From: a virus
Taxonomy: Duplodnaviria; Caudoviricetes
Length of the DNA: 64,000 nucleotides
Direction: 5' to 3' (one strand)
IMG/VR virus record: IMGVR_UViG_3300028048_000123
Location: 12,465 to 76,464 of that record
Shown here: positions 1 to 64,000 of the stretch, piece after piece
Numbering within the stretch: the first letter of the stretch is position 1
Layout of the letters: every line of letters starts with the position of its first letter
The notes under the pieces: generated by a model
What the model was told of the DNA's origin: nothing
The model's input: the letters and a program-made list of their open reading frames with translations, nothing else
Database searches by the model: none
Position numbers and translations under genes: made by a program

Positions 1-901
1 TTCATTCGCCTGTCATATCATCTTTTCTTAGCTCAAAGCTTGGTGATTCAACTCAGCGTAATTTTTGGCAGTGTCTAAATATTGGTTCGCCTCTTTCCAA
101 GAAGTTAAGCTGCTCATCACGGCTAAATACAATATGCTCTAAGTTTTCACAACGATAGAAAGCAAAATTGCCTATATGTTCAACACTAGCTGGTATAACT
201 ATTTCAGAAAGATTTTTACAGCGTCTAAATGCATCATGCTCAATAGTTTTTAGTTTGGATGTTTCAGGCATGCCAAGCATTACCAAGTCAGCAGAAGCAC
301 AGCCACAGAAAGCACTTTTAGCAATGTATGTAACTGAATCTGGTATTATAATACGTTGTAATTTAGCACAGCCTGAAAAAGCATATTCTTCAATTCTATC
401 TAAATTTTCTAATGCTTCTGTATTAACTCTTTCCAGTGCTGAGCAATCAAAGAAGGCTTCTTTACCAATAACTTTGCAGGTATGTGGCAAAATAACACTT
501 TTTAATCCATGGCTTAACTCAAATGTTTTAGGTGGTAAATAATCTAACTTAGCAAGTATAAAAGCTTTTTCTAAGCTATCACATTCACTAAACACACCTA
601 AGCCCAATTCTTTGACTGAAGCAGGTATAACAGCAGATCCAGATAGCCATTTGCAGTTCACAAAAGCAGCTTCTTCTATAACTTCAACCTTATCTGGTAT
701 ATTACAACTGCGAATTGCTGAGCCTTGAAAAGCAAATTTTTCAATTTTAGTTAAGTCTAGTGGCAAATGCACTTCATCAGCTTGATGATTTCTAAAAGCT
801 CTATCACCGATAATTTTTATATTATCTGGCACAACAACAGTTTTTTCACCAATATCATTACACTTTAGTAGCTCATCTTTTTCTATTATAAATTCTTCCA
901 T
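1..901 (-). CDS. BspA-type leucine-rich-repeat (LRR_5) protein, runs off left edge
   Basis: Repeats such as IPDSVTYIAKSAFCGC and IPASVEHIGNFAFYRCENL. The apparent stop at 53-55 is TGA; read as W the frame continues (KLRWVESPSFELRKDDMTGEW), resembling the C-terminus of the neighbouring paralog (KLQVLDFPSFTFKCKDDGINW). Confidence 0.85.
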
Positions 902-1824
902 TATTTTTTAACCTCATAATCCCAGTTTATACCATCGTCTTTACACTTAAATGTAAAAGATGGGAAGTCTAATACTTGAAGCTTCTTACATTCAAAGAAT
1001 ACATCACGTGCTTGCCTTATAAATTTAACTTGGTCATCACTTAAAAAGTTAACTCTTTTAAGCTCTTCACAGCCTCTAAAAACACCTTCACCAAGGTATT
1101 TAACACTTGCTGGCATAGTAAAGTCATATATAGCTGTATGTGCAAAAGCATAGTCTTCAATAGTTTCTAATTTAGAATCGGCTGCAGTAGATACAAAATT
1201 GATAGAGCTTAGCTTTGGACAGTTTGCAAAAGCAAAGCCCCCTATTCACTTAAGCTTATTGTTAAAGAAAATTCTTTGTAATCCACTATTTTTAAATGCA
1301 AATGCATGCATTGTCTCTAAGTTGTCAGGTAAATTAATAGCTGAAAGCTCAGGACAATACGTAAAAGCTTCCTGACCAATAGCTGTTATATTATTACTTA
1401 GTCTTACATCCTTTAGCATTGCACAGCTTTTAAAAGTGCGATCTGGTAAAGTTTCTAATTCAGGACAATTTACAACAGCTGTTTCTAGTTTGTTACAGTC
1501 ACAGAACACTGCAGTACCCATTTGCACTAAAGATTTAGGTAATGTAATTGTGTCGTGCAATTCATTACAGCCTACGAAAGCTCTATTACCAATCTCTTTT
1601 AAGCTTTCTGTAAATGTAACAGACTTTATGTCTGAACGATAAAAAGCATTATCTTTAATAGCTACAATACCTGATAGCAATACACTATTAATTTTATTAG
1701 CATATCTAAAAGCATTTTGACCAATAGTAGTTAGTCCAGATGGTATTGTTATATTGTTTTCTGTATCATCTTCAGGTATATATAACTGCACTGTATTTTC
1801 AGATACTTTTAAATCATAGCTCAT
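901..1824 (-). CDS. BspA-type LRR_5 protein (ORFs 1246..1824 and 901..1116 joined through TGA 1246-1248)
   Basis: LRR_5 repeats continue in frame across the TGA (NKLK-W-IGGFAFANCPKL); true stop TAA at 901-903. Confidence 0.85.
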
Positions 1825-1850
1825 TTATTAGCTCTCCTTTTAAGCGATCG

Positions 1851-1861
1851 TATAATTTAGC
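1851..1861 (-). promoter_or_regulatory. GCTAAATTA element (putative phage late promoter)
   Basis: GCTAAATTATA on the coding strand upstream of the LRR gene; motif recurs at least 12 times before gene starts. Confidence 0.55.
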
Positions 1862-1889
1862 TTATAATAAAGCAGTCATAAACAAAATC

Positions 1890-1910
1890 TGGGCTCATTA
1901 TAAGCCCATT
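1890..1910. repeat. 21-bp imperfect palindrome TGGGCTCATTATAAGCCCATT, copy 1
   Basis: Identical to 40950-40970; 18/21 match to the reverse strand at 60179-60199. Confidence 0.85.
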
Positions 1911-1927
1911 TTCAAGCAGAAATAAAA

Positions 1928-1953
1928 GAAGCAGCTAAATCTATAACTGCTTC
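1928..1953 (-). terminator. Intrinsic terminator
   Basis: GAAGCAG/CTGCTTC stem followed by a T tract on the minus strand, downstream of ORF 1987..2397. Confidence 0.55.
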
Positions 1954-1986
1954 ATATAAGTCAAATCTAAGCTATATTGATAAGCC

Positions 1987-2397
1987 TTAAGCTTTATTTC
2001 GCTTCTCTGGATAATGCGTGCATTTACTTTGATAGCCATAGCAATAACACTCATCTCTTTCTCTTGTGCCATTACATCTTTTATAAACAGGATCATAACA
2101 CTTGCATTTATCTTCCATATCTAACGGTAATTTTTCAGCTGCATCAATTCCAGGCGCTAATGCTAGTGCTAAGGGTAATCTTTCAATTGTTTCAGTTCTA
2201 GACTCTAATGTTGTTAATTGCTTTTTTATTTCTTTATGACAGTAAGGACAATACCAAGTTGCTTTGCCATTAATAGTTTTTTCTAATGATGTTACATCTT
2301 CTTGCTCAAATTCATATTCACACCCACAATATTCGCAGGTGTCTTTATAAATAACATGTGTTTCAAGCATTTTGCCATTTTTAATTATTTTAAACAT
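1987..2397 (-). CDS. Hypothetical Zn-ribbon, Cys-rich protein
   Basis: CEYCG and CPYCH pairs plus a C-terminal Cys cluster. Confidence 0.6.
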   Translation of the reverse strand: MFKIIKNGKMLETHVIYKDTCEYCGCEYEFEQEDVTSLEKTINGKATWYCPYCHKEIKKQLTTLESRTETIERLPLALALAPGIDAAEKLPLDMEDKCKCYDPVYKRCNGTRERDECYCYGYQSKCTHYPEKRNKA

Positions 2398-2690
2398 TAT
2401 TCCTCCTTTAACCCATGCAATCTTTTATAGTTGGCTATTTCAGAATTTTTGCAACCATATCCGTTTTTGATTAATGCTTGACTAATACTTCTTTTGCCAG
2501 CTAATAAAGGTCGTAGAAAATTAGCTGAAATAGTTAATCTTAAATTCATTTGTTTATTGTAAATAGTTGCTTTATAATACTTATGACTTCTACAAGCCTT
2601 TCCATTATAGCTAGTCTCATAATTCTTAGCTAAAAAAACATCTTCTACTACAAATCCTTCAAACTCTTTTCCTAAATACTTACTTTTCAT
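2397..2690 (-). CDS. Hypothetical protein
   Basis: ORF with upstream AGGAGA and TAATG coupling to the next gene. Confidence 0.6.
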   Translation of the reverse strand: MKSKYLGKEFEGFVVEDVFLAKNYETSYNGKACRSHKYYKATIYNKQMNLRLTISANFLRPLLAGKRSISQALIKNGYGCKNSEIANYKRLHGLKEE

Positions 2691-2708
2691 TTTATTATCA
2701 ATTTCTCC

Positions 2709-2924
2709 TTATATTTCTTTTGCTATACCTTTTCTTACCCAATAAGTTTTTAATTTATTGAAGTGTTTATCTATTTCTATAATTGTGCAATCTCCAGTAG
2801 GCGAATACCAATCTGTATACCTAATAGGGTCTCTCCTTATTTCATTTAGACATTCTTCTAATGTATTGCCATAATATTTATATGCCGACACACAATCATT
2901 TACCATTACTTCTATTACATACAT
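2709..2924 (-). CDS. Hypothetical protein
   Basis: ORF tiling in an operon, TAA stop. Confidence 0.55.
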   Translation of the reverse strand: MYVIEVMVNDCVSAYKYYGNTLEECLNEIRRDPIRYTDWYSPTGDCTIIEIDKHFNKLKTYWVRKGIAKEI

Positions 2925-2942
2925 ACTTTAATAAACCATCTC

Positions 2943-3221
2943 TTATATTTTTCTTATACCATTTTCATATATTTCTATATTTCCGTCATCACAAATAGTT
3001 ATTTTTTCATAACCTAATTCAGTTAATTCTTTAATAACCTTTTCTTTTGATAATTTCTCATCATTACACATTAAAATAGAGCTATCATATATTCTTCTTT
3101 CAACTTCGTAAAGGTCAACATAATCTATACTACTATCAAACTTGTAATACTTATCTTTTTCTTTTCTTACAATAGTCCAATCCCAAGCACTATCATATGA
3201 GCTTATAATTATCTCTTTCAT
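2943..3221 (-). CDS. Hypothetical protein
   Basis: ORF with AGGAG RBS. Confidence 0.6.
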   Translation of the reverse strand: MKEIIISSYDSAWDWTIVRKEKDKYYKFDSSIDYVDLYEVERRIYDSSILMCNDEKLSKEKVIKELTELGYEKITICDDGNIEIYENGIRKI

Positions 3222-3349
3222 TTTTAGTCTCCTGCAACTTTATTAGTAGCTATATTCTAATATATTATACGCTGCAACAATTAAAAAAAGAGCAGTATTT
3301 ATAAAATACCACTCTTTAACTTTAAAAAAACTTTAAAAAACAGATTAAA

Positions 3350-3460
3350 CTAATCTTCGTCTTCCCATCTTGCTTCTTCTTCAGCTTGTGCAGCTGCTTC
3401 ATCATCCAAGATGCACAATGCAGCTAAAATAGCTATTGCTGTACTGCTAATTCTTGACAT
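3350..3460 (-). CDS. 36-aa peptide (hydrophobic N-half, acidic tail), not in the ORF track
   Basis: MSRISSTAIAILAALCILDDEAAAQAEEEARWEDED; AGGAGA RBS; promoter at 3507-3520. Confidence 0.5.
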   Translation of the reverse strand: MSRISSTAIAILAALCILDDEAAAQAEEEARWEDED

Positions 3461-3506
3461 ATAATCTATCTCCTTGTAAAGTTTCTATTGAGCATTGCTG
3501 CCCTAT

Positions 3507-3520
3507 TATATTATACAATA
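3507..3520 (-). promoter_or_regulatory. Sigma70-type -10 promoter (TATTGTATAATATA)
   Basis: Recurrent TTGTATAAT motif in intergenic gaps. Confidence 0.6.
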
Positions 3521-3530
3521 TTTTCTAGAG

Positions 3531-4343
3531 CTATTTGCTTGATATAAATATAACTTGCTCTGTATTGCATCCAAAGTGAGACTTATTTTCAAGGGTCTCA
3601 ACTATATAATCTTTATATTTTTCTGTTTTATCTATAACAAATAAATATTTTTCACATTTATAATTTTTTAAACAGGTATCAATCCATTCATCAGCTGATA
3701 ATTCTTCAATATCTTGATGCCAATGTTCTTTATTACCATAAGGTGGACAGGTAAAAAGACAATCAAATGTGCCCATTTCATATAATGAATTTTTGAGTAG
3801 CACCTCACTATTTCCAATATTTAAAGCATTAATTAATTGGTTAGATTCTCGCACAGTAATAGAATTAATATCATAACCTATATATTTTTTATTTAAAGTA
3901 GCAGTTCCTAGTAGTCTTCCACTAAATCCGCAACATGGATCAAAAATAGTGTCATATTTTTGTAAATATTTATTAATTAAATACTTAGCTAATGCTGGTT
4001 TAAAAATAGATACTTTAGGAGCCCTTCCAGAAACATATAATCCAGTTCTAATAGCTAATGCTGATAACTCTTTGGTAGCCATATATTTTAATCTATTTTG
4101 AATTACATAAGACATTATATTCGGATCTTGCCAAGCCTCTATTGGACTTTTATAGCCATAACGATTACAATGCCAGATTGATTTGTGATAGTTTTCAATT
4201 ATGTTTAAGCCAGCTATGCTATTAACCTTCCTTGTATGTAGTAGCTTTTTATAATCTTTAATAAGCTCTTCATTTGAAAAAGATTTATATGGAAAGGGGC
4301 TACTCATAGCCAAATTTAAATAGTGCTCTATTTCATTAGTCAT
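3531..4343 (-). CDS. DNA methyltransferase (N6-A/N4-C type)
   Basis: SAM-binding motif FDPCCGFSG and catalytic FTCPPY. Confidence 0.75.
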   Translation of the reverse strand: MTNEIEHYLNLAMSSPFPYKSFSNEELIKDYKKLLHTRKVNSIAGLNIIENYHKSIWHCNRYGYKSPIEAWQDPNIMSYVIQNRLKYMATKELSALAIRTGLYVSGRAPKVSIFKPALAKYLINKYLQKYDTIFDPCCGFSGRLLGTATLNKKYIGYDINSITVRESNQLINALNIGNSEVLLKNSLYEMGTFDCLFTCPPYGNKEHWHQDIEELSADEWIDTCLKNYKCEKYLFVIDKTEKYKDYIVETLENKSHFGCNTEQVIFISSK

Positions 4344-5211
4344 ATAATTCAGCCTCATTATAATATGTAATATAATTTAAGTTATTATCAAGAGCGGCCT
4401 TAAATTTAGCAGGGTCTCTAACTATCCATGTTTCTATAGCATTTTGATAAAACTTACTATTTAATGCTTTTTGTTTCCAAATATCTAATTTTTTATTATC
4501 TTCTTCAGTGTCTTCAAAAGGCTTGCCACCATGTGTCCAATCTAAATTTAATTCTATAAATAGGTCCTTAGACGGTATATAAAAATCACATTCAAAAGGA
4601 TAACGTGGATCTTCCCTATAGTGTCGTTTCACATCATCTTTACCATACTGAGCTATTAATACCTCATAGTATCTATCTTCAGGCTTTGAACTGTTGAATG
4701 AATTATTAGCTTTCTTTGTAATATATTGTTTAGCTAATACTTTTTGTTTAAAGTCTTCAGGCCATGGTCCTAAACAAATACCTTTATTCCATGGGTCTCC
4801 ATAAGTTCTGCTTGCTAGTCTTTTTGCTTCAATAGCAGCTTTTTCTTCAGGAGTCTTATTTTGTTTTGTGTCTGAAATCTTTTGCTTTGTATCTTCAGAG
4901 TGATGCTTGCCTAGCCAGCCATTGCCAGTATGCTTACCTTTATTCCAAGGCTCAACACCAAGGCCCTTACCCTTTCTACCGTCACTTACATGCTGGCTAT
5001 AAATAGCTTTTTCTTCAGGCGATTTAGCTTGCTTTGTCTTTGAAATAGCTTTTTTACGCATATCATCTGATTTATGCAAATCAAATTGCTTTAAGTAACG
5101 GTTTATTGTAGCAGTGCTTACATTGAACTCTTTAGCAATTTCTGCTACTGTTTTATTTTCATTAATATATAATTTTTGTAATAAATATTTATCTGGTGTT
5201 ATTTTAATCAT
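4336..5211 (-). CDS. Free-standing endonuclease: HTH + NUMOD-like repeats + PD-(D/E)XK/Vsr-like domain
   Basis: PWNKG and HSEDTKQKIS repeats; RYPFECDFY..DLFIEL..WTHGG; paralog at 13658..14674. Confidence 0.7.
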   Translation of the reverse strand: MIKITPDKYLLQKLYINENKTVAEIAKEFNVSTATINRYLKQFDLHKSDDMRKKAISKTKQAKSPEEKAIYSQHVSDGRKGKGLGVEPWNKGKHTGNGWLGKHHSEDTKQKISDTKQNKTPEEKAAIEAKRLASRTYGDPWNKGICLGPWPEDFKQKVLAKQYITKKANNSFNSSKPEDRYYEVLIAQYGKDDVKRHYREDPRYPFECDFYIPSKDLFIELNLDWTHGGKPFEDTEEDNKKLDIWKQKALNSKFYQNAIETWIVRDPAKFKAALDNNLNYITYYNEAELYD

Positions 5212-5251
5212 GCTATTTTAACCTCTTTATATAATATACAATATTATTTTA

Positions 5252-5263
5252 TAAAATTTAGCA
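5252..5263 (-). promoter_or_regulatory. GCTAAATT element variant (putative late promoter)
   Basis: TGCTAAATTTTA upstream of the endonuclease gene. Confidence 0.45.
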
Positions 5264-5274
5264 TAAATAATAAA

Positions 5275-5299
5275 AAGGGACCTCAAATTGAGGTCCCTT
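5275..5299 (-). terminator. Intrinsic terminator after the major capsid gene
   Basis: AAGGGACCTCA/TGAGGTCCCTT perfect stem plus T tract. Confidence 0.85.
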
Positions 5300-5322
5300 A
5301 GTTTTTGGTTTTCAGTTGTTAA

Positions 5323-6627
5323 CTAAGCAACAATCTTACCTGCAACTAGTAGTAAGTCATTTAATAATGCCTTAGAGTACCATGTTGAGAAGCCTTGTGC
5401 TAAGCCGCCATCTGGTGTACCTAGCAATTGTGTTGGAACGATTGCCATGTATGGGGCATAAACACCAGCTGAACTCATCATATCGTTGCCGTTTAGACCG
5501 AAGAAGAATTCACCTGATTGTAGTAATGGAGAAACGTAGATGTTTAAACCATCAAGTTCGCCTACCTTGTAAGGACCATTCATCTTAACATTCTTTACAG
5601 CTGTGAATCCGTTAACGAATCTTAAAACTGGAAGAACATCAGCAGCGATTACCATGTAGTTTGGATGGAATTTCTTTGTTCTGTTGTAGATGATAGCCTT
5701 AGCTTTTTCGATGATTTCAAGGAAACCATTGTAGTGTTCAAACTTGCTAACGCCGATAGGTAATGTCTTTGACCAGATTAGCTCTTCATTAGCTTCACCA
5801 GCACCTTTGTATAGCATGTCTACGATTTCTGTATCGATTTCGTATGCTAATTCACCACAAGCTTGTTCAGCGATTTGCTTATCAAGTGTGAAACCATAGT
5901 CTGTCTTAGCTTGGAATGCTGTGATTTGGTCATATCTTACAGCGATACGTCTTGGTTCAGCAACCAAAGCAATTCTTTCCATCTTTGGTCCAATTGTTGG
6001 GATGTCTTGTGCAGGAACATGTTCCATTTGGAATTCTTCAGAGAAGTATGCAACCTTAGCACCAGCTTCAACACCAGCCTTTAATTCGTCAGCTGTGATG
6101 TATTCAACTGTACCATCTGTCTTGATAACCTTAGCATCCTTGCCACCTTCAAATCTGCCTGTAGCCATAGGAGTTAAAGCAACCTTACCGTCTGAACCAG
6201 CTGTCTCAATAATAACTTGAGATGTATAGTTCATTCTAGATTCTGTCATATCTCCTAAAGAGAATACGCTGTTGAAGTTGTCACCTTTCTTTACATCGCC
6301 CTTGTCTGTCTTAGCAACATACTTTAAGTAAGCGATAGATCCAGAATAAGATGTCATTGGGTGAACGATAACTAAGTCGTTAGCGATTAATGATGGAACA
6401 GCAATGTTTGTTAGGTTTAAACAGAATTTCTTCCAGTCGCCTAAGTCAGCTCTTTCTGTAGCCATTGTGTTCATAGATTCAGTAATCCATCTGTTTGTGT
6501 TATCTAACAATACAGCTGTAGCTAGCTTTGTGTTGTTAGAAATTTGCTTGCCGTCATAGTTGTTAGCGATATAAGCTTCAGCAACCTTAATTTGACGTCC
6601 ATAAGTTTCTAATAAATTTTGTCTCAT
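5323..6627 (-). CDS. Major capsid protein, T4 gp23-like
   Basis: 434 aa; LVIVHPMTSYSGSIAYL, EPRRIAVRYDQ, ELAYEIDTEIVDML, AGVYAPYM; follows the prohead protease. Confidence 0.9.
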   Translation of the reverse strand: MRQNLLETYGRQIKVAEAYIANNYDGKQISNNTKLATAVLLDNTNRWITESMNTMATERADLGDWKKFCLNLTNIAVPSLIANDLVIVHPMTSYSGSIAYLKYVAKTDKGDVKKGDNFNSVFSLGDMTESRMNYTSQVIIETAGSDGKVALTPMATGRFEGGKDAKVIKTDGTVEYITADELKAGVEAGAKVAYFSEEFQMEHVPAQDIPTIGPKMERIALVAEPRRIAVRYDQITAFQAKTDYGFTLDKQIAEQACGELAYEIDTEIVDMLYKGAGEANEELIWSKTLPIGVSKFEHYNGFLEIIEKAKAIIYNRTKKFHPNYMVIAADVLPVLRFVNGFTAVKNVKMNGPYKVGELDGLNIYVSPLLQSGEFFFGLNGNDMMSSAGVYAPYMAIVPTQLLGTPDGGLAQGFSTWYSKALLNDLLLVAGKIVA

Positions 6628-6668
6628 ATTGTCCTCTTTTATATTAAATAGGTTATTTTATTTTTTTC

Positions 6669-8546
6669 TTATTTTTTCAAACCAGCTGATTCTAATACCC
6701 AGTCTGCAATTTCATATTCATTTGAATTATTTACTGCTTGTCTAGGTGCTTTTGCTTCAGTAATTTTAATGCCGCCCATACCTAAAGGTAATCTTGAGAA
6801 TCCAACGCTTTCATTAAGCATTTTATCGCAAGTAGCATCAATTTCCTTGATTGAATACTTTTCAGAAAGTCTGCTCTTAATATCAGCTGCTCTAACTCCT
6901 AGCATTTCTGCTTTTGATTCAATATATTTATTTAATGTTTCATCAAGCTTAGCTTTATATTGTTTTGCAATATTAATTCCATCATTTGCTTTTTGCTTAG
7001 CTTTTGCTAATTGCTCTGATAGGCTAGCTTTTTCTTCATCAAATTCTTTTTGCATTAAATCAAGTTTTTCTGTTAATAGCTTAATCTTTCCATTATTTGC
7101 AGTATTTAAACTTTCATTTAAAGACTTAGAATTGTTGATTTGATTTGTTAACTCATTGATCTTTGCATCTTTTTGAGTTAATTGTTCTTGTAATTGTTTT
7201 GCTTCTTTTTCTATTGATTGTGATTTTGCAGCTACACTGCTAACCCTAGCGAAGGCCATTTTATACTTATTAAGTTCTTCTTCTAATGATTTAACCTTAG
7301 TATCACTAACTGTCTTTTCTTTATTCAAAGACTTAACTTGGTCTTCTAAAGTAGCTTTTTGTCGAATTGCTTCCTTTAAGCTATCAAATAGCTTGGCATC
7401 TTCTTCCCCATCATCAATGGCTGTTTCATCTGCTGGAGCTTCTTCTTGTTCAGCTTCTTCAGGTTCATCTATATCTGCGTTATCAATATTATCTTCGTTT
7501 GTTTCTGCCTCAGCTTCTGGTTCAACAAGTTCTGCTTCAACCTCTGGGAAAGTTTCTTCAACCTTGTTAACAACAATCTCATCGACTTTCTCTTTGATCT
7601 CATCAGCTTGCTCTTCAGTTGGTTCAGTAATCTCTTGAATAGCATCTGCTACCTCAGCAGCAGTCTCTTGAATTACTTCAGCACCTTCTTCGGCAGAAAT
7701 TTGTGTATCTTCAGCTGGAGCTTCTGTTTCCACAACTTCTTCTTCAGCTGTTGGCTCAACGATAGGTTCGATGCCTGCTTCAACTGCTGGAATTTCTTCC
7801 TCAGTTTCTTCATCATCTTCCCATTCTTCAGAAATTGGTGTAGTTTCAATGTCTGGGTCTTCAACAGGGACGTCTGATTCAATATCAGAAACGTCTTCTT
7901 TGATTACTTCATCGTCAAGCTTAATATCTAAGTTATCTAGTGTATCTTTCATAACTAATTTATCTTCTTCATTAGCTTCATTTAAAGATTCAGTAAGAGC
8001 TTTCTTCATAGCTATACCTCTATTATCTAATGATTCGCACATAGCAAGTCTAGCTCTCTTCATAGCTGGTGTTCCAACAATGTCCCAAGTTTCTAAGAAG
8101 AATGTATCTGGATCAACTGAATTGTCAGGCATAACATCACCAGAACCACGTGAACTAATACCAGGTGTAAATCCATAATCACAAAGAATCTTTAATAGCT
8201 TTCCATTAGGAGTGTCTAAAATGTCTACATAAGCATATAAGTCATCGTCAACAATTTTTGGCATTTCTGGAATACAAGCACAAACAAGCTTCATATCTGT
8301 TTCTTCTCTATCAGCTGGGTGTCCAAGCTCTAGGAATAAACTTTTATTTGCAACCTTTTCTTTGAAGATGTCATCAGCTAATGCTTTTTCCCATAGCTCT
8401 CTATTATAAAGTCTTCCATTTCTTGTAGATTCCTTACAAGTAGCAATAGGACCATATAATCTGCCAAGGATATGTCTCTTAGCTTTTTCTTCATCTGATA
8501 ATGGTTGCATTTGTAGTGCTTCCAAAATTTTGTTATTATTTGTCAT
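6669..8546 (-). CDS. Prohead protease (T4 gp21-like) fused to an acidic and coiled-coil scaffold
   Basis: TRNGRLYNRELW, LELGHP, GISSRGSG, WDIVGTPA motifs; long Glu-rich and coiled-coil C-terminal part. Confidence 0.9.
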   Translation of the reverse strand: MTNNNKILEALQMQPLSDEEKAKRHILGRLYGPIATCKESTRNGRLYNRELWEKALADDIFKEKVANKSLFLELGHPADREETDMKLVCACIPEMPKIVDDDLYAYVDILDTPNGKLLKILCDYGFTPGISSRGSGDVMPDNSVDPDTFFLETWDIVGTPAMKRARLAMCESLDNRGIAMKKALTESLNEANEEDKLVMKDTLDNLDIKLDDEVIKEDVSDIESDVPVEDPDIETTPISEEWEDDEETEEEIPAVEAGIEPIVEPTAEEEVVETEAPAEDTQISAEEGAEVIQETAAEVADAIQEITEPTEEQADEIKEKVDEIVVNKVEETFPEVEAELVEPEAEAETNEDNIDNADIDEPEEAEQEEAPADETAIDDGEEDAKLFDSLKEAIRQKATLEDQVKSLNKEKTVSDTKVKSLEEELNKYKMAFARVSSVAAKSQSIEKEAKQLQEQLTQKDAKINELTNQINNSKSLNESLNTANNGKIKLLTEKLDLMQKEFDEEKASLSEQLAKAKQKANDGINIAKQYKAKLDETLNKYIESKAEMLGVRAADIKSRLSEKYSIKEIDATCDKMLNESVGFSRLPLGMGGIKITEAKAPRQAVNNSNEYEIADWVLESAGLKK

Positions 8547-8587
8547 CTTTCTGTTTCCTTATTTTTAAATAAAAAACTTTAAATCAA

Positions 8588-8598
8588 TTAATTTAGCA
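8588..8598 (-). promoter_or_regulatory. GCTAAATTA element (putative late promoter)
   Basis: TGCTAAATTAA upstream of the protease/scaffold gene. Confidence 0.6.
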
Positions 8599-8646
8599 TA
8601 AATTAGTAAGAATATTTCTAAAAATTGTAAAGTTTGTGTAAACTTA

Positions 8647-8913
8647 CTATTCTCCGATAACTACATCTTCACCAATGTATACTGTAATTTTTTGATCATC
8701 ATCAGCTGGAACACCTGTTTTGCTTGTATAGATAAAGCCATCTTTAAAGTATACTAGCTTGATGCCTTCTAAATCAGCTTCGCCTTCACCAGCCTTAAAT
8801 GTTAATGCTACGTCAGCATCAAAATCAGGAATATTATTCTTTGTTCCAAAAATTTCCTTTGCGTTTGTCTTTACGAATTCGTAAGCTAACTTATAACCAT
8901 TCTTAAAATACAT
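8647..8913 (-). CDS. Hypothetical protein (head module)
   Basis: ORF with GGAG RBS and an upstream late element. Confidence 0.65.
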   Translation of the reverse strand: MYFKNGYKLAYEFVKTNAKEIFGTKNNIPDFDADVALTFKAGEGEADLEGIKLVYFKDGFIYTSKTGVPADDDQKITVYIGEDVVIGE

Positions 8914-8976
8914 AGTTGTGTATCTCCTTAATATAAAAATTTATTTTTATTTTGTGCTGCCATGAAACAACATCAA

Positions 8977-8986
8977 TTAATTTAGC
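8977..8986 (-). promoter_or_regulatory. GCTAAATTA element
   Basis: GCTAAATTAA upstream of 8647..8913. Confidence 0.55.
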
Positions 8987-9008
8987 TAATAATATATTTC
9001 AATATAAA

Positions 9009-9038
9009 AAAATTAGGATGCTAATTGCACCCTAATTT
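9009..9038 (-). terminator. Intrinsic terminator
   Basis: AATTAGGATGC/GCACCCTAATT stem (one G-U pair on the minus strand) plus T tract. Confidence 0.65.
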
Positions 9039-9059
9039 ATTGCTTGCCACAGTTGGCTA

Positions 9060-9569
9060 TTAAGCGCTTAGCTCTCGTCTGTCATTTAGATACTCTAAAA
9101 CCATGATGTCAGACTTGATTACAGCTAGCAAAGACATACACTTTGTTAAGTCGCCTGTAGAGCTATATTCAGCTAAAGCATTAGCTATTTCATTGGCTCT
9201 TACTTGCTTTAAAAATAAGCTATCGTCTATCTTGCTATTGTACAAAAATATTTGTGTAAGCAGGCTTGCAAGTGTTGTAGCTACTTCATTGCCATTTATA
9301 GAACCATCAATATCTTGTAATGAAAAGTTCATAATATTTGTATATAAAGGTGAATTGTGTTTATTATGCTTTTGTCTTAAGCCTTCAAAGAAGTTAATAG
9401 CAGCAATACCTTTATTTGCAGCAATGAACTTTAGTACTTCTATTGCCTTTGGATCATTCATATCCTTAGCAGTTAAAAGCTTTGATAAATTTTTATTTAC
9501 TTCAATTTTAGAAACGCCTTCATCTTCAAGACGTACTAAAAGTCCTATACAGTCATCTTTTAATATCAT
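9060..9569 (-). CDS. Hypothetical protein downstream of portal
   Basis: 169-aa ORF with GAGG RBS. Confidence 0.65.
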   Translation of the reverse strand: MILKDDCIGLLVRLEDEGVSKIEVNKNLSKLLTAKDMNDPKAIEVLKFIAANKGIAAINFFEGLRQKHNKHNSPLYTNIMNFSLQDIDGSINGNEVATTLASLLTQIFLYNSKIDDSLFLKQVRANEIANALAEYSSTGDLTKCMSLLAVIKSDIMVLEYLNDRRELSA

Positions 9570-9588
9570 ATTATATTCCTCTTTTTAT

Positions 9589-11541
9589 CTAGTTATTAGC
9601 TGTAAAATCTATTCCCTTAATATCCTCTGGTTTTGGAAGGTCCTCATCAGAGTTTTCTAATAGATCTAGTTTTTTCTCTAAGCCATCTAATTGTAAGCTT
9701 TCATTAGTTGGGATAGGTGGAAGTTCTATATCTTCTGCCCCTGCTTCGCTAGCTGGCTCATTAGGAGCTTCTGGAGCCTCGCCTCCAACTGCTGGCTCTT
9801 CACCTTCTGGTGTAGCATTCTTTTCTTCTTCTTTAGCAGTTTTGATAGCTTCAATTTCTTCATCAATGATAGCTTGCATTTCATCGCCATAATTTAATGT
9901 GCCTAATTGGTATTTCAATAGCTTTAATCTTCTTTCTCTGTCTTCAACATCTGTAAATAAGCTGTTCATACTACTAATTGCATTTAGTCTATCTGTTAAG
10001 TCTTTTCTATAGTCTAGCATTTCTTGTGTTATAGGTTGTTGCATCTTTAATACAAAGTTATTTAGATAGCTTACAAGACCATTATTAATAAGCATTAAAT
10101 TAATAGCTTCTGTAACAGCTTGTATAACAGCATTTTGAACCATCTTTACATTCTTACCAAATTGAGATGAAATAATTGTTAAAGCCGTACCACCATTGAA
10201 ACCACCACCTTCATCTGTAAATCCAAAATATTGTTTTGGCACACCAAATGCAGCGTAGAATTTATCATTCCACCATTCGATATCAGCAATACCCTTAACT
10301 TCTGTATCGCCACCAACAGCATTAATAGTAATTGCACCTTGTCCATTATGTGTTGTATAATAAACATTGTTTTCTGTTGGACCTGGGTTAATAAACTCAG
10401 ACATACCGCCGTCTGTTCTACCTTCACCAGTAACTAAAGCTGTTTTTTGCTCTATCATAGACTTAACATATCTTAAAGTAGCTTTTGCTTTTTCTTTAGA
10501 CATGTCACCTACATCGACAGCTACAAGTCTAATAATACTTGAACGTGTAACTCTATTTAAAATAGCTGCATTTTCTAATAATGTCTTTTCTCTTCAAGTT
10601 TTATATGAATCATATAGAATAGATTTACCACGTTTAACTGTATAATCCATACTATTTAAATCAGCATCATAATCAGTAGCATTTCTATAGATTTGAACTG
10701 TTTCTGGGAATCTTGTATAGTTGTCATCTAGATAAGCATGCACATAGTCATCAGCTTGGTGCACAATAACGTCATTACTTTTCATTCTGTAATTAGCTAC
10801 AGTAATGCCTGATGTTGCGCTTACTACTTCAGAATAATCATATCCTAAATCTTTTGTATTTGGAACCTCAATAAAGCCATATGTTTTACCATATTTAGTA
10901 AGCTCAAACATTGTGCTTGGATCTGGAACCATTTCTACATAATAGCTATACTTATCGTTGTTATTATGCATTGATAAGATAATGTTTTCATCTAAACCTT
11001 GTGCTCTCGCTGTTTCCTTATCAAGCTCTTCATTTAAGATGTCTCTTGCACCTTTTGTCTTTGGTTGGCCAAATAAATCATCTTCATAGTCTGATTCTCT
11101 AAAAAGCTTTAGATAAACGTCGCCATATTTTAATAAACAATAAGTCCAACCATAAACATATTTATCTACATTCATGATATTCAATAAGTAATTTACATAC
11201 TTACTAACTTTTGGATCTTTTGCTTCACACCATATAATATGACCGTTATCAGCTGCTTCACAAACTGACCCTGCAAATGTCTTTAACAACATAGCTACTG
11301 CAGAATCTCTTCCCATTGTATCAATTAGCTCATAAACTTGTTCTCTGCCATTAGATATAGTAGTAAACTTTTCAAGTGCTGCATAGTCGATGTTTGTTCC
11401 ACCTAAAACTTCGTCAACTAGTTGTTTAGATAAGTCAACATCTGCCTTTACCGTTTTATCCAATACAGTAGACTTAATTTGGCTTCCTGCTAATGGGTTT
11501 GGTGATTTGGCTCTTGGTTTTCTAACCTTTTCGTCTGCCAT
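9589..11541 (-). CDS. Portal protein, T4 gp20-like (joined through TGA 10594-10596)
   Basis: Continuous frame YKT-W-REKTLLENAAILNRVTRSSIIR; KFYAAFGVPKQYFG; located between terminase and protease. Confidence 0.85.
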
Positions 11542-11569
11542 TTTTGTTTCTCCTTGTTTGTATTTAGTT

Positions 11570-13621
11570 TTATCCTAAAAATAATATTCCGTCCGAGATG
11601 TCTGCTAGATCCTGTGTTAAATCAGGGTCATCGTCATCATCAAACAGTCTATCAGTTTCATTTTTGTCTAACTCTTGATATATTTTAGCTAATTCATTTT
11701 GGAAATCAACTATTATCTGTTGCTTTCTTTGTGCTGCTGACTGCTCAGAGTTTACCTCAAGCATAGCGTCTAAATTAGTAGCTACATTTATGGTTGCAGT
11801 ACATAAATCAGCATGTTGTGATGCATTCCATAAAGAACCGACTACAGCATCGATTTGGTCTTTTGAACCAGATTTACCAGCGTCAGGGTGCTCAATATGT
11901 CCATCAGATAGCTTTTCAAGTCCTAAAACTTCTTCTGTCAAGAAATCACACTTTCTATAAACATCCATACGTCTGTCTGTCATAGTAGTTTTGAAATAAG
12001 CATATTGGTTTTGTTGTCTTGTTTTAGCATCAACACGGTCCACAGATACAGTCTTTACTTCAAAGCCGTCTGTTTTTAGCTCTTGTTGCATCATTGGTCC
12101 GCCTCAAGTATCGCAAGATATACCCTTAATATTAAAGCCTTGGTCTCTTAGCCACCTAATGAAGTTTCTGTGCTTTGCAAAGCTAATTGAGAAGCCCTTA
12201 GGAGCTTTAATAGACACTGAGAAAGCTACTCTATAGAAAAGTTCTCTTGAGATGTCTTCACCTTCAATACTTTCAGATTTACCTTTTAACCAAGTACCTG
12301 CAATACCTGTTTTGTCTCCTTTACCCAAGCTTCCAGACGACATGTCGAGATGAATAAATAAAGGTTTTGCTTTCCATTCATCAGGCACTTTACTTAGGTC
12401 AAAGAAATTCGCATATTGTGCAAAGTCATCAGGACTATTTCCAACCTCAATAATTTCTTTTGTGAAAGGGTTTTCATAGTCAGCTTTAATAGCATTCCAA
12501 GAAATACCTGAAATATACTTAGTAGCAGAAGCAGTTGAAATACCTGCAATATCTGTTAAAGCTAATTCAATGTTCGTTTTGAAAGCTTCTAAATAAGCTT
12601 CTGTTCTTGGAACTGAAATAATCCTGTTATATCCCTTTTCTCTGTATGTTGCCTCATCAGCATTATCTGGGATAAGTTCATTTGGTAAGTATCTATCACC
12701 TACAGCTACTTTAAACCAAGTGCCTGTTTGTTTTCTGCTATCAACTACCCATTGTGGTTCGTCAATGATTAGTGTTGTCTTTGATTCATTTTTCTTCTTA
12801 GTTTCAATATAGTCATCTAAGAAAGATTGGTCTGATGCTTTAGAAGAAGCTATAATATTTAGTGTTGGTAAGAAGTTTCCTCTTAAGAATCTTGAAGCCA
12901 TACGGGCATCAACTTGAGAAATGATTTTTTTTAGCTTTGCCTTTTGTCTTTCAACGTCAGCACTTCTAGCATCAAAGTTAACTTCGTCTGAGAAATTACA
13001 GAATAGCGCACGACCTACAATTTGATTGTTGCTTGAAGCACATACAAACTCAATATGCTTTTCTGGAACAAACATCATATTGCTGGTTCCATGCATTTCA
13101 CCATGAGACATAAATCAATCACTTGAAAGTATTAATTGATTTAGCTTATCAAGAGCAACACCTCTAGCGTTATCAATAGTGATGTTCATTAAAGATATTG
13201 TGATTTTATCGATAGGCTGCATTCCATAATATAAATATGGATCTTTTAAGCAAAGTAATCTATAAAGCATATACAACTGACAAATAACGGCCATAGTAGA
13301 TTTACCAATACCAATAGACCCTGTAAGTATTAGAGTATTATAAGCAGTTGTTGTATTTGTCGGAAATATTTTTTCAAGTGTTTTTTCTCAGTAAGGGTAC
13401 AGTGTAAATCTGCCTTCTGGATCATATAAGCCATTTCCAAGATAATGTCTGTCATGTAAAAAAGTGTGCACGTCAACTGGAACTTCCTCTCAGTCGGCAT
13501 ACTTCATTTCTTCTAAAGTCTCAGATGAACCAGCTTTAGCATATTCGCCTAAAATCTTTAATACTTCAGCTCTTTCTTCTGGACTTAAATTGTCTAAAAT
13601 TTCTTGACTAATCCTTTCCAT
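11570..13621 (-). CDS. terL: Terminase large subunit, 683 aa with 4 in-frame TGA
   Basis: Walker A LILTGSIGIGKST in a region the ORF track misses; ALFCNFSDEVNF; RNase H-like LFIHLDMS; C-terminal KDQIDA. TGA at 13490, 13388 (YPY-W), 13115 (SSD-W-F) and 12104 (CDT-W-GG). Confidence 0.92.
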
Positions 13622-13629
13622 AACACTAT

Positions 13630-13641
13630 TATATTATACAT
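13630..13641 (-). promoter_or_regulatory. -10-type promoter immediately before the terL ATG
   Basis: ATGTATAATATA, with the TATAAT box ending 11 nt before the start codon; no SD. Confidence 0.45.
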
Positions 13642-13657
13642 TATATATAATGTATTT

Positions 13658-14674
13658 CTAATTTTCCTTATTTTCTTCCTTTAATCAATTTAATATTTCA
13701 CCTTTATTGTAAAACACTAAATAATTTAGTTTATTGGTTAAAGCACTTGCATGCTTTCTTATATCTAAGTCTGTTCAAGTATAAATAGCATTTTTATAAT
13801 ATTTAGATACTAAAGCTTTTTCTGTTCAATTAGTAAGCTTAGACCTACAAATATCTAGTTCTGGGTCAAATGGCATCCCGCCATGTGTTCAAGTAATATG
13901 TAATTCTATAAACAAATCTAATGATTTTATATAAAAATCACATTCAAATGGATAACGAGAATCGTTGCTATAGTGCCAGACCACATCACTATCTCCATAC
14001 TTTTCTTGCAATAGCTTATAAAATTCTTTTTCTATCCTTGAAGTATTAAATGTACTATTTAATTTTTGTGTCCTATATTTCTTAGCTAATCAATTTTCAG
14101 CATTGGTACGAAGCTCTGTTTTTCGTTTAGAACAAGCTGAGTACGAAGTAACACCATATTTTTGTAGGCATGTCTCTGAGACCCTATTTTTATACTCAGA
14201 TGTTTTGGTGTATCAGTCTACTCCATATTTTTTTAGATTCGTAGCCCTAATTCTTTTTATAGTAGCTTCGTCTTTAGTTATATTATCTACATTATACTTG
14301 TCTACTAAAGTTTGTTTTAGGTTTTTTAGCATTATATCCATCTTTTCTTCAGCTGTATGCTCAATTATATTATACTCAGCAAAAATTTCACGTAAATGCT
14401 TTTCTTTTATATGAAATTTGCTACAAGTGCTTTTTATATTATTGTCTTTGTAAAAATCAATAATAGCCTTTTTATCTAATTCAGTAAGGCTTGCTTTTCG
14501 GCTTTGCCCTCGTCCTCAGCTAGCTGGATGCCTTTTAATATTGTTATCTGCTAGTATTTTATTATAATTAGGTCTAGACAATCCAAATTTTTGCATAGTG
14601 CTATTATCGCTATGTGTAGACTGATACTTAATTAATTCAGCTATTTCTTCAGGGCTTAAAACTTTACGCTTCAT
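13658..14674 (-). CDS. Free-standing endonuclease, paralog of 4336..5211, 338 aa with 7 TGA (absent from the ORF track)
   Basis: RYPFECDFYIKSLDLFIELHIT-W-THGGMPF; three TGAs align with TGG Trp in the paralog. Confidence 0.8.
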
Positions 14675-15479
14675 TATTTTCCTCTGGCTTATTGGCTGTT
14701 ATTGTTCCTTTGCCTGTAGCTGGATTTTTATTTGAGCCTTTTTGTATTTTGCCTCTATTCTGTGCTCAAGTATTTATCGTTTCAATAGTATGCTTATCAC
14801 TGGTCAAGTCAACGTCTTCCGGCACTAAATTATAATCTGCAGCCTCATCAACTGTAATACCATATAACTTTGGAAAAATAACCTTTAAAAAAGTATCATG
14901 CATATTCTCATCTAAATAAAATATATAGTTTTTAATGCATGAAGCAACTTTCATCAAGAAGTCTTGATTAGAAAGCACTAAAAGAATATGCTTACAACCT
15001 CTACCTTTTTCATCTCTTGGGTTTCTAATGCCTTTTCCTGGGCCTGGATCTTGTGCTGTGTCATCTACCGATACATTATTTACAATGTTTCAGTGGGCAT
15101 AGTTAAAAGTATGGTCCGGGCAAGTACATTTTATATAGATATTAGCAGTATTAAAAATCTTTGTCAAAGCTTGTATTATAGTTCTAAATTCAAGCTTGTA
15201 TTTATTATTTTTAATATTTTTAGCTATTTCAGCACATACACCTTCCATTTTAACTGTAACAGTATAGCTATCTGTCTCGCCTGTTACTGGCACATCAAAT
15301 TGTAGTATATCTTGCTTAAAGAACTTATTCATGTCTATGCTCGAATACGATTTAACTTGATTAGCAATCTTAGAATAGCGTTTTCTTTCAAATCTATTTT
15401 TGCCACGAGACCTATCTTTGTAGTCTCCTACATTTCTTGATTTATTTATTAAGGTTGTACGTGTATCTTCTAATAACAT
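14664..15479 (-). CDS. SWIM-like Zn-finger protein (joined through TGA 15090 and 14766)
   Basis: IKCTCPDH...W...RNPRDEKGRGCKHILL, a CxC...CxH pattern; stop TAA 14664-14666. Confidence 0.65.
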
Positions 15480-15506
15480 TTTTACTCCTAAAATATTGAG
15501 TCTCAG

Positions 15507-15518
15507 TATAATTTAGCA
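15507..15518 (-). promoter_or_regulatory. GCTAAATTA element
   Basis: TGCTAAATTATA upstream of the SWIM gene. Confidence 0.6.
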
Positions 15519-15543
15519 TATTTTTAATAAAAATAAATAAAAA

Positions 15544-15569
15544 AAGAAAGCTATTTTTCAAGCTTTCTT
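15544..15569 (-). terminator. Intrinsic terminator
   Basis: AAGAAAGCT/AGCTTTCTT stem plus T tract. Confidence 0.7.
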
Positions 15570-15590
15570 CATTATAATTTTACTATTTTG

Positions 15591-17543
15591 CTAAATTTTT
15601 ATTTGGCCTGATATATTGTACATTCTATTAGGCATTCCTGTTGTAGCCATTGCTTTGAAGTCAAATTTACCAGCAGTCTTATTTACATTAGCTATATAAT
15701 CCTGAGCTTTAAGCATTCTACAGATATAGTCAGCATCATTTTCGCTTACATTAGAAATGGTAAACTTACCATAAGGATTTATAAGTGGCTGTGTATGAGC
15801 TAACTGAGCAATTTTAATTCTGTATTCCGTTATTTGCTTATTTGATAGCATATCTAAGCCTTCAGGTAGCTCCTCGGGCTCATTATTGCCCAACTGGTCA
15901 ACCATTTCAGATAAGCTTAGCTCTTTTCCTAAAAGCTCATTCTTTAAGTCTTTAAGTCTGTCTAAATAGCCCTTGTTTCTAATGGTCTTAAATATAACAT
16001 TTTCAAGTCCATATTCACCTGTCAATGGAAGGCCTATTTTTCTTAAATTATATAAGTCTTCAATATAAGCATCAATTTCTCTAATTTGTTGTGTCTTAAT
16101 ATCTTCAGCTGCATCTGGATCTGGCTCATAGTATTCTTCAAGCTCACCTACAGCATCATTTAGCACTTGTCTATATCTCTCTTCTCACTTAGCTAACTCA
16201 GCATTAAATACGTCCATATCCATATCTGGAATATTTACGTACTTAGGTTCTTGTAGCCATTCTCTATTTAACACTGAATAAACACCATTGCTTACTCTTG
16301 GTGTGCTTTCGTCTTCAACATAGATTTCAACTGGGATGTCATAGAAGTCAATATCAAGTCTCTTATTAAATAAGCTTCTATAAGCACTGTATAGCTTTGA
16401 GTATAAGTTATCTGGACATTCCAAACTGTCTGTATCAACTATAATATGTAAGTCTAAATCGCTATAAGGTGTATAGTTATAACTTGCATTTGAGCCAATA
16501 ATTAAAATATCTTTTACATTTATTTTGATTTCGTCTTCAGCTAAACCGGCTAAGAATACATCAACTATTTGCTTAATCTTTTCTTCAACTTCTGGTTTTA
16601 ATACTTCATCAGCTGTCCAAAGCTTTGGATTAAGTGTTGTGTGCTTAGCTACTGCATTTGCAGAAGGCATTTCTTCTGTGTCTTCTATTAAAGCATCTGA
16701 AAAATCTCTTCTCATAGATTTACTTCCTTTTATTAAGCCTTCATGGCATTTACATCTTTTATTTATATAAGCAGGGCCACAATCTGTATTAACTAAATCA
16801 TAGCAGTCTTTTAAGTTACCAAAATCAGGTATAGCTATTGGCCCAATTCCTCTAAACTGGTCATCAGTTATTGTAAATTCAAAATCTTTAACTGGCTTTT
16901 TAGTTTCCATATGATCAGCTGCAGCAATAATAAAGTCTCTTGCTTGCTCTACACTTTCAAAAACAGGCTCTGAATAATTACCTAATTTTCTTGGTACACC
17001 ATCAATTCCCATTTTATATAATCCTGGAGATTTTGGTCTTAAAAATACAATATAAGCTGCACAACCTTTTTCATATCTCATATCTTTTGATATAATACGA
17101 TAATGGTCTGTTCGGCCTGTCTTTCTTATTTTGATTCTTGATTCAATAGTTGCCATAGCTTTTTCGTCAGCTTTCTTCATTTCTTCAGCAGCTATTACTT
17201 TAATTTCCTCAAGCTTACGTGCTATACCTGGGTTTGAAGCTATCTTATTAAGTATATCACTAAGTTCTGCTTTTGGTATTGGAAGCCCATAATAGCCACC
17301 TTCAAGTATATATGCAAGTTCTCCAGCTGTTTTTGAATTATCTGCAAGTATATAATAGCAAATACATGCAATAATAGCAGTAATTATATCTTTGCCACTA
17401 TACTTCTCTACACATTTAGCTAAAGCTGCTGTGCCAGACTTTAGATGCTTGCATACAAATATATAATCTTCAACATTGAAGTCGTCTTCACTTATTGCCA
17501 TCCCTGGCCCTAAGCTTATTGCTGATTCATTTAGCTTATCCAC
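15591..17543 (-). CDS. Pol-beta-superfamily nucleotidyltransferase domain protein, 650 aa (joined through TGA 16185)
   Basis: IIGSNASYNY..SDLDLHI (GS...DxD), PVEIYVE; frame continues ELAK-W-EERYRQVL. Confidence 0.75.
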
Positions 17544-17545
17544 TA

Positions 17546-20356
17546 TTAGTCTTCCTCTACTTCATCAATTTCTTCATATTCAGGCTCTAAACCTTGATAT
17601 TCGGCCATTCTTGCTGGAATTACAAACTTCATATTGCAGGCATCACAGCATCTACCTTCGCTCTTAACTGGGGCTGGATTATTTCCATAGCCATCAATTT
17701 CTTCACCACAGATACAGCAGATGCCACCCTTAGCTTCAGTTAATGTTTCACCAAAAGCATTTACAGGTGCAAAGTCTAAATCAAAAGCTTCATAAATTTC
17801 TGGTTCAACTTCTGGAAGGTCAGCTACTGTTAGTCTGTCTTCATATTCTTGCTTAACTGGCTCTCTTTCTAAGTTCATATCTGTACCAGTGAAGTGCTTA
17901 CGTTTTTCTTCCTTTTTAACATATAAGTCATAGTCCATAATTCTAACATGGTTTTTATCGTATAATACGCCTTCATCGTAATAATATATAATATCATTAT
18001 TTGTTAGCTTATGTACGTCCTCATTATCAACTAGGTTCTTTAATGAATAAACAGAACAGTTTTCACCCTTGTCTCCAATAGCAATAAGAGCTTTAATAAT
18101 ACCAGCTTTGTTAGCGCAATAAATATTTTGTGGTCTTATGTAGTATCTTCTAACTTCACGCTTTGCTTCATTTAAGTTTTTAATGCCTTCTATTAGCTTG
18201 CTTTCTAAGCCTTCATCAAGCTCTGCTAGCATACTGCTTAATCTGCTAGTGATCTCAGGGTCAGAGCTTAACACATTTAATATATTCTTAATATCGTCTA
18301 CAGTAATAGAGTAACGCTTGCAGATATGGTCTATAATTATTTGTGCTACTTCTGTCTTACCCAAAGTTATAGCATAGAGCAATCTTACAAAGAATGCCTT
18401 TAAACGTTTATATAACGGATCCTTAGAATACTCTATATCATGTAGTGTTGACTTTATGCTGCTTGGGTACAATTCAATTTCTTTAAATTCAGCTAGCATT
18501 AAATCATCTACACTAGGTGCTACCAATCTCTTTTCAGCAACCCAGACTTTTGGAATAGCTACACCTTTTGACACCATTTCAGCTTCAAGTCGTTTTAAGG
18601 TATCTGTATAACCATTAACTCTGCATATGTTCCAGTTATATTCTAGTTTTTCAGGAGACATAGCTTTTATGCCTGTGCCGGCACGGTCTCTTGTGCCTTC
18701 TTCAGTGTCTTTCATTTTCTGAAGTTGTGTAGCATAGTCTAATCTAACTTCAGTAAGTTCTTGAGCTTCTGCTAAAGATTCAAATGTTTCATTTCCCAAT
18801 GTTTCATAAGGTGTCTTTAAGAAATAAATTTGGTTTGTATATAAAGCTCTAACTTGTGGCTTTGCTAGCATACCATTTGAAATCTTAGACCTTGTTTCAA
18901 AATTCTTTTCAGAACTTAATTGAACAGCATCAATAGTTTTAGCATCTGATTCAAGTTGAGCTCTAATCTTATTAGCTAAATCAACTATTTCTCATCTATG
19001 CTTCTTAGGTTCGCCTTTAGCTGTTACGCCATATAGAAGGTCATCAGCTATTTTCTCAACAGCAGCTAAAATAGTCTCTTCAAGTAATTCACGAGACACT
19101 TTAATATAACCATTGCCATCAAATATATCAAGATAATATGTTACTACTGGATAGCTTCCAACTCTTGGATAGAATAGAATAGTATTATAGTTATCCTTTG
19201 TTATCGTGCCATCAGCTTGTACCTTTGTATTTGTATATTGCTTAACAATTTTATTTGCACTTGCATAGTTTGCTGAGAAATCAGCTTCTCTATGAGCAAG
19301 TGGTCTTCTATTTTCATGATGTCCAGCATCATTACCAATAGCCATAGTATCTTTAGCTATTTGAAGTCTTCTTTCTCTGTTAGTATCATCATTAGCTCTT
19401 GCTTCAATATAGTCAATACCTGTATAGCCAAGTAAACGAGTACACTTTAATAATGTAAATTTATCCTTTAGCTCTGAATAGAAATAAACTGGAGTGGCAT
19501 AACCAACTTCAAATTCTTCTTCCGGCTCAAGTTTTTCTAAGGCATCTTCAATTTTTTTCTTTTCTATAATATGAAGCCCATTTGGTAAATCAATGTCTTC
19601 ACCAGCCTTAGCAACATACATTTTATCTTCATCAAGATCAATAGCTTCTTCTAAGCTTTCATTAATATTTAATGTATCCCACATAATACCATTATTAGTA
19701 TAATATAAATGCTTCATACCTTGTGTAGTATCTACATCTACCCCTTTATAAGTAACACCATCGTCAATACTACCGCCATGCTCTACTTGAGTAATTGTAT
19801 CATTACTTTTATTTTCTATGTAATCAAAATCTATCTCATCAAAATATAAAATAAGGTCTTCTTTATCAAAATATGGCACAGCAAAACCATTCCAATCTTC
19901 ATTTGGATCATAATAACCCTTAACTCTAACGTCTGGGTCTACACAATAAAAAATTGCAGGCTTAAGAGCAGCAGTATCTTCATGTAAGCTTTCACCCATA
20001 GCTCCTCCGCCTTCACCGCTGGCAGTTCCACCATCACCTGCGCCTGCATCTCCAGCACTTGCACCTGCATCTCCTGCAGCTTCAGCAGCAGCTTCTCCAG
20101 GTCCAGCTACATCTACAGCAGCTCCTGTACCAGCATCTATGGCAGCAGCTTCAGCATCAACAGCTATTTCTACAGCATTAGCTTCTTTTTCTGCTTCTTT
20201 AGTAGCATCTTTTATTTGGTCTTCAAAATCTGTTCCCATTCTTTTATTGAACATTTTGCAGTTATAATCTGGATTTCCAGTTGTAAAAGTCAAGTAAGCA
20301 CCACTTACTTTCTTCTTCTTTTTCTTATCTGCTTCTGTTAAACGTAGTTTAATCAT
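17546..20356 (-). CDS. Large multidomain hypothetical protein, 936 aa, C-terminal Zn finger (joined through TGA 18992)
   Basis: Continuous frame KKHR-W-EIVDL; CCICGE...GRCCDACN; Ala/Gly-rich linker. Confidence 0.65.
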
Positions 20357-20388
20357 ATTTTATTTTCTCCTTAACTTGAGCAACGTCA

Positions 20389-20400
20389 TATAATTTAGCA
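20389..20400 (-). promoter_or_regulatory. GCTAAATTA element
   Basis: TGCTAAATTATA upstream of 20356. Confidence 0.6.
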
Positions 20401-20424
20401 GAAAAACCAATTAAATAATAAAAT

Positions 20425-20451
20425 AAAAGAGACCCAAATAAGGTCTCTTTT
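20425..20451 (-). terminator. Intrinsic terminator
   Basis: AAAAGAGACC/GGTCTCTTTT stem. Confidence 0.8.
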
Positions 20452-20468
20452 TGTATAGCTTAATTATG

Positions 20469-20954
20469 TTAGTTAAAAAGATTAAAAGCTTCTTGTAAAT
20501 CTATTTTTTCTTCTTCATCAGCGGGTGTTGGTTCATCAAAGTCTGTAAAATACTCAAATGGCTCTTCAACCTTAGCTGGTTCTTCAGCTTTTTCTTCGAC
20601 TTCTACTTCGCCTTCATCTTCATCTTTTTCAATTTTAATCTTTGTCTTGTCTTCATCACCATAGTTTTTAACTTCAATATTAACGTTAACGTCTTCTGTT
20701 AATGCTTTGTCTTCATCCTCTGGGAATTCAACGTAGTCTTTAGCTTCTGCAAAGGCCTCTAGTTGTCCAATAGCAATTAAATAGCTATCTGCCAAAGCTT
20801 GTAATGTGTCTTCAATTTGCTTCGCACCCTTATAAGCACTTCCAATAGACTCAATGTCAGCTTTAATATTGCCAACTTCAGCCCAACCTCTGCTAATTAG
20901 GTCTGTTAACAAACTTACAGGTATTGTTTCTTTTGATTCTTTTAATTCTGCCAT
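20469..20954 (-). CDS. Acidic hypothetical protein
   Basis: 161-aa ORF, AAGGAG RBS. Confidence 0.65.
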   Translation of the reverse strand: MAELKESKETIPVSLLTDLISRGWAEVGNIKADIESIGSAYKGAKQIEDTLQALADSYLIAIGQLEAFAEAKDYVEFPEDEDKALTEDVNVNIEVKNYGDEDKTKIKIEKDEDEGEVEVEEKAEEPAKVEEPFEYFTDFDEPTPADEEEKIDLQEAFNLFN

Positions 20955-20967
20955 ATTTTATACTCCT

Positions 20968-22509
20968 TTAAACCTTATATTCATAAGTGCCTTTTCTGCC
21001 TCTTAATTTTATGCTAGCTTCTGGAACTCTATCACCATTTTTCCATAAGAACCATACACAACCAGGAACGACAGTACCTGGACCTTTTATGCAGCCATGT
21101 TGGCCCGGATGATTATAATTCACAGCAATATCTGAGTCAGTCATTATAATTACATTCTTAGTTTTTGGTGCAGCATCAATATTTTGGATGATTAGGTCCC
21201 AGCATTCTCTTGCACCTCTTGATCTTGCTGCAGCTTGATTTGTAGTTAATATTTCTGAAAAATAGAAAATATTAAGCTTTAAGTAATCCTCTTTTTCAAG
21301 GTCAAGCATATCTTTAATTGCAGCCATACCTTGTCTAACCTCACTTTCACTCCAAGAACCTGATTGGTCAAAATATACATCAATAGATGGCTTGTTTTCA
21401 TCTGGTATATCATCAATTCTTATACCAGGAACAGCTATGTCATCAAGCTCATGTGCTCTATTAACAATAGCATATGTTTCTTCTTCAACTTCCATCATAT
21501 CTCTGATTTGGTCACCAATAGCTTTCTTCAAGTCAGCTTTGAATGTTTCCATATTGCCTTTAAATGCGGCACCACGAGCAGCTTCCAATTCTCTTTTTAA
21601 ACGTTCTTTTTCACGTTCTGCTGCTTTCATCTTTTGATATTCTGGGTCTGTTACAATATTTTGCTTATCTTCATCATCTAATAGCTCATTACCATATACA
21701 TCAGCAGCGTCATCTTTGATCTTAGCAATACGGTCTTTTACATTATCAATTTTAGTATGTGCTACGCCAGCTTTTTCAGCTATATCAAGTGCTTTATTAA
21801 TAAGTTCATTGAATTCTGAAGCTGACATGTCTTTAACTTTTTCAGGGTTTTCTTTTAGCTCTTTATGCATTTCAGAAAGCTTTTCATCAATTTCCTTTAA
21901 TGTAGCTTTATCTTCTTCTGATAGTGATGGGCTTTCAGACTTTTCATCTTTATCTAAAGCACGCTTAATTTGTTTATGGCAACTTGCAGCTTCAACTCTA
22001 CGTCTGAAGGCTTCTGATTCCATTTTCTTTTTCTCTTCTTCTTCAGCGCCATCTTTTGTTAAATCTTTATCTAGCTTGCTTTCTTCTTCATCATCAACAA
22101 GATCATCATCATCTGGCTTCTTTGAATCGCCTTCTTCTGATTTTCCAGGGTCACTTTCATCACCCTCTTTTTTATCTTCAGCTTTACCAGGATCACTCTC
22201 ATCTGACTTTTTTGGATCGCCTTTATCTTCGTCATCATCATCTTCATCATCTGTTGAACCAGGCATATCAATGTCGTCAGGATTTTCAAATTCAGTATCA
22301 TCTGGTGGTGTAGGCTCTTCTGGTGTAGGTTGTTCTAGCTCAGGATCTATCTCAGTTTCAGGTGGGATAGGAAATCCAGGTGGAATTGGCATACCACCTT
22401 CACGAGCGCCAATAACAGCGCTTATGGCATCCATAACGCCATCTTTTTCGTCGCCGGTTGTTAAAGCTCCTATTCAGTCTTTTAATGCTTTTAATTCGTC
22501 ACTTGTCAT
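20968..22509 (-). CDS. Acidic low-complexity protein with C-terminal VWA domain (extended through TGA 22474)
   Basis: MIDAS motif DVYFDQSGS and VIIMTDSD; start ATG 22509 directly after the upstream TAG. Confidence 0.7.
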
Positions 22510-22510
22510 A

Positions 22511-23629
22511 CTAATCCTCTACTGTTACCTTTTCTTTAGCTTTAGAAGGCTCAATAAGCTTTCTTACAGTTTCTATAATATCATTTAGCTCTTCATCTGA
22601 GCATTGAGATCTGCTTTTACAACTTCTTATAATTGTATTATATGCATCTCTATATTCTTTTGAGTGCTCTACTTTTGTAAGCTTAGTTTTTGGCCTGTCT
22701 GGTGCATTTCCTTGTACTGTTTTAATAACTTGCGCTGCCCAGAACTTTTCTTCTGGTGTTAATACATCAAGCTCGCCCTTAATTCCAACACTTTCAAAAG
22801 CTTTTGATTTAACTATCTTATCAAGCAAGTCTTTTAATTGTTCTGGCGAATAGTCTTTGATAGCTTCATAAGTTTGCTTTACTAAGTCTTGCCATCTTTT
22901 AGCTATACTACGAAATACTTTACTTTTAGCAATATATTCGTCAATAGGTTTCCAGATTTGAGAAGGTGTATCTTTATCTTTATAGTATTTATATGCTTTA
23001 ATACCACGATTGGTGATCATATCACCTGCTCTTGATTTTGAGCCAGTGCTTGTATATAGTAGTTCGCCACTATCTATATCAGCTGAAATCTTATCGAGCT
23101 CAGCAGATAAAGCATCATACATATCTTCTAAAGGCATCTTTTCTCAGTCGGTTCTATGGTCTTCAGTTATTAAGCCACCAATAAGCTTGCCATTTAAGTA
23201 CATATTTCTGATAATCTTTTTGTCTTCAGTTGTATACTTACGGTTTGAGATTTCAAAGTCAGCTATAACATTTAGCATATCAAAAAGAGATTGACTTGTT
23301 TTAATTCTTGAGTAAGGTTTTTCACCAATTCTCTTTGCCATACGAATTTGATGCATTAATAAAACATGGGCTAATTCGTGACGAATAATAACATTTAGCT
23401 GATAACATTTAGCATCATCAACTAAAAAGCCTTCACCAATATAGATTACCCCATGGTCAAAATCAACAGCAGCTGTAAAACTGTCATCTTCCTTAATAGG
23501 AACTATTCTTAATATAAAATCTTGGAATCTTTTAGCATATAAAGCATGTTGATAAGGACCCCATTTGCCAGATTTGTTAAGCAATATTGAAGTAATTTTA
23601 TTTTTCCAATATTGCTCTCTATCTGTCAT
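22511..23629 (-). CDS. HExxH metallopeptidase-like protein (DUF2201 N-terminal type), joined through TGA 23144
   Basis: TAAVDF...IYI...IIRHELAHVLLMH...NVIADFEISN. Confidence 0.7.
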
Positions 23630-23714
23630 GTAGGTAGAATTTGTATCATTCTCTCAGTCTGTTACAGCCTCAAAAAGTTTTATGTCTCTATATAGCTTCA
23701 TTTAAGCTTTCTCC

Positions 23715-25061
23715 TTATCTACCTACTCCGGCTAGAGAAGAAGCGAAATCTCTTAATCTAGCTTCAATAGTTGCATCTGATTCTTTAGCTTTCTTTACCT
23801 TCTCATCATCAGTAGTAGCTGCTCCACCCCAATCTGCATCATCTTCTCTACCTGTTTCAAAGTCTGCATCTGTGAAGGAATCTTCATCTTCAACCTCAAC
23901 TGGTTTTGTAGCTCCAGCTTTAACATCAGCCTTTAAGTCTAAGCCCAATTCTTTAGCTTTATTAGCGCGAAGAACATCTGGGTTTGGTAATACTAGAGAA
24001 TCAATAATCTTTAATAGCATTTTCTTAGCTGAAGCCGTTAAGTCGCCACTATTAACGTCATCCTTTAATCTTTCTAAATTACCTTTAGAGTGGTCTATTA
24101 ATTCTGTAATTAAAGATTGGCAAGTAATTTGTCCTTTTTCTGTCATTCCTTCATACTCATCAATAGTTGTATAGTGGAAATCTGGGCTAATAATAATCTT
24201 CTTTCCAATTCATTGTCTTAAACAAAAGCTATTGATACGCTTAATATCATCTTCTGTCATATCTGGGTGCTTTGCAGCCCATTCTCTAATTTTATTATCA
24301 TAATATTCTTTGAAGTATACTTCTGTTGTCTTTACTTCTGAGTTAAAAATACAGTGGAAATAGAAACGTCTCTTTTCAGCATCATTTAATTCTGAAGCAC
24401 CTCTATCACCATCTTTAGCTGGGTTAACAGCAGCAATAGAGAATAATAGATTAGGGAAGTATCTAACACCTTCTTCACCTTCACCAGCAACGCATCTGTC
24501 AGCAAGAAGTGTTAATAATGAACCTCTCATATATTCTTTTGTTTGTCTGTTTAACTCATCAAGGAATAAAATAGAGTTTGGTCTATCTAGCTTAGCCAAA
24601 GCATTTGAATAAGCTGTATTAACTTTTGGGTGCTCTGGATCTGTTCTATCAATAGCAGAAGCACCAGATGTTAATAATTGTAAGTCTGGGTTTTTAGCAT
24701 CTAAGTAGTATAAATTACAACCATGTTGTCTACACCAGTTGTTAATTGTAGCTGTCTTAGAAGAACCTGGAAGACCAACAACTAATACATTACAATTTGA
24801 GTCATAATTTTCTTCAGCTAAAGCATCTTTAGCATCAGCAAGTGCTTTATCAAGTGTATTTGTTAATGCATTAGTAATATTAAGTGCATCTTTCTTTGTA
24901 GCTGGTGTAGCAGAAGCTGGGTCTGTAGATGTCATAGCAACATCTACTTCAACAGTTTTACCACTATCACTAACTTCAACAGCTGGATCCTCGCCCTCTG
25001 CTTCAACTAATACCTTATCCAAATTTTCTGTTATTTTCTTAGTAATCTTTTTAATTTTCAT
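23715..25061 (-). CDS. MoxR-type AAA+ ATPase (joined through TGA 24210)
   Basis: Walker A GLPGSSKT, Walker B ILFLDELNR, AAVNP, AEKRRF; frame continues CLRQ-W-IGKKII. Confidence 0.8.
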
Positions 25062-25075
25062 AATCTATTTACCTC

Positions 25076-26167
25076 TTAGCAATCATATCTTTTATAGTCT
25101 TTATAAAATTCTTTTATATCAGTTATTTTGTTAGCTTCTGTAAGTTCATCCTCAGCTTCTTCTTGAAGTGGTTCTGCTTCTGTAGCTTTCATAGCCTCAA
25201 ATACTTCTTCAAATAATTTTTCATTTAATTTTGTTGGCTTAACTAAAACTTCACCAAATTCGGTATTAACTCTAAAGTATCCACCAGGATTTGGTCTATA
25301 ACCCATTATAGTAGCTGTTCCACCATACTTTTCAAAAGCGCCTGATGCTTTTAAGCTACTTTGTATACGTTCCATTTGAGATAAGTCTGTTGAATAAATC
25401 GTTAAGTCTGTATAGCCATTACCAGCACCAAATTTAACTATTGGTAATCCATCGCTATTAACCTTAGCCTTTTCACCAGCATCTGGATTATTTACTGGGT
25501 GAATAAATGCATTTGGAACAATTGTTCCAGCCTTAGGACCAATAATAGCATAAACAGTGCCACCTGCTAATGTCTTTTCACCAGGTGCTCCAATCAAACC
25601 AACAACGTTAGCTGATTGTGGGCCAGCTGATTTGTAGCCACTCTTTGGTGCACCACCTGCAGCAGCTCCACTTGTTGAAGCGGCTCTTGTTCTAGCTACT
25701 CTTGAAGGCTGTGATGCAAAGCATTCTGCTTCATAAAGCATTTGAGCAAATACGCTATCTTCTCTTATAGCTTTTCTTTCTTCCTCTGTATAAGCTGTGT
25801 CATCTCAGTATATTCCATTTATACCACAACAGAAAGCAACAAACTTTGGTAAAGTCTTTGTATTTCTTGCTTGCCAATATGGTTTGTCAGCAGTAGGCGT
25901 CTCACCAAAAACGACAGAACGGCTATAAAGTGTATCAAATGCGCCATCTATTTCTTTAAAGTTAAATGTACGTCTGCAAACTGCATTAGCTATTGTTTTA
26001 GCGGCTTCTTTGCAGTATCTTGCAGCAGTTCCATCTGGACAAGCAAGTGATCTGCCTCAGCTGCAATACTCTTCAGAACGTGAATTAGTAACTACTCCTG
26101 CACAGATTAAAATATCTAAAAAACAAGAATAGGCTTTTTGTTTTTGTTCTTCAACAAATCTAATCAT
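25076..26167 (-). CDS. Hypothetical protein, 363 aa (extended through TGA 26057 and 25805)
   Basis: Open frame from ATG 26167 (AAAGGA RBS) when TGA is read as W. Confidence 0.65.
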
Positions 26168-26207
26168 TATGTATAAAATCCTTTATATTATATTGATTTA
26201 GTAAAAT

Positions 26208-26239
26208 AAAACTGCCAAATCAATTAATTTAGCAGTTTT
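26208..26239 (-). terminator. Terminator after topA overlapping a GCTAAATTA element (26224-26234)
   Basis: AAAACTGC/GCAGTTTT stem; TGCTAAATTAA lies inside it. Confidence 0.6.
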
Positions 26240-26255
26240 TTATCTTTGAATTTTG

Positions 26256-28100
26256 TTATTTTACATTTAACAAGCCATTACATTTTGGGTAGTTAGAACA
26301 GCCATAGAAGTTCTTGCCGTATTTGCTTCTTCGCAGTACCATTTTAGCTCCACATTTTGGACAAATAGGTGCATCTTCATCACTTTGACCTATAAGCTCT
26401 TTATTGTTTTTAATAGTATTCTCTAAGTTGTTATAGAAGTTATTTAAGAAGTCAAGCTTTTTCATTTTTCCTTCAGCTATCTTATCTAAGTCAGCTTCCA
26501 TATCCTTTGTATAATTTAAGTTAATTACATTAGAGAAATTTCTATCTAAGAATTCAACAAGCTGTATTCCTCTATCTGTTGGCACAATAGCTTTATCTTT
26601 AAGCTCAGCATAACCTCTTGAAGCACTTAACACAGTTTCAACTATTGTAGCATAGGTAGATGGTCTTCCGCAGCCATTCTTTTGAAGCTCTTTAATTAGC
26701 GTTGCTTCTGAAAATCTTGGTTTTGGCTTTGTTTGTTTTTTGACGTCTTCTAAGCTTGTATCTTGAAGCTTTTCACCCTTCTTAAAGGTTTCTTTAACCG
26801 GCCCTTCTTCTTTACTGTCCTCATCTTGATATGAATATACCTTTCTATAGCCTAAGTCTTGTATTTCATTTGAGATTAAAATAAACTTTTCACCTGTATT
26901 ATCAATTAAATATTGTGTTTCAGCTATCTTGGCGTTAGGAAGAGCTGATGCTACAGTACGTTGCCAAATAAGCTTGTACACTTTTTGATTTAATTGGCTT
27001 GAGTCTTTTGCAGCAAATACTTCTGGTGTTAATTCTGGGTTTGTAATTCTTAAACATTCATGGCCTTCTTGAGCATTTTCTTGCTTTTTGCCAACACGTG
27101 GTGTGGTCCAAGAAGCTTTACCATAATTATTTTCAATATAGCTTTGTAAAGTTGGAATAAATTCTGCTGCAAATTCTGTATCATCTGTACGCATATAAGT
27201 TATCGCGCCTGCTTCAAATAACTTTTGAGCAATAGTCATAGCATCTTTAACTTTTAAGCCAAGTTTACTTGAGGCTTCTTGCTGGAATGTTGCAGTACAG
27301 AAAGGTGGCTTTGGTGACTCTTCCTTAACCCTACTTTTAATATCTTCAATTAAATAGTCTTTTTTACAATTAGCTTTTAATTGGTCTACAGCAGCTTGTG
27401 TAGTTAAGTGGTCTATATTTCCAACTGTTTCATTACCAGCATATTTAGCCTTAAATTCAGTACCATTTTTCTTAAAATGTAAATAAACATCAAAATATGT
27501 TTCGGGCTTGAAGTTTTGTATTTCTTTTTCTCTATCTACAACTAGTTTTAAGCCCACTGACTGACATCTACCAACTGATCTTGCTCCAATATATCTCTTT
27601 GCAATTGGGCTGGCAACAAATCCAAGCATTTTATCTAATGTTAATCTAGCCAAACCAGCATCAACTAAAGCATCATTAATATCAATAGGGTTTTCAATGG
27701 CTTTAACAACAGCTTTTGGTGTAATTTCGTGTGTAACAGCTCTTCTAATTTTATTTTTTGGAAGTTTTAAAAATTTAACTAAACTCCAAGATATAACTTC
27801 ACCTTCACGGTCAGGGTCTGACATTAAATAAACCAAGTCTGCTTGTTTTGCTTGTATTTTTAGCTGTTCGACAACTTTATGCTTATCTTCAGAAACCTGT
27901 AAATTTAATTCAAAATTATTGGTAGGCTCTATACCAGAATTATAATAAGTACCACCATTAGCTAATTCCATAATATGGCCAATAGATGCTACTACATTAA
28001 TATTATAGCCTGCTTTTTTAAGATATTCTTTAATATGTGCTGTCTTATTAGGGCTTTCACAAATTACAAGTATCTTCTTATCCTTTAGTGTGTCTATCAT
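26256..28100 (-). CDS. topA: DNA topoisomerase IA
   Basis: VICESPNK, SDPDREGE, SVGRCQS, ITYMRTD (catalytic Tyr), GRPSTYA, C4 Zn ribbon. Confidence 0.96.
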   Translation of the reverse strand: MIDTLKDKKILVICESPNKTAHIKEYLKKAGYNINVVASIGHIMELANGGTYYNSGIEPTNNFELNLQVSEDKHKVVEQLKIQAKQADLVYLMSDPDREGEVISWSLVKFLKLPKNKIRRAVTHEITPKAVVKAIENPIDINDALVDAGLARLTLDKMLGFVASPIAKRYIGARSVGRCQSVGLKLVVDREKEIQNFKPETYFDVYLHFKKNGTEFKAKYAGNETVGNIDHLTTQAAVDQLKANCKKDYLIEDIKSRVKEESPKPPFCTATFQQEASSKLGLKVKDAMTIAQKLFEAGAITYMRTDDTEFAAEFIPTLQSYIENNYGKASWTTPRVGKKQENAQEGHECLRITNPELTPEVFAAKDSSQLNQKVYKLIWQRTVASALPNAKIAETQYLIDNTGEKFILISNEIQDLGYRKVYSYQDEDSKEEGPVKETFKKGEKLQDTSLEDVKKQTKPKPRFSEATLIKELQKNGCGRPSTYATIVETVLSASRGYAELKDKAIVPTDRGIQLVEFLDRNFSNVINLNYTKDMEADLDKIAEGKMKKLDFLNNFYNNLENTIKNNKELIGQSDEDAPICPKCGAKMVLRRSKYGKNFYGCSNYPKCNGLLNVK

Positions 28101-28102
28101 TT

Positions 28103-28897
28103 TTAATCCTCTTTCTTATATTCCCATTTATATCCACCAGCATTTTTTCGCTGGCCTTTACATACTCTACAAATATTGCCTACCTTTATATTTAATTCAC
28201 TGGCAGCTTCAGAAAGGCTATTCCATTCTTTTATAATAGCACCAGTAGCTATGTCTATTTGATTTATATGTATATTTCCTAATGTACCATTTTTAATTTT
28301 AGTTTCTAATGCTTTTGTATAGCTTTCTGGTAGCATTTTTTGCAAAGCTCTTCTTTCTCTTATTTTTTGTCTTGTAGCTTCATCTCTATGTTTTCCTAAC
28401 CAGTAGCGTCTTGGGTTTTTTAAATTATCTTGTCTTATTTTTTCTTTTGTTTTAGCTGAATGATGTTTTCCTTTCATTGCAGATGGTTTACCATTTGGAA
28501 AAACTTCTTTAAGCCGCTGTTTAATTTTTGCTTTTGTTTCAGATGAATGCTTATAGCCAATTGATCCTTCACCACCTTTTGTTAAGTTATATCCAGCAGG
28601 TACATTATCATAAATATAAGTATGATAATAAGCTATCCAGTATTTTTCTCTTTCATTGGCTTTTTCTATTGTTTCAATATTATCTTCTAATATTTCATGA
28701 GCCCAAGCTGTATCCCAGTTCTCTAAACCATGTTTTTTAATAGCCCTTGCAAATAAAGTATCTTCAGTTAAATAGCCTTTACCATCTTTCCATCTTTTAT
28801 TTGGCTCATTAGCACAGGTTTGCCCGATATAGCTCCAGCCTTTATGGTCACAATCTATAATTAATGTATGTTTATAAATAATCCAACTCATAATCAT
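28103..28897 (-). CDS. GIY-YIG homing endonuclease with NUMOD3/NUMOD1 domains
   Basis: IIYK...SYIGQT, GYNLTKGGEG, HSSETKAKI, AGGYKWEY. Confidence 0.85.
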   Translation of the reverse strand: MIMSWIIYKHTLIIDCDHKGWSYIGQTCANEPNKRWKDGKGYLTEDTLFARAIKKHGLENWDTAWAHEILEDNIETIEKANEREKYWIAYYHTYIYDNVPAGYNLTKGGEGSIGYKHSSETKAKIKQRLKEVFPNGKPSAMKGKHHSAKTKEKIRQDNLKNPRRYWLGKHRDEATRQKIRERRALQKMLPESYTKALETKIKNGTLGNIHINQIDIATGAIIKEWNSLSEAASELNIKVGNICRVCKGQRKNAGGYKWEYKKED

Positions 28898-28907
28898 TTG
28901 CCTCTTA

Positions 28908-28918
28908 ATAATTTAGCA
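28908..28918 (-). promoter_or_regulatory. GCTAAATTA element
   Basis: TGCTAAATTAT upstream of the GIY-YIG gene. Confidence 0.55.
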
Positions 28919-28936
28919 AATATTTTTTAATAGTTT

Positions 28937-29098
28937 TTAATATTTTTTAACATTATTTAATAAAGCATAGACTGATTCAGCATTATATCGGTACTGGCCA
29001 TTGATACATGAATCAACTTTAATTAGCCCTTGCTTTACATATTTGCATAAAGTTGGTCTTGTTATTTGCAATATTTGTAATACTTCTTTTGCTTTCAT
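28937..29098 (-). CDS. 53-aa MerR-like/excisionase-type HTH resembling the IS607 TnpA N-terminus (not in track)
   Basis: MKAKEVLQILQITRPTLCKYVKQGLIK...GQYRYNAESVY. Confidence 0.65.
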   Translation of the reverse strand: MKAKEVLQILQITRPTLCKYVKQGLIKVDSCINGQYRYNAESVYALLNNVKKY

Positions 29099-29244
29099 TA
29101 TCTATCCTTAGCCTCCACATTAAGCTTTTTTTCAAGAATCTCACGTATTAAAGCTGACACAGATTTCTTTTCATTAAAGGCTGCTAAGCGAAGTGCTTCT
29201 TTAAGCTCCTCAGAGGCCTCAAAACTGATTATTATTTTATCCAT
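29098..29244 (-). CDS. 48-aa ribbon-helix-helix (CopG-like) DNA-binding protein (not in track)
   Basis: IISFEASEELKEALRLAAFNEKKSVSALIREIL; TAATG coupling to the HTH gene. Confidence 0.6.
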   Translation of the reverse strand: MDKIIISFEASEELKEALRLAAFNEKKSVSALIREILEKKLNVEAKDR

Positions 29245-29260
29245 AAGCTAAATCCTCAAA

Positions 29261-29473
29261 TTACTTTCTATTTTGCCATATAAACGAAACTACACAATCG
29301 CCAACAGCTACAACTCTACCATAGAAATCAGTAGTATGATTATATTTCTTTCTATAATAGCCTAAGATTTGCCTTGTATCTGCATCTCTAGCTATCTTAT
29401 CACCATTGGCATCAGTCTCAATGATGCCTATAACTAGTCTTGTATTTGCATCTCTAATATATTCTTCTGTCAT
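29261..29473 (-). CDS. Hypothetical protein
   Basis: 70-aa ORF with internal DANTR/DADTR repeat. Confidence 0.6.
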   Translation of the reverse strand: MTEEYIRDANTRLVIGIIETDANGDKIARDADTRQILGYYRKKYNHTTDFYGRVVAVGDCVVSFIWQNRK

Positions 29474-29475
29474 AA

Positions 29476-30321
29476 TTATCTGCCCTTCCTATTTAAGAAT
29501 TGTTTTCTATTTGCATTTAAATAAGCATTAGAAGCTGTAACTGAGCTTGCTGCTACTCTTGCTGCTGTTTGCTTTTGAACTTTAGCTCTTCTATCTAGCT
29601 CATCATTAACTATTTCAATGTCTCCATTCAAAGCTTTCTCAGTAAAGATGAATTGCTTATATCTCTTTGTTAACTCTTCATCTTGCAAGATAATGCTCTC
29701 TACATTTTCATATACTGCTTTATTATATCTGCTATATAAATCTAAAATTTCTTTTAGGTCTTCTTGATTTAAGTCAGCAAAAGAGCCATCTTTTTCAATA
29801 TCTGAAACTAAGCCATATGCTACTGGCATGTTGCCAATTTTCTTGAAATTATCTACAATAACTTCTGGAAGATTTTGCAAGTTATAAGCGCAAGCTAAAG
29901 TCCCTTGTAAGATCTGTGTTAGTTGGTCAAAGATTCTTGCGGCAGCTCCTAGTAGCTTATTATCTTCATATTTTAATTCTTCTGTGTAGTAAACAATAGT
30001 TAGGTCTTCTGGTCTTCCAATTAAGATTTCCTTTCCTGGTAAACTTAAGCATGTTTCTGGTTTTATAGCTCCACCTTGTTTTTTCTTAATAATTGGATTA
30101 ATAAATACCTTAATGCTGTCATTGAACTTAATAGCTATAATTTGCTTATTAATGCCAATTTGTGGTGCTGCTAAACCTAAAGCTTTATCATTGCCAATCA
30201 ATGCTTCTTTAACCTTTTCAACATCTGCTTTGATTGCTTCCCTTTCCTCATCTGTGCAACCTACAGCTTTAACTGTCTCAGCTACACCTTCAATCTTGTC
30301 TAATTCTAAAATATCTGTCAT
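29476..30321 (-). CDS. def: Peptide deformylase homolog, degenerate active site
   Basis: GLAAPQIG and ETCLSLPG present; the HExxH position reads ARIFDQLTQIL. Confidence 0.8.
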   Translation of the reverse strand: MTDILELDKIEGVAETVKAVGCTDEEREAIKADVEKVKEALIGNDKALGLAAPQIGINKQIIAIKFNDSIKVFINPIIKKKQGGAIKPETCLSLPGKEILIGRPEDLTIVYYTEELKYEDNKLLGAAARIFDQLTQILQGTLACAYNLQNLPEVIVDNFKKIGNMPVAYGLVSDIEKDGSFADLNQEDLKEILDLYSRYNKAVYENVESIILQDEELTKRYKQFIFTEKALNGDIEIVNDELDRRAKVQKQTAARVAASSVTASNAYLNANRKQFLNRKGR

Positions 30322-30354
30322 ATATACTCCTTTGTCTGAAATATGCTTACATTA

Positions 30355-30367
30355 TAATTATACAATA
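30355..30367 (-). promoter_or_regulatory. Sigma70-type -10 promoter
   Basis: TATTGTATAATTA upstream of def. Confidence 0.55.
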
Positions 30368-30428
30368 TATTTTTTAATATTTAATAATTTAATAATTTAA
30401 TAATTCATTAAATTTTAGCTAATAAAAA

Positions 30429-30452
30429 AGTCAATAATTTTATTTATTGACT
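30429..30452 (-). terminator. Intrinsic terminator
   Basis: AGTCAATAA/TTATTGACT stem plus T tract. Confidence 0.7.
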
Positions 30453-30461
30453 CTTAACTTA

Positions 30462-30848
30462 TTATTGCTTATCTTCTTTTAGCTTTTTGAGCTCTTGTCG
30501 TAAATGGTCTAAAACGCTCTTGTTTTCATCTACAACATCAGCCTCAAGTACACCTTTTTCCTCTAAATTTTTGAATAGCTCTTTATTAGCCTTCTTAAAG
30601 CTTGGCTCTTTCTTGTTATTGCCAGGCAACTCCCACAAGTACATAATATATTGTAATCTGCCTAAGTTTTCTTCCATCAGAGCTGTGTCATCTTTTACAG
30701 CTTCTAACTTATCTTCTGTAATGTGTCCATCTTTTAAAGCTTGTTCAAAATCGGCTAAATCTGCTTTTGCTTCCATAAATTGGTTTAGCATTGTATAGTA
30801 ATATTGTTTAACGTGTTTTAATGCCATCTTATTAATCCTTTTTTGCAA
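30462..30848 (-). CDS. Hypothetical helical protein (probable start ATG 30827)
   Basis: ORF tiling in an operon. Confidence 0.6.
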   Translation of the reverse strand: MQKRINKMALKHVKQYYYTMLNQFMEAKADLADFEQALKDGHITEDKLEAVKDDTALMEENLGRLQYIMYLWELPGNNKKEPSFKKANKELFKNLEEKGVLEADVVDENKSVLDHLRQELKKLKEDKQ

Positions 30849-31209
30849 ATATTTTAATTAGATCAGGCAAGTTCTCAATCACTTCTTCAAATTGTATTTC
30901 TTCTACATTTTCGAGTCTTGCCATTCTTCTTGTAATGTGGGTAAAATTAGTAATTTCTCTTTCAATTTTAGCTTGATTAAATTTTACTTTTTTTACCTCA
31001 AATGAAAACTCTTCTCCATCACAATTATTATCTAAACCCAAATAAAGTGGCCCAATTGTGAATAATCTTGAAAAGCCCATATCTGTAATGTTAACTAAGT
31101 AGTAAGAAGCTCCATCTGAATAATCACTTTGAATAGCAAAATTTCCCATTTGCTCAACTAAGAAAGTTTTTTCAAATGTTACTGTACCACAATATTCAAA
31201 TTCGTACAT
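30832..31209 (-). CDS. Hypothetical protein
   Basis: ORF with TAATG coupling. Confidence 0.6.
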   Translation of the reverse strand: MYEFEYCGTVTFEKTFLVEQMGNFAIQSDYSDGASYYLVNITDMGFSRLFTIGPLYLGLDNNCDGEEFSFEVKKVKFNQAKIEREITNFTHITRRMARLENVEEIQFEEVIENLPDLIKIFAKKD

Positions 31210-31532
31210 TAATTGTTAGCTCCTAAGATATTTTCACCAATTTTTAGATAATACTTATCATTATCAAAGTCAGCTATTAAAAATAAGTTATAAGTAATAT
31301 TATCGTCTTCTATCTCAAAGTAATGTGTCATTTTGACAGTATTTTTACTTGAGTTTTGACCAATATTTGGAAACTCTGTGTTAATAGCATTTTTTTCAAG
31401 CTTAGTATACATTTTAGCATATTCATCACTATTTTCTATATTAATAATATAAAAATGGTCCTTATATGTTCCTGTATCTTTAAGCTCTAACTTTTTTAAT
31501 ACATTTCTAATATCACTAGTCATCTTCTTCAT
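31209..31532 (-). CDS. Hypothetical protein
   Basis: ORF tiling. Confidence 0.6.
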   Translation of the reverse strand: MKKMTSDIRNVLKKLELKDTGTYKDHFYIINIENSDEYAKMYTKLEKNAINTEFPNIGQNSSKNTVKMTHYFEIEDDNITYNLFLIADFDNDKYYLKIGENILGANN

Positions 31533-32097
31533 CTTCCTTAGCTATAATTACATCACCATCTACTACAGTTTCTTCAGTTTGCTGTTGTGGTGTTACGCCA
31601 AATTGCTTTAGAATATCACTAACAGCATTTTGTATCTTATTTCTTGATTCTTTAGTAAAGCTCTTACCTTCTGTATTAACTGTATTAGTTTGTTGGTTAA
31701 TTTGAATAAGTGGTGCTGTATCAGTAATTCCTGCGGCTTGCTTTTGACCTTTTTCCATAAGCTCTTGTGTTATCTTCATCATATTAAATAGCTCAGTAGA
31801 AGTAATTTCATCAGGTCTATTATTAACTCTGTTCATTGCTTCACCTGTTAAGCTATCCATAAGCTCATTAAGCTTATTATTACGTGCTAATGTTTTCTTG
31901 TTTTGATTGACATTAAATAGATAAGTCAAATCTTTAACCTTATCCATATCATTCTCAGCAATAAGCTCATTGATAAGTTTTACTGATTCCTTATCAAGGG
32001 CTTTAACATTAACTGGGTCAATAGCTAAAGCAGTCTCTTTATCCTCTTGGACTGCTAAATCGGTAATTTGGTTATTTTCTTTCTTTATATCTTCCAT
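31516..32097 (-). CDS. Helical protein, possibly terminase small subunit
   Basis: Helical core with QINQQTN segment and acidic tail; the functional call is speculative. Confidence 0.35.
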   Translation of the reverse strand: MEDIKKENNQITDLAVQEDKETALAIDPVNVKALDKESVKLINELIAENDMDKVKDLTYLFNVNQNKKTLARNNKLNELMDSLTGEAMNRVNNRPDEITSTELFNMMKITQELMEKGQKQAAGITDTAPLIQINQQTNTVNTEGKSFTKESRNKIQNAVSDILKQFGVTPQQQTEETVVDGDVIIAKEDEEDD

Positions 32098-32100
32098 TTA

Positions 32101-32430
32101 TTATAGGGCCTCTTCACAAGCTGCAATTAACTTTTGTGCAACGGCTTCTTCGATAACTAATTCTAATGGATCAATTGTGCTTGTTAATGACCTCTTAATA
32201 GCTGTCTTTAGGCTCTTGCTTGGTAAAAACTTACATTGCATATCGGCTAAGTTAACACTTAAAGCTCCGATTCCAATGTTAATTACAACATTTTCTTCCT
32301 TTTGCATTTTAGCATCATAAATAATGCTACCAATACATAAATTTAGCTTATCTATTAGCTCCTCTAATGCCTTATTTGGAATTTTTAATAGTGTTCCTAC
32401 GTCATTTACTACATTTAGTTGTGCTGCCAT
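32101..32430 (-). CDS. Hypothetical protein, weakly HU/IHF-like
   Basis: NVVINIGIGALSV resembles the HU beta-arm segment. Confidence 0.35.
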   Translation of the reverse strand: MAAQLNVVNDVGTLLKIPNKALEELIDKLNLCIGSIIYDAKMQKEENVVINIGIGALSVNLADMQCKFLPSKSLKTAIKRSLTSTIDPLELVIEEAVAQKLIAACEEAL

Positions 32431-32444
32431 ACTGTTATTTCTCC

Positions 32445-32654
32445 TTATTTCATCTTCTTCATTACTGACATTAAGTTTGCATTTTCCAAAGCATTTAAAC
32501 TCTTATCCATTTCTTCAATATAATTATTTAATGAGTTTTTTAGCTTAAAATTTATACAACTTGTCATTATTGCTGTTCTTGAATACTTATTGCTAAATAT
32601 TCCATTTATAAACTTTAATCTTGTTTCAAATGTTCTTTGTTCTTTATTTTCCAT
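32445..32654 (-). CDS. Hypothetical protein
   Basis: ORF; probable start MENKEQR. Confidence 0.5.
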   Translation of the reverse strand: MENKEQRTFETRLKFINGIFSNKYSRTAIMTSCINFKLKNSLNNYIEEMDKSLNALENANLMSVMKKMK

Positions 32655-33045
32655 TCTTCTGTAATTGTCCTCTATTAACATTATATTGCTTAATTACTGG
32701 TATTATTTTTAAGTACATATCCATTGCATCATCTTTTTGTTTTGCTGTTAGATCCCCAAGTTTTTTAACTGCATCTGTTAAAGTCATCATGTCAATATTT
32801 ACATATTGATAAATCAACAATGCATTAGTTAAAACTGCAAAATCCTTTTCAGATGGAATAGTAATTGTTTTTCCGGCAAAATAAGTTAATAGTCTTGTTA
32901 AATTGCTGCCATCCAAAAGATAGCATAATTCACTTAATACTGCATATTCTGGAATATCTTGCACTTTGTATAAGCAAAATAACATTAGTGAATATACATC
33001 TGATAGGTGCAAGGAATTTAGGTTTGCTTTAATGCTAGTCTTCAT
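32644..33045 (-). CDS. Putative Mor-like transcription activator
   Basis: LSELCYLLDGSNLTRLLTYFAGKTITIPS resembles the Mor-family L..FGG..IYIP segment. Confidence 0.45.
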   Translation of the reverse strand: MKTSIKANLNSLHLSDVYSLMLFCLYKVQDIPEYAVLSELCYLLDGSNLTRLLTYFAGKTITIPSEKDFAVLTNALLIYQYVNIDMMTLTDAVKKLGDLTAKQKDDAMDMYLKIIPVIKQYNVNRGQLQKNGK

Positions 33046-33856
33046 AGTTATCCTCCATAGGTGTAGAAAGCATATTCTTTAGCTCAGAATCTGAAATACT
33101 TGGAAAAGCTTCCTGGTAGTCTTCAATAATTTCTGTCTTTAGTTGTGTGTAGAATTCTCTTAGTAGGATTCTCACATAGCTTCCCATAGACTTAGGTAAC
33201 TTTCATAAGACTACTGCTGCTGGCTCTACGTTTAGCTTTTTATCAGCTTGAACAGTAAAATAGCAATTCAAAAGCAATGAAATCTTAATTCTCTTGTGTT
33301 CTATAGTCCCTGGCCCAAATGGTGACTTCTCTAAAATCTTATCAATGATTCTCCCAGCCCCATTAATAGTAAACTTTAACTGCTTAATAAAGTCTTCCAT
33401 AGCACCTTCTGTATAAATCATTTGGCTCTTTAGTCTTTCTGTAAAAGCATAAGCATCAAACTTTTGAGAAGTATACTCATCTGACATAACCTCTCTGAAA
33501 GTCTCGTTTTGATACTCAACCTTCATAGGATACATCAATTTCTTCATATAGTTTAAGCAAGACTTAATAGGTCTAATTTCTTTCCCCTTAATAATCTTGC
33601 CCCTATTGATTATGTTTTTTCTTAAAGCAAAAAATAATCTGTTTGCAGCATGGAAGGCAAATGGGTCATAGTCTTCAAAGCTGTCAAACATGCACTTTTT
33701 AATAGCAAGTGCTTTAACAATAAGTCATAAATAGTTGTAAATTGTATTTTCAATTTCTGGGTTAGATCCTGCTGGCACTAACTTGTCCATGTTTTCATCA
33801 ATATACATGCACAACTCCGTATACTTCATTCCATCAGGCTTTTTCCAAAGCATCAT
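33035..33856 (-). CDS. Hypothetical protein, 273 aa (joined through TGA 33725 and 33203)
   Basis: Open from ATG 33856 (AAGGAG RBS) to TAG 33035 when TGA is read as W (NYL-W-LIV, VVL-W-KLP). Confidence 0.7.
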
Positions 33857-33887
33857 AAAAAAATTCTCCTTAAAAAATTATCACTAT

Positions 33888-33899
33888 TATATTATACAG
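33888..33899 (-). promoter_or_regulatory. Sigma70-type -10 promoter
   Basis: CTGTATAATATA upstream of 33856. Confidence 0.55.
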
Positions 33900-33926
33900 T
33901 AAAAAATTATAAAATAATTTTTTACA

Positions 33927-35807
33927 TTAAGCGGCACAGATTTCACTTATGCCATCAACTGACTTTATAATCTTAATTTCTGAGTCAATAGGGATTTCCA
34001 AGCTTTCCGAGTGATGTGAAATAATGAATACAGACTCAATATTTTGTAGCTGTGTAGTAACTAAATTCATAACTGCGCTACAGCTCTTACTGTCAAGATA
34101 GTCAGTAATTTCATCTAGCACTAAGATATTAGAAGTATAGCCAAAATATGAGCACATTAGGTCTCTAATACTTAGCTGAATAATCAAGTCGCATCTTTGT
34201 CTTTCGCCACCTGACAGGTTATCAAGCATTTTACCACAATACTTAATATCTAAGTTATTTCCATCTAAATAAATAGAAAGCTCCTTAGTGCCAAAAACTA
34301 TTTGGCAGTATTCCTTAGCTTTTGTATCTAAAAATTGAATAATGTTTTGTAATAAATAGCCTCTAAAATCACGCTTTATTAAAGTATCCATTTTCTTTAG
34401 CACAGCACTGTGCTCAGAAAGTCTTAATTTTTCAGCATTAAATGTTTCTAAAGATTTATCTAGCTTTTCAATAGCTTTTATATTGCTATCAATTTGCTCG
34501 TCAATAGTCTTCAAAGTAGCTTCATGAGTTGTATAGCTATCTACTAAGCTCTTTAAATCTCCTTCTGCTGTCAAATGTGCTTGGTATAAATAATCGCTAT
34601 CATCTTGTTCTTTTTGCTTATCTTTAGCTAATTGTTTAAGCTCATCGTCAATAGTTTTTAGTGCATCTTCGTACTTTTTAGTAATTGCTGCTCTATCTGC
34701 ATTATATTTAGTATCTAGCGCGGTTTTTTGATCTTGTAGCTTATTTATTTCTTCAGCTAATAATTTGCCCTTGTTTCTTTGCTCAGTTGTATCTGGTTTA
34801 TGAGCTCCTGGTATCTTTTGTCCGCAAGTAGGGCAAGTATCTTTAATAGCTTCAAGTCTTTGTATTTCGTTAGCTAATAAGCTTGCTTCTGCATACTTAG
34901 CTGAATAACTTTCATCAAGTTTTGGCTTTTCTGCTCTATATTTTTCATCAACTTTATTAAGCTCTTCATTTTGGGCTGTAATTAGAGTGCTTTTCTTTGC
35001 AAGCTCCTTAGTTGTGGCCTCATCTATCTCTTTAATAGCCTTTACAATAGCTTCTCTATCCTTTTTGTTTTGTTTTAGAAACTCTGTAAGCTCTCCTATT
35101 CTTTGTTTCATAGCAGATAGGTCTTGTGCCTCAACTTTAGTTTTTTTGTCCTTTAATTGGTCAATTTGGGCTTCATATAGGCCTTTTTGAGAGTTAGCTT
35201 GAATAATAGACTTATTATTATCAGTTTCTTGACCGCCAATAACAGCTTGTCTATCGCTTAGTCTTGTTTTAATATCTTCAAGCATAAAATCAGACTTAGT
35301 TAGCTTCTCTAAAAGCTCTTTTCTACCGCTTGGGCTGAAAGATGAGAATTTAGCTGGCATACCTTGTCCTAAAAGTATTGTTGAAGCTATTAAATCTCTA
35401 TTTAGATCAGGCAACATTTCTTCGAGCTTTTTACTTGACTCTTTAATGCCCTTTCCTGATACATTTATGTCATTTTGAATAATTGTTAAATCTGATTTAG
35501 GTGCAATATATCTTGTAATTACATAGTTATCTTTATTATAGCTAAATGAAAGCTCTACATAGCTATCTGGCTCATCATTAAAGATATTCTTTAGATTAGT
35601 ATGTAAGCCACTTATAGTCATTCCTGTAATAGCAAAGCAAATAGCACTAAAAGCAGCCGATTTTCCAGCTCCATTACTCTTAGCATTATCCTTTGCATAG
35701 TTATTTTCACCTGTAATTAAGCAGAAACCCTTGTTTTGTAGGTCAAATTCTGCATGGTTGTAACTTAAAAAGTTATGTAAAACTACTTTTTTAAATATCA
35801 GTCCCAT
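33927..35807 (-). CDS. sbcC: SbcC/Rad50-like SMC ATPase (gp46-like)
   Basis: NGAGKS Walker A, CPTCG hook, LSGGE signature, LVLDE Walker B. Confidence 0.92.
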   Translation of the reverse strand: MGLIFKKVVLHNFLSYNHAEFDLQNKGFCLITGENNYAKDNAKSNGAGKSAAFSAICFAITGMTISGLHTNLKNIFNDEPDSYVELSFSYNKDNYVITRYIAPKSDLTIIQNDINVSGKGIKESSKKLEEMLPDLNRDLIASTILLGQGMPAKFSSFSPSGRKELLEKLTKSDFMLEDIKTRLSDRQAVIGGQETDNNKSIIQANSQKGLYEAQIDQLKDKKTKVEAQDLSAMKQRIGELTEFLKQNKKDREAIVKAIKEIDEATTKELAKKSTLITAQNEELNKVDEKYRAEKPKLDESYSAKYAEASLLANEIQRLEAIKDTCPTCGQKIPGAHKPDTTEQRNKGKLLAEEINKLQDQKTALDTKYNADRAAITKKYEDALKTIDDELKQLAKDKQKEQDDSDYLYQAHLTAEGDLKSLVDSYTTHEATLKTIDEQIDSNIKAIEKLDKSLETFNAEKLRLSEHSAVLKKMDTLIKRDFRGYLLQNIIQFLDTKAKEYCQIVFGTKELSIYLDGNNLDIKYCGKMLDNLSGGERQRCDLIIQLSIRDLMCSYFGYTSNILVLDEITDYLDSKSCSAVMNLVTTQLQNIESVFIISHHSESLEIPIDSEIKIIKSVDGISEICAA

Positions 35808-36279
35808 CTATAGTATCTCCTAATTCCATCCAACTTTGCATATTTGTGCTAACTAAAGCCCAAAATGTATTCCAATGTTGCTCTGACTCAACTAAATAGT
35901 CTGTCATAGCACCGATAAAAGACCTTCCATTTTTTGGTTGAACATCTGCTTTGGCTTTATCTATGTCAAAATACTTATTTATGCAGTCAGTATAATCTGT
36001 AATTTCTGAAACAGCCGAAGTAAGTGAAGCTATTTTAATGCTATTCTTAGTATTCTTTTCTTCACTTGTTAAAATGTAATAATCTCGCATAAATTTTAAA
36101 TACGTAATAAAATAATCCATTGGATTCATAAATTCTTTATATGCTTCCTTATGTGCTTTCTTTAATTGCTTGTCATAAAGCTTATATAATTTATGATATT
36201 TTTTTTCAAAAGTCTTAGCTCTACTCATTATTCGCTCCTGTCTTGTTTTAACCACCAAGTTGTCTTGTAGCCAATCCAT
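35791..36279 (-). CDS. Hypothetical protein
   Basis: 162-aa ORF overlapping its neighbours. Confidence 0.6.
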   Translation of the reverse strand: MDWLQDNLVVKTRQERIMSRAKTFEKKYHKLYKLYDKQLKKAHKEAYKEFMNPMDYFITYLKFMRDYYILTSEEKNTKNSIKIASLTSAVSEITDYTDCINKYFDIDKAKADVQPKNGRSFIGAMTDYLVESEQHWNTFWALVSTNMQSWMELGDTIDGTDI

Positions 36280-36560
36280 AAGAAATCATGATGTTCACAT
36301 CTATTGTCAACATTTTCTGTTCTAATAAAATCTTTTTCAATCCATATTATTCTCCACCAATTGCTATTTTTGTCAAAAATATAGGAATTATTATGTAATT
36401 GACATCTAACTTCAAGCGGACAACTTACTTGTTCTTCTAAATCTTCTAATTTGCCTAATTTATTAACTAATTGCTCCTCAGATAGGTAACAATATCCTTG
36501 TTCATCTTGCTTATATTCATAGCGTCCCAAATCTTTTCTAAACTCTGTTAATCTTTCCAT
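36228..36560 (-). CDS. Hypothetical protein, paralog of 36560..36895
   Basis: Shared LEDLEEQVSCPLEV / LKLEYEFGCPVEV and terminal W(W/F)LK.DRSE. Confidence 0.6.
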   Translation of the reverse strand: MERLTEFRKDLGRYEYKQDEQGYCYLSEEQLVNKLGKLEDLEEQVSCPLEVRCQLHNNSYIFDKNSNWWRIIWIEKDFIRTENVDNRCEHHDFLWIGYKTTWWLKQDRSE

Positions 36561-36895
36561 TATTCACTCCTATCGTCTTTTAAAAACCAAGAACCTGTAT
36601 ATTCACACCAAAAATAGCAATTATCCAATCCTTGTCTGTCTGATTCTGTTTCAAAATAAATACTCCAAACTTTTTTAATATCATAATAGCAATTATCATG
36701 TGGATTAAATACTTTACCTTGTTTAATTGCTTTAAGTATAACTTCTACTGGACAGCCAAATTCATACTCTAGTTTTAGTAAATTCTCTATATAGTCTAGT
36801 AAGTCTCTATAGTCACTGCTTAATTCTGCACCCTCTTTACGAGGCTCTGTTATACAAGAGGCTTTTATTATCTCAAATCTATCTAATCTATTCAT
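36560..36895 (-). CDS. Hypothetical protein, paralog of 36228..36560
   Basis: Shared motifs with the neighbouring ORF; TAATG coupling. Confidence 0.6.
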   Translation of the reverse strand: MNRLDRFEIIKASCITEPRKEGAELSSDYRDLLDYIENLLKLEYEFGCPVEVILKAIKQGKVFNPHDNCYYDIKKVWSIYFETESDRQGLDNCYFWCEYTGSWFLKDDRSE

Positions 36896-37944
36896 TATTT
36901 ACAAATCTCTGCTAATTCTTGATCTAAAACAGCCGTATTTTCAATGCTTTGTCTGCAACACTTCTCAAACTCGGCTATATGATTAATTGCTAAGTCCTTA
37001 ATGTCTAATGTAATAGCATCTGTGTCTAAAGCTGTTTGTACTAAAACTATTCTTGACTCAACTATCTTATCTGAAAGTGAAGCTAGCACTTCTTTTGCTT
37101 TTTCAGTTAAGCTTGCAGCACATCTAACTGATAAAACTGCATTATCTTTAACACTCTTTAGGATTTCTAAATCTTCTTCCTTCAAAACATCAAACTTATA
37201 GAAGTTCAAACTATAAGGGTTCTCAAAGAATTCAAGTTTTAAGGTATCTGTGTCTAGTACCCAGGCTCCATATTTATAATTTAATGAATCATTTGTGAAA
37301 TTATGAGCTGATAAACTACCTAAATTCAAAACATTTTTAGTTATAAAGTCTTGATTATGTAAGTGCCCATTTAAAGTTAAATCAAATTGTTTAGATAAAT
37401 CCTCATAAGGAAACCCTATTTTACTAATAAATCCACCGTAGTTAATTCCTTGAATATCAACATGTGAAAATAGTATATATTTATCGCCTTCATCTAGCTT
37501 AAAGTAGCTTTCAAGTGGCTTTCTGTCTGACTCTGTTACATATGGTAAAAAACAAAACCATGTATTAGGGCTAAAAGCATCGATAGGTGTTATACAAGGC
37601 TCATCAATAATAAAGTGGTTTCTTTCGCCTAGACCTAACACATTTAAAGTGCTAAATTGTAAGTCCATCGTACTTGATTCATGATTTCCACAAACAAAAT
37701 ATTTATCAAGCTCATTCCACTCTATTTCTTTTAAAGCTGTTACTTCTTCATCATTAATTATATCTTTATCAAAGAAGTCGCCACAGCATACCATAGCTCC
37801 GCAAGCTTGTTCTATGGCTAAGTCATTAACCCAATTCATACTCTTAATAAGATACTCAAGTCTTTGGCTATATTTAGCGCCACGCTTAGTAACTATTGAA
37901 GACTTCTTGTTCCAATGCACATCCGTAAATACGCAGATCTTCAT
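36895..37944 (-). CDS. sbcD: SbcD/Mre11-like metallophosphoesterase nuclease (gp47-like)
   Basis: TDVHW, CGDFFD, CGNHE, FSHVD, NGHLH. Confidence 0.9.
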   Translation of the reverse strand: MKICVFTDVHWNKKSSIVTKRGAKYSQRLEYLIKSMNWVNDLAIEQACGAMVCCGDFFDKDIINDEEVTALKEIEWNELDKYFVCGNHESSTMDLQFSTLNVLGLGERNHFIIDEPCITPIDAFSPNTWFCFLPYVTESDRKPLESYFKLDEGDKYILFSHVDIQGINYGGFISKIGFPYEDLSKQFDLTLNGHLHNQDFITKNVLNLGSLSAHNFTNDSLNYKYGAWVLDTDTLKLEFFENPYSLNFYKFDVLKEEDLEILKSVKDNAVLSVRCAASLTEKAKEVLASLSDKIVESRIVLVQTALDTDAITLDIKDLAINHIAEFEKCCRQSIENTAVLDQELAEICK

Positions 37945-38537
37945 TAGTTTTCGTCTCCCATGTAGCTTGCTGCTAATTCTGCCATATGTGTTAGTAGCAC
38001 TAACTTATAAGATTGCATAATATCATAGATGTCAGCTGTCTTAAAGCCGTCTTCCATACCTAAAGTAGCATGTACAATAGCTTCAATGTGTTCGTCTGAA
38101 AGCTCTGTGAAGTATTTAGCTATCATATAAGAGCTGAAACCTAGTGTTCCAAAAGTTGGTCTTACATCTTTAACCTTGTATTCAACTCTTGTTTCCCATT
38201 TACCTGTTTCGTCATTCTTAATGTTTCTATTATACTTTTCATATAGCTCAGCTTTATAGATGTCCTTGAATAAAGCAACCTTAATAATGTCTTGCTCAGT
38301 ATATTTGCCTGGATGATAGGCATTGCATAACATTGTTAGCTCATTGTATAAAGCTAAAGCATGCTCACAAAGACCACCAGCATATGCTCCAACATATTTT
38401 GTTGTATATGGTGCATTAAAATAATCTGCTTTATAAAGATAATTCTTAAAAGCTTCCATATCTGGCACAACTTTTGTAGCTAATGCTAAATATGCTTCAT
38501 TATTCTTAAACTTTCTGTCATCTGTTAAAATAGCCAT
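37944..38537 (-). CDS. HD-domain-like protein, degenerate
   Basis: APYTTKYVGAYAGGLCEH segment typical of phage HD hydrolases; the HD position reads FKD. Confidence 0.55.
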   Translation of the reverse strand: MAILTDDRKFKNNEAYLALATKVVPDMEAFKNYLYKADYFNAPYTTKYVGAYAGGLCEHALALYNELTMLCNAYHPGKYTEQDIIKVALFKDIYKAELYEKYNRNIKNDETGKWETRVEYKVKDVRPTFGTLGFSSYMIAKYFTELSDEHIEAIVHATLGMEDGFKTADIYDIMQSYKLVLLTHMAELAASYMGDEN

Positions 38538-38538
38538 A

Positions 38539-38718
38539 TTATTTACTCTCCTTATTATCATCGACTAATAATTTTATTCTATTAGATAGCTTAATAAAAG
38601 CATCTGCTGGCACTTCCCAATATGTTACTAGACCATTTTGATCAGTGCCTTTACCTTTTACACTATCAGCCATTGCTTGAATAAATTCTTGTATAATATC
38701 GAACTCTCTATTTGTCAT
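38539..38718 (-). CDS. 59-aa hypothetical protein (not in track)
   Basis: MTNREFDIIQEFIQAMADSVKG...; fills the gap between genes. Confidence 0.5.
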   Translation of the reverse strand: MTNREFDIIQEFIQAMADSVKGKGTDQNGLVTYWEVPADAFIKLSNRIKLLVDDNKESK

Positions 38719-38729
38719 TATTTGCTGTC

Positions 38730-39164
38730 CTATTCAATAATAAACTTTACTGCTTTACTTGCATCAATATCTGCATAATAGATTTCATTTGTAAGCATTG
38801 GATCTACCACAACTAATGCTTTACCAGCATCTCCATCAAATTCGCCTGCCATGTAAGGTCCTAAAATTGGCATATCACTACTGCGCTTAAAATCACTATT
38901 AAATGAAATTACTGGCACAAAACTTGCTGGAATAATTAAAATTGGTGCTTTTAAGTCATCTGTTCCTAAAGCCATAACTCCTTTTGTAAATAGCTTATTA
39001 ACATAACCTGCATAAGCATCTAGCTTTGATTTAGCACCAACTAATGAATCTCTCCAGTGTGGCACTTTTCTTTCTAAATCAGGTGTTGCATAAGCTTTAA
39101 TATCATCTAAAGCATTTGTCAAAGCTGTATAGTTAATTTCTTCCCATAATTCTTTTGCTGTCAT
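38730..39164 (-). CDS. Stand-alone paralog of the central/C-terminal segment of the major capsid protein
   Basis: WRDSLVGAKSKLDAYAGYV aligns with MCP WSKTLPIGVSKFEHYNGFL; GPYMAGEFDG with GPYKVGELDG. Confidence 0.75.
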   Translation of the reverse strand: MTAKELWEEINYTALTNALDDIKAYATPDLERKVPHWRDSLVGAKSKLDAYAGYVNKLFTKGVMALGTDDLKAPILIIPASFVPVISFNSDFKRSSDMPILGPYMAGEFDGDAGKALVVVDPMLTNEIYYADIDASKAVKFIIE

Positions 39165-39165
39165 A

Positions 39166-39963
39166 TTATTTATTCTCCTTCTTAAACTTATTTTTCAAAG
39201 ACTCAAGTGTTTTTTCTGTGTTTTTAACATTATATTTTGTGCATTTGCCAATAGCATACACATTGTCAACTCCTGGAATAAGCCCATTTTCAACAATTAT
39301 ATAACCTTCTTCATCAAGCTTCAGCATTCTACTAGAAAAAGTTGCTGTATCTGGCTTTTTTCCTAATGATACATACAAAGCATCACAAGGAAGTTCTGCT
39401 AATGTACTCAAGTAGACTTTATTTAGCTTACCATCAACATCATATTCATAGCTTTGTATTTTGCTCATTGGTAAATAGCTTATATTATCATATCTTGGCT
39501 CAATTTGTTTCTCAACCAGCTGAGCTAAGCTGTTGCTTTCTTCACAAATAAATACTTTATCTGCTTTTCTTGAGATAGAAATAGCTTCATTTATTGTATT
39601 AGCATTATTACCAAAGACAACTACATTTTTTGCGCCTTTTTTAATAGCTTTTACATTATAATATACATTATTATCTGGTTCATTCATCAATTTTGTTGCA
39701 ATTTGTCCTGTAGCAAAGACCAAATTTTTAGCTAAATAAGCCTCTGTATAAGAAATAATAGCTACAGCAACCCCATATGAATACTGTGCATCAACAACTG
39801 TCCTCTCAATAGCTTCAACACCCTTTACTTGCTTAGATACTGTACTGCTAATAAGTAAGATTTTAAGCTCAGAATTTAACTTATAGAGCTCTTTTATAAG
39901 ATCTAGCCCTTCTTGACTTTCACCAATAACTATTAAATCATAAATTAAACCATTTAATGCCAT
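39166..39963 (-). CDS. Thioredoxin-reductase-like flavoprotein fold, degenerate
   Basis: YDLIVIG start, LVFATG, KNVVVFG, LKLDEEGYIIV, GVDNVYAIG; Gly-rich motifs and CxxC are lost. Confidence 0.65.
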   Translation of the reverse strand: MALNGLIYDLIVIGESQEGLDLIKELYKLNSELKILLISSTVSKQVKGVEAIERTVVDAQYSYGVAVAIISYTEAYLAKNLVFATGQIATKLMNEPDNNVYYNVKAIKKGAKNVVVFGNNANTINEAISISRKADKVFICEESNSLAQLVEKQIEPRYDNISYLPMSKIQSYEYDVDGKLNKVYLSTLAELPCDALYVSLGKKPDTATFSSRMLKLDEEGYIIVENGLIPGVDNVYAIGKCTKYNVKNTEKTLESLKNKFKKENK

Positions 39964-39965
39964 AA

Positions 39966-40925
39966 TTATACTAAATGATGCTTCCTTTTAAAGTTTTCCA
40001 TTATAACTGGGTGCATGCTCATGCCTAACCATTCATTTTCCTTGCCAAACATCTTTCTATCTTTTGTCCATAAGCTATAATATGGGCATAAGTTATATTG
40101 CTTATTGGCAGGATCCTTGCCAAACTCGCTTGTTCTGCTGAATTCACACCAAGCACAAAGTGGACAAGGTGCTGGTTTCCAATCTTTTCCTTCAATGCCT
40201 AAGAAAAGCTCATCAAGCTTCTTGATTCCGCGGTCTACATAGCCTTTTGTGCCTGCATCTTGAACCATATCACATAGTGGTAAGTCATATTGGCAGCTTA
40301 TATCAGCAAAATTAGCCTTATACTTCTCAGCCATAGCTAGTGTATAGACTACAAATTGCAAAGGTGTAGTCAATTTATCCTTATCAAGTGGCACTGCATA
40401 AGACTTTATATCTTGCACAATAAATTGTTTTGTATCTTTGTTATAAAATATTCTATCTATAAAGCCATGGAACAGATATTTGCCATTAAATAAGAAGTCA
40501 AACTCAACTTCACAACCAATAATCTCATATTCAGGGTGCTTTTTCATCAAAGTTTCTAGTCTGTATATCCCTGAAGTTAAGTATTCAATAGCTTTATCAT
40601 CATAAGTTCTATTAGACTTATCTTTTTCCATCCAAGCTTTTGTATATTTGGCTTTTAATTCAGCAGATCTTATGCTAAAATTATGCTTTAATGCTATATA
40701 ATCAATAGTCTGTCCATCTTTAATAGCATTTCCAATAGCTTCTTCTGTTTCATGAATAAGTGTTCCAAATTCTGTAGCAATACTGTCAAATGGCACATAA
40801 TTTCCATCTACATATTTTAATTTATAATGAAATGGACAGTTCTTATAAGTATCGATTTTAGAATAAGAATACTTTTCTTGCTTCTTTTCAGGTTCTAATA
40901 TTTCTGTTTTTAACTCTTCACTCAT
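39966..40925 (-). CDS. PD-(D/E)XK RecB/AddB/Cas4-like exonuclease
   Basis: SYSKIDTYKNCP, GFIDRI, VQDIKS, C-terminal CPLCAWCEF...CPY. Confidence 0.8.
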   Translation of the reverse strand: MSEELKTEILEPEKKQEKYSYSKIDTYKNCPFHYKLKYVDGNYVPFDSIATEFGTLIHETEEAIGNAIKDGQTIDYIALKHNFSIRSAELKAKYTKAWMEKDKSNRTYDDKAIEYLTSGIYRLETLMKKHPEYEIIGCEVEFDFLFNGKYLFHGFIDRIFYNKDTKQFIVQDIKSYAVPLDKDKLTTPLQFVVYTLAMAEKYKANFADISCQYDLPLCDMVQDAGTKGYVDRGIKKLDELFLGIEGKDWKPAPCPLCAWCEFSRTSEFGKDPANKQYNLCPYYSLWTKDRKMFGKENEWLGMSMHPVIMENFKRKHHLV

Positions 40926-40949
40926 TAATTGTCTCCTAAATAGCTTATT

Positions 40950-40970
40950 TGGGCTCATTATAAGCCCATT
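40950..40970. repeat. 21-bp imperfect palindrome, copy 2
   Basis: Identical to 1890-1910. Confidence 0.85.
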
Positions 40971-41011
40971 GTCAAGTGTTTTGCTACCTTACAGCTAATT
41001 TATCGGCTTTT

Positions 41012-41914
41012 TTAAATCAAGCAGCCACATAAGACATAATCCAATAGAGCATCTTTTGAGATGTCTAAGGCACCTGTCTTTAGTTTATTATCAATATCTG
41101 ATAAAAACTCTATTTTATTCATTAAATACTCTTGTGAATACTTAATATCTTTGTCATAATACTTCGTTGCATTAAACTCTTTTGGTGTAAGGCCTGCACC
41201 TTTAGCATAAAATGCAAAAAGCACACTCTTTAGCTTCTTTAATACTAAGCTAGTAATTGGAAAGACGTCAAAATCGCAGCTTTCTTTATGCTTTAAGAAG
41301 TCTAAAACTACATAAAGCTTTCTTCTAACTACTGCATCTGATAGCTCAAATACTTGCATATTAAATAAGTCGCTATTTTCTGCTTCTTTCATAGCTATTA
41401 GTATATCTCTTTGCTCTTCTGGCTTAAATAGCTTCAGCTTATCAAGCTCAGTTTGCACTTTATACATGTTATTTTTACAAGCGCCAACTAACCATTTAAT
41501 ATCTTCATCAGTTAAACCTTGTATTTGTGTTTTAATAAAAGCTTCCATTTGCCAATCTTCAACTTTTGGAAACTTTACAACAAAATCTGATACAACTGCT
41601 TCAACTTTTTTGTCAATCTTATCACAAATTACTACAACATTCTTAAAATTATAATAACCTTTATATAATTCTTCAAACTTTTCAACTCTTAAGACTGATA
41701 AAGTCGTATCTGGGTCTAACATAAAGCCTGCTACATTATTTGAATAAGAAGACAAGCTTTGAATAGCATTCAGTGCAAGGTTTTTTCTTTGGCTAATTTC
41801 AGCTATATATTGATCGGCTAAGAACTTAGCATTATCATCAGCACAAATAAAGACAAGTAAGTCATCTGATAGCTTATCTTCAGTAATATACTCTTTTAAA
41901 TCAATAATATCCAT
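41012..41914 (-). CDS. holA: Clamp-loader delta-like subunit
   Basis: CKNNMYKVQTELDKLKL and VFELSDAVV motifs; adjacent to delta' and dnaX. Confidence 0.65.
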   Translation of the reverse strand: MDIIDLKEYITEDKLSDDLLVFICADDNAKFLADQYIAEISQRKNLALNAIQSLSSYSNNVAGFMLDPDTTLSVLRVEKFEELYKGYYNFKNVVVICDKIDKKVEAVVSDFVVKFPKVEDWQMEAFIKTQIQGLTDEDIKWLVGACKNNMYKVQTELDKLKLFKPEEQRDILIAMKEAENSDLFNMQVFELSDAVVRRKLYVVLDFLKHKESCDFDVFPITSLVLKKLKSVLFAFYAKGAGLTPKEFNATKYYDKDIKYSQEYLMNKIEFLSDIDNKLKTGALDISKDALLDYVLCGCLI

Positions 41915-41917
41915 AGC

Positions 41918-42715
41918 TTATCTTGTCTCCTTCCAAAGTTTTGTTAAGAAATTAAGCATAAAAGGCTCTTTTGAAATAGTCTTTGTAATCAATTTTTGCT
42001 TATATTCATTTGTTATTTGATAAACTGTAAAGCTTAAATCACTTTGTGTCTTCATAAACTCTTTAAAAGCTAATAATTCAAGCACATTAAAGAAGAAATA
42101 GAAGTCTGGCTTATCAAAATCTTCTTTATAGTTAATAAAACCGCTTAAGCTTAAGGCATCTGCATAACCTGCTTTATCTATATTTTTAATAATTTTGTCG
42201 CATAGGTTAATAGTTTGCTCAATAATCTTTTCTGAGATGTTCAATAGCTGACCTGGTGCCTTTACAACCTCAAATACAAGGTCATTTCTTAAAACCGTAT
42301 GTGTAATAGCTATTATCTCTTCTTTTGAATATGGCTCTAAGGTCCATTTTGTGCATCTATTAAGCACTGTATCTAAAAGTCCTACAGTAGATTCCGTCAA
42401 AAGCACGATATAGCTTGCAGTTGGTGGCTCTTCAATAAACTTTAATAACTGATTTTGTTGTCTTTCTGTGAATAAACCTAAGTCTATAATAAAAAGTCTT
42501 GGCATAGATAACTGTCTATACTCAATCAAGTCTTCGGGGTCTACCTTCTCAACAAGCTCAATAACCTCAAGCTCAAACTTTTCAGCTATCGTGTCAGCTA
42601 TTAAATGCTTACCGCTACCGTCAGGACCAATAAGCATTAAAGTCTTTGGCAGATTATCTAAAGTAAGCTGATTTATTTGGCTAACTATCTTGTTTTGTCC
42701 GATAATCTCTTTCAT
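41918..42715 (-). CDS. holB: Clamp-loader delta-prime-like subunit
   Basis: IIGQ, GPDGSGKH, LLKFIEEPP, TVLNRC. Confidence 0.7.
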   Translation of the reverse strand: MKEIIGQNKIVSQINQLTLDNLPKTLMLIGPDGSGKHLIADTIAEKFELEVIELVEKVDPEDLIEYRQLSMPRLFIIDLGLFTERQQNQLLKFIEEPPTASYIVLLTESTVGLLDTVLNRCTKWTLEPYSKEEIIAITHTVLRNDLVFEVVKAPGQLLNISEKIIEQTINLCDKIIKNIDKAGYADALSLSGFINYKEDFDKPDFYFFFNVLELLAFKEFMKTQSDLSFTVYQITNEYKQKLITKTISKEPFMLNFLTKLWKETR

Positions 42716-42719
42716 TTAA

Positions 42720-43739
42720 TTAATTGCCTCTGCAAAGTTTCAATAAGTAAGCTTCTACTGTTGCTTTTTGTGATAAATCATATTTGATATTTGTCTTTAG
42801 GTTAAGCAAATACTCAGCAAGCTTATTATACCATAGGCCTGCACCATCAAAACTTGTCAAGTATTGCACTTCGCTCTCCAAATATTTTGGAATAGCTGTA
42901 ATATCTATGCTTTTGAATAGCACATATTTATTTAAGTCGAGCACAAATTCTAAATATGAGCCCATGAATTGCTTTATATCACCATTTTTATCTACTTCTT
43001 CAATAGTTTGTATCATTCCTTGGGCATCTGCTGACAACAAAGTGTTAGTTAGCTTAAGCATAACTTCAAAAGCAAAGCTACCTAAGACCGCTCTTGTGTT
43101 CTCTAAGCTCAAATCGGCTGAATACGTAGCACATTGATCAAGCATAGTGATAGCATCTCTCATACAGCCCTTAGCAACCTTGCTAATTAGGTCTATTGTG
43201 CTATCATAGTTTGTGAATCCCTCTTGCCCACAAATATATTTTAAGTAGTTCTTAATGGAAATAGAATCAATTTTTGAAATATTATATCTCTGCATTCTGT
43301 TCAGGATAGTTTGTGGAAGCTTGTTAGGCTCTGTCGTGCAGAAAATAAAGATAGTGTATAGAGGTGGTTCTTCAATACCTTTTAAGAAAGCTTGCCAACC
43401 TGTTGAAGTGATAGCATGACATTCATCTATAATAAAAATCTTATAAATACCTGATAAACTTCTTTGATTTGCACTCTCTATAATAGCTCTTATGTTATCT
43501 ACAGAGCCATTACTTGCAGCATCAATTTCAATTGGGTCACCTTCGCCATTATTTATTCTGTTTGCGAAACAACGTGCAAGTGTAGTCTTTCCACAACCTG
43601 AAGCTCCTGCAAATAAATAACAATTTTTAAAGTTTTGAAGCTCTAATTGTTTCTCTAAAACCTTACAGACAACACTTTGTCCTGCAACTTGCTCAAAAGT
43701 TCTTGGTCTATATTTTACTGCTAAACTTTGTCTATCCAT
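42720..43739 (-). CDS. dnaX: Clamp-loader gamma/tau subunit
   Basis: LAVKYRP, GASGCGKTT, EIDAASN, IIDECH, GCMRDA. Confidence 0.92.
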   Translation of the reverse strand: MDRQSLAVKYRPRTFEQVAGQSVVCKVLEKQLELQNFKNCYLFAGASGCGKTTLARCFANRINNGEGDPIEIDAASNGSVDNIRAIIESANQRSLSGIYKIFIIDECHAITSTGWQAFLKGIEEPPLYTIFIFCTTEPNKLPQTILNRMQRYNISKIDSISIKNYLKYICGQEGFTNYDSTIDLISKVAKGCMRDAITMLDQCATYSADLSLENTRAVLGSFAFEVMLKLTNTLLSADAQGMIQTIEEVDKNGDIKQFMGSYLEFVLDLNKYVLFKSIDITAIPKYLESEVQYLTSFDGAGLWYNKLAEYLLNLKTNIKYDLSQKATVEAYLLKLCRGN

Positions 43740-43754
43740 CTATTACCTCTTTTT

Positions 43755-44120
43755 TTAAAGTATTTCTATTTGTGTTAGGTCATTTGCTGGCAACCAGCCA
43801 TTCCAAGCTATCATTAGGTCTTGCTTTTTGTCCATATCATAGCCAAATGAATTTACATAAATCATTCCGCCCATTTTTTTTGTGACAAAAATCTTTAAGT
43901 ACTCAAATCTTGGTGCCGTGCTATTATTCCAATTAGCTGCCAATGCTGAGTCTATATTTCCTACAATATCTTTCGCCACTTTGACTAAATAGCATCCTTG
44001 AACATCATATAAAGGCTTAGAATACTTAGGAATAATGAAAGTATTCGTCTCAGCATTATAATTGCTAAGGTCAGCAAATGCAACTTTATCTAATTGTTTT
44101 TGTATAATAGGTCTAATCAT
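43755..44120 (-). CDS. Hypothetical protein
   Basis: 121-aa ORF with upstream -10 motif. Confidence 0.6.
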   Translation of the reverse strand: MIRPIIQKQLDKVAFADLSNYNAETNTFIIPKYSKPLYDVQGCYLVKVAKDIVGNIDSALAANWNNSTAPRFEYLKIFVTKKMGGMIYVNSFGYDMDKKQDLMIAWNGWLPANDLTQIEIL

Positions 44121-44146
44121 ATCACTATAATAATATACAATAAAAA

Positions 44147-44168
44147 GTAGGCCGTTTTAACAGCCTAC
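44147..44168 (-). terminator. Intrinsic terminator after clpP
   Basis: GTAGGC(C)GTT/AAC(A)GCCTAC stem plus T tract. Confidence 0.7.
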
Positions 44169-44192
44169 CCTATATTTTCTTTTAAGTTTTTA

Positions 44193-44834
44193 TTAAGCAA
44201 GCTCATCAAAGTTATCAATAATTTTATCAATAATGCCATATTCTAGAGCTTCTTCAGCTGAAATATACCAGTCAAATGGCGCTTTCTTTTTATATAGCTT
44301 TTTATCAATCTTTGTGTCAGCTAATAATTGGTCATCAGCTTTTTTGCTAACCTTATCATAGTATTCTTTTGCTTTTTCTGCTTGCTCAGCTGTGCCTGAA
44401 ATTTGACAACTGCCACTATGCACTAGAACTGTTGAGCCAGGCATTGCAAAACGCTTGTGTCCTGCTGCTAAGATGTGTGCACCAGCTGATAATGCTGAAG
44501 CAAAGTTAATTGTCCATACAGGTGTCTTACTAATTTTAATAGCATTTATGATAACATTCATAACATCAACACTTCCACCTGGTGTATCTAATAAAAGCTT
44601 AATTGGCTTTCTTTCTTCGATAGCTGTATCTTTGTCCATAATATTGTAATTCATGATTTTTTTAACTATTGAAAGCGAATCATGGCCTACGCTATCATCT
44701 AACCAAATTATTCTATTCTTTTCTTCAAGCCATAGATCTCTCAAGTCTGGGTCTGGCAGCTCTAAGTTTGGCGTAAATGTTTTGATATTTCCTAAAATAT
44801 CGTCTAAGTCTTCATCTAATCTATACATTAGCAT
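44193..44834 (-). CDS. clpP: ClpP-family protease
   Basis: RIIWL, IKLLLDTPGGSV, catalytic Ser in ALSAGA, His in VLVHSG. Confidence 0.9.
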   Translation of the reverse strand: MLMYRLDEDLDDILGNIKTFTPNLELPDPDLRDLWLEEKNRIIWLDDSVGHDSLSIVKKIMNYNIMDKDTAIEERKPIKLLLDTPGGSVDVMNVIINAIKISKTPVWTINFASALSAGAHILAAGHKRFAMPGSTVLVHSGSCQISGTAEQAEKAKEYYDKVSKKADDQLLADTKIDKKLYKKKAPFDWYISAEEALEYGIIDKIIDNFDELA

Positions 44835-44853
44835 TCTCCTTTACTTTGTCTAT

Positions 44854-44867
44854 AATATTATACAATA
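44854..44867 (-). promoter_or_regulatory. Sigma70-type -10 promoter
   Basis: TATTGTATAATATT upstream of clpP. Confidence 0.55.
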
Positions 44868-44874
44868 TTATTTT

Positions 44875-45951
44875 CTAATTGTTGTTTTTTGTTTCTAAAT
44901 AATTAAGAGTTTTACCTTCTATTACTCTTCTATGCTTTAATATTTCAAAAATTATTCCACGTGATAGGTCAAGTCTTACATCCATACTGGCTTCTTTTAT
45001 AGTGCTATAAATAATATTTTGCTCTATTCAAACTACTTTTTTTCCGCTATTTATACCACGTTTTTTTGCTGCCATGCTCATTTTCTTTTTACTTTCCTCA
45101 GAAAAGTGCTTTCCAGTGTTTCATGGCTGATGCCCAGTTTTTCATTGGCCAGAATTATCGATAGAACATTTTTTTACTATTTCTGAACTTTCTTTTGTAA
45201 GGCCTTTATTTCAAGGGGTTCTTCCAAGATGAGCAAGTCTATTTTTTTCACGTGAAGCAGCTGATGGGTAATGTTTAGCTATACAATTTTTTGGCAATCT
45301 ACCCAGCTTTCAACCCTGCTCTATATAGCTAGCTAATTCATTAGGCATAACCATTTTTTCAAGCATTCCATTATTAATTGTTTTTCTGCCTTTTATTTTA
45401 TCCTTATTTGCTAACAGTAATTTTAATTTCTGCTCATCTGTCATAGGCAATTTCCCTATTTTTCAGTCTGGATTTTTAGCTAAAAAATCTTGCAAATTTT
45501 TACCACTGACATATCGCTGACTTACTGCATTATTAACTCACTTTCCATCTCTAAGACGTATAGAGTCATTCTGTTTATCTAATATATATAAGTCATTTAA
45601 GTTGCTTACTATTGATAATACTTCTGTTTCTGTTAAACTATTATCTGCAATTAATCTATTGCTTAGATAAGTAAGTGCTCGAAGCATACAATTATTAAAT
45701 CACCCCTTGCTGCATTTATATAAATAATAGTGAGCTAAAACATGGTCTTTATAAGTTAAGCACACTAGATTAGACTTAGAACTATCTACCTTAATATTAT
45801 TGTGCTTAAAATATGCCCTTGGTATAATATGATGTTTTTGAGTTTCAAATTTGGTATATTGCTTATTATAAGTGCTAACTAAATAAATATACTTATCTAA
45901 GTATTCATTATCAATAAAAATAGCTAAATCAAGTAATTTTTGTTTTTCCAT
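44875..45951 (-). CDS. HNH-type free-standing endonuclease with NUMOD repeats, 358 aa, 8 in-frame TGA
   Basis: HHIIPR...NLVCL...HVLAH; P-W-NKG, P-W-NTG, HFSEESKRKMS; TGA at 45700, 45538, 45463, 45310, 45211, 45142, 45121, 45028. Confidence 0.8.
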
Positions 45952-45969
45952 AAAAATAACCTCTTATAC

Positions 45970-45979
45970 TTAATTTAGC
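45970..45979 (-). promoter_or_regulatory. GCTAAATTA element
   Basis: GCTAAATTAA upstream of the HNH gene. Confidence 0.55.
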
Positions 45980-46019
45980 TTACTTTTTAACCATCTTTTT
46001 AAATAAAGTTGTTCCTGTA

Positions 46020-46403
46020 TTAATTGTCTTCATTTTTGGTATTCATATAGTCTATAAAATCAATCATTAAATTTTCATCGATAATATAATACATTTTTTG
46101 ATTTGGACCAAAATTAAATGCTACAATACCATAAGGCAAACCACGAAATACAGCTTCCCTAGTATTTTTTTCAAACCATTCTTTTTGGATAGAGATAGAT
46201 TTAGAATCAGTCATTTTAGTTTTGCATTCAACTAAAAATTTTCCAGCTACTACATCTCCAGGTGCCCACATAGTTGCCCCACTGTTTGGCTGTCTTTGGC
46301 CACTAACAGCTTTTGCCACAGATTTTTCTTGTTGTGACGAGAAAAATCTTGTTGGCTTTGGCTTGTCTGTATCTTTTATGCGTTCTCTTAAACCAAAGGC
46401 CAT
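46020..46403 (-). CDS. Small PD-(D/E)XK nuclease, Holliday-junction-resolvase-like
   Basis: QEK..AK...PNSGA...GDV...LVECKT. Confidence 0.65.
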   Translation of the reverse strand: MAFGLRERIKDTDKPKPTRFFSSQQEKSVAKAVSGQRQPNSGATMWAPGDVVAGKFLVECKTKMTDSKSISIQKEWFEKNTREAVFRGLPYGIVAFNFGPNQKMYYIIDENLMIDFIDYMNTKNEDN

Positions 46404-47572
46404 TAAGATACAAACTCCTTATCTGGAAGTCTATCAGCTGCTGTTGCTTCTTCTTGTGCATCAATTTCTGCTGAAGCTCTTGCATCTAACAATGAGCCAT
46501 AATTTGCATCTGAAGCACTAATATACTTAGTAAGCATATCCATGTAGCTTTTTTGGAAAGAAATATTTGTCTTAATATAATCAATTAAATCTGCTTTCTT
46601 ACCCTGTAAAGCTTTACCATTAGTATCTATATAGATTTCGCCTGTTTCTAAGTTTACCAATTGATAAGTTATATTATTTAGTCTTTTGATAAAATCAAAA
46701 CCAACAGCTATTTCAAGTAAATCATTTAGCCAATCTAAACCTGTTGCATATCTATAGGTAATGAAACCACCACCTCTATTGCAAGGAGCTGTTTTATTCT
46801 TCATAATCTTAAATTGAAGTCTAAAACCATCAGCACCTTCACCATTTGCAGCACCACAAGCATCCATGTCATCGCCCTTAGTAAACTTTCTTGTACCAAA
46901 TCTTACTGAAACTGATGAATAGAAACCTGGCGCACCACCACAAGGTTCTTTCCACTTTTGAGCACCTGTAAATGTCTTGCCATCGTCTCTAACTTGGTTA
47001 ATCATAATAAATATATTGTTTTTCTTTGAGCACAAATCAGCCATTTCTGCACAGAATGGATATAATCTTTTAGCCATTGTGCCACGCATACCAGCATCTT
47101 TTGTTAGGTCTTCTTTCAAAACTGCCTCTGGAATTAAGGCTGGAAGTGAATCTAAGACTATCATACCAACATCATCTGACTTTTCAAGCTCAATAATAGC
47201 ATCACAGATTTGTTCGCCTGATAAACCATTTGGGCTAAAATAGAAAAGCTTTGATAAATCAATACCATTCATAGCTGCTTGGAACTTTAAGTCTAATGAG
47301 TGTTCTACATCAACATATACACAAGTTTGATCTGGATGCTTTCTTTGATAAGCTGCTAATTCACAACATGCACCTGTTGTTTTACCAGAGTGTGGAAGAC
47401 CTGAATAAACACAAAGTCTACCTTCTGGCAAGCCACCAAATAGTACATAGTCCATACCAAAAGCACCAGAAGCTAATCTTTCATAACTTGGTAAAATGTT
47501 GCTTTTAATAATTAAATTGTCATCTTTGTACTGCTTATTAAGCGTCTTAACTGTATCTAAAATACTAGCCAT
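46403..47572 (-). CDS. recA: RecA/UvsX recombinase
   Basis: SGLPHSGKTT, YVDVEHSLD, IVLDSL, INQVR, KNKTAP. Confidence 0.93.
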   Translation of the reverse strand: MASILDTVKTLNKQYKDDNLIIKSNILPSYERLASGAFGMDYVLFGGLPEGRLCVYSGLPHSGKTTGACCELAAYQRKHPDQTCVYVDVEHSLDLKFQAAMNGIDLSKLFYFSPNGLSGEQICDAIIELEKSDDVGMIVLDSLPALIPEAVLKEDLTKDAGMRGTMAKRLYPFCAEMADLCSKKNNIFIMINQVRDDGKTFTGAQKWKEPCGGAPGFYSSVSVRFGTRKFTKGDDMDACGAANGEGADGFRLQFKIMKNKTAPCNRGGGFITYRYATGLDWLNDLLEIAVGFDFIKRLNNITYQLVNLETGEIYIDTNGKALQGKKADLIDYIKTNISFQKSYMDMLTKYISASDANYGSLLDARASAEIDAQEEATAADRLPDKEFVS

Positions 47573-47582
47573 TTATATCTCC

Positions 47583-48101
47583 TTAATTAAATGTATTTAC
47601 TGTTGGTGGTATTTCTGCATTTGAGCCAAGGTTCATGAATTTTGACTCTTGCATGCGAGACATTAAAATAGACTTTAATGAATCTACCATTCTATATAAG
47701 CTATCAAGCTTTGTCTTTAATAGGCTTGCTATTAAATTATATAAGGCACTTGTTGCTATTTCTGGCGCATTAGCTACTAAAGCTAGCTTATCCTTCACTG
47801 CTGCTGCACCGTCAAAGCTATTGAAGCTGATAGCAAATTGTTCTTTTTGTAAAGCTTCAGCAATTTCAGCCTTCATTGCTGATTTTTCTTTTACTTCCGC
47901 TAATTGATAAGCTGCTAATTGTAAAGCTAAAATATTATCTCTAATCTGTTCAATAGTCAAAGTATAAGCATTAGCATTAATATTCTCAATAAGCTCATTT
48001 GCATGCTTTACTATTGGGCCAATAATATCATTAGCTATTTCTACAAGCTCACCATAAGTTGTTTCAACTTTTTCTAAAGCATTTTGTAATTTGTCATTCA
48101 T
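47583..48101 (-). CDS. Helical protein, possibly a recombination mediator (UvsY-like position)
   Basis: All-helical ORF next to recA; the call is positional only. Confidence 0.35.
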   Translation of the reverse strand: MNDKLQNALEKVETTYGELVEIANDIIGPIVKHANELIENINANAYTLTIEQIRDNILALQLAAYQLAEVKEKSAMKAEIAEALQKEQFAISFNSFDGAAAVKDKLALVANAPEIATSALYNLIASLLKTKLDSLYRMVDSLKSILMSRMQESKFMNLGSNAEIPPTVNTFN

Positions 48102-48580
48102 TATTTATCCTCCATAATACTTGGAATAACTGTATAATCTGAATCCATAAATGTTCTTTTCTTGACTGATGGGATTGCTACTATATTATACGATGTGTCT
48201 TGAAGCATTTTAATATTGATTGATTTAAAGTCTAAGTCCTTTAATCTTTTAATTTCCTCTATTCTAACTGCTATAACTTTATCATGCGAAGAAAACCAAA
48301 TAATAACATAAGGATTCACACCTTCTAAGCCGCTATAACTTAACATATCTTCATATTGTGTTAGTTTTGCAAAATTAAAAGTATTTTCCTTAGTTTCTTT
48401 GCACTCAAGCATCCACAATTGCTTATTTACATATGCTAAATAATCACAAGGATTTTGTGATGTAACCTTATAGCCTGACATTTGATCCTTCAGTCTAAAT
48501 AAAAATGTATTTGGAAAACAGCTTCGCCAATTCTTGGCAAATCTATCTTCAAATTGTTTACCTAAAGTTGTTTTACTCAT
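48101..48580 (-). CDS. recU: RecU-like Holliday junction resolvase
   Basis: GKQFE, NPCDY, LECKET. Confidence 0.75.
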   Translation of the reverse strand: MSKTTLGKQFEDRFAKNWRSCFPNTFLFRLKDQMSGYKVTSQNPCDYLAYVNKQLWMLECKETKENTFNFAKLTQYEDMLSYSGLEGVNPYVIIWFSSHDKVIAVRIEEIKRLKDLDFKSINIKMLQDTSYNIVAIPSVKKRTFMDSDYTVIPSIMEDK

Positions 48581-49565
48581 TTATTTGTATCTTTCCTTTT
48601 GTTATTTTGTGTTTAATAAGCAATTTCTTAATAAAAGCCTCGCTACAATTATATTTTTTTGCAATATCAGCTCTTGACCAATTTTGTCTTACATAAAGCT
48701 CATATAAATAATCTGCTGTGAGTTCATTTTTAATATTATCAAAATACTGCTTCTTTGTTATATTATGATTAGCTAAAAATATTACCATTTTATCAACAGG
48801 TATATTAAAATGGGCCGCTGTTTCGTATTTATTATGATTTTGGTTTACAAAAAAATCGTATACGTCTTTTTCATTTATTTTTAAATAAAGCTGTTCATGC
48901 TTACATATGCCATATTTTTTATTTAATACAATTAATTTTGCAGTACAACATCCAAAATGGCTAGCTGTTTCTGTTAGTGTATGATTTTCATTTTTATAAT
49001 ATTGTATAAGCTCTGCTTTACTTGGTGTATAGTAATTTGGAATTACTATATTATATTTTTTAAGCTTTGCTCTAAAGTATGATTTACTACAGCCAAAAAA
49101 ATCACAGGCTTCTTTTTTTGTATGCCCTTCAACTATGAGATAATTATATAATCTATCATAAGTTAAGCCAAGTTCTAGCTTTTCATATAAAGCTTGCAAA
49201 TCTTTATAATCAGCTTCACTGAGCTGCTTTTTCTTTAAGTCATCTCGCCCAATTCAATGAAGCATGGATCTAACTGCTTTTAGATTAGCTGCAGCCATAG
49301 TATCAATTGTATGTAAAGCTAAGAAATAATGTGCTTTAATATGGTCAGCATAATGAAGTCTAACTAAATTTGTGCTGTTATTATCTATAGCCATATTATT
49401 TTGCTTATAGTATGCCCTTGGAATAATGTGGTGCACTTGACAACCTAGTTCTGTATTAGGCTGTGCATTATCTACTAAAAATTGTAAATAGTTTTTGCAA
49501 TCAGCCTGCTCTTTAAAAATAGCTATATTGCTAAGCTCTGTCATTTTTATATGTATATTAAGCAT
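48573..49565 (-). CDS. HNH endonuclease with C-terminal HTH repeats (joined through TGA 49254)
   Basis: HHIIPRAYY...NLVRL..ADHIKAHY, paralogous to 44875..45951; frame continues MLH-W-IGRDD. Confidence 0.75.
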
Positions 49566-49595
49566 ATTATAGTCTCCAATTAGTTTAGTATCTAT

Positions 49596-49606
49596 TTAAT
49601 TTAGCA
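49596..49606 (-). promoter_or_regulatory. GCTAAATTA element
   Basis: TGCTAAATTAA upstream of the HNH gene. Confidence 0.55.
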
Positions 49607-49651
49607 CTAAAAATAACATTATTTATCACTTTGTAGCCACTTACTTGCCTC

Positions 49652-50785
49652 TTACTTAAGCTGTTCTGGAATTACGTTAGTAATATCACCACGCACAAGC
49701 ATTACAGATCTATGATTACCACAGTTTAATGTGATAGCTTCATTCTTGCATGAGTCTAAAATAAACTTTAAGTCAGCTAAGTTAAGCTTCATTGCATAGC
49801 TTCCATCAATTATGCTACCTGTATTCGTTTTTACATATTCAACATTACCATTTTCATCTGTAATTACCATATCATCACCTGAGAATGTGCAAATGCCTTT
49901 AAGTTCAAATGTATTTAACTCTTTATTGCAGTTTTTATTAAATGTAATGATACGGTTAATGGCATTAGATAGCTCTGTTGCTGAAACAATAACTCTATTT
50001 TGATAGCTGTCAGCCATAAATTGCTTAATTAAATTAATAGGCCCTTGAATTTTTCTTAACATTACATCATCGCTATTTACAATAGCTGCCAAATAAGTTG
50101 TATCATTATAAAATACAGCTTTTGATTGCAAGAAGCCATTTGATAAAGCATCTGTACCATACATAAAATTAACATCTGTCTTGAATAGCTTAAATAATCT
50201 AACAATTCTGTCAGATAATAATAGCTTAATTGGTTTCTCTAACTTAAATGAATTAACACATGCACCAGTTGTAAAGGTAAAACAACCGTTTTCATCTAAA
50301 TAATAAAGCTTTTGTAATTCATCAATTTTTGCAGGATCAATTCCTTTTGTCTTTTGAATTTCTTTACTATTTACATTTAAAATGCTCATTAAAATATCGT
50401 TGCTAATATTCATATTAACAGTATCATTAACTAGCTTAATTACAGGTAACGTCATAAGCTTATCATTATCGTAGATTAATGGAATTTTATAACTGCTCTT
50501 ACCTACTTTAATAGTTAGATCTTGTTCACTAGCTTCTACTTCAAAAGCATCAGCTGTAATACCAGTGACTAAGCCTAAAAAAGTATTTGCATTTACAACA
50601 GCTCTAAAGTTAATATCTTCTGTTAAATTATATTTAACTGATACAAACCATTCTTTATTTGTTGCATTTAATGAAATAGCTTTATCTTTAGCTATAATCT
50701 CAACATTAGCTACATTCTTATCAGAACTAATAGCTGCTAAAATAGTATTAGCCACATCTTTAAATTCTTTTGTTTGAATAATCAT
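49652..50785 (-). CDS. dnaN: Beta sliding clamp
   Basis: 377 aa, LNATNKE (cf. ATDLE), three-domain beta-clamp size and pattern. Confidence 0.75.
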   Translation of the reverse strand: MIIQTKEFKDVANTILAAISSDKNVANVEIIAKDKAISLNATNKEWFVSVKYNLTEDINFRAVVNANTFLGLVTGITADAFEVEASEQDLTIKVGKSSYKIPLIYDNDKLMTLPVIKLVNDTVNMNISNDILMSILNVNSKEIQKTKGIDPAKIDELQKLYYLDENGCFTFTTGACVNSFKLEKPIKLLLSDRIVRLFKLFKTDVNFMYGTDALSNGFLQSKAVFYNDTTYLAAIVNSDDVMLRKIQGPINLIKQFMADSYQNRVIVSATELSNAINRIITFNKNCNKELNTFELKGICTFSGDDMVITDENGNVEYVKTNTGSIIDGSYAMKLNLADLKFILDSCKNEAITLNCGNHRSVMLVRGDITNVIPEQLK

Positions 50786-50816
50786 TGTTTATGCTCCTTC
50801 TATATATTATACAATA

Positions 50817-51824
50817 TTAATATTCTAAATCTATTCCTTCTGTGATAGCTTTGTAAATTGCTTCTTTTGGGAATTCTATGTGATTTTCATATATCTTTTC
50901 TAATGCCTCTTCTCTTGAAATTGGCGCAATGCCTTTCTTCTCATCGCCCTTTTCAAGCTTATCAAACTCAGCTCTGATAGAAACTGCTGCAGAATCAGCA
51001 TACCAACGACTTACGTTGTAAGGGTCGCACTTCATAGCCGGAGCTGTAATACCAAGTTCAATAGCTGCATTAATCATAATTTCAGGAAGACGCTTTTCAA
51101 CTTGTTCAGCATACTCTTCAGGACATTCAACTAAAACTTCGTCGTGCACTGAAATAATCAAGTGTGTGTCCCATGCTCTTAATTGAGGATCTCTATAGAT
51201 GTCAATCATAGCTTTTTTAGTAAGTGTTCCAGCAGAACCTTGAATTAAAGCATTAAAACATTGTCTTTCTGCTTGTGCAATTCTACCAGTATTAGCTTGA
51301 ATAATAACTGGTTCAAGCTTTTGTGTAGGCTCTTTAACATACCAAACCTTTTTGCCATTTCTATATTCTTGGCGCATATGCTTTTCGCCATGTAAAGCTC
51401 TTATAGCCATTTTTGTATAACAAGCATTGCTGATTTCACCATTGCTTTTCCAAGATGGGTCTTTGCTTCTTTGCCATTCATCAGACCTTTGTATCTCTTC
51501 TGCTAATACTTCCTTCCAGTATTTAACTGAGTATGACTCTTCAAGTCTGTTTTCACAGCCAATAAATGGGTTAAAGTTCTTAGCATCATCATTATCCTTT
51601 AGATAGATTTCATACTTTGGTAAGAACAAGTCAGGAAGTCTACGTCTACGACCTAATAAGCCCTCTACATAACCGTGTTCTCTCAAGAACTTCTTAGCAT
51701 TGGCAATAGCACTACCTAAGCCACCGAACATCTTGAAATACTTTTCAAGTAATTCAGTGCCTTCTTTAGCAGTCTTGCCCATTAGCGATCCTGCTCCTGC
51801 TCCAGACATTCCATAGTTGCCAGC
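50817..51824 (-). CDS. polA: PolA piece E: end of motif B through motif C
   Basis: AGNYGM, GYVEGLLGRRRRLP, AERQCFNALIQGSAG, SVHDEV; the frame begins right after the 10-nt insert. Confidence 0.85.
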   Translation of the reverse strand, partial: AGNYGMSGAGAGSLMGKTAKEGTELLEKYFKMFGGLGSAIANAKKFLREHGYVEGLLGRRRRLPDLFLPKYEIYLKDNDDAKNFNPFIGCENRLEESYSVKYWKEVLAEEIQRSDEWQRSKDPSWKSNGEISNACYTKMAIRALHGEKHMRQEYRNGKKVWYVKEPTQKLEPVIIQANTGRIAQAERQCFNALIQGSAGTLTKKAMIDIYRDPQLRAWDTHLIISVHDEVLVECPEEYAEQVEKRLPEIMINAAIELGITAPAMKCDPYNVSRWYADSAAVSIRAEFDKLEKGDEKKGIAPISREEALEKIYENHIEFPKEAIYKAITEGIDLEY

Positions 51825-51831
51825 TACGGCC

Positions 51832-51927
51832 CTAAAGAACTAGCGTTTTTCCAACAGAACGTCTTTCTTTTCCAGCTTTACTTGTTAGTCTAGCTGGTGA
51901 TTTAACTGTTATATTCGCTAGCTTCAT
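51832..51927 (-). CDS. polA: PolA piece D: 31-codon mini-ORF carrying the first half of motif B
   Basis: MKLANITVKSPARLTSKAGKERRSVGKTLVL-TAG; SD GGAGGTGA; TAATG overlap with the endonuclease stop. Confidence 0.75.
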   Translation of the reverse strand: MKLANITVKSPARLTSKAGKERRSVGKTLVL

Positions 51928-52952
51928 TATGACATCACCTCCTCTTCATACTTCCAATAATTATTCATATATTTTTTTCCTGTTAAGCAGCTTTCATTTA
52001 TTTTTCGTGCTATATTTCGTTGTCTTTTATAGTCATTTGATAGCGTTTTTGAATAACTAGCTGCTGATTCTAATTTTTCTATTATATTATACGATTCATC
52101 TAATCGAAAAATTACTTTTGCTCTGGCTTGCTTATTTTCTTTTTTTACTATGTCTTCTGACAAAGGGCTATCTTTATAGTCTTCATAATGTCGCCAAATA
52201 AATCCATAGGCATGTCCTAGTTTTTCTTTACAAATTTTATGTATTCTACCCATAGCTGTATTAGGTAAAGTATTCTTGTATTCATCTTGAGCTATTACTG
52301 CAAGTGCAGCTGTATAAGATGACTCAAAAACTTGAATAAACTCACCTGTCTTTAAATTATATTGGCCTACTTTTGCTATTCCTGCTGTAATTCTAGCTTT
52401 TGCTCTGCTACAGTTTTTAAAAGCATCTGGTATATGTAAACCTTTATTCCAAGGCACCATACCTTTTCTAGCTATGCTTAGCTTTCTTTTAGCTTCTTCA
52501 GACTTAGGCTTACCCTTTTGGCGTTCTGAGTTAGCTTTACAAATAGCTTTATATTTTTCTGGATTATTTTCTTTAAGGTTTTTCCACCAAGCTTTATTTT
52601 TTTCACTCATTTTCTTTTTATCAGCTTCTGTAAAAACATATCCATGAGTGCCTTGACCACCTAAAGTCATATTATAACCACAATTATTCTTGTAATAAGT
52701 GTTATATTGTTTAATATATTCTTGTTCTTTTTTGTCAATATTTGCAGTATCAATATTAGACTCAAGTATCTCAAAAGTAAAATTATCTAATCCATATTTA
52801 TCTAAAGCAGCATGAAAAATCGTTGTAGCTTTTGTATAGGGAATATCATTAATGTGTTCAAAAATTCTACGATCAAGTCTACCTTCTTTTGTCTGACCAA
52901 TATATTTTTTATTATTAATAAGATTAGTTGCTAAATAAATTATATGTTTCAT
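51927..52952 (-). CDS. GIY-YIG homing endonuclease inserted between polA pieces
   Basis: IIYLATNLINNKKYIGQT, GYNMTLGGQG, NUMOD repeats. Confidence 0.88.
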   Translation of the reverse strand: MKHIIYLATNLINNKKYIGQTKEGRLDRRIFEHINDIPYTKATTIFHAALDKYGLDNFTFEILESNIDTANIDKKEQEYIKQYNTYYKNNCGYNMTLGGQGTHGYVFTEADKKKMSEKNKAWWKNLKENNPEKYKAICKANSERQKGKPKSEEAKRKLSIARKGMVPWNKGLHIPDAFKNCSRAKARITAGIAKVGQYNLKTGEFIQVFESSYTAALAVIAQDEYKNTLPNTAMGRIHKICKEKLGHAYGFIWRHYEDYKDSPLSEDIVKKENKQARAKVIFRLDESYNIIEKLESAASYSKTLSNDYKRQRNIARKINESCLTGKKYMNNYWKYEEEVMS

Positions 52953-52989
52953 GGTATATCTCTCCTGGCTGCTAATTATAGCTTGTCAT

Positions 52990-53000
52990 TTAATTTAGCA
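52990..53000 (-). promoter_or_regulatory. GCTAAATTA element overlapping the stop of polA piece C
   Basis: TGC-TAA-ATTAA upstream of the GIY-YIG gene. Confidence 0.55.
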
Positions 53001-53387
53001 CTTCTTAAACATGAGTTTTATATTTTGTTCATCAACTGGCTGCTTATCAGTAATAGCTAACCAACCATCATCAGCTTTAATCTTATCACCTATCTGTAGG
53101 TCTTTAACAGCTACATCACCATTATCTGTTTCTAGCATATTATAATATAGAGTTGTTATTCCTGTTTGGTCGTCTACTTCTACTTGTTCCTCTTTACCTG
53201 AGCCAGAAACAACTTTTTTACCATCTATTTCAACTACTGAACCTGGCTTATAAAACTCTAAGCAGTCTTCATAAGGCATATCAAAAATCATACTAGCAAT
53301 AATAGCATAAGCATCTTTGCCTTCAGCATAAGCTTTCAAAAGTGTTGGGTCTTGGCTTAAGTATGCAGCTAATCTTAATTCTTGTCC
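52995..53387 (-). CDS. polA: PolA piece C: second half of motif A plus Hint-like tail
   Basis: GQELRLAAYLSQDPTLLKAYAEGKDAYAIIASMIF; no start codon of its own at motif A. Confidence 0.8.
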   Translation of the reverse strand, partial: GQELRLAAYLSQDPTLLKAYAEGKDAYAIIASMIFDMPYEDCLEFYKPGSVVEIDGKKVVSGSGKEEQVEVDDQTGITTLYYNMLETDNGDVAVKDLQIGDKIKADDGWLAITDKQPVDEQNIKLMFKKC

Positions 53388-53391
53388 TGAC

Positions 53392-53448
53392 CTAAGAATA
53401 GTCTGATCCGACTATTTTACAATTAGCACGAACTTTAACAGACTTCAT
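53392..53448 (-). CDS. polA: PolA piece B: 18-codon mini-ORF ending in motif A (DYS)
   Basis: MKSVKVRANCKIVGSDYS-TAG; SD GGAGGTGA; TAATG overlap with the piece A stop. Confidence 0.75.
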   Translation of the reverse strand: MKSVKVRANCKIVGSDYS

Positions 53449-55418
53449 TAGACATCACCTCCCTCTTTAATATAAAATGTATAATAATTATTTTCATAGT
53501 TAATATTTATAATAGTATCTATGCCTTCTGTTGAGACTAACTTATCGCCAATCTTTACATCGGGTGCTTTCTTATAGCCTTCAGTTGTTTCTATTTCTGA
53601 GGTTTCATAAATCTTATAACAGTCATCTAAACATTCACAGTCATAGACTTTTTTACCTGCTCTGAATAGCGTTCTTATTTCAGGGTTGTGTGATGGAATA
53701 TTTTGGCTGTTAATTGAGTTCATTTCAACTGGATTATCATTCTCGTCTAAGAACTTAAACTTACCGCCTGAAGCAAAACGGCCTGTGTCAGTTCCTGTGC
53801 TATTTAGTCTGTATCTAATACGACCATCTGGCCAATATTTAGCTAAGGCCGGAATAACATCAATATAAGTTGTAATTAGCTTTACAATACCACGTCTTAC
53901 CAATAAAGCTTTACACAAATTGTGTGCTGCTGGTAAAGCTTGCTTATAAAGCTCAATTAGCTTATCTCTGTCTGGCAAGAATTGCTTTACTTTAGCTGTT
54001 GTATAAAACTCAAAGCCTGGCATATTCTCTTTCACCTTTTTATCTTTAGCTTGTTTCTCAGCTTCTTTTTGTGCTGATTCTTCCATGATTAAGAATTGGT
54101 CTACTGTTGCCTCAGCTATTTCATCTAAGCTATCTAAGTCAGCTAATAATTGGTCATCTAAAAACTTAATTTCATCTTCACCTGTAGCTCTTGGATTCTT
54201 TGGGTCAGCCGGCTGTCTTAATAATATATCATAAAATAATATAGCAAGTTGTGTTGGTGAAGCTAGGTTAATTGGGTCTTCAAGTTGAGAAACCATTGGT
54301 TTACCAAGTTTATACTTTCTTCCTTTATCATCTTGAAGTGTATAAGTTTCTTCAGCTTTTTGTAAAGACATTTTAGATTTAGAAGACTGATATATTCTAC
54401 CTCTGCTGTTTGCATAATAAGATAGCTTCCATGCAGAAATTAAATCTTTTAAGTTATTTAATTCTTTTGCTATATCAGCATCTAGCTCTTCTAATTGCTT
54501 ATCATATTTAATTTTTAAACGTGCGCCTTCTTCTTGGTCAATATCAACACCATATAGCTCTGTCTCAGCAGTAACTTCAACTGATGGAATCTCAATTTGT
54601 TCCATTAGCTTTAATTGTCTTGCATTTTCTGGTTTATTAAAATACTCCATTTCCCATTCATAAACCTTATAAGTCATAAGTGAATCGGTAGCAGCATACA
54701 AAGCAAATATATCTGGGTCGACATATCTGTAAGGTGTGCCTTCAAATAAAGCATCAATACTATATTTTGTTTGTGTTGGGTCAATATAAGTTGTATAAAT
54801 ATATTTTAAGCTAACCTTTTTATCAGCAAAAACATTCTCATCTATGATTCTGGCTGCTACTAATGTGTCCCAAGTTGGAGCTAATTGTAGGCCGCATGTG
54901 CATTTCAAAACTTCATAATCGAACTTTCCGTTATGCATTATGATATTTGGCTTATTTGGGCTTATAACGAGACGAGAAAGCTGTTCTTTAATATCTTTTT
55001 CAGTTAGCTGATAAGAAAGTCTTTCATTTGTATCAACATTTGTGTGATTTACAGGCACATATATCTGCTTCTTTCCAGGCACATATAAACATAAGCCCAT
55101 AATTTGGCAAGTATAAGCATCAGTGCTGTTATTTGTTTCAGTGTCGACTGCTATACAGCCTACTTCTAATGCAGCATCTATATAAGCTCTAAACTCATCT
55201 ATGCTTGTAACAACCTTAATATTAAGCTTTTGTCTACCTAATACTCTTAAAACATTCTCGCTGATGAAACTTAATCTTTCTTGAAGTGTAATACTTTTAG
55301 ATTTTAATACTTTCTTAGCATCAACTTCAGAAAGCTCGCCTTCAGCACGCTTTAATATGTCCTTTATATCAGGTTTTTCTAATGTAATTTCAAACTCGTC
55401 ACCAAATAGTCCTGGCAT
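53448..55418 (-). CDS. polA: PolA piece A: 3'-5' exonuclease, thumb and Hint-like tail
   Basis: AVDTETN, MHNGKFD, YAATDS, NLASPTQLA, GTDTGRFAS, NSQNIP. Confidence 0.9.
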   Translation of the reverse strand: MPGLFGDEFEITLEKPDIKDILKRAEGELSEVDAKKVLKSKSITLQERLSFISENVLRVLGRQKLNIKVVTSIDEFRAYIDAALEVGCIAVDTETNNSTDAYTCQIMGLCLYVPGKKQIYVPVNHTNVDTNERLSYQLTEKDIKEQLSRLVISPNKPNIIMHNGKFDYEVLKCTCGLQLAPTWDTLVAARIIDENVFADKKVSLKYIYTTYIDPTQTKYSIDALFEGTPYRYVDPDIFALYAATDSLMTYKVYEWEMEYFNKPENARQLKLMEQIEIPSVEVTAETELYGVDIDQEEGARLKIKYDKQLEELDADIAKELNNLKDLISAWKLSYYANSRGRIYQSSKSKMSLQKAEETYTLQDDKGRKYKLGKPMVSQLEDPINLASPTQLAILFYDILLRQPADPKNPRATGEDEIKFLDDQLLADLDSLDEIAEATVDQFLIMEESAQKEAEKQAKDKKVKENMPGFEFYTTAKVKQFLPDRDKLIELYKQALPAAHNLCKALLVRRGIVKLITTYIDVIPALAKYWPDGRIRYRLNSTGTDTGRFASGGKFKFLDENDNPVEMNSINSQNIPSHNPEIRTLFRAGKKVYDCECLDDCYKIYETSEIETTEGYKKAPDVKIGDKLVSTEGIDTIININYENNYYTFYIKEGGDV

Positions 55419-55468
55419 TTCTTACCTCATTTTAAAACAGTATTCATAATAATATACAATATAAAAAA

Positions 55469-55500
55469 GAATAAATTGCCATTTTTCAGACAATTTATTC
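55469..55500 (-). terminator. Intrinsic terminator after ssb
   Basis: GAATAAATTG/CAATTTATTC stem plus T tract. Confidence 0.75.
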
Positions 55501-55533
55501 AATATTTAAGTTATGAAACTTAATCGTAGCCTA

Positions 55534-56433
55534 TTAGAAATTAAACTTTGGTGCTGGTCTCTCAAATGTTCTTTGAGGTGCATCTGCTGTTGGTGTTGGA
55601 GCTGGTTGTGCAGGTGTTTCATTAGCTAACAAAGCTTCTGCTGCTGCTAATACTCCGCCTACTTCTGGCTCAGCTACCTTAGGCATAACTAGAGCTGCAT
55701 ATTCATCAGCCATAAATGGTGGTTGGGTAGCAGGTTCATCTTTAACAGGAGCTGCTTCTGTCTTTTCAGCCTTCTTAAAAGCTGGGAATTCACCTGTTTC
55801 TAAGAAAGTGGCAATTTCATCTTCTGTCTTTACCCAATAGTCATGCTTAGCTGGGTCATAACCTTCAAAAGCACTGAAATCTGTTGGAATATTATAGTTA
55901 GCTGCCATCTTTTCAGGAATATAGTTAGCTGTATATGTAACCTTAGTTCCCTTTTCTCTGCCACCAATACGGTTAATTGTGAATAAGCTTTCTCTTAAAT
56001 CACCATAAGTTGTCAATAATGTATTGATTTCTTGAGCTCCATAATAAGCATTCTTTTGCCAGATAGCTGGTTGTGGATCACTGTATGTTCCTGTAGCTCT
56101 ATCTAGATAAGATACAATAACTGGGATGAAAACTTGGTTTTGAGCCTTACCTACATTTTCTGCGCCTTCTTTATTAGCAGTGCATAATGGGCACTTGTTT
56201 TCAAAAGAATCAATAGCATTAAAACAGCTAATTGTCTTCCAGCCTTGCTTATCCTTAATTGTATGAACCTTAGCGAACTTTAGCTCATCAATCTTACTTA
56301 CATTAAATCTAACAACAGCTGAATCACCATCATTTGATAGCTTAAAGAAACCAATCTTTTGTCCGCTACCTTTTTGTGTGCTTCCTGATCTGTTGTTTTG
56401 CTTCATTAATTCTGCATAATTAAAACTACTCAT
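55534..56433 (-). CDS. ssb: Single-stranded DNA-binding protein, gp32-like
   Basis: GFFKLSNDGDSAVVRF, CPLC, Pro/Ala-rich tail ending in F; position in the replication operon. Confidence 0.65.
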   Translation of the reverse strand: MSSFNYAELMKQNNRSGSTQKGSGQKIGFFKLSNDGDSAVVRFNVSKIDELKFAKVHTIKDKQGWKTISCFNAIDSFENKCPLCTANKEGAENVGKAQNQVFIPVIVSYLDRATGTYSDPQPAIWQKNAYYGAQEINTLLTTYGDLRESLFTINRIGGREKGTKVTYTANYIPEKMAANYNIPTDFSAFEGYDPAKHDYWVKTEDEIATFLETGEFPAFKKAEKTEAAPVKDEPATQPPFMADEYAALVMPKVAEPEVGGVLAAAEALLANETPAQPAPTPTADAPQRTFERPAPKFNF

Positions 56434-56469
56434 AAATTATAAAATCTCCTTCGCTTTTTCGCGTCTCAT

Positions 56470-56481
56470 TATATTATACAT
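56470..56481 (-). promoter_or_regulatory. Sigma70-type -10 promoter
   Basis: ATGTATAATATA upstream of ssb. Confidence 0.5.
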
Positions 56482-57448
56482 TGTCATTTACAAATTTTAT
56501 CGAATTATTTTCAATTTGTGGTAAATTATATTGTTTTATCAACTGTTCCCACTCTGAATCTGATAAATCATTTACGTCTTTTTTACCATTAGGCATATAT
56601 ACGTCTACTATTATTATATGTTTTCCAAGCTTTTTCTTTAGCTTATTTCTAAAAATTTCACCATATTGGTCATTATCAAAAGCTGCATATAAAATATTTA
56701 TACCTGATTTATTTAAATCCTCTATTTGCTCATCAGCTATACTTCCTAAGGTTGCTATCGTTGGCACATTATGACACCAACCTGTTAAGCAGTCAATAGG
56801 TCCTTCAGCTATCATAGCACGTTTTAAGTTGTTTTTAATAATTATATTTAGATTATATACTTCTCTTCGTGCATCTCTTGGCATAAAGAAGCTTTTATAG
56901 TCTACGGATCTCTTAGCAAATAATACTAAATCGCCTTTAATATTATATACAGGAAAAATAACTTTTCTTTCTTTTGGATCATATTTAACATTAAACTCTT
57001 CACAAATTGTTCTGCTAAGCTTTCTTTGTGCTAAATATTGACAATACGATGTGTAACTATCTAATATAGACTTATCTATTTTAATACCTGTATTCTTTTT
57101 TCCTAATTGAACAGGGTCTCCAAGCTTAATTTTAGTGGCTGCTACTTTACCGTATCTTTTAATTAGCCAATCTTTAGCAAAATCTATTGAGCTTCCAAAA
57201 CAAGCTTGCACAAATTGGGCTATATTTCCTGAGGCATCACAAGAGAAGCAGTGCCAAGTGCCAGTCTCTGGGTCTATATAACAGCTATTCTTTCTTTCTA
57301 AGCCATTCTTATGCACAGGACAAGGCACGCTGTAACCTGCAGTCTTCATTTCATGAAAAGCTAGCTTGCCATTTGTCAAGCTTAGCTTTAAATCACTTAC
57401 TATCTTAGGTATTTCTTCATCTATATAATAATTATCTACTGTAATCAT
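56474..57448 (-). CDS. dnaG: DNA primase (CHC2 Zn finger + TOPRIM)
   Basis: CPVH...WHCFSC, IAEGPID, FDNDQYG, KDVND. Confidence 0.9.
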   Translation of the reverse strand: MITVDNYYIDEEIPKIVSDLKLSLTNGKLAFHEMKTAGYSVPCPVHKNGLERKNSCYIDPETGTWHCFSCDASGNIAQFVQACFGSSIDFAKDWLIKRYGKVAATKIKLGDPVQLGKKNTGIKIDKSILDSYTSYCQYLAQRKLSRTICEEFNVKYDPKERKVIFPVYNIKGDLVLFAKRSVDYKSFFMPRDARREVYNLNIIIKNNLKRAMIAEGPIDCLTGWCHNVPTIATLGSIADEQIEDLNKSGINILYAAFDNDQYGEIFRNKLKKKLGKHIIIVDVYMPNGKKDVNDLSDSEWEQLIKQYNLPQIENNSIKFVNDNV

Positions 57449-58809
57449 TAGTTAAATACACTATCTGGGTTTGTTATTGTTCCAGAGCTAACTGGTGCAT
57501 AGCTGTCAGCTAGATTTTGTTGGTCTTCTGAGCTTGTTACACCATCGCCAGAAACTGGAATATAGTTAAATCTACCTATATTAAAATCTGTTGTATACTT
57601 AAGCTTATTATGATCGCCACCATCTCTTGCTTTGATAATGTTTAATGTAAGCTCTATAGTATGATTTTCATAATCAGGATTCTTTTGCTCTAACGCAATA
57701 ATTGTTGTTGCATATCTACTAATCTTATCTGAGCCTGCAACTTGTGTTGTATCTTGTTCACCATCTTCATTCTTTGTTCTATTCATTTGACAAACTGAAA
57801 TAATTGGTATTTGCTTTTCTACTTGTAATTGCTTAATCTTCTTGGCTATTAACCCAACTCTTTCATGCTCAGCTTTTACATAAGTGTGCTCTTCAAGCAA
57901 ATCGTATTGGTCTACAAATAAGATTTCTAAGTTTTCTTTTTCAATAAAAGCTTTTAATGTATCTACTGTTACTTCACCGCCTGGAACATCATTTGGTGTC
58001 AATACCTTAATTGGTGCATGCTCCGTTGCTTTTAGTGAATCAATATATGCTTTATATCTTTGTTGCACAAATAAATCGCCACGGTTAATTGAGCTATTTT
58101 GAATATGACTTATGAAAGTATCAATTCTATAACCTACTTTATCGGCAGTCATTTCGCCTTCATATATACCAACTCGCTTACCTTCTAACCAAGCTTCTGC
58201 AGCCATCTTTAACAAAACTTGTGTTTTACCTACACCTGTTCTTGCTATGATGACCATATTTTCTTCAAGCATATCAATACCGCCTTCACTTACGCCTGTA
58301 TTGTTCTTATCTGTTCGGCTTAGCTTTTGATCAAGCTCTGGAAAACCTGTTGAAATATAGTACTTATTTTTCTGAACAGACTTTTCTAAGTATCTGTCAT
58401 AACGACTTGTATCTTTAATTAAATCTGTGCATTGAATACCAGTTGTTATCTTTGATAGCTTCTCTGCACCATCTTTAAGTAGTTGTTCAGCTTTTGCATA
58501 TTCACCATTCTCAAGTTTACGCTTACCTTCATTCCACATTGTAGCCATATAATTTGCTTTGTAGTCTTGAATAAGTTGCTCAACTATAAAGTTATCTGGC
58601 TCTCTAACTTCTACATAAGAGAAGTCTGGGAATACGCTTAAAAATGTGACTTTATCAGGCACAACTTTATACATTTCATAATGTTGTTTAATAAAATTAT
58701 ATTCAGCTTTTGTATCTGAGAAGAATTCTTCAGTTAAGTTATTATTTGTAATAAGAGATAGGTCTTTCTTATCTAAGATTCTACATAAAGCTTGTACTTG
58801 ACTTACCAT
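57448..58809 (-). CDS. dnaB: DnaB-like replicative helicase
   Basis: STGFPELD, ARTGVGKT, LFVDQYDL, QMNR, KARDG. Confidence 0.9.
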   Translation of the reverse strand: MVSQVQALCRILDKKDLSLITNNNLTEEFFSDTKAEYNFIKQHYEMYKVVPDKVTFLSVFPDFSYVEVREPDNFIVEQLIQDYKANYMATMWNEGKRKLENGEYAKAEQLLKDGAEKLSKITTGIQCTDLIKDTSRYDRYLEKSVQKNKYYISTGFPELDQKLSRTDKNNTGVSEGGIDMLEENMVIIARTGVGKTQVLLKMAAEAWLEGKRVGIYEGEMTADKVGYRIDTFISHIQNSSINRGDLFVQQRYKAYIDSLKATEHAPIKVLTPNDVPGGEVTVDTLKAFIEKENLEILFVDQYDLLEEHTYVKAEHERVGLIAKKIKQLQVEKQIPIISVCQMNRTKNEDGEQDTTQVAGSDKISRYATTIIALEQKNPDYENHTIELTLNIIKARDGGDHNKLKYTTDFNIGRFNYIPVSGDGVTSSEDQQNLADSYAPVSSGTITNPDSVFN

Positions 58810-59519
58810 TATGCTTGCCCTCCCTTATCTTCTGTTTGTAATGTGTATGCAAGTGCTCTCTTGTCTTTACCTTTTAGCTCAATATCTACTGAGAGATTGC
58901 ATATTCTGCTACCTAAACGTTCACCTAAAGCTGCATAAATAGCATCTTTGCCTAAGTTTGATGTGTAAATATTAGCTTTTCCATCAATAATTCTTGGATC
59001 AATGAAGTTTAATAGCTGATTAATTTCATATTCTGTGCCCATTTTATTGCAAATATCGTCCCAAACGACTAAATCTGCCTCATAAATATGCTCTTTTATA
59101 TACTTTGCATAGTCATTTGAGCTATCAATGTTGTCTTTTAAAGCAACTAAAAGCTTTGGCACGCTAACAAATAAAGCTCTACAAGCTAAATCTGAGCCTG
59201 GCCAAATCTTATTAAAGTATGCTTCTATCATTCTATAACACCAACTTGACTTACCATTTCCACAGGTTGATGAGTGAATAAATAGATTTCTACCTTCTTT
59301 TACAAAGTTTTCTATATCAGCTTCAATACTTGCTAACTGTGTAAACTCATTAAGGTCTGTGCCATCAGCATCTATATGCAATGTAATATGCTTACGTTTA
59401 TTCTCTGGAATTAAAGCAGCAGTATAAAGACTATCCATCTTATACTTTCTTAAACAAAAATCTGCTTCGCAATCTTTACCATTGCATATTGATTTTAAAT
59501 AGCAATCTTGTACTGCCAT
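58809..59519 (-). CDS. dnaC: DnaC/IstB-like helicase loader
   Basis: TCGNGKS, ADLVVWDD, IYTSN, LGSRI. Confidence 0.8.
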   Translation of the reverse strand: MAVQDCYLKSICNGKDCEADFCLRKYKMDSLYTAALIPENKRKHITLHIDADGTDLNEFTQLASIEADIENFVKEGRNLFIHSSTCGNGKSSWCYRMIEAYFNKIWPGSDLACRALFVSVPKLLVALKDNIDSSNDYAKYIKEHIYEADLVVWDDICNKMGTEYEINQLLNFIDPRIIDGKANIYTSNLGKDAIYAALGERLGSRICNLSVDIELKGKDKRALAYTLQTEDKGGQA

Positions 59520-59521
59520 TC

Positions 59522-60082
59522 TTATTTTGTCTCCTTCTTATCTGTGCTGCCTTGCCAGCCATCACCACGACTTGTCTTTTCTGTGAAAAAGTCTTCTGGT
59601 GCTTTGTCTTCAATTTCAATTGGTTCAATAGAAATAAAATGTGGAATAAATTGAATACACTTTTTATCACATTCTAATGTTTGATATTCATCTGATGTAT
59701 TGATTAAGTGTCCGTGCCATTGACCCTGATATGAATTATCAATTACTGAAGCTCCAAAAACAAGCTTCTTCTTTGTAGCAATACCTGACTTATTATTAGC
59801 AATTAAAGCTAAATTAGCTTCAAACTTGCTTTCAATACCAAGCGGAATAATAATGTCCTTGTGTGGTGCAATCTCAATAATACCAGTTTTTATATCAAAG
59901 ACTGTAGGACCTTCTACTATATGTTCTACATCGCTGTTATAAATAATTAAATCTGGATTCTTTGCTTTTAATGCTTTTACAAAGCTTTCTGTATTGCTTG
60001 GCACATAAACATCAATGCCTGCATTTTCTAAAGGATTTCTTTCTGGGTCCTTAACTTCTAATACCTTTATAAACTTTATCAT
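59522..60082 (-). CDS. dut: Trimeric dUTPase
   Basis: NAGIDVY, NKSG, VIDNSYQG, RGDGWQGSTD. Confidence 0.9.
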   Translation of the reverse strand: MIKFIKVLEVKDPERNPLENAGIDVYVPSNTESFVKALKAKNPDLIIYNSDVEHIVEGPTVFDIKTGIIEIAPHKDIIIPLGIESKFEANLALIANNKSGIATKKKLVFGASVIDNSYQGQWHGHLINTSDEYQTLECDKKCIQFIPHFISIEPIEIEDKAPEDFFTEKTSRGDGWQGSTDKKETK

Positions 60083-60178
60083 GTTTCTCTCCTTAATTCT
60101 TCTTTATATTATACGCTTTTATTTTAATCATTTTATTAGAAATAAGCTAATTAGCCTTAAACTTTCATAATTAGCCTA

Positions 60179-60199
60179 TATGAGCTTATAACGAGCCCA
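60179..60199. repeat. 21-bp imperfect palindrome, copy 3 (inverted, 18/21)
   Basis: Reverse complement reads TGGGCTCGTTATAAGCTCATA. Confidence 0.7.
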
Positions 60200-60205
60200 C
60201 ACTAA

Positions 60206-60219
60206 TATATTATACAATA
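60206..60219 (-). promoter_or_regulatory. Sigma70-type -10 promoter
   Basis: TATTGTATAATATA upstream of the dut/replication operon. Confidence 0.6.
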
Positions 60220-60239
60220 TAAAATTAAGTAATATATAA

Positions 60240-60269
60240 AAATAGACGGTATTTTTTAACCGTCTATTT
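60240..60269 (-). terminator. Intrinsic terminator
   Basis: AAATAGACGGT/ACCGTCTATTT stem. Confidence 0.8.
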
Positions 60270-60275
60270 ATATTT

Positions 60276-61292
60276 TTATTTTCTGTTCTCTCTGAACTCT
60301 TTACGCTTTGCATCTATTTCTTCTTTGTGTGCTAGATAAAATTCATGCACTCTTCTGCAGGTTTCTCTAAACTGGTCCTCTTCGTCTGCTTTCTTCTTGC
60401 GAGCTGCTGCACTATTATAGCCACGCATATAGTCTTCGTCAGCTGCATCTTCACATAATTTGCCTTCCCAGGCATCATTATTACCTCTAGCCCAGTTTTC
60501 TAAGCGTTGAATCTCGTAGATTTCATCTAATTCATTAAATATATTGTCTTTCATTTCAGCACCTCTCATATTATTATACGATACAGACTCATTAAATTTT
60601 AGATCTTGAACATATTTATTAGCCTTTTTCATAAATTCATCAAAATCTACATCTGCATTTTTTTGGCCTGCGTTCTTAGTGTAGGCGTGCACTAAATGAA
60701 TTGTTTTGTCAATAAGTAAGCCGTATACCCTATATTGTGCTCTATCAGAAGATTTTACTTTAATTTCTATTACTGTAGTCCCTTTTGGTGGCTTAATTGG
60801 ACTGTTTCCTTTATACTTTTTAGGACTACAAATTACGCCCTTTTTGTTTAATGTTATGTCTGACCCTGACTTAGTTAAGGTATTAATAAGCTTATTAGCT
60901 TCTTGCTCGCCTAAACTTTCTATGTCAGCACAAATTGTTTTTAAGTTCTTTAGTACATTTGGTGTTTTGTCCCAAATATCAGCTGCATTAGACTCATCTA
61001 CAACACTTAAGATTTTTGTACTTTCAGTAGTTGTAGATATTGGCGCTACAAAAGGTAAATAATCTAAAGCTTTATCTAAACTGTAATTATGTAAAATATC
61101 TATTATTTGTTCTGCTGAATAACCTTTTGGCAAATCATATTCGGCCTCAAGCTGTTTCGGAGCTTCGTCTTCAATAATATTTATATAAATATCAGCAGCA
61201 TCTTCAGCAGTAGAGTTATCAAGAGCATCTAATTTGTTTGCTATTGGCTTCCAAAATGCTTTAATGTTTTCTTCTGTAAATGGTTTTTTCAT
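60276..61292 (-). CDS. Multidomain protein with a central RelE/ParE (Gp49-like) domain
   Basis: IEIKVKSSDRAQYRVYG...IHLVHAYTKNAGQK matches the RelE-family ELR...YR...LH.F.KK pattern. Confidence 0.55.
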   Translation of the reverse strand: MKKPFTEENIKAFWKPIANKLDALDNSTAEDAADIYINIIEDEAPKQLEAEYDLPKGYSAEQIIDILHNYSLDKALDYLPFVAPISTTTESTKILSVVDESNAADIWDKTPNVLKNLKTICADIESLGEQEANKLINTLTKSGSDITLNKKGVICSPKKYKGNSPIKPPKGTTVIEIKVKSSDRAQYRVYGLLIDKTIHLVHAYTKNAGQKNADVDFDEFMKKANKYVQDLKFNESVSYNNMRGAEMKDNIFNELDEIYEIQRLENWARGNNDAWEGKLCEDAADEDYMRGYNSAAARKKKADEEDQFRETCRRVHEFYLAHKEEIDAKRKEFRENRK

Positions 61293-61294
61293 TT

Positions 61295-63319
61295 TTACTC
61301 CACAATAATTATTGTTCCATCTGGAAGTCTATATTCGCCAGCATCTAATGTTCCAACATCAGTATCAGCAGCAATAACTTTAATAGCACTTACTGAAACT
61401 GTAATCTCAATGCTGTCAACTTTAATCTTGGTTGTTTCAGCTGTAAGTTCTCCAACAACCTTAATAGTTCCATTTTCAACAATAATATTATCATCTGTAA
61501 TATCTTCTATTTTAGCGAAGTCTTCAAGCTTAACACCTGTAATTTCTTCACCTGTTATTAAGTTCTTTGTGCTAATAGTAATGTCTAAATCTTTAGCTGT
61601 GCCATCAATATATACAAGACCATTAACTGTAGCTTCTGTAATAACTATTGGATCACCAGCATCATATAGCTTCTTTTCTTGTCTGCCATTAAAAAAGCTC
61701 TTTTCACCTGAAGTAATCTTAGCTACACTATATAAGAACTTAGCATCATAATAAATGCCGCCCTCAAAATAATAGCCATATACAGCTGAAATATCATCTT
61801 CTGTTAAATTTGTTGTTCCAATAGTTCCATAAATCTTGTTATAGTTGCCAACTTCAGCACCGATACCTACAGAAATAACACCACCTAATAGATCAAACTT
61901 GATGGTTGCATTAACGCCTAAGTAGATAGCTGCATTTCCATCAAAGTATATAGTTGCAGCATCAAAAGATAAACCTTGTGTTTCTGTAATATTAGCTGTT
62001 TTTTCATCTGTAGCAGGGTTATACTTGATTTCTGCTTTAAAGCCAGAAGTTGCTGAAGCTTCTACACCTAATTTGCCTGAGAAAGCTAAGTCTAAAGCTG
62101 CATTTACTTGGAAGCTTACATCAGCTACACCATTGCCAATTGGAACTACCCAATTGAATACTGGAATAGTAACAATATCTTCATTGCTATTTTGAACTAG
62201 TGCTCTAATCTTTGTTATAATAGCATCTAATTCTGAACCTTCGCTAACTGCTACACCATCTTTAAGTTCTACATTAAATGTTAGTGTATTTTTGAAATCA
62301 GCTATAATACCAATATTGCTATTTTTACCGATAACAGCTCCAATGTTGATATCAGTTTCAACATTAACTTGTGAATCAATAGTAAATGTTAAGATTAGGT
62401 CTAAAGCATTAATACCATCTTTCTCACCTAAAACATCATTAACTGTAATTGCAATGCTTAGTCTAACTGTATCATCTGTTAGCTTATTAGCATCTACTCT
62501 AACTGGTCCAACATCAAAGCCAGCACATGATACTAAGCTAACTATCTTATCAGCTGCTTCTTCTGCTGTATCAAATTTTACACTACCTTCTTCTAAATTA
62601 GCTTTTGAAGTGGCCTTTAATGTATTATATACTTTTTCATAATCAGGTAATACATATGATACCTTATTAGTACCAGGAGTATTTGTATTTGCTACACCAG
62701 CTACTTGATATGCTTTTTTACCAGTATAGATAATATCACCCATAGCTAATTCTTTATCTATTAGTGTAGAAACTACATCAGCATCATATTGGAAAGTATT
62801 TAAGTTGCCATTTGAAGTAAAGTTAGACAAATATGCTTCGTCTAATTCAATAACATTAGCACCTAAATCTCTTGTAGAAATTTCATCTGATGTAATTAAT
62901 AGCCTTACAAGTCTGCTGTCTATCACTTTTGTATTATCATTAGGGTCTACAACAGATAATCTCTCATCTGTTAATTTAAGAGTATAATTAGCACCTAGCA
63001 CAAAATTTGGATAAGTAATAATCTTAAATTGATTACCACCAATTGGAATCGCATCTATTTGAACATTACCTTTTCCAGTTTGATTCAAGCTAAGTCCAGC
63101 TATTACTTCACTTCTATCCATTGATTCAGAAGCTGTAATTATAATACGATCGTTCTGATTAATGCTAGTTGTTTTATTAATTCTAAAAGATGAACCTTTA
63201 GTGCCCTCTTCAATAGTGTTTGTGTTATTAGTATCATTTGCTGCACATGAAATTAAGCAAGTAGTTAAGCATACTAACAGCATAAGCACTAAAATTACTG
63301 ACAATAGTTTCTTATTCAT
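61295..63319 (-). CDS. Large predicted lipoprotein, beta-rich
   Basis: MNKK + hydrophobic stretch + lipobox LISC; 674 aa. Confidence 0.7.
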   Translation of the reverse strand: MNKKLLSVILVLMLLVCLTTCLISCAANDTNNTNTIEEGTKGSSFRINKTTSINQNDRIIITASESMDRSEVIAGLSLNQTGKGNVQIDAIPIGGNQFKIITYPNFVLGANYTLKLTDERLSVVDPNDNTKVIDSRLVRLLITSDEISTRDLGANVIELDEAYLSNFTSNGNLNTFQYDADVVSTLIDKELAMGDIIYTGKKAYQVAGVANTNTPGTNKVSYVLPDYEKVYNTLKATSKANLEEGSVKFDTAEEAADKIVSLVSCAGFDVGPVRVDANKLTDDTVRLSIAITVNDVLGEKDGINALDLILTFTIDSQVNVETDINIGAVIGKNSNIGIIADFKNTLTFNVELKDGVAVSEGSELDAIITKIRALVQNSNEDIVTIPVFNWVVPIGNGVADVSFQVNAALDLAFSGKLGVEASATSGFKAEIKYNPATDEKTANITETQGLSFDAATIYFDGNAAIYLGVNATIKFDLLGGVISVGIGAEVGNYNKIYGTIGTTNLTEDDISAVYGYYFEGGIYYDAKFLYSVAKITSGEKSFFNGRQEKKLYDAGDPIVITEATVNGLVYIDGTAKDLDITISTKNLITGEEITGVKLEDFAKIEDITDDNIIVENGTIKVVGELTAETTKIKVDSIEITVSVSAIKVIAADTDVGTLDAGEYRLPDGTIIIVE

Positions 63320-63352
63320 ATAATTTCTCCTTATGAAATTTTGTGGTTACTA

Positions 63353-63364
63353 TATAATTTAGCA
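63353..63364 (-). promoter_or_regulatory. GCTAAATTA element
   Basis: TGCTAAATTATA upstream of the lipoprotein gene; a -10 promoter lies just upstream at 63379-63392. Confidence 0.55.
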
Positions 63365-63432
63365 AAAAAATAACCTACTATATTATACAATATAATAGGC
63401 TAAAAAATAATATTATTTAAAGTTGTTGCAGT

Positions 63433-63771
63433 TTATTTGTCAAATTTTGCTATAATTTGCTTATCAAAAGCACCTCTTTCTATAAGTTTTTTATTATAAG
63501 CATCCAATATATTAGCTACTGAAACATCTAACTCTTTATAATTATTTTTAATTATAGCTATCATAACTGTTAGTACATCAGCAGCTTCTTCAACTGCATC
63601 ATAATCTACATGGTCATCATTACAAACACTTTGCGTAAATTCATTAAACTCTTCTGATAGCTTTTCCCACAAAGCATCTTTAAATTCAGCTTCATTGGCT
63701 ATTCTATAGTTGCATTTAACTCCTGCTGCTTCCATAATTTCTGGTATTCTATCTCTAACTAACTTTTCCAT
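63433..63771 (-). CDS. MazG-like nucleotide pyrophosphohydrolase (PRA-PH-like)
   Basis: KLVRDRIP, KLSEEFNE, EEAADVLTV, ERGAF. Confidence 0.75.
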   Translation of the reverse strand: MEKLVRDRIPEIMEAAGVKCNYRIANEAEFKDALWEKLSEEFNEFTQSVCNDDHVDYDAVEEAADVLTVMIAIIKNNYKELDVSVANILDAYNKKLIERGAFDKQIIAKFDK

Positions 63772-64000
63772 TATTTTATCCTCTCATATGTGCAGTATCT
63801 TGTCATATATTCATTGTCTTCAACTGGGGCTTCTTCTTCAACAAGTCTCCAATCTGGATCTGCGTCTAAATTTGGAAAGTCTACTTCTCCAAAGCCATCA
63901 GCATCAACCTTAGTAATATAAGCTAAATCACAATAAGGTAGCATAGATTTATAGAACATAGCTCCACCTATAATAAATATATTACTACCATGTCTTGATA
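63771..64000 (-). CDS. folA: Dihydrofolate reductase, C-terminal part (5' end beyond the window)
   Basis: NIFIIGGAMFYKSML, YITKVD, DFPNLD. Confidence 0.88.
   Translation of the reverse strand, partial: SRHGSNIFIIGGAMFYKSMLPYCDLAYITKVDADGFGEVDFPNLDADPDWRLVEEEAPVEDNEYMTRYCTYERIK

Follow-up and report, generated by a model that had tools for sequence, protein, structure and literature searches.

The stretch of DNA analysed here (the window) comprises 64,000 nt of the virus record IMGVR_UViG_3300028048_000123 (76,464 bp in total; GC 32.7%), and all of its genes lie on the minus strand. The source is a jumbo-class tailed phage of gut or rumen type, and the record is 34% complete, i.e., roughly one third of a genome whose complete size is estimated at about 200–230 kb. 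This genome (G000) was compared with contigs of its relatives (G001–G005, plus L013), including a complete 230-kb relative (G004; terminase large subunit, terL, 55% identical to that of this phage) and a standard-code relative (G005; terL 56% identical). The features that bear on the use of TGA are as follows.

2–901, minus strand: LRR protein (phrog_35892, phrog_18805), TGA at aa 283 (53–55) and aa 300 (2–4)
901–1824, minus strand: BspA-type LRR protein (PF13306 LRR_5, 1e-60), TGA at aa 193 (1246–1248)
1987–9569, minus strand: TGA-free block in which every Trp codon is TGG, with a homing endonuclease (4336–5211), the major head protein (5323–6627), and the prohead protease/scaffold (6669–8546)
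9589–11541, minus strand: portal protein (phrog_213 over aa 68–577), TGA at aa 316 (10594–10596)
11570–13621, minus strand: terL, TGA at aa 44, 78, 169, and 506
13658–14674, minus strand: homing endonuclease (phrog_3339), seven of eight Trp codons TGA
14664–15479, minus strand: conserved protein with no function assigned, TGA at aa 130 and 238
15591–17543, minus strand: nucleotidyltransferase-like protein (phrog_36119; a weak PF18765 match, E 0.0037, fell below the cut-off)
17546–20356, minus strand: 936-aa protein, TGA at aa 455
20968–26167, minus strand: four genes with one or two TGAs each, i.e., 20968–22509, 22511–23701 (HNH-like), 23715–25061 (AAA+ ATPase), and 25076–26167
33035–33856, minus strand: candidate gp55-like late sigma factor, TGA at aa 44 and 218
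33927–63959, minus strand: DNA replication, recombination, and nucleotide-metabolism module (PHROG matches)
44875–45951, minus strand: HNH/NUMOD homing endonuclease inserted in the replication module (phrog_655), all eight Trp codons TGA
48573–49565, minus strand: HNH homing endonuclease (phrog_655 over aa 6–262, crossing the site), TGA at aa 104

The LRR gene at 2–901 extends 20 bases beyond the window start at its 3′ end, and glycosyltransferase genes just past that start also carry TGA.

Reading frames that continue across TGA

Code-4 ORFs of the window contained 43 in-frame TGAs, seven of which fell in N-terminal over-extensions (five in 15591–17651, two in 35791–36300), leaving 36 credible sites spread over 15 minus-strand genes and agreeing with the figure of about 35 that a preliminary description had reached by hand. 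The nucleotidyltransferase-like gene, for example, kept one genuine site, codon 489 of the over-extended ORF; the other five lay in a false 5′ extension upstream of it. That description had also proposed that these codons join code-11 fragments into complete genes, and full-length homology bore this out for portal, terL, LRR_5, and homing endonucleases; terL aligned by tblastn to terminases of cultured phages in one piece (aa 1–645, 94% coverage). Across the window, 21 TGAs lay inside the relatives' alignments with at least 15 flanking aa on both sides, and ORF continuity was the sole support at four sites (25076–26167, aa 37 and 121; 20968–22509, aa 12; 22511–23701, aa 16). In-frame TGA in conserved genes with homology on both sides is therefore confirmed, and a code 11 annotation of the record breaks terL, portal, and about a dozen further genes.

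Coding density, suggested earlier as a check, rose from 0.861 to 0.908 with TGA treated as sense; with TAG treated in this way it reached only 0.869. The gain was larger in the close relatives G001–G003 (from 0.69–0.75 to 0.91–0.92) and almost absent in the standard-code G005 (0.898 to 0.902 under code 4). Raw TGA counts in forced code-4 ORFs run too high, with many false "in-frame" TGAs in G005, and our conclusions therefore rest on homology-supported sites and the density gain.

Residues at TGA sites and the use of stop codons

Among the relatives' codons opposite this genome's TGAs (n = 177), TGA (59) and TGG (57) were followed by codons for Tyr (18), Phe (13), and His (8), with none for Gly; TGG made up 48% of the 118 non-TGA codons, and Trp, Tyr, Phe, and His together 81%. 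Conversely, relatives carried TGA opposite this genome's TGG 74 times, and TGA was never present at aligned sites in G005 and L013. The interchange recurred gene by gene, e.g., at portal aa 316 (TGA in six relatives, TGG in six), at aa 130 of 14664–15479 (TGA five times, TGG four, GTA and CGG once each), at aa 186 of 22511–23701 (TGA, TGA, TGG), at aa 455 of the 936-aa protein (TGG in G001, G002, G003, and G004), and at five of the seven TGA sites of the homing endonuclease at 13658–14674, where G001 had TGA or TGG. The four terL sites held TGG, TGA, TTT, TAT, TTC, or CAC; aa 284 of the AAA+ ATPase was His in G004, and aa 238 of 14664–15479 was Tyr in nine relatives, TGG in one, and GCC (Ala) in one.

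Homologs with residues other than Trp at TGA positions had been named in advance as evidence against this reading. Here, TGG, aromatic residues, and His dominated, and a minority of sites held non-aromatic residues, mostly in variable LRR and glycosyltransferase regions. At 2–901, alignments with G001 and G002 crossed both TGAs and showed I/R and H/Q there; at 901–1824, the best LRR_5 stretch (aa 125–256) included the TGA at aa 193, where relatives had V or T; and the site in the nucleotidyltransferase-like protein was variable (W, F, Y, A, E, P).

Evidence internal to the genome pointed the same way as the dominant class. The earlier comparison of paralogs held, since the TGAs at aa 262, 283, and 300 of 13658–14674 aligned to TGG-encoded Trp of 4336–5211 (motifs ..WTHGG and AI.TW), and so did the NUMOD comparison, P-TGA-N-K/T-G occurring twice in 44875–45951 and P-W(TGG)-N-K-G in 4336–5211 (twice) and 51927–52952. 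The phrog_655 match of 44875–45951 (aa 10–217) crossed four TGAs, and the gene had no counterpart in G001–G005. Together with invariant-Trp columns in a further gene (33035–33856, below), the TGA/TGG interchange, the aromatic and His substitutions, and the lack of Gly strongly support tryptophan as the residue specified by TGA in this phage.

As a stop, TGA was not used: every code-4 ORF of the record ended in TAA or TAG, the short TGA-ended alternatives were without homology support, and we found no gene ending in TGA, as the preliminary description had noted for the minus-strand gene ends that it inspected. In the standard-code G005, 37% of ORFs ended in TGA. The base 3′ of in-frame TGA was T in 15% of cases, resembling sense codons, as against 53% after TAA or TAG.

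Partition of TGA, its decoder, and the code of the host

The replication module (PHROG matches to SbcCD, RNR, exonuclease, clamp loader, UvsX, resolvase, sliding clamp, DNA polymerase, SSB, primase, DnaB, DnaC, and dUTPase) had TGA at 0 of its 78 Trp codons, compared with 42 of 115 elsewhere (Fisher p = 9e-12). TGA accounted for 25% of Trp codons overall, and the other A/G-ending codon pairs were 54–94% A-ending; given that bias, its absence from the replication genes reflects active avoidance. The 34 ORFs of the module ended in TAA (32) or TAG (2), and, with the two inserted homing endonucleases set aside, TGA was absent both as sense and as stop, which is why the module reads identically under codes 4 and 11. 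Structural and late genes are thus where the recoded stop concentrates, and replication genes lack it; for late genes this is a tendency and not a rule, the major head protein and prohead protease being TGA-free. Recoding had been described earlier as running across the window to position 49,565; this stands for late genes and some homing endonucleases but not for the ~30-kb replication block or the capsid genes, and the end coordinate merely marks the last homing endonuclease that carries TGA.

We consider it likely that this is a partitioned recoding in which TGA never terminates and is read as Trp, with a phage tRNA-Trp(UCA) as the most likely decoder in a standard-code host. Replication, recombination, and nucleotide-metabolism genes would be transcribed first along the single coding strand and, being TGA-free, could be translated by unmodified standard-code host machinery. 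Later genes (the sigma candidate, terminase, portal, LRR, glycosyltransferase, and some homing endonucleases) would be made at full length only under active opal suppression, most likely by a phage-encoded tRNA-Trp(UCA) charged by host TrpRS. The gene for this suppressor tRNA would be situated in the two thirds of the genome that the record lacks; the complete relative G004 carries such a gene.

Neither the window, in which the preliminary description had seen no tRNA-Trp(UCA) or release factor gene, nor the rest of the record, a part of the remaining genome that it had proposed to search, yielded a decoder: we found no tRNA, RF-1-domain, or TrpRS-type gene across the 76,464 bp (34% of the genome). 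RF-1 domain and TrpRS-type synthetase families were likewise absent from G000, G001, G002, G004, and G005, and a tRNA search of G001–G003 found none. G004 does carry a tRNA(UCA), with A1-U72, G73, a tRNA-Trp-like 7-bp acceptor stem, and a variable region that forms a second, CCA-bearing anticodon-like arm. Both halves had annotated phage tRNA-Trp genes as best matches, and blastn against E. coli genomes gave no match. No naturally occurring tRNA-Trp(UCA) with such a CCA arm turned up in literature searches, whose sole match was an engineered V-arm carrying a pseudo-anticodon (PMC7590224). When phage tRNAs(UCA) were screened in an E. coli-based system, 13 of the 13 analysed inserted Trp (PMC12636597). 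Extending the decoder from G004 to this phage, at a terL identity of only 55%, is an extrapolation. Separately, phages of 105–136 kb with the two-armed tRNA were considered as the missing part of this genome and rejected, since they hold no relative of this phage's terL and so belong to other lineages.

The alternative that survives best, which we nonetheless regard as distinctly improbable, is that the host itself is a code-4 bacterium, whether Mycoplasmatales-like or another that reads TGA as Trp, and that the phage mirrors its host without any phage-driven switch. It would account for TGA being nowhere a stop, for the 76 kb of record holding no decoder gene, and for an AT-rich genome (32.7% GC); yet under the A-ending bias it predicts Trp codons dominated by TGA everywhere, against the 25% overall and 0/78 in replication genes observed, and it sits poorly with a relative that brings its own tRNA-Trp(UCA) and with standard-code members of the same clade. 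Four relatives were found in bacterial genome contigs, one of them in a "Bacilli bacterium" MAG, as this alternative would have it, the others in MAGs of Bacteroidales, Lachnospiraceae (Waltera), and one further bacterium. These placements are mutually inconsistent and the contigs are probably mis-binned phage sequence, and we rejected host assignment by this route because the bins disagree taxonomically. Of the two precedents invoked earlier for the code, stop-recoded gut phages fit better and a Mycoplasma-type host code less well.

A different residue at TGA, be it glycine (code 25, the other established bacterial TGA reassignment, with a Gracilibacteria/Absconditabacteria host) or Cys, Sec, or Arg, is hardly credible. 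ARAGORN does call the G004 tRNA(UCA) a tRNA-SeC, owing to its long extra arm, but tRNA-Sec has an 8-bp acceptor stem, and the 7-bp stem, A1-U72, and tRNA-Trp-like halves all speak for Trp, as do the complete lack of Gly among the 118 non-TGA codons, the predominance of TGG and Trp/Tyr/Phe/His codons there, and the invariant Trp at W44 and W218 of 33035–33856 homologs. A reading of the TGAs as true stops, with the genes being pseudogenes or split, or the sites due to assembly errors or isolated read-through, can practically be dismissed: most code-11 fragments are indeed still ORFs of at least 80 aa, but such stops would break the essential single-copy terL and portal, contigs assembled from different samples show either TGA or TGG at the very same codons, homology is unbroken across the sites, and the sequence after TGA is sense-like.

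A candidate late sigma factor and comparison with known systems

Beyond the replication block, the first gene downstream to carry TGA (33035–33856) has it at two positions, W44 and W218, that are invariant Trp among 30 homologs; in G004, the codons at these two sites are TGG and TGA. Its modelled N-domain came closest in structure to the late-transcription complex of T4 (7d7d_F; Z 8.0, rmsd 3.3, 95 aligned) and next to a large number of sigma region-2 domains; Z is middling for a helical fold. These sigma-like matches came only from the wide VIA search; Foldseek against PDB gave no match at E <= 0.001, and the protein had no Pfam or PHROGs match. By its predicted fold, the product resembles late sigma factors of the T4 gp55 type, and we treat it as a candidate. 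Public protein sets are inconsistent on this gene: the full-length code-4 product is on record, and one homolog cluster (P0057) holds both 274-aa and 220-aa proteins, the shorter of which may have been called in truncated form.

A bolder reading, which we offer as a doubtful one, is that the late programme as a whole is timed by the code switch, the sigma candidate being gated by opal suppression through a two-armed, host-TrpRS-chargeable phage tRNA-Trp(UCA). If so, late transcription itself would wait for suppression, both invariant-Trp TGAs having to be read, and the CCA-bearing second anticodon-arm copy would keep a G004-type tRNA-Trp(UCA) chargeable by host TrpRS. With a sigma candidate dependent on TGA = Trp and standard-code relatives at hand, the more general model of timing by code switch is directly testable.

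Among known systems, Mycoplasmatales, Entomoplasmatales, and their phages (code 4) likewise read TGA as Trp and stop only at TAA or TAG. There, TGA is the predominant Trp codon genome-wide, whereas here its share of Trp codons is 25% and about 30 kb of early genes exclude it, and the decoder known from the relative G004 is phage-borne. Code 25 (Gracilibacteria/Absconditabacteria) shares TGA as sense and differs in its Gly, of which there were 0 at aligned sites here. TAG-to-Gln crAss-like and Lak phages (code 15; PMC9523058) follow the same logic of a reassigned stop in late genes with phage suppressor tRNAs; codon and amino acid differ, and the density gain with TAG as sense was negligible here.

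The closest likeness is to the TGA-to-Trp gut and rumen phages of Borges et al. (bioRxiv 10.1101/2021.08.26.457843), which are also large and from animal-gut-type metagenomes (clades such as Jade, about 200 kb, and Agate, about 127–154 kb) and are thought to infect standard-code hosts. In both, structural and late genes carry TGA at Trp positions while the replication machinery is TGA-free, and both include standard-code clade members and a suppressor tRNA(UCA) in some genomes only. Unlike in those phages, neither RF1 nor TrpRS was found here, even in the complete G004; TGA is also missing from the genes of the major head protein and prohead protease, and the gp55-like sigma candidate has it at invariant Trp. 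The likeness is one of pattern and does not imply placement in a named clade (Jade, Agate). Phage stop-codon recoding of this type is real and already published; to it, this phage adds a clean example of partitioned TGA in a jumbo-class lineage, with a sharp boundary and a module readable under both codes.

The record, its genes and its relatives

The window corresponds to bases 12465-76464 of a one-contig IMG/VR virus record of 76,464 bp, whose CheckV completeness is 34% and in which neither a terminal repeat nor a tRNA was found along the whole length. GC content is 32.7%, and the minus strand carries all plausible genes. PHROG, Pfam, and tblastn searches identified the following:

11570-13621, minus strand, terminase large subunit (terL)
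9589-11541, minus strand, portal
6669-8546, minus strand, prohead protease/scaffold
5323-6627, minus strand, major head protein
in the window, minus strand, BspA-type LRR proteins
in the window, minus strand, topoisomerase
33927-63959, minus strand, replication and recombination module
immediately beyond the window, glycosyltransferases

The replication module encodes SbcCD, an RNR-like protein, exonuclease, clamp loader, UvsX, resolvase, sliding clamp, DNA polymerase, SSB, primase, DnaB, DnaC, and dUTPase. Its DNA polymerase I-type gene (50817-55418, minus strand) is in pieces (53448-55418, 52995-53339, and 50817-51809), split by a GIY-YIG homing endonuclease gene (51927-52952). Separately, a peptide deformylase homolog (phrog_2890; 29476-30321, minus strand), an accessory gene related to translation in a phage whose decoding is itself altered, lies amid small TGA-free genes between the candidate sigma gene described below and the topoisomerase gene.

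A terL search recovered 16 related IMG/VR loci, and five larger related records (G001-G005) were read whole. Given their lengths and completeness, this phage is of the jumbo class, ~200-230 kb.

Larger IMG/VR relatives of the phage (record; terL identity; length; CheckV completeness)
G001; 96%; 82 kb; 41%
G002; 77%; 105 kb; 46%
G003; 77%; 100 kb; 46%
G004; 55%; 230 kb; 100%
G005; 56%; 130 kb; 83%

TGA as a tryptophan codon

TGA never serves as a stop: ORFs end in TAA or TAG throughout (32 and 2, respectively, of the 34 ends in the replication module), which generalizes to all ORFs what the preliminary description had seen at minus-strand gene ends. Alignments to relatives continue across near-C-terminal TGAs, and T is the next base after 15% of TGAs, in line with the sense-codon background, vs 53% after TAA or TAG. 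Code-4 ORFs of the window genes, in which TGA is read as Trp, contain 43 in-frame TGAs; seven fall in false 5′ extensions (15591-17651 and 35791-36300), leaving 36 in 15 genes, close to the ~35 previously counted by hand. The suggested comparison of codes 4 and 11 likewise bore out the recoding, as coding density rose from 0.861 to 0.908 with TGA as sense and only to 0.869 with TAG as sense, and the gain was far larger in G001-G003 (0.69-0.75 to 0.91-0.92). Assembly error is excluded as a source of these TGAs because identical codons are again TGA in contigs of other samples.

Two relatives with terL identities of 56-68%, G005 (L058-L064; 42% GC) and the locus L013, apparently use the standard code and would be useful outgroups to date the code change in the clade. 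In G005, 37% of ORFs end in TGA and the density gain is nil (0.898 to 0.902), while L013 is judged solely from TGA never occurring at aligned sites.

For amino acid assignment, all code-4 proteins of the record were aligned to relatives and the codon facing each TGA was read. Among 177 aligned cells, relatives had TGA in 59, TGG in 57, and codons for Tyr in 18, Phe in 13, His in 8, Gly in none, and other residues in 22; in the reverse direction, they showed TGA opposite TGG codons of the record 74 times. G005 and L013 never had TGA at aligned sites and often had TGG (e.g., terL aa 78 and aa 169, and portal aa 316). In the gene at 33035-33856, W44 and W218, both written TGA, are invariant Trp columns (30-sequence alignment; homolog set of 783 proteins). 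Two internal comparisons made earlier also held: in endonuclease 13658-14674, three TGAs fall opposite Trp codons written TGG in its paralog 4336-5211, and the P-TGA-N-K/T-G motif, present twice in 44875-45951, corresponds to PWNKG, written with TGG at three places elsewhere. As judged by sequence comparison, the relatives' codons at TGA sites and the invariant W44 and W218 settle the reading as Trp, and code 25 (TGA as Gly) is excluded by the complete lack of Gly in the aligned cells.

Just beyond the window, the gene L001:11732-12382 contains a tandem in-frame TGA-TGA (L001:11876-11881, minus strand; aa 168-169), where the G002 homolog has Asp-His and the alignment runs on beyond. Such a Trp-Trp pair spelled by two stop codons would test suppression stringently.

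Partitioned use of TGA

TGA had been described as reassigned to Trp across the window; this holds up as an observation, and the reading as Trp is supported, but the recoding is partitioned rather than uniform. TGA wrote 0 of 78 Trp codons in the replication module, its homing endonucleases left out, vs 42 of 115 in the rest of the record (Fisher p = 9e-12), while other A/G-ending codon pairs were A-ending at 54-94% in both alike. The module is therefore readable under code 4 or code 11 alike. The capsid block (1987-9569) is likewise without TGA.

The homing endonucleases (44875-45951, 13658-14674, 4336-5211, 28103-28897, and 51927-52952) are bimodal, with TGA at 8/8 and 7/8 Trp codons in two and at 0/7, 0/5, and 0/9 in three. 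The all-TGA member, 44875-45951, lies inside the replication module, which otherwise lacks TGA, and no relative has an equivalent gene; this endonuclease may have been acquired recently from a different recoded genome, or it may be kept from expression until late.

Downstream of the replication block, in-frame TGA first appears in the gene 33035-33856 (minus strand). Its predicted N-terminal domain best matched 7d7d_F, the gp55 chain of the T4 late-transcription complex (Z 8.0, middling for a helical fold; rmsd 3.3 over 95 residues), followed by many sigma region-2 domains. Because of that middling Z, and because Foldseek, Pfam, and PHROGs gave no match, a gp55-like late sigma is a supported lead, not a finding, and gating of this candidate by a code switch is possible. 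Its full-length code-4 product is already in a public protein collection (P0001). In the homolog cluster of protein P0057 (P0121-P0123 and P0126), 274-aa members are mixed with 220-aa ones, possibly code-11 truncations, in which case recoded phage genes would be inconsistently annotated.

Candidate decoder tRNA, host code and known recoded phages

No gene for a TGA decoder (tRNA, RF-1-domain, or TrpRS) was found on the record or on G001-G003, so the earlier report of no tRNA-Trp(UCA) or release factor gene in the window extends to all 76,464 bp. The complete relative G004, by contrast, carries a 96-nt tRNA with anticodon UCA (G004:C1:2900-2995, equivalent to L024:1498-1593, minus strand). ARAGORN labeled it tRNA-SeC due to its long extra arm, a label rejected on its 7-bp acceptor stem. 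The molecule also shows A1-U72 pairing and G73, its CCA end is encoded, and the best matches of its two halves are phage genes annotated as tRNA-Trp; by these features it is a predicted tRNA-Trp-like opal suppressor. The extra arm, with a 5-bp stem and the 7-nt loop N-U-C-C-A-A-A, is a second anticodon arm, a copy of the one in tRNA-Trp(CCA).

Scanning IMG/VR phage contigs for a UCA anticodon arm yielded 24 distinct two-armed tRNAs (L067-L178), whose extra-arm stems covary at five pairs with no pairing from pair 6, and whose loci gain coding density under code 4. None of five larger tRNA-bearing records tested (G006-G010) has a terL relative of this phage, and the design is thus spread across phage lineages. 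We found no published description of a natural two-armed tRNA-Trp(UCA); an engineered pseudo-anticodon V-arm recruits a synthetase (PMC7590224), and a preprint that used an E. coli-based screen reports Trp insertion by 13/13 analyzed phage tRNAs(UCA) (PMC12636597).

The main rival, a host natively using code 4, is disfavored because the early (replication) module lacks TGA, TGA makes up only 25% of Trp codons overall despite an A-biased genome, and the relative G004 bears its own tRNA(UCA). Partitioned recoding is a phenomenon of an already known kind. Borges et al. (bioRxiv 10.1101/2021.08.26.457843) described TGA-recoded phages in animal guts, cattle included, found suppressor tRNAs in only ~1/3 of genomes, and proposed that recoding times late gene expression in standard-code hosts. 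The pattern here is alike, and in both cases close relatives use the standard code.

What the first reader, a model, noticed from the sequence alone, without database searches (positions are those of the whole stretch)
51822..53462. polA is broken inside motifs A and B by two TAGG-initiated micro-inserts (7 and 10 nt), suggesting programmed bypass or micro-splicing
Seen: on the coding strand, motif A reads GAC TAT TCT [TAGGTCA] GGA CAA GAA (insert 53394-53388) and motif B reads AAA ACG CTA GTT CTT [TAGGGCCGTA] GCT GGC AAC TAT GGA (insert 51834-51825). Removing the bracketed bases gives DYSGQELR and KTLVLAGNYG. The latter restores the K-to-Y spacing of 8 seen in E. coli Pol I K758/Y766. Both inserts start TAGG (an in-frame amber stop), both shift the frame by +1, and both follow a short restarted mini-ORF. 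At site A a Ser tRNA could take off at UCU and land on UCA 7 nt on, as in T4 gene 60 hopping (matched codons plus UAG). Site B has no matched Leu landing codon. Both inserts lie in potential hairpins (ATTCTT/AAGAAT; TAGTT/AACTA enclosing GCC/GGC). Neither downstream piece has a start codon before the catalytic residues, and no other replicative polymerase is present in this window. Inference: an uncharacterised recoding or RNA-processing event assembles the active site. The inserts could alternatively be relics of lost introns that protect against homing endonucleases.
Basis: partly seen in the sequence, partly recalled or inferred. Interest (0 to 1): 0.88.

Follow-up and report, generated by a model that had tools for sequence, protein, structure and literature searches.

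The report
Two ribosome stop-hops in phage polymerase
The only DNA polymerase gene found in this uncultured cattle-gut phage is cut into three genes by selfish nuclease cassettes and has 7 and 10 extra bases, each starting with a stop codon, inside its two catalytic motifs. Related phages carry many versions of such inserts that follow one rule, so ribosomes most likely hop over them, a very short natural counterpart of the rare phage T4 gene 60 bypass.

Summary
Both micro-inserts are real: 7 nt at 53394-53388 and 10 nt at 51834-51825 on the minus strand. An independent assembly of the probable source run reproduces them. Removing exactly these bases restores the motif A and motif B register seen in every relative.

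polA here is three cistrons. Each restart has a strong ribosome-binding site and a short leader of 18 or 31 codons that runs into the insert. A GIY-YIG homing endonuclease gene sits before the second restart.

In 22 related loci I found 13 independent inserts of 1-55 nt at the same two motifs:
- Eleven begin with a real stop codon. The other two begin with the near-unused codons CGG or CUG.
- Seven of 12 end in a codon matching the take-off codon.
- No relative has a sense-codon insertion at either motif.
- The pieces downstream of the inserts are under strong purifying selection (dN/dS 0.06-0.15).

Best reading (about 0.7): short programmed translational bypasses that also disrupt the endonuclease target, like T4 mobA/gene 60. 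Site A fits a Ser-to-Ser hop. Site B has no matched landing codon, and its homologue in another phage is 9 nt and in frame.

No protein or RNA evidence exists. Micro-splicing and special hairpins are not supported. This scan has already reported the same phenomenon on other phage DNA.

The parts
53448..55418 (-). polA cistron 1 (656 codons plus TAA): 3'-5' exonuclease and the N-terminal part of the polymerase domain up to just before motif A, then a tail of about 65 residues that unsplit relatives lack
   Evidence: ORF. Pfam DNA_pol_A_exo1 E 3.9e-15 and a partial DNA_pol_A match. Colinear with the MS1 and phiCTP1 polymerases. The unsplit relative P0008 runs straight on.
53454..53462 (-). Ribosome-binding site GGAGGUGAU of restart A, 5 nt before the AUG that overlaps the TAA of cistron 1 by one base
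   Evidence: The same motif precedes the restarts of gap-bearing relatives.
53395..53448 (-). Leader A: 18 codons, a 10-residue basic N-terminal extension plus the first half of motif A (KIVGSDYS), ending on take-off codon UCU (53397-53395)
   Evidence: Relatives start their second cistron the same way and continue without a break (P0009, P0014, P0017, P0028; L018).
53388..53394 (-). Coding gap A, 7 nt UAGG UCA: in-frame UAG, one spacer base and landing codon UCA (53390-53388)
   Evidence: Variants UAGG UCU, UAAG UCA and UAAG UCC occur in L019-21, L022 and L056. The 88%-identical relative L018 has no gap here.
52995..53387 (-). Resumed cistron 2 (130 codons plus TAA): second half of motif A (GQELR) to just before motif B, then a HINT-like beta tail (residues about 76-130)
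   Evidence: Pfam DNA_pol_A partial match. dN/dS 0.058 against L018. AF2 tail pLDDT 81-89. Inteins top both fold searches.
51927..52952 (-). Free-standing GIY-YIG / NUMOD3 homing endonuclease gene (341 codons plus TAA) between cistrons 2 and 3
   Evidence: Pfam GIY-YIG E 7.2e-8 and NUMOD3 E 5.3e-6. PHROG homing endonuclease E 9.9e-27. 40-42% identical to the endonucleases at the same junction in L060 and L062.
51934..51942 (-). Ribosome-binding site GGAGGUGAU of restart B, 6 nt before the AUG that overlaps the endonuclease TAA by one base
51835..51927 (-). Leader B: 31 codons, an N-terminal extension plus the first half of motif B up to KTLVL, ending on take-off codon CUU (51837-51835)
   Evidence: Gapless relatives P0006, P0031, P0043 and P0083 start their last cistron the same way and read on into AGNYG or AATYG.
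51825..51834 (-). Coding gap B, 10 nt UAGGGCC GUA: in-frame UAG. The last triplet GUA matches take-off CUU only at position 2, with position 3 wobble-compatible.
   Evidence: Its homologue in L182 is 9 nt (UAAGGU CGU) and in frame.
50817..51824 (-). Resumed cistron 3 (335 codons plus TAA): second half of motif B (AGNYGM), motif C and the C-terminus
   Evidence: Pfam DNA_pol_A E 1.4e-28. dN/dS 0.077 against L018 and 0.149 against L182. 208 homologues at E <= 1e-20.

Best explanation
polA is expressed as three polypeptides. Making the second and the third each requires a short programmed translational bypass (a stop-hop).

Proposed steps:
- A ribosome starts at the strong restart site and makes a leader of 18 codons (site A) or 31 codons (site B).
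- It stalls with peptidyl-tRNA on the take-off codon (UCU at A, CUU at B) and UAG in the A site.
- Before release factor 1 acts, the peptidyl-tRNA unpairs and the mRNA slides 7 or 10 nt.
- Decoding resumes at GGA or GCU. This gives DYS-GQELR and KTLVL-AGNYG, exactly as in relatives without inserts.
- At site A the tRNA-Ser re-pairs with UCA. At site B re-pairing is imperfect (GUA).

The inserts came with, or were selected because of, homing-endonuclease cassettes that split the gene about 50-90 nt upstream. By disrupting the conserved motif sequence they probably make the phage's own DNA immune to that endonuclease, as in T4 mobA/gene 60.

The three chains probably reassemble through HINT-like tails that no longer splice.

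Shown here: the anatomy, the comparative rule, purifying selection, and the absence of sense-codon insertions in relatives. Inferred: the hop itself, its efficiency, the immunity function and the reassembly.
For: 1. Removing exactly 7 and 10 nt restores the register of distant and close homologues.

2. 34 of 34 relatives with motif A read DYS or DFS straight into [GA]QE. 96 of 96 have 7 residues between the K and Y of motif B. About 50 further loci have no extra bases. So added residues are never seen there.

3. There are 13 independent inserts at the two motifs in relatives.
- Site A: UCN[UARG UCN] in four versions; GCC[UA GCU]; UCC[UA GCU]; GAA[UAGCU GAU]; GAG[C GGG]; and one 55-nt gap.
- Site B: CUU[UAGCG CUA] and its homologue CUU[UGACG CUC]; CUU[UAGCAAAG CUU]; UUG[UGACGAAAC UUG]; ACU[UAGCGU ACU]; CUG[UAG GUG]; and GCA[C] / GCC[CU].
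- Eleven of 13 start with a stop codon (chance P about 1e-10). Seven of 12 end with a codon sharing nt 1-2 with the take-off codon (chance P about 3e-7).
- The non-stop inserts start with CGG (1 of 16191 codons in the window) or CUG (0.1%).

4. In-frame inserts of 6, 9, 9 and 12 nt still begin with a stop. TGA and TAG behave as real stops in the records tested for the 12-nt (L060) and one 9-nt (L062) insert.

5. The window's 10-nt gap B and its 9-nt in-frame homologue in L182 cannot share a frameshift mechanism, but both give the same product if the gap is skipped.

6. dN/dS is 0.06-0.15 for the pieces downstream of both gaps. No start codon exists in the resume frames.

7. A 100%-complete 233-kb relative (G001) has no PolB hit, only a sub-threshold DnaE hit (16.5 bits), and the gap-bearing polA.

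8. Every gap lies 18-34 codons after a restart. Endonuclease genes (two GIY-YIG families and an HNH-type DUF7487) occupy most of those junctions.

9. One relative (L197) has a gene-60-like 55-nt gap at site A: UAG, a GC hairpin with a GAGA loop, then AU-rich sequence (fold z -2.97).

10. Synthetic stop-hops and hungry-codon bypasses are established. Natural short ones were expected but unknown (PMC5009743; bioRxiv 10.1101/2022.08.31.505936).
Against: - There is no protein, ribosome-profiling or RNA evidence. Public runs other than the probable source do not cover either gap.
- Site B has no matched landing codon (CUU against GUA; L182 CUU against CGU). Four other events also lack a match in nt 1-2.
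- No RNA structure above chance at the short gaps. No SD-like element at gene-60 spacing is possible in 7-10 nt, so nothing explains high efficiency.
- CUU UAG G at site B resembles the prfB +1 shift site.
- Matched flanking triplets could partly reflect how the inserts arose (microhomology at repair).
- The window's record is a 34% fragment, so a second polymerase elsewhere is not excluded for this phage.
- The 1- and 2-nt inserts in L183 and L018 fit a hop poorly.
Confidence: 0.7

Rival explanations
1. Ordinary +1 ribosomal frameshifting at the stop codons (a shifty stop, as in prfB). The inserted bases would be translated, giving DYS-RS-GQELR and KTLVL-RAV-AGNYG.
For: Both inserts shift the frame by +1. 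Site B reads CUU UAG G, the same slippery Leu codon plus stop as the prfB site (the prfB comparison is from established knowledge). In the site A variants the +1-frame residues would be RS or KS, which is conservative.
Against: - The extra residues would sit inside motif A and the O-helix. No relative of 34 and 96 tested has any insertion there.
- UCU to CUU re-pairing at site A is poor.
- There is no SD-like element upstream of either site.
- The homologous gap in L182 is 9 nt and in frame, and other gaps are 5, 6, 8, 9, 11, 12 and 55 nt, so no single frameshift fits.
Confidence: 0.1
2. This polA copy is non-functional, either recently inactivated or kept only as a platform for selfish elements, and replication relies on another polymerase.
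For: The record is about 34% complete. Site B lacks a matched landing codon. The window's 10-nt gap differs by one base from the in-frame 9-nt version in L182, which could be a recent frameshift. Close relatives L018 and L183 carry 2- and 1-nt inserts without stops.
Against: - dN/dS is 0.06-0.15 downstream of both gaps, with all catalytic motifs intact and no further stops or shifts.
- The same architecture recurs across lineages at about 40-90% identity.
- A complete 233-kb relative has no other recognisable replicative polymerase.
- Depth 9 in the sample with no variant at the gaps.
Confidence: 0.07
3. No recoding. The polymerase is made of five separate pieces (656 aa, an 18-aa peptide, a piece started internally, a 31-aa peptide, a piece started at Met after YG), or ribosomes terminate at UAG and reinitiate just downstream.
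For: Split phage enzymes that reassemble are known. In L060 and L194 the triplet at the end of the gap is UUG or GUG, which could serve as a start.
Against: - In the window there is no ATG, GTG or TTG between the gap and the conserved GQELR or AGNYG codons, yet those codons are conserved.
- Landing triplets in most relatives are not start codons: UCN, GCU, GAU, CUN, ACU, CGU, GUA.
- Cutting motif A and the O-helix into free 18- and 31-residue peptides is structurally implausible (inference).
Confidence: 0.05
4. The inserts are removed from the RNA (micro-splicing or editing) before translation.
For: Removing the bases restores the frame.
Against: - No Rfam family matches within 50500-55600 at E <= 1.
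- 1-12 nt is far below any self-splicing intron.
- The inserts share no sequence or structure across relatives, and the folds are at chance level.
- No such bacterial or phage mechanism is known (established knowledge).
Confidence: 0.03
5. Assembly or sequencing artefact.
For: The sequence is a metagenome-assembled contig of moderate depth.
Against: A second assembler reproduces both inserts with no difference at depth 9. Homologous inserts appear in independent samples and studies (L019-22, L056, L182). There are no homopolymers at the sites.
Confidence: 0.02

Closest known systems
Phage T4 gene 39 / mobA / gene 60 element with the 50-nt translational bypass (Huang 1988; Bonocora 2011; Manning and Atkins, bioRxiv 10.1101/2022.08.31.505936)
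   Same: An essential replication gene is split by a homing-endonuclease cassette. The downstream cistron restarts with a short leader (46 codons in T4; 18 and 31 here) that ends on a take-off codon followed by UAG. A non-coding gap must be skipped to restore the conserved protein. Take-off and landing codons are matched at site A. Hungry codons replace the stop in some relatives. The gap probably disrupts the endonuclease target. One relative (L197) even has a hairpin-bearing 55-nt gap.
   Different: The gene differs (family A DNA polymerase, not topoisomerase). The endonucleases differ (GIY-YIG and HNH-type DUF7487, not MobA). There is no sequence homology to the gene 60 cassette. The gaps are 7 and 10 nt, not 50 or 20. 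There is no take-off stem-loop above chance and no room for the internal SD. There are two gaps in one gene. Site B has no matched landing codon. Nothing here has been shown at the bench.
Synthetic 'stop-hops' and hungry-codon hops in E. coli (Weiss et al. 1987, as reviewed in PMC5009743)
   Same: Peptidyl-tRNA hops over a stop codon between matched codons a few bases apart, driven by a slow-to-decode A site. Several relatives (UUG..UUG, ACU..ACU, CUU..CUU) are of exactly this form.
   Different: Those were engineered constructs with low efficiency. The review states that natural short-distance cases were presumed but not known. Here they sit in an essential gene and are kept by selection.
Mitochondrial bypass elements ('byps') of Magnusiomyces capitatus (Lang 2014; Nosek 2015, cited in PMC5009743)
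   Same: Many short mobile inserts in essential genes are corrected at translation, with matched take-off and landing codons and an undecodable A-site codon.
   Different: The byps are 27-55 nt, GC-rich and lie in a mitochondrial translation system. They have no endonuclease cassette and no restart leader.
prfB (RF2) programmed +1 frameshift at CUU UGA C
   Same: Site B has CUU followed by a stop codon, and the downstream frame is +1.
   Different: There is no upstream SD-like stimulator. A +1 shift would add three residues inside the O-helix, which no relative shows. The homologous insert in L182 is in frame.
'Fractured genes': split inteins flanking a free-standing endonuclease gene (Dassa et al. 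2009, PMC2677866)
   Same: The host gene is split at a conserved motif. A HINT-like domain ends the upstream piece, an endonuclease ORF lies in between, and the downstream piece restarts. The gp41-1 intein from that work is the best structural match to the tail (Z 7.0).
   Different: The tail is only about 55 residues of the HINT fold. The position-1 nucleophile is not conserved (T, V or I). The downstream extension is about 10-14 residues and has no terminal Asn plus nucleophile. Protein splicing is therefore unlikely, and micro-gaps are not part of fractured genes.

Membership tests
Programmed translational bypassing (mechanistic class) | A non-coding gap interrupts an ORF, and skipping it restores colinearity with homologues | tested here: met
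   exact register is restored at both sites.
Programmed translational bypassing (mechanistic class) | [quoted passage not shown] | tested here: met
   UAG at both window sites. 11 of 13 events in relatives start with a stop and the rest with CGG or CUG.
Programmed translational bypassing (mechanistic class) | Landing codon cognate to the take-off peptidyl-tRNA | tested here: inconclusive
   Site A is met (UCU to UCA; relatives UCN to UCN). Site B is not met (CUU to GUA). Across relatives, 7 of 12 events match.
Programmed translational bypassing (mechanistic class) | One polypeptide is made from the two ORFs (protein evidence) | not testable with these tools
   No proteomic data. The only indirect support is purifying selection downstream and the lack of start codons.
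T4 gene 60 / MobA bypass cassette (homologous family) | Located in the topoisomerase large-subunit gene with a MobA HNH endonuclease, and cassette sequence homology | tested here: not met
   The host gene is polA. The endonuclease is GIY-YIG/NUMOD3. The gap is 7 or 10 nt with no similarity. So this works like that cassette but is not a member of it.
T4 gene 60 / MobA bypass cassette (homologous family) | Take-off stem-loop containing the take-off codon and the stop | tested here: not met
   Folds at both window sites and in five relatives give z from -1.4 to +0.2. Only the 55-nt gap of L197 has such a hairpin.
T4 gene 60 / MobA bypass cassette (homologous family) | Nascent-peptide signal in the leader | not testable with these tools
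   The leaders are short, basic and conserved in the family, but they are equally conserved in gapless relatives.
prfB-type +1 programmed frameshift | Slippery codon plus stop, with an SD-like stimulator about 3 nt upstream, and a product colinear with homologues | tested here: not met
   CUU UAG is present at site B only. There is no SD-like element. The product would carry 2-3 extra residues never seen in relatives. The L182 homologue is in frame.
Group I / group II intron | Conserved catalytic RNA structure | tested here: not met
   No Rfam match at E <= 1 in 50500-55600. The intervening DNA is explained by protein-coding tails and an endonuclease ORF.
Intein / split intein (protein splicing) | HINT fold | tested here: inconclusive
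   The tail of cistron 2 (residues 76-130) matches gp41-1, MchDnaB-1, Prp8 and PI-SceI inteins at Z 7.0-6.2 with rmsd about 1.9 A over 52-55 residues. Foldseek's top hits are also inteins, at E 0.07-0.4. This is only part of a HINT domain.
Intein / split intein (protein splicing) | N-terminal Cys/Ser nucleophile, C-terminal Asn, and a +1 Cys/Ser/Thr | tested here: not met
   The residue aligned to intein position 1 is T, V or I among relatives. The downstream extensions are 10-14 residues with no conserved Asn-nucleophile pair.
GIY-YIG homing endonuclease | GIY-YIG catalytic domain plus a DNA-binding module, free-standing inside a conserved host gene | tested here: met
   Pfam GIY-YIG 33.1 bits (cut-off 22.6) and NUMOD3 26.7 bits (cut-off 20.4). 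PHROG homing endonuclease. Cleavage activity was not tested.

The most novel reading that the evidence does not exclude
A modular mobile recoding element: endonuclease gene, strong restart, short basic leader, and a micro-gap placed in the endonuclease's target. It makes ribosomes hop 1-55 nt without the RNA hairpin or internal SD of gene 60, and at some sites (window site B) without a cognate landing codon. Bypassing would then be a general property of early-elongation ribosomes stalled on a stop or hungry codon, used twice within one essential gene. Its efficiency might be tuned by release-factor or rare-tRNA supply in a phage that also reassigns TGA.
Probability: 0.3. Interest if true: 0.9.

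Novelty: new variant of a known kind. Interest (0 to 1): 0.8.

Why it matters
Programmed bypassing was for decades a single case (T4 gene 60), later joined by yeast mitochondrial inserts. The 2016 review of the field states that short-distance natural counterparts were long presumed but not found.

A family of phage polymerase genes with many independent 1-55 nt gaps would give natural variants for working out what a ribosome minimally needs to hop. Those gaps start with stops or hungry codons and have matched or unmatched landing codons. It would also show that homing endonucleases can drive recoding of the most conserved enzyme motifs.

There is a practical consequence too. Gene callers split or truncate these polymerases, so phage polA surveys and annotation pipelines misread them as fragments or pseudogenes.

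Tried and rejected
- Rfam scan of 50500-55600 at E <= 1: nothing.
- GenBank phage collection, protein and distant DNA modes: only relatives at 35% identity or less, and no similar locus.
- Single-protein scan of viral contigs: only distant hits.
- Metagenome-contig scan with the alignment: 13 family members (L102-L114), of which the 11 where a site could be read were gapless, and otherwise bacterial polA. One of the two seed patterns requires an uninterrupted motif A, so the scan is biased against site A gaps.
- Exact DNA pattern for the window's site B gap in viral contigs: 16 chance matches outside polA. The site A pattern recovered only the L056 contig.
- P0084 contig: no DNA available.
- RNA folds at seven short-gap sites (both window gaps and five relatives) and one gapless control: not better than shuffles.
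- Read laying: runs X2, X3 and the RNA run X6 cover only parts of the endonuclease gene, not the gaps. There is therefore no independent-sample or RNA evidence for or against retention of the inserts.
- Stop-codon reassignment as an explanation of the in-frame gaps: TGA behaves as a real stop in G001 (L060) and G003 (L075), and TAG as a real stop in G002 (L062).
- Active intein reading of the tails: the catalytic residues are not conserved.

Full report
ANATOMY. The window is part of a 76.5-kb IMG/VR virus record, about 34% complete, from cattle-gut metagenomes. All genes run on the minus strand. The family A polymerase gene lies between an SSB-like gene and a sliding-clamp gene. It is in pieces:
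- Cistron 1 is 55418-53448 (656 codons).
- Its TAA overlaps by one base an AUG preceded by GGAGGUGAU.
- An 18-codon leader (53448-53395) ends ...KIVGSDYS on UCU.
- Then come the 7 nt UAGGUCA (53394-53388).
- GQELR... then continues for 130 codons to 52995.
- A 341-codon GIY-YIG/NUMOD3 endonuclease gene follows (52952-51927).
- Its TAA again overlaps an AUG behind GGAGGUGAU.
- A 31-codon leader (51927-51835) ends ...RRSVGKTLVL on CUU.
- Then come the 10 nt UAGGGCCGUA (51834-51825).
- AGNYGM... then continues for 335 codons to 50817.

OBSERVATION.
- tblastn with the uninterrupted polymerases of Streptococcus phage MS1 and Clostridium phage phiCTP1 places IIGSDYS|QQEPR and K..LLGIIYG across the two breaks. 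Only removal of exactly 7 and 10 nt gives their register.
- A Logan contig of the probable source run reproduces 51700-53468 without a difference at depth 9. This excludes an assembler artefact but is not an independent sample.
- The small inverted repeats exist but fold no better than shuffled sequence (z -1.36 and +0.20) and are not conserved.

RELATIVES. The last cistron has 208 homologues at E <= 1e-20. Many come from contigs of 200-237 kb. Their N-termini show every stage:
- an unsplit gene (P0008);
- genes split before motif A, whose second cistron starts M.K.INTRTKYKIVGSDYS and reads straight on (P0009, P0014, P0017, P0028);
- genes split before motif B, whose last cistron starts M..ATIKVKSPAKILNKAGKERRS and reads straight on (P0006, P0031, P0043, P0083);
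- many ORF calls that begin just after a motif, which betrays a break.

DNA of 22 gap-bearing loci gave 13 independent inserts. They are written here as take-off codon [gap, landing triplet last].

Site A:
- UCU[UAGG UCA] in the window.
- UCU[UAGG UCU] in L019-21.
- UCG[UAAG UCA] in L022.
- UCU[UAAG UCC] in L056.
- GCC[UA GCU] in L030.
- UCC[UA GCU] in L044.
- GAA[UAGCU GAU] in L075.
- GAG[C GGG] in L196.
- A 55-nt gap in L197.

Site B:
- CUU[UAGGGCC GUA] in the window.
- CUU[UAAGGU CGU] in L182.
- CUU[UAGCG CUA] in L075.
- CUU[UGACG CUC] in L195.
- CUU[UAGCAAAG CUU] in L184.
- UUG[UGACGAAAC UUG] in L060, L061 and L081.
- ACU[UAGCGU ACU] in L062 and L063.
- CUG[UAG GUG] in L194.
- GCC[CU] in L018.
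- GCA[C] in L183.

The relative closest to the window, L018 (88% identical in the last cistron), has no gap at site A.

THE RULE.
- Removing the insert always restores the canonical motif.
- Eleven of 13 events start with a stop codon directly after the take-off codon. The chance expectation is 0.085 per event, so P is about 1e-10.
- The two exceptions start with CGG or CUG. CGG occurs once in 16191 codons of the window and not at all in the loci concerned. CUG is 0.1% of codons.
- Seven of 12 events end in a triplet that shares its first two bases with the take-off codon (P about 3e-7).
- Within homologous gap families the stop changes identity (UAG, UAA, UGA) and the landing codon changes its third base, but both properties are kept (L019, L022 and L056; L075 and L195).
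- Inserts of 6, 9, 9 and 12 nt are in frame and still begin with a stop.
- In the records of L060 and L075, TGA-ended ORFs have short read-through. In the record of L062, TAG-ended ORFs do. So the stops tested are real stops there.
- No relative has a sense-codon insertion at either place: 34 of 34 for motif A and 96 of 96 for motif B, plus about 50 loci with zero extra bases.

THE GENE IS IN USE.
- Against L018, dN/dS is 0.16 for cistron 1, 0.058 for cistron 2 and 0.077 for cistron 3 after the gap. Against L182 it is 0.149.
- The conserved GQELR and AGNYG codons lie between the gaps and the first possible start codons. They can therefore only be reached from the leader frame.
- No other PolA, PolB or DnaE match exists in the record.
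- A 100%-complete 233-kb relative that carries the 12-nt gap has no PolB match and only a sub-threshold DnaE hit.

ALTERNATIVES.
- A +1 frameshift would add RS and RAV inside motif A and the O-helix. It cannot explain the 9-nt in-frame homologue of gap B in L182, nor the 5-, 6-, 8-, 11-, 12- and 55-nt gaps.
- Reinitiation fails because most landing triplets are not start codons.
- RNA-level removal has no support.
- A recent loss of function in this particular phage cannot be excluded for site B. Its landing triplet does not match, and it differs by one base from the in-frame version.

LINK TO SELFISH ELEMENTS.
- Every gap lies 18-34 codons after a restart with GGAGGUGAU.
- The junctions hold endonuclease genes. 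One GIY-YIG family sits at site B (window, L060, L062; L018 and L183 share its C-terminal domain). Another GIY-YIG family sits at site A (L019, L022; decayed in L056). An HNH-type DUF7487 ORF sits at site A in L018, L075 and L197.
- The window has gap A but no endonuclease there. L018 has an endonuclease there but no gap.
- This is the layout of T4 gene 39 / mobA / gene 60, where the gap interrupts the endonuclease's target (PMC5009743).
- By inference, the micro-inserts protect the phage's own motif A and motif B DNA from the cassette's enzyme, and translation must then compensate.

ASSEMBLY OF THE CHAINS. Cistrons 1 and 2 end in extra beta-rich tails.
- An AF2 model of cistron 2 (7-sequence alignment, mean pLDDT 70, tail 81-89) places residues 76-130 on inteins in two independent searches: gp41-1 Z 7.0, MchDnaB-1 6.9, Prp8 6.2 and PI-SceI 6.2, with Foldseek's top hits also inteins.
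- The catalytic residues are not conserved, and the following extension is only 10-14 residues.
- I read these tails as decayed split-intein halves that may still hold the chains together. This is an inference.

COMPARISON AND NOVELTY.
- The mechanism class, bypassing or hopping, is known.
- The gene 60 cassette family is confined to topoisomerase genes with MobA, and this locus is not a member of it.
- Stop-hops between matched codons were made synthetically in 1987. The 2016 review says natural short ones were presumed but not known.
- My literature searches found no report of them in phage polymerases.
- This scan has already reported the same phenomenon on other phage DNA. Those reports include loci I met independently here: the UUG-UGA-CGA-AAC-UUG gap and the 5- and 7-nt motif A gaps.
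- What this window adds is two gaps in one gene, a site with no cognate landing codon whose homologue has another length and frame, and a TGA-reassigning genome.

LIMITS. All evidence is comparative. Efficiency, the exact landing at site B, the immunity function and the reassembly are untested.

Noticed in passing
window 1-34000 and 49254-49565 (minus strand): ORFs ending in TGA read through for a median of 139 further codons (9 of 12 for 50 or more). TAG- and TAA-ended ORFs read through for about 3. TGA is therefore very probably a sense codon in the late-gene part of this phage. The polA cistrons and their endonuclease contain no TGA. In L019 an endonuclease has TGA where its L022 homologue has Trp.
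   Followed up: partly
window 53451-53640 and 52998-53160 (minus strand): Both upstream polA cistrons end in extra beta-rich tails. The cistron 2 tail models as part of a HINT (intein) fold, but the catalytic residues are not conserved. It looks like a decayed 'fractured gene' arrangement.
   Followed up: partly
L197:4431-4485: A relative has a 55-nt gap at the same motif A position: UAG, a GC hairpin with a GAGA loop that pairs the take-off codon, then AU-rich sequence (fold z -2.97). It lies behind an HNH-type DUF7487 endonuclease gene. The architecture is gene-60-like, but in polA.
   Followed up: partly
L018:5957-5958 and L183 (about 1965): Two relatives with a SegE-like GIY-YIG gene have only 2 or 1 extra bases in motif B and no stop. 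The next zero-frame codon is CUG or CGG, both nearly unused. It is unclear how these are decoded.
   Followed up: partly
window 53388-53462 compared with L018:2649-4600: The window has gap A but no endonuclease gene at that junction. Its closest relative has a 602-codon HNH-type endonuclease gene there and no gap. Cistron 1 is 78% identical between the two and cistron 2 is 92% identical, which suggests cassette turnover and mosaicism.
   Followed up: no
window 52370-52591: A metatranscriptome run (X6) holds an identical 222-nt contig inside the GIY-YIG gene. Two other bovine-gut DNA runs from another study hold parts of the same gene but not the flanking polA. The endonuclease gene may circulate more widely than this phage.
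   Followed up: no
G001 (record of L060 and L081), 10.7-13.8 kb and 229.2-232.3 kb: The complete 233-kb relative carries the same polA locus at both ends of the record. This is presumably terminal redundancy of the assembly.
   Followed up: no
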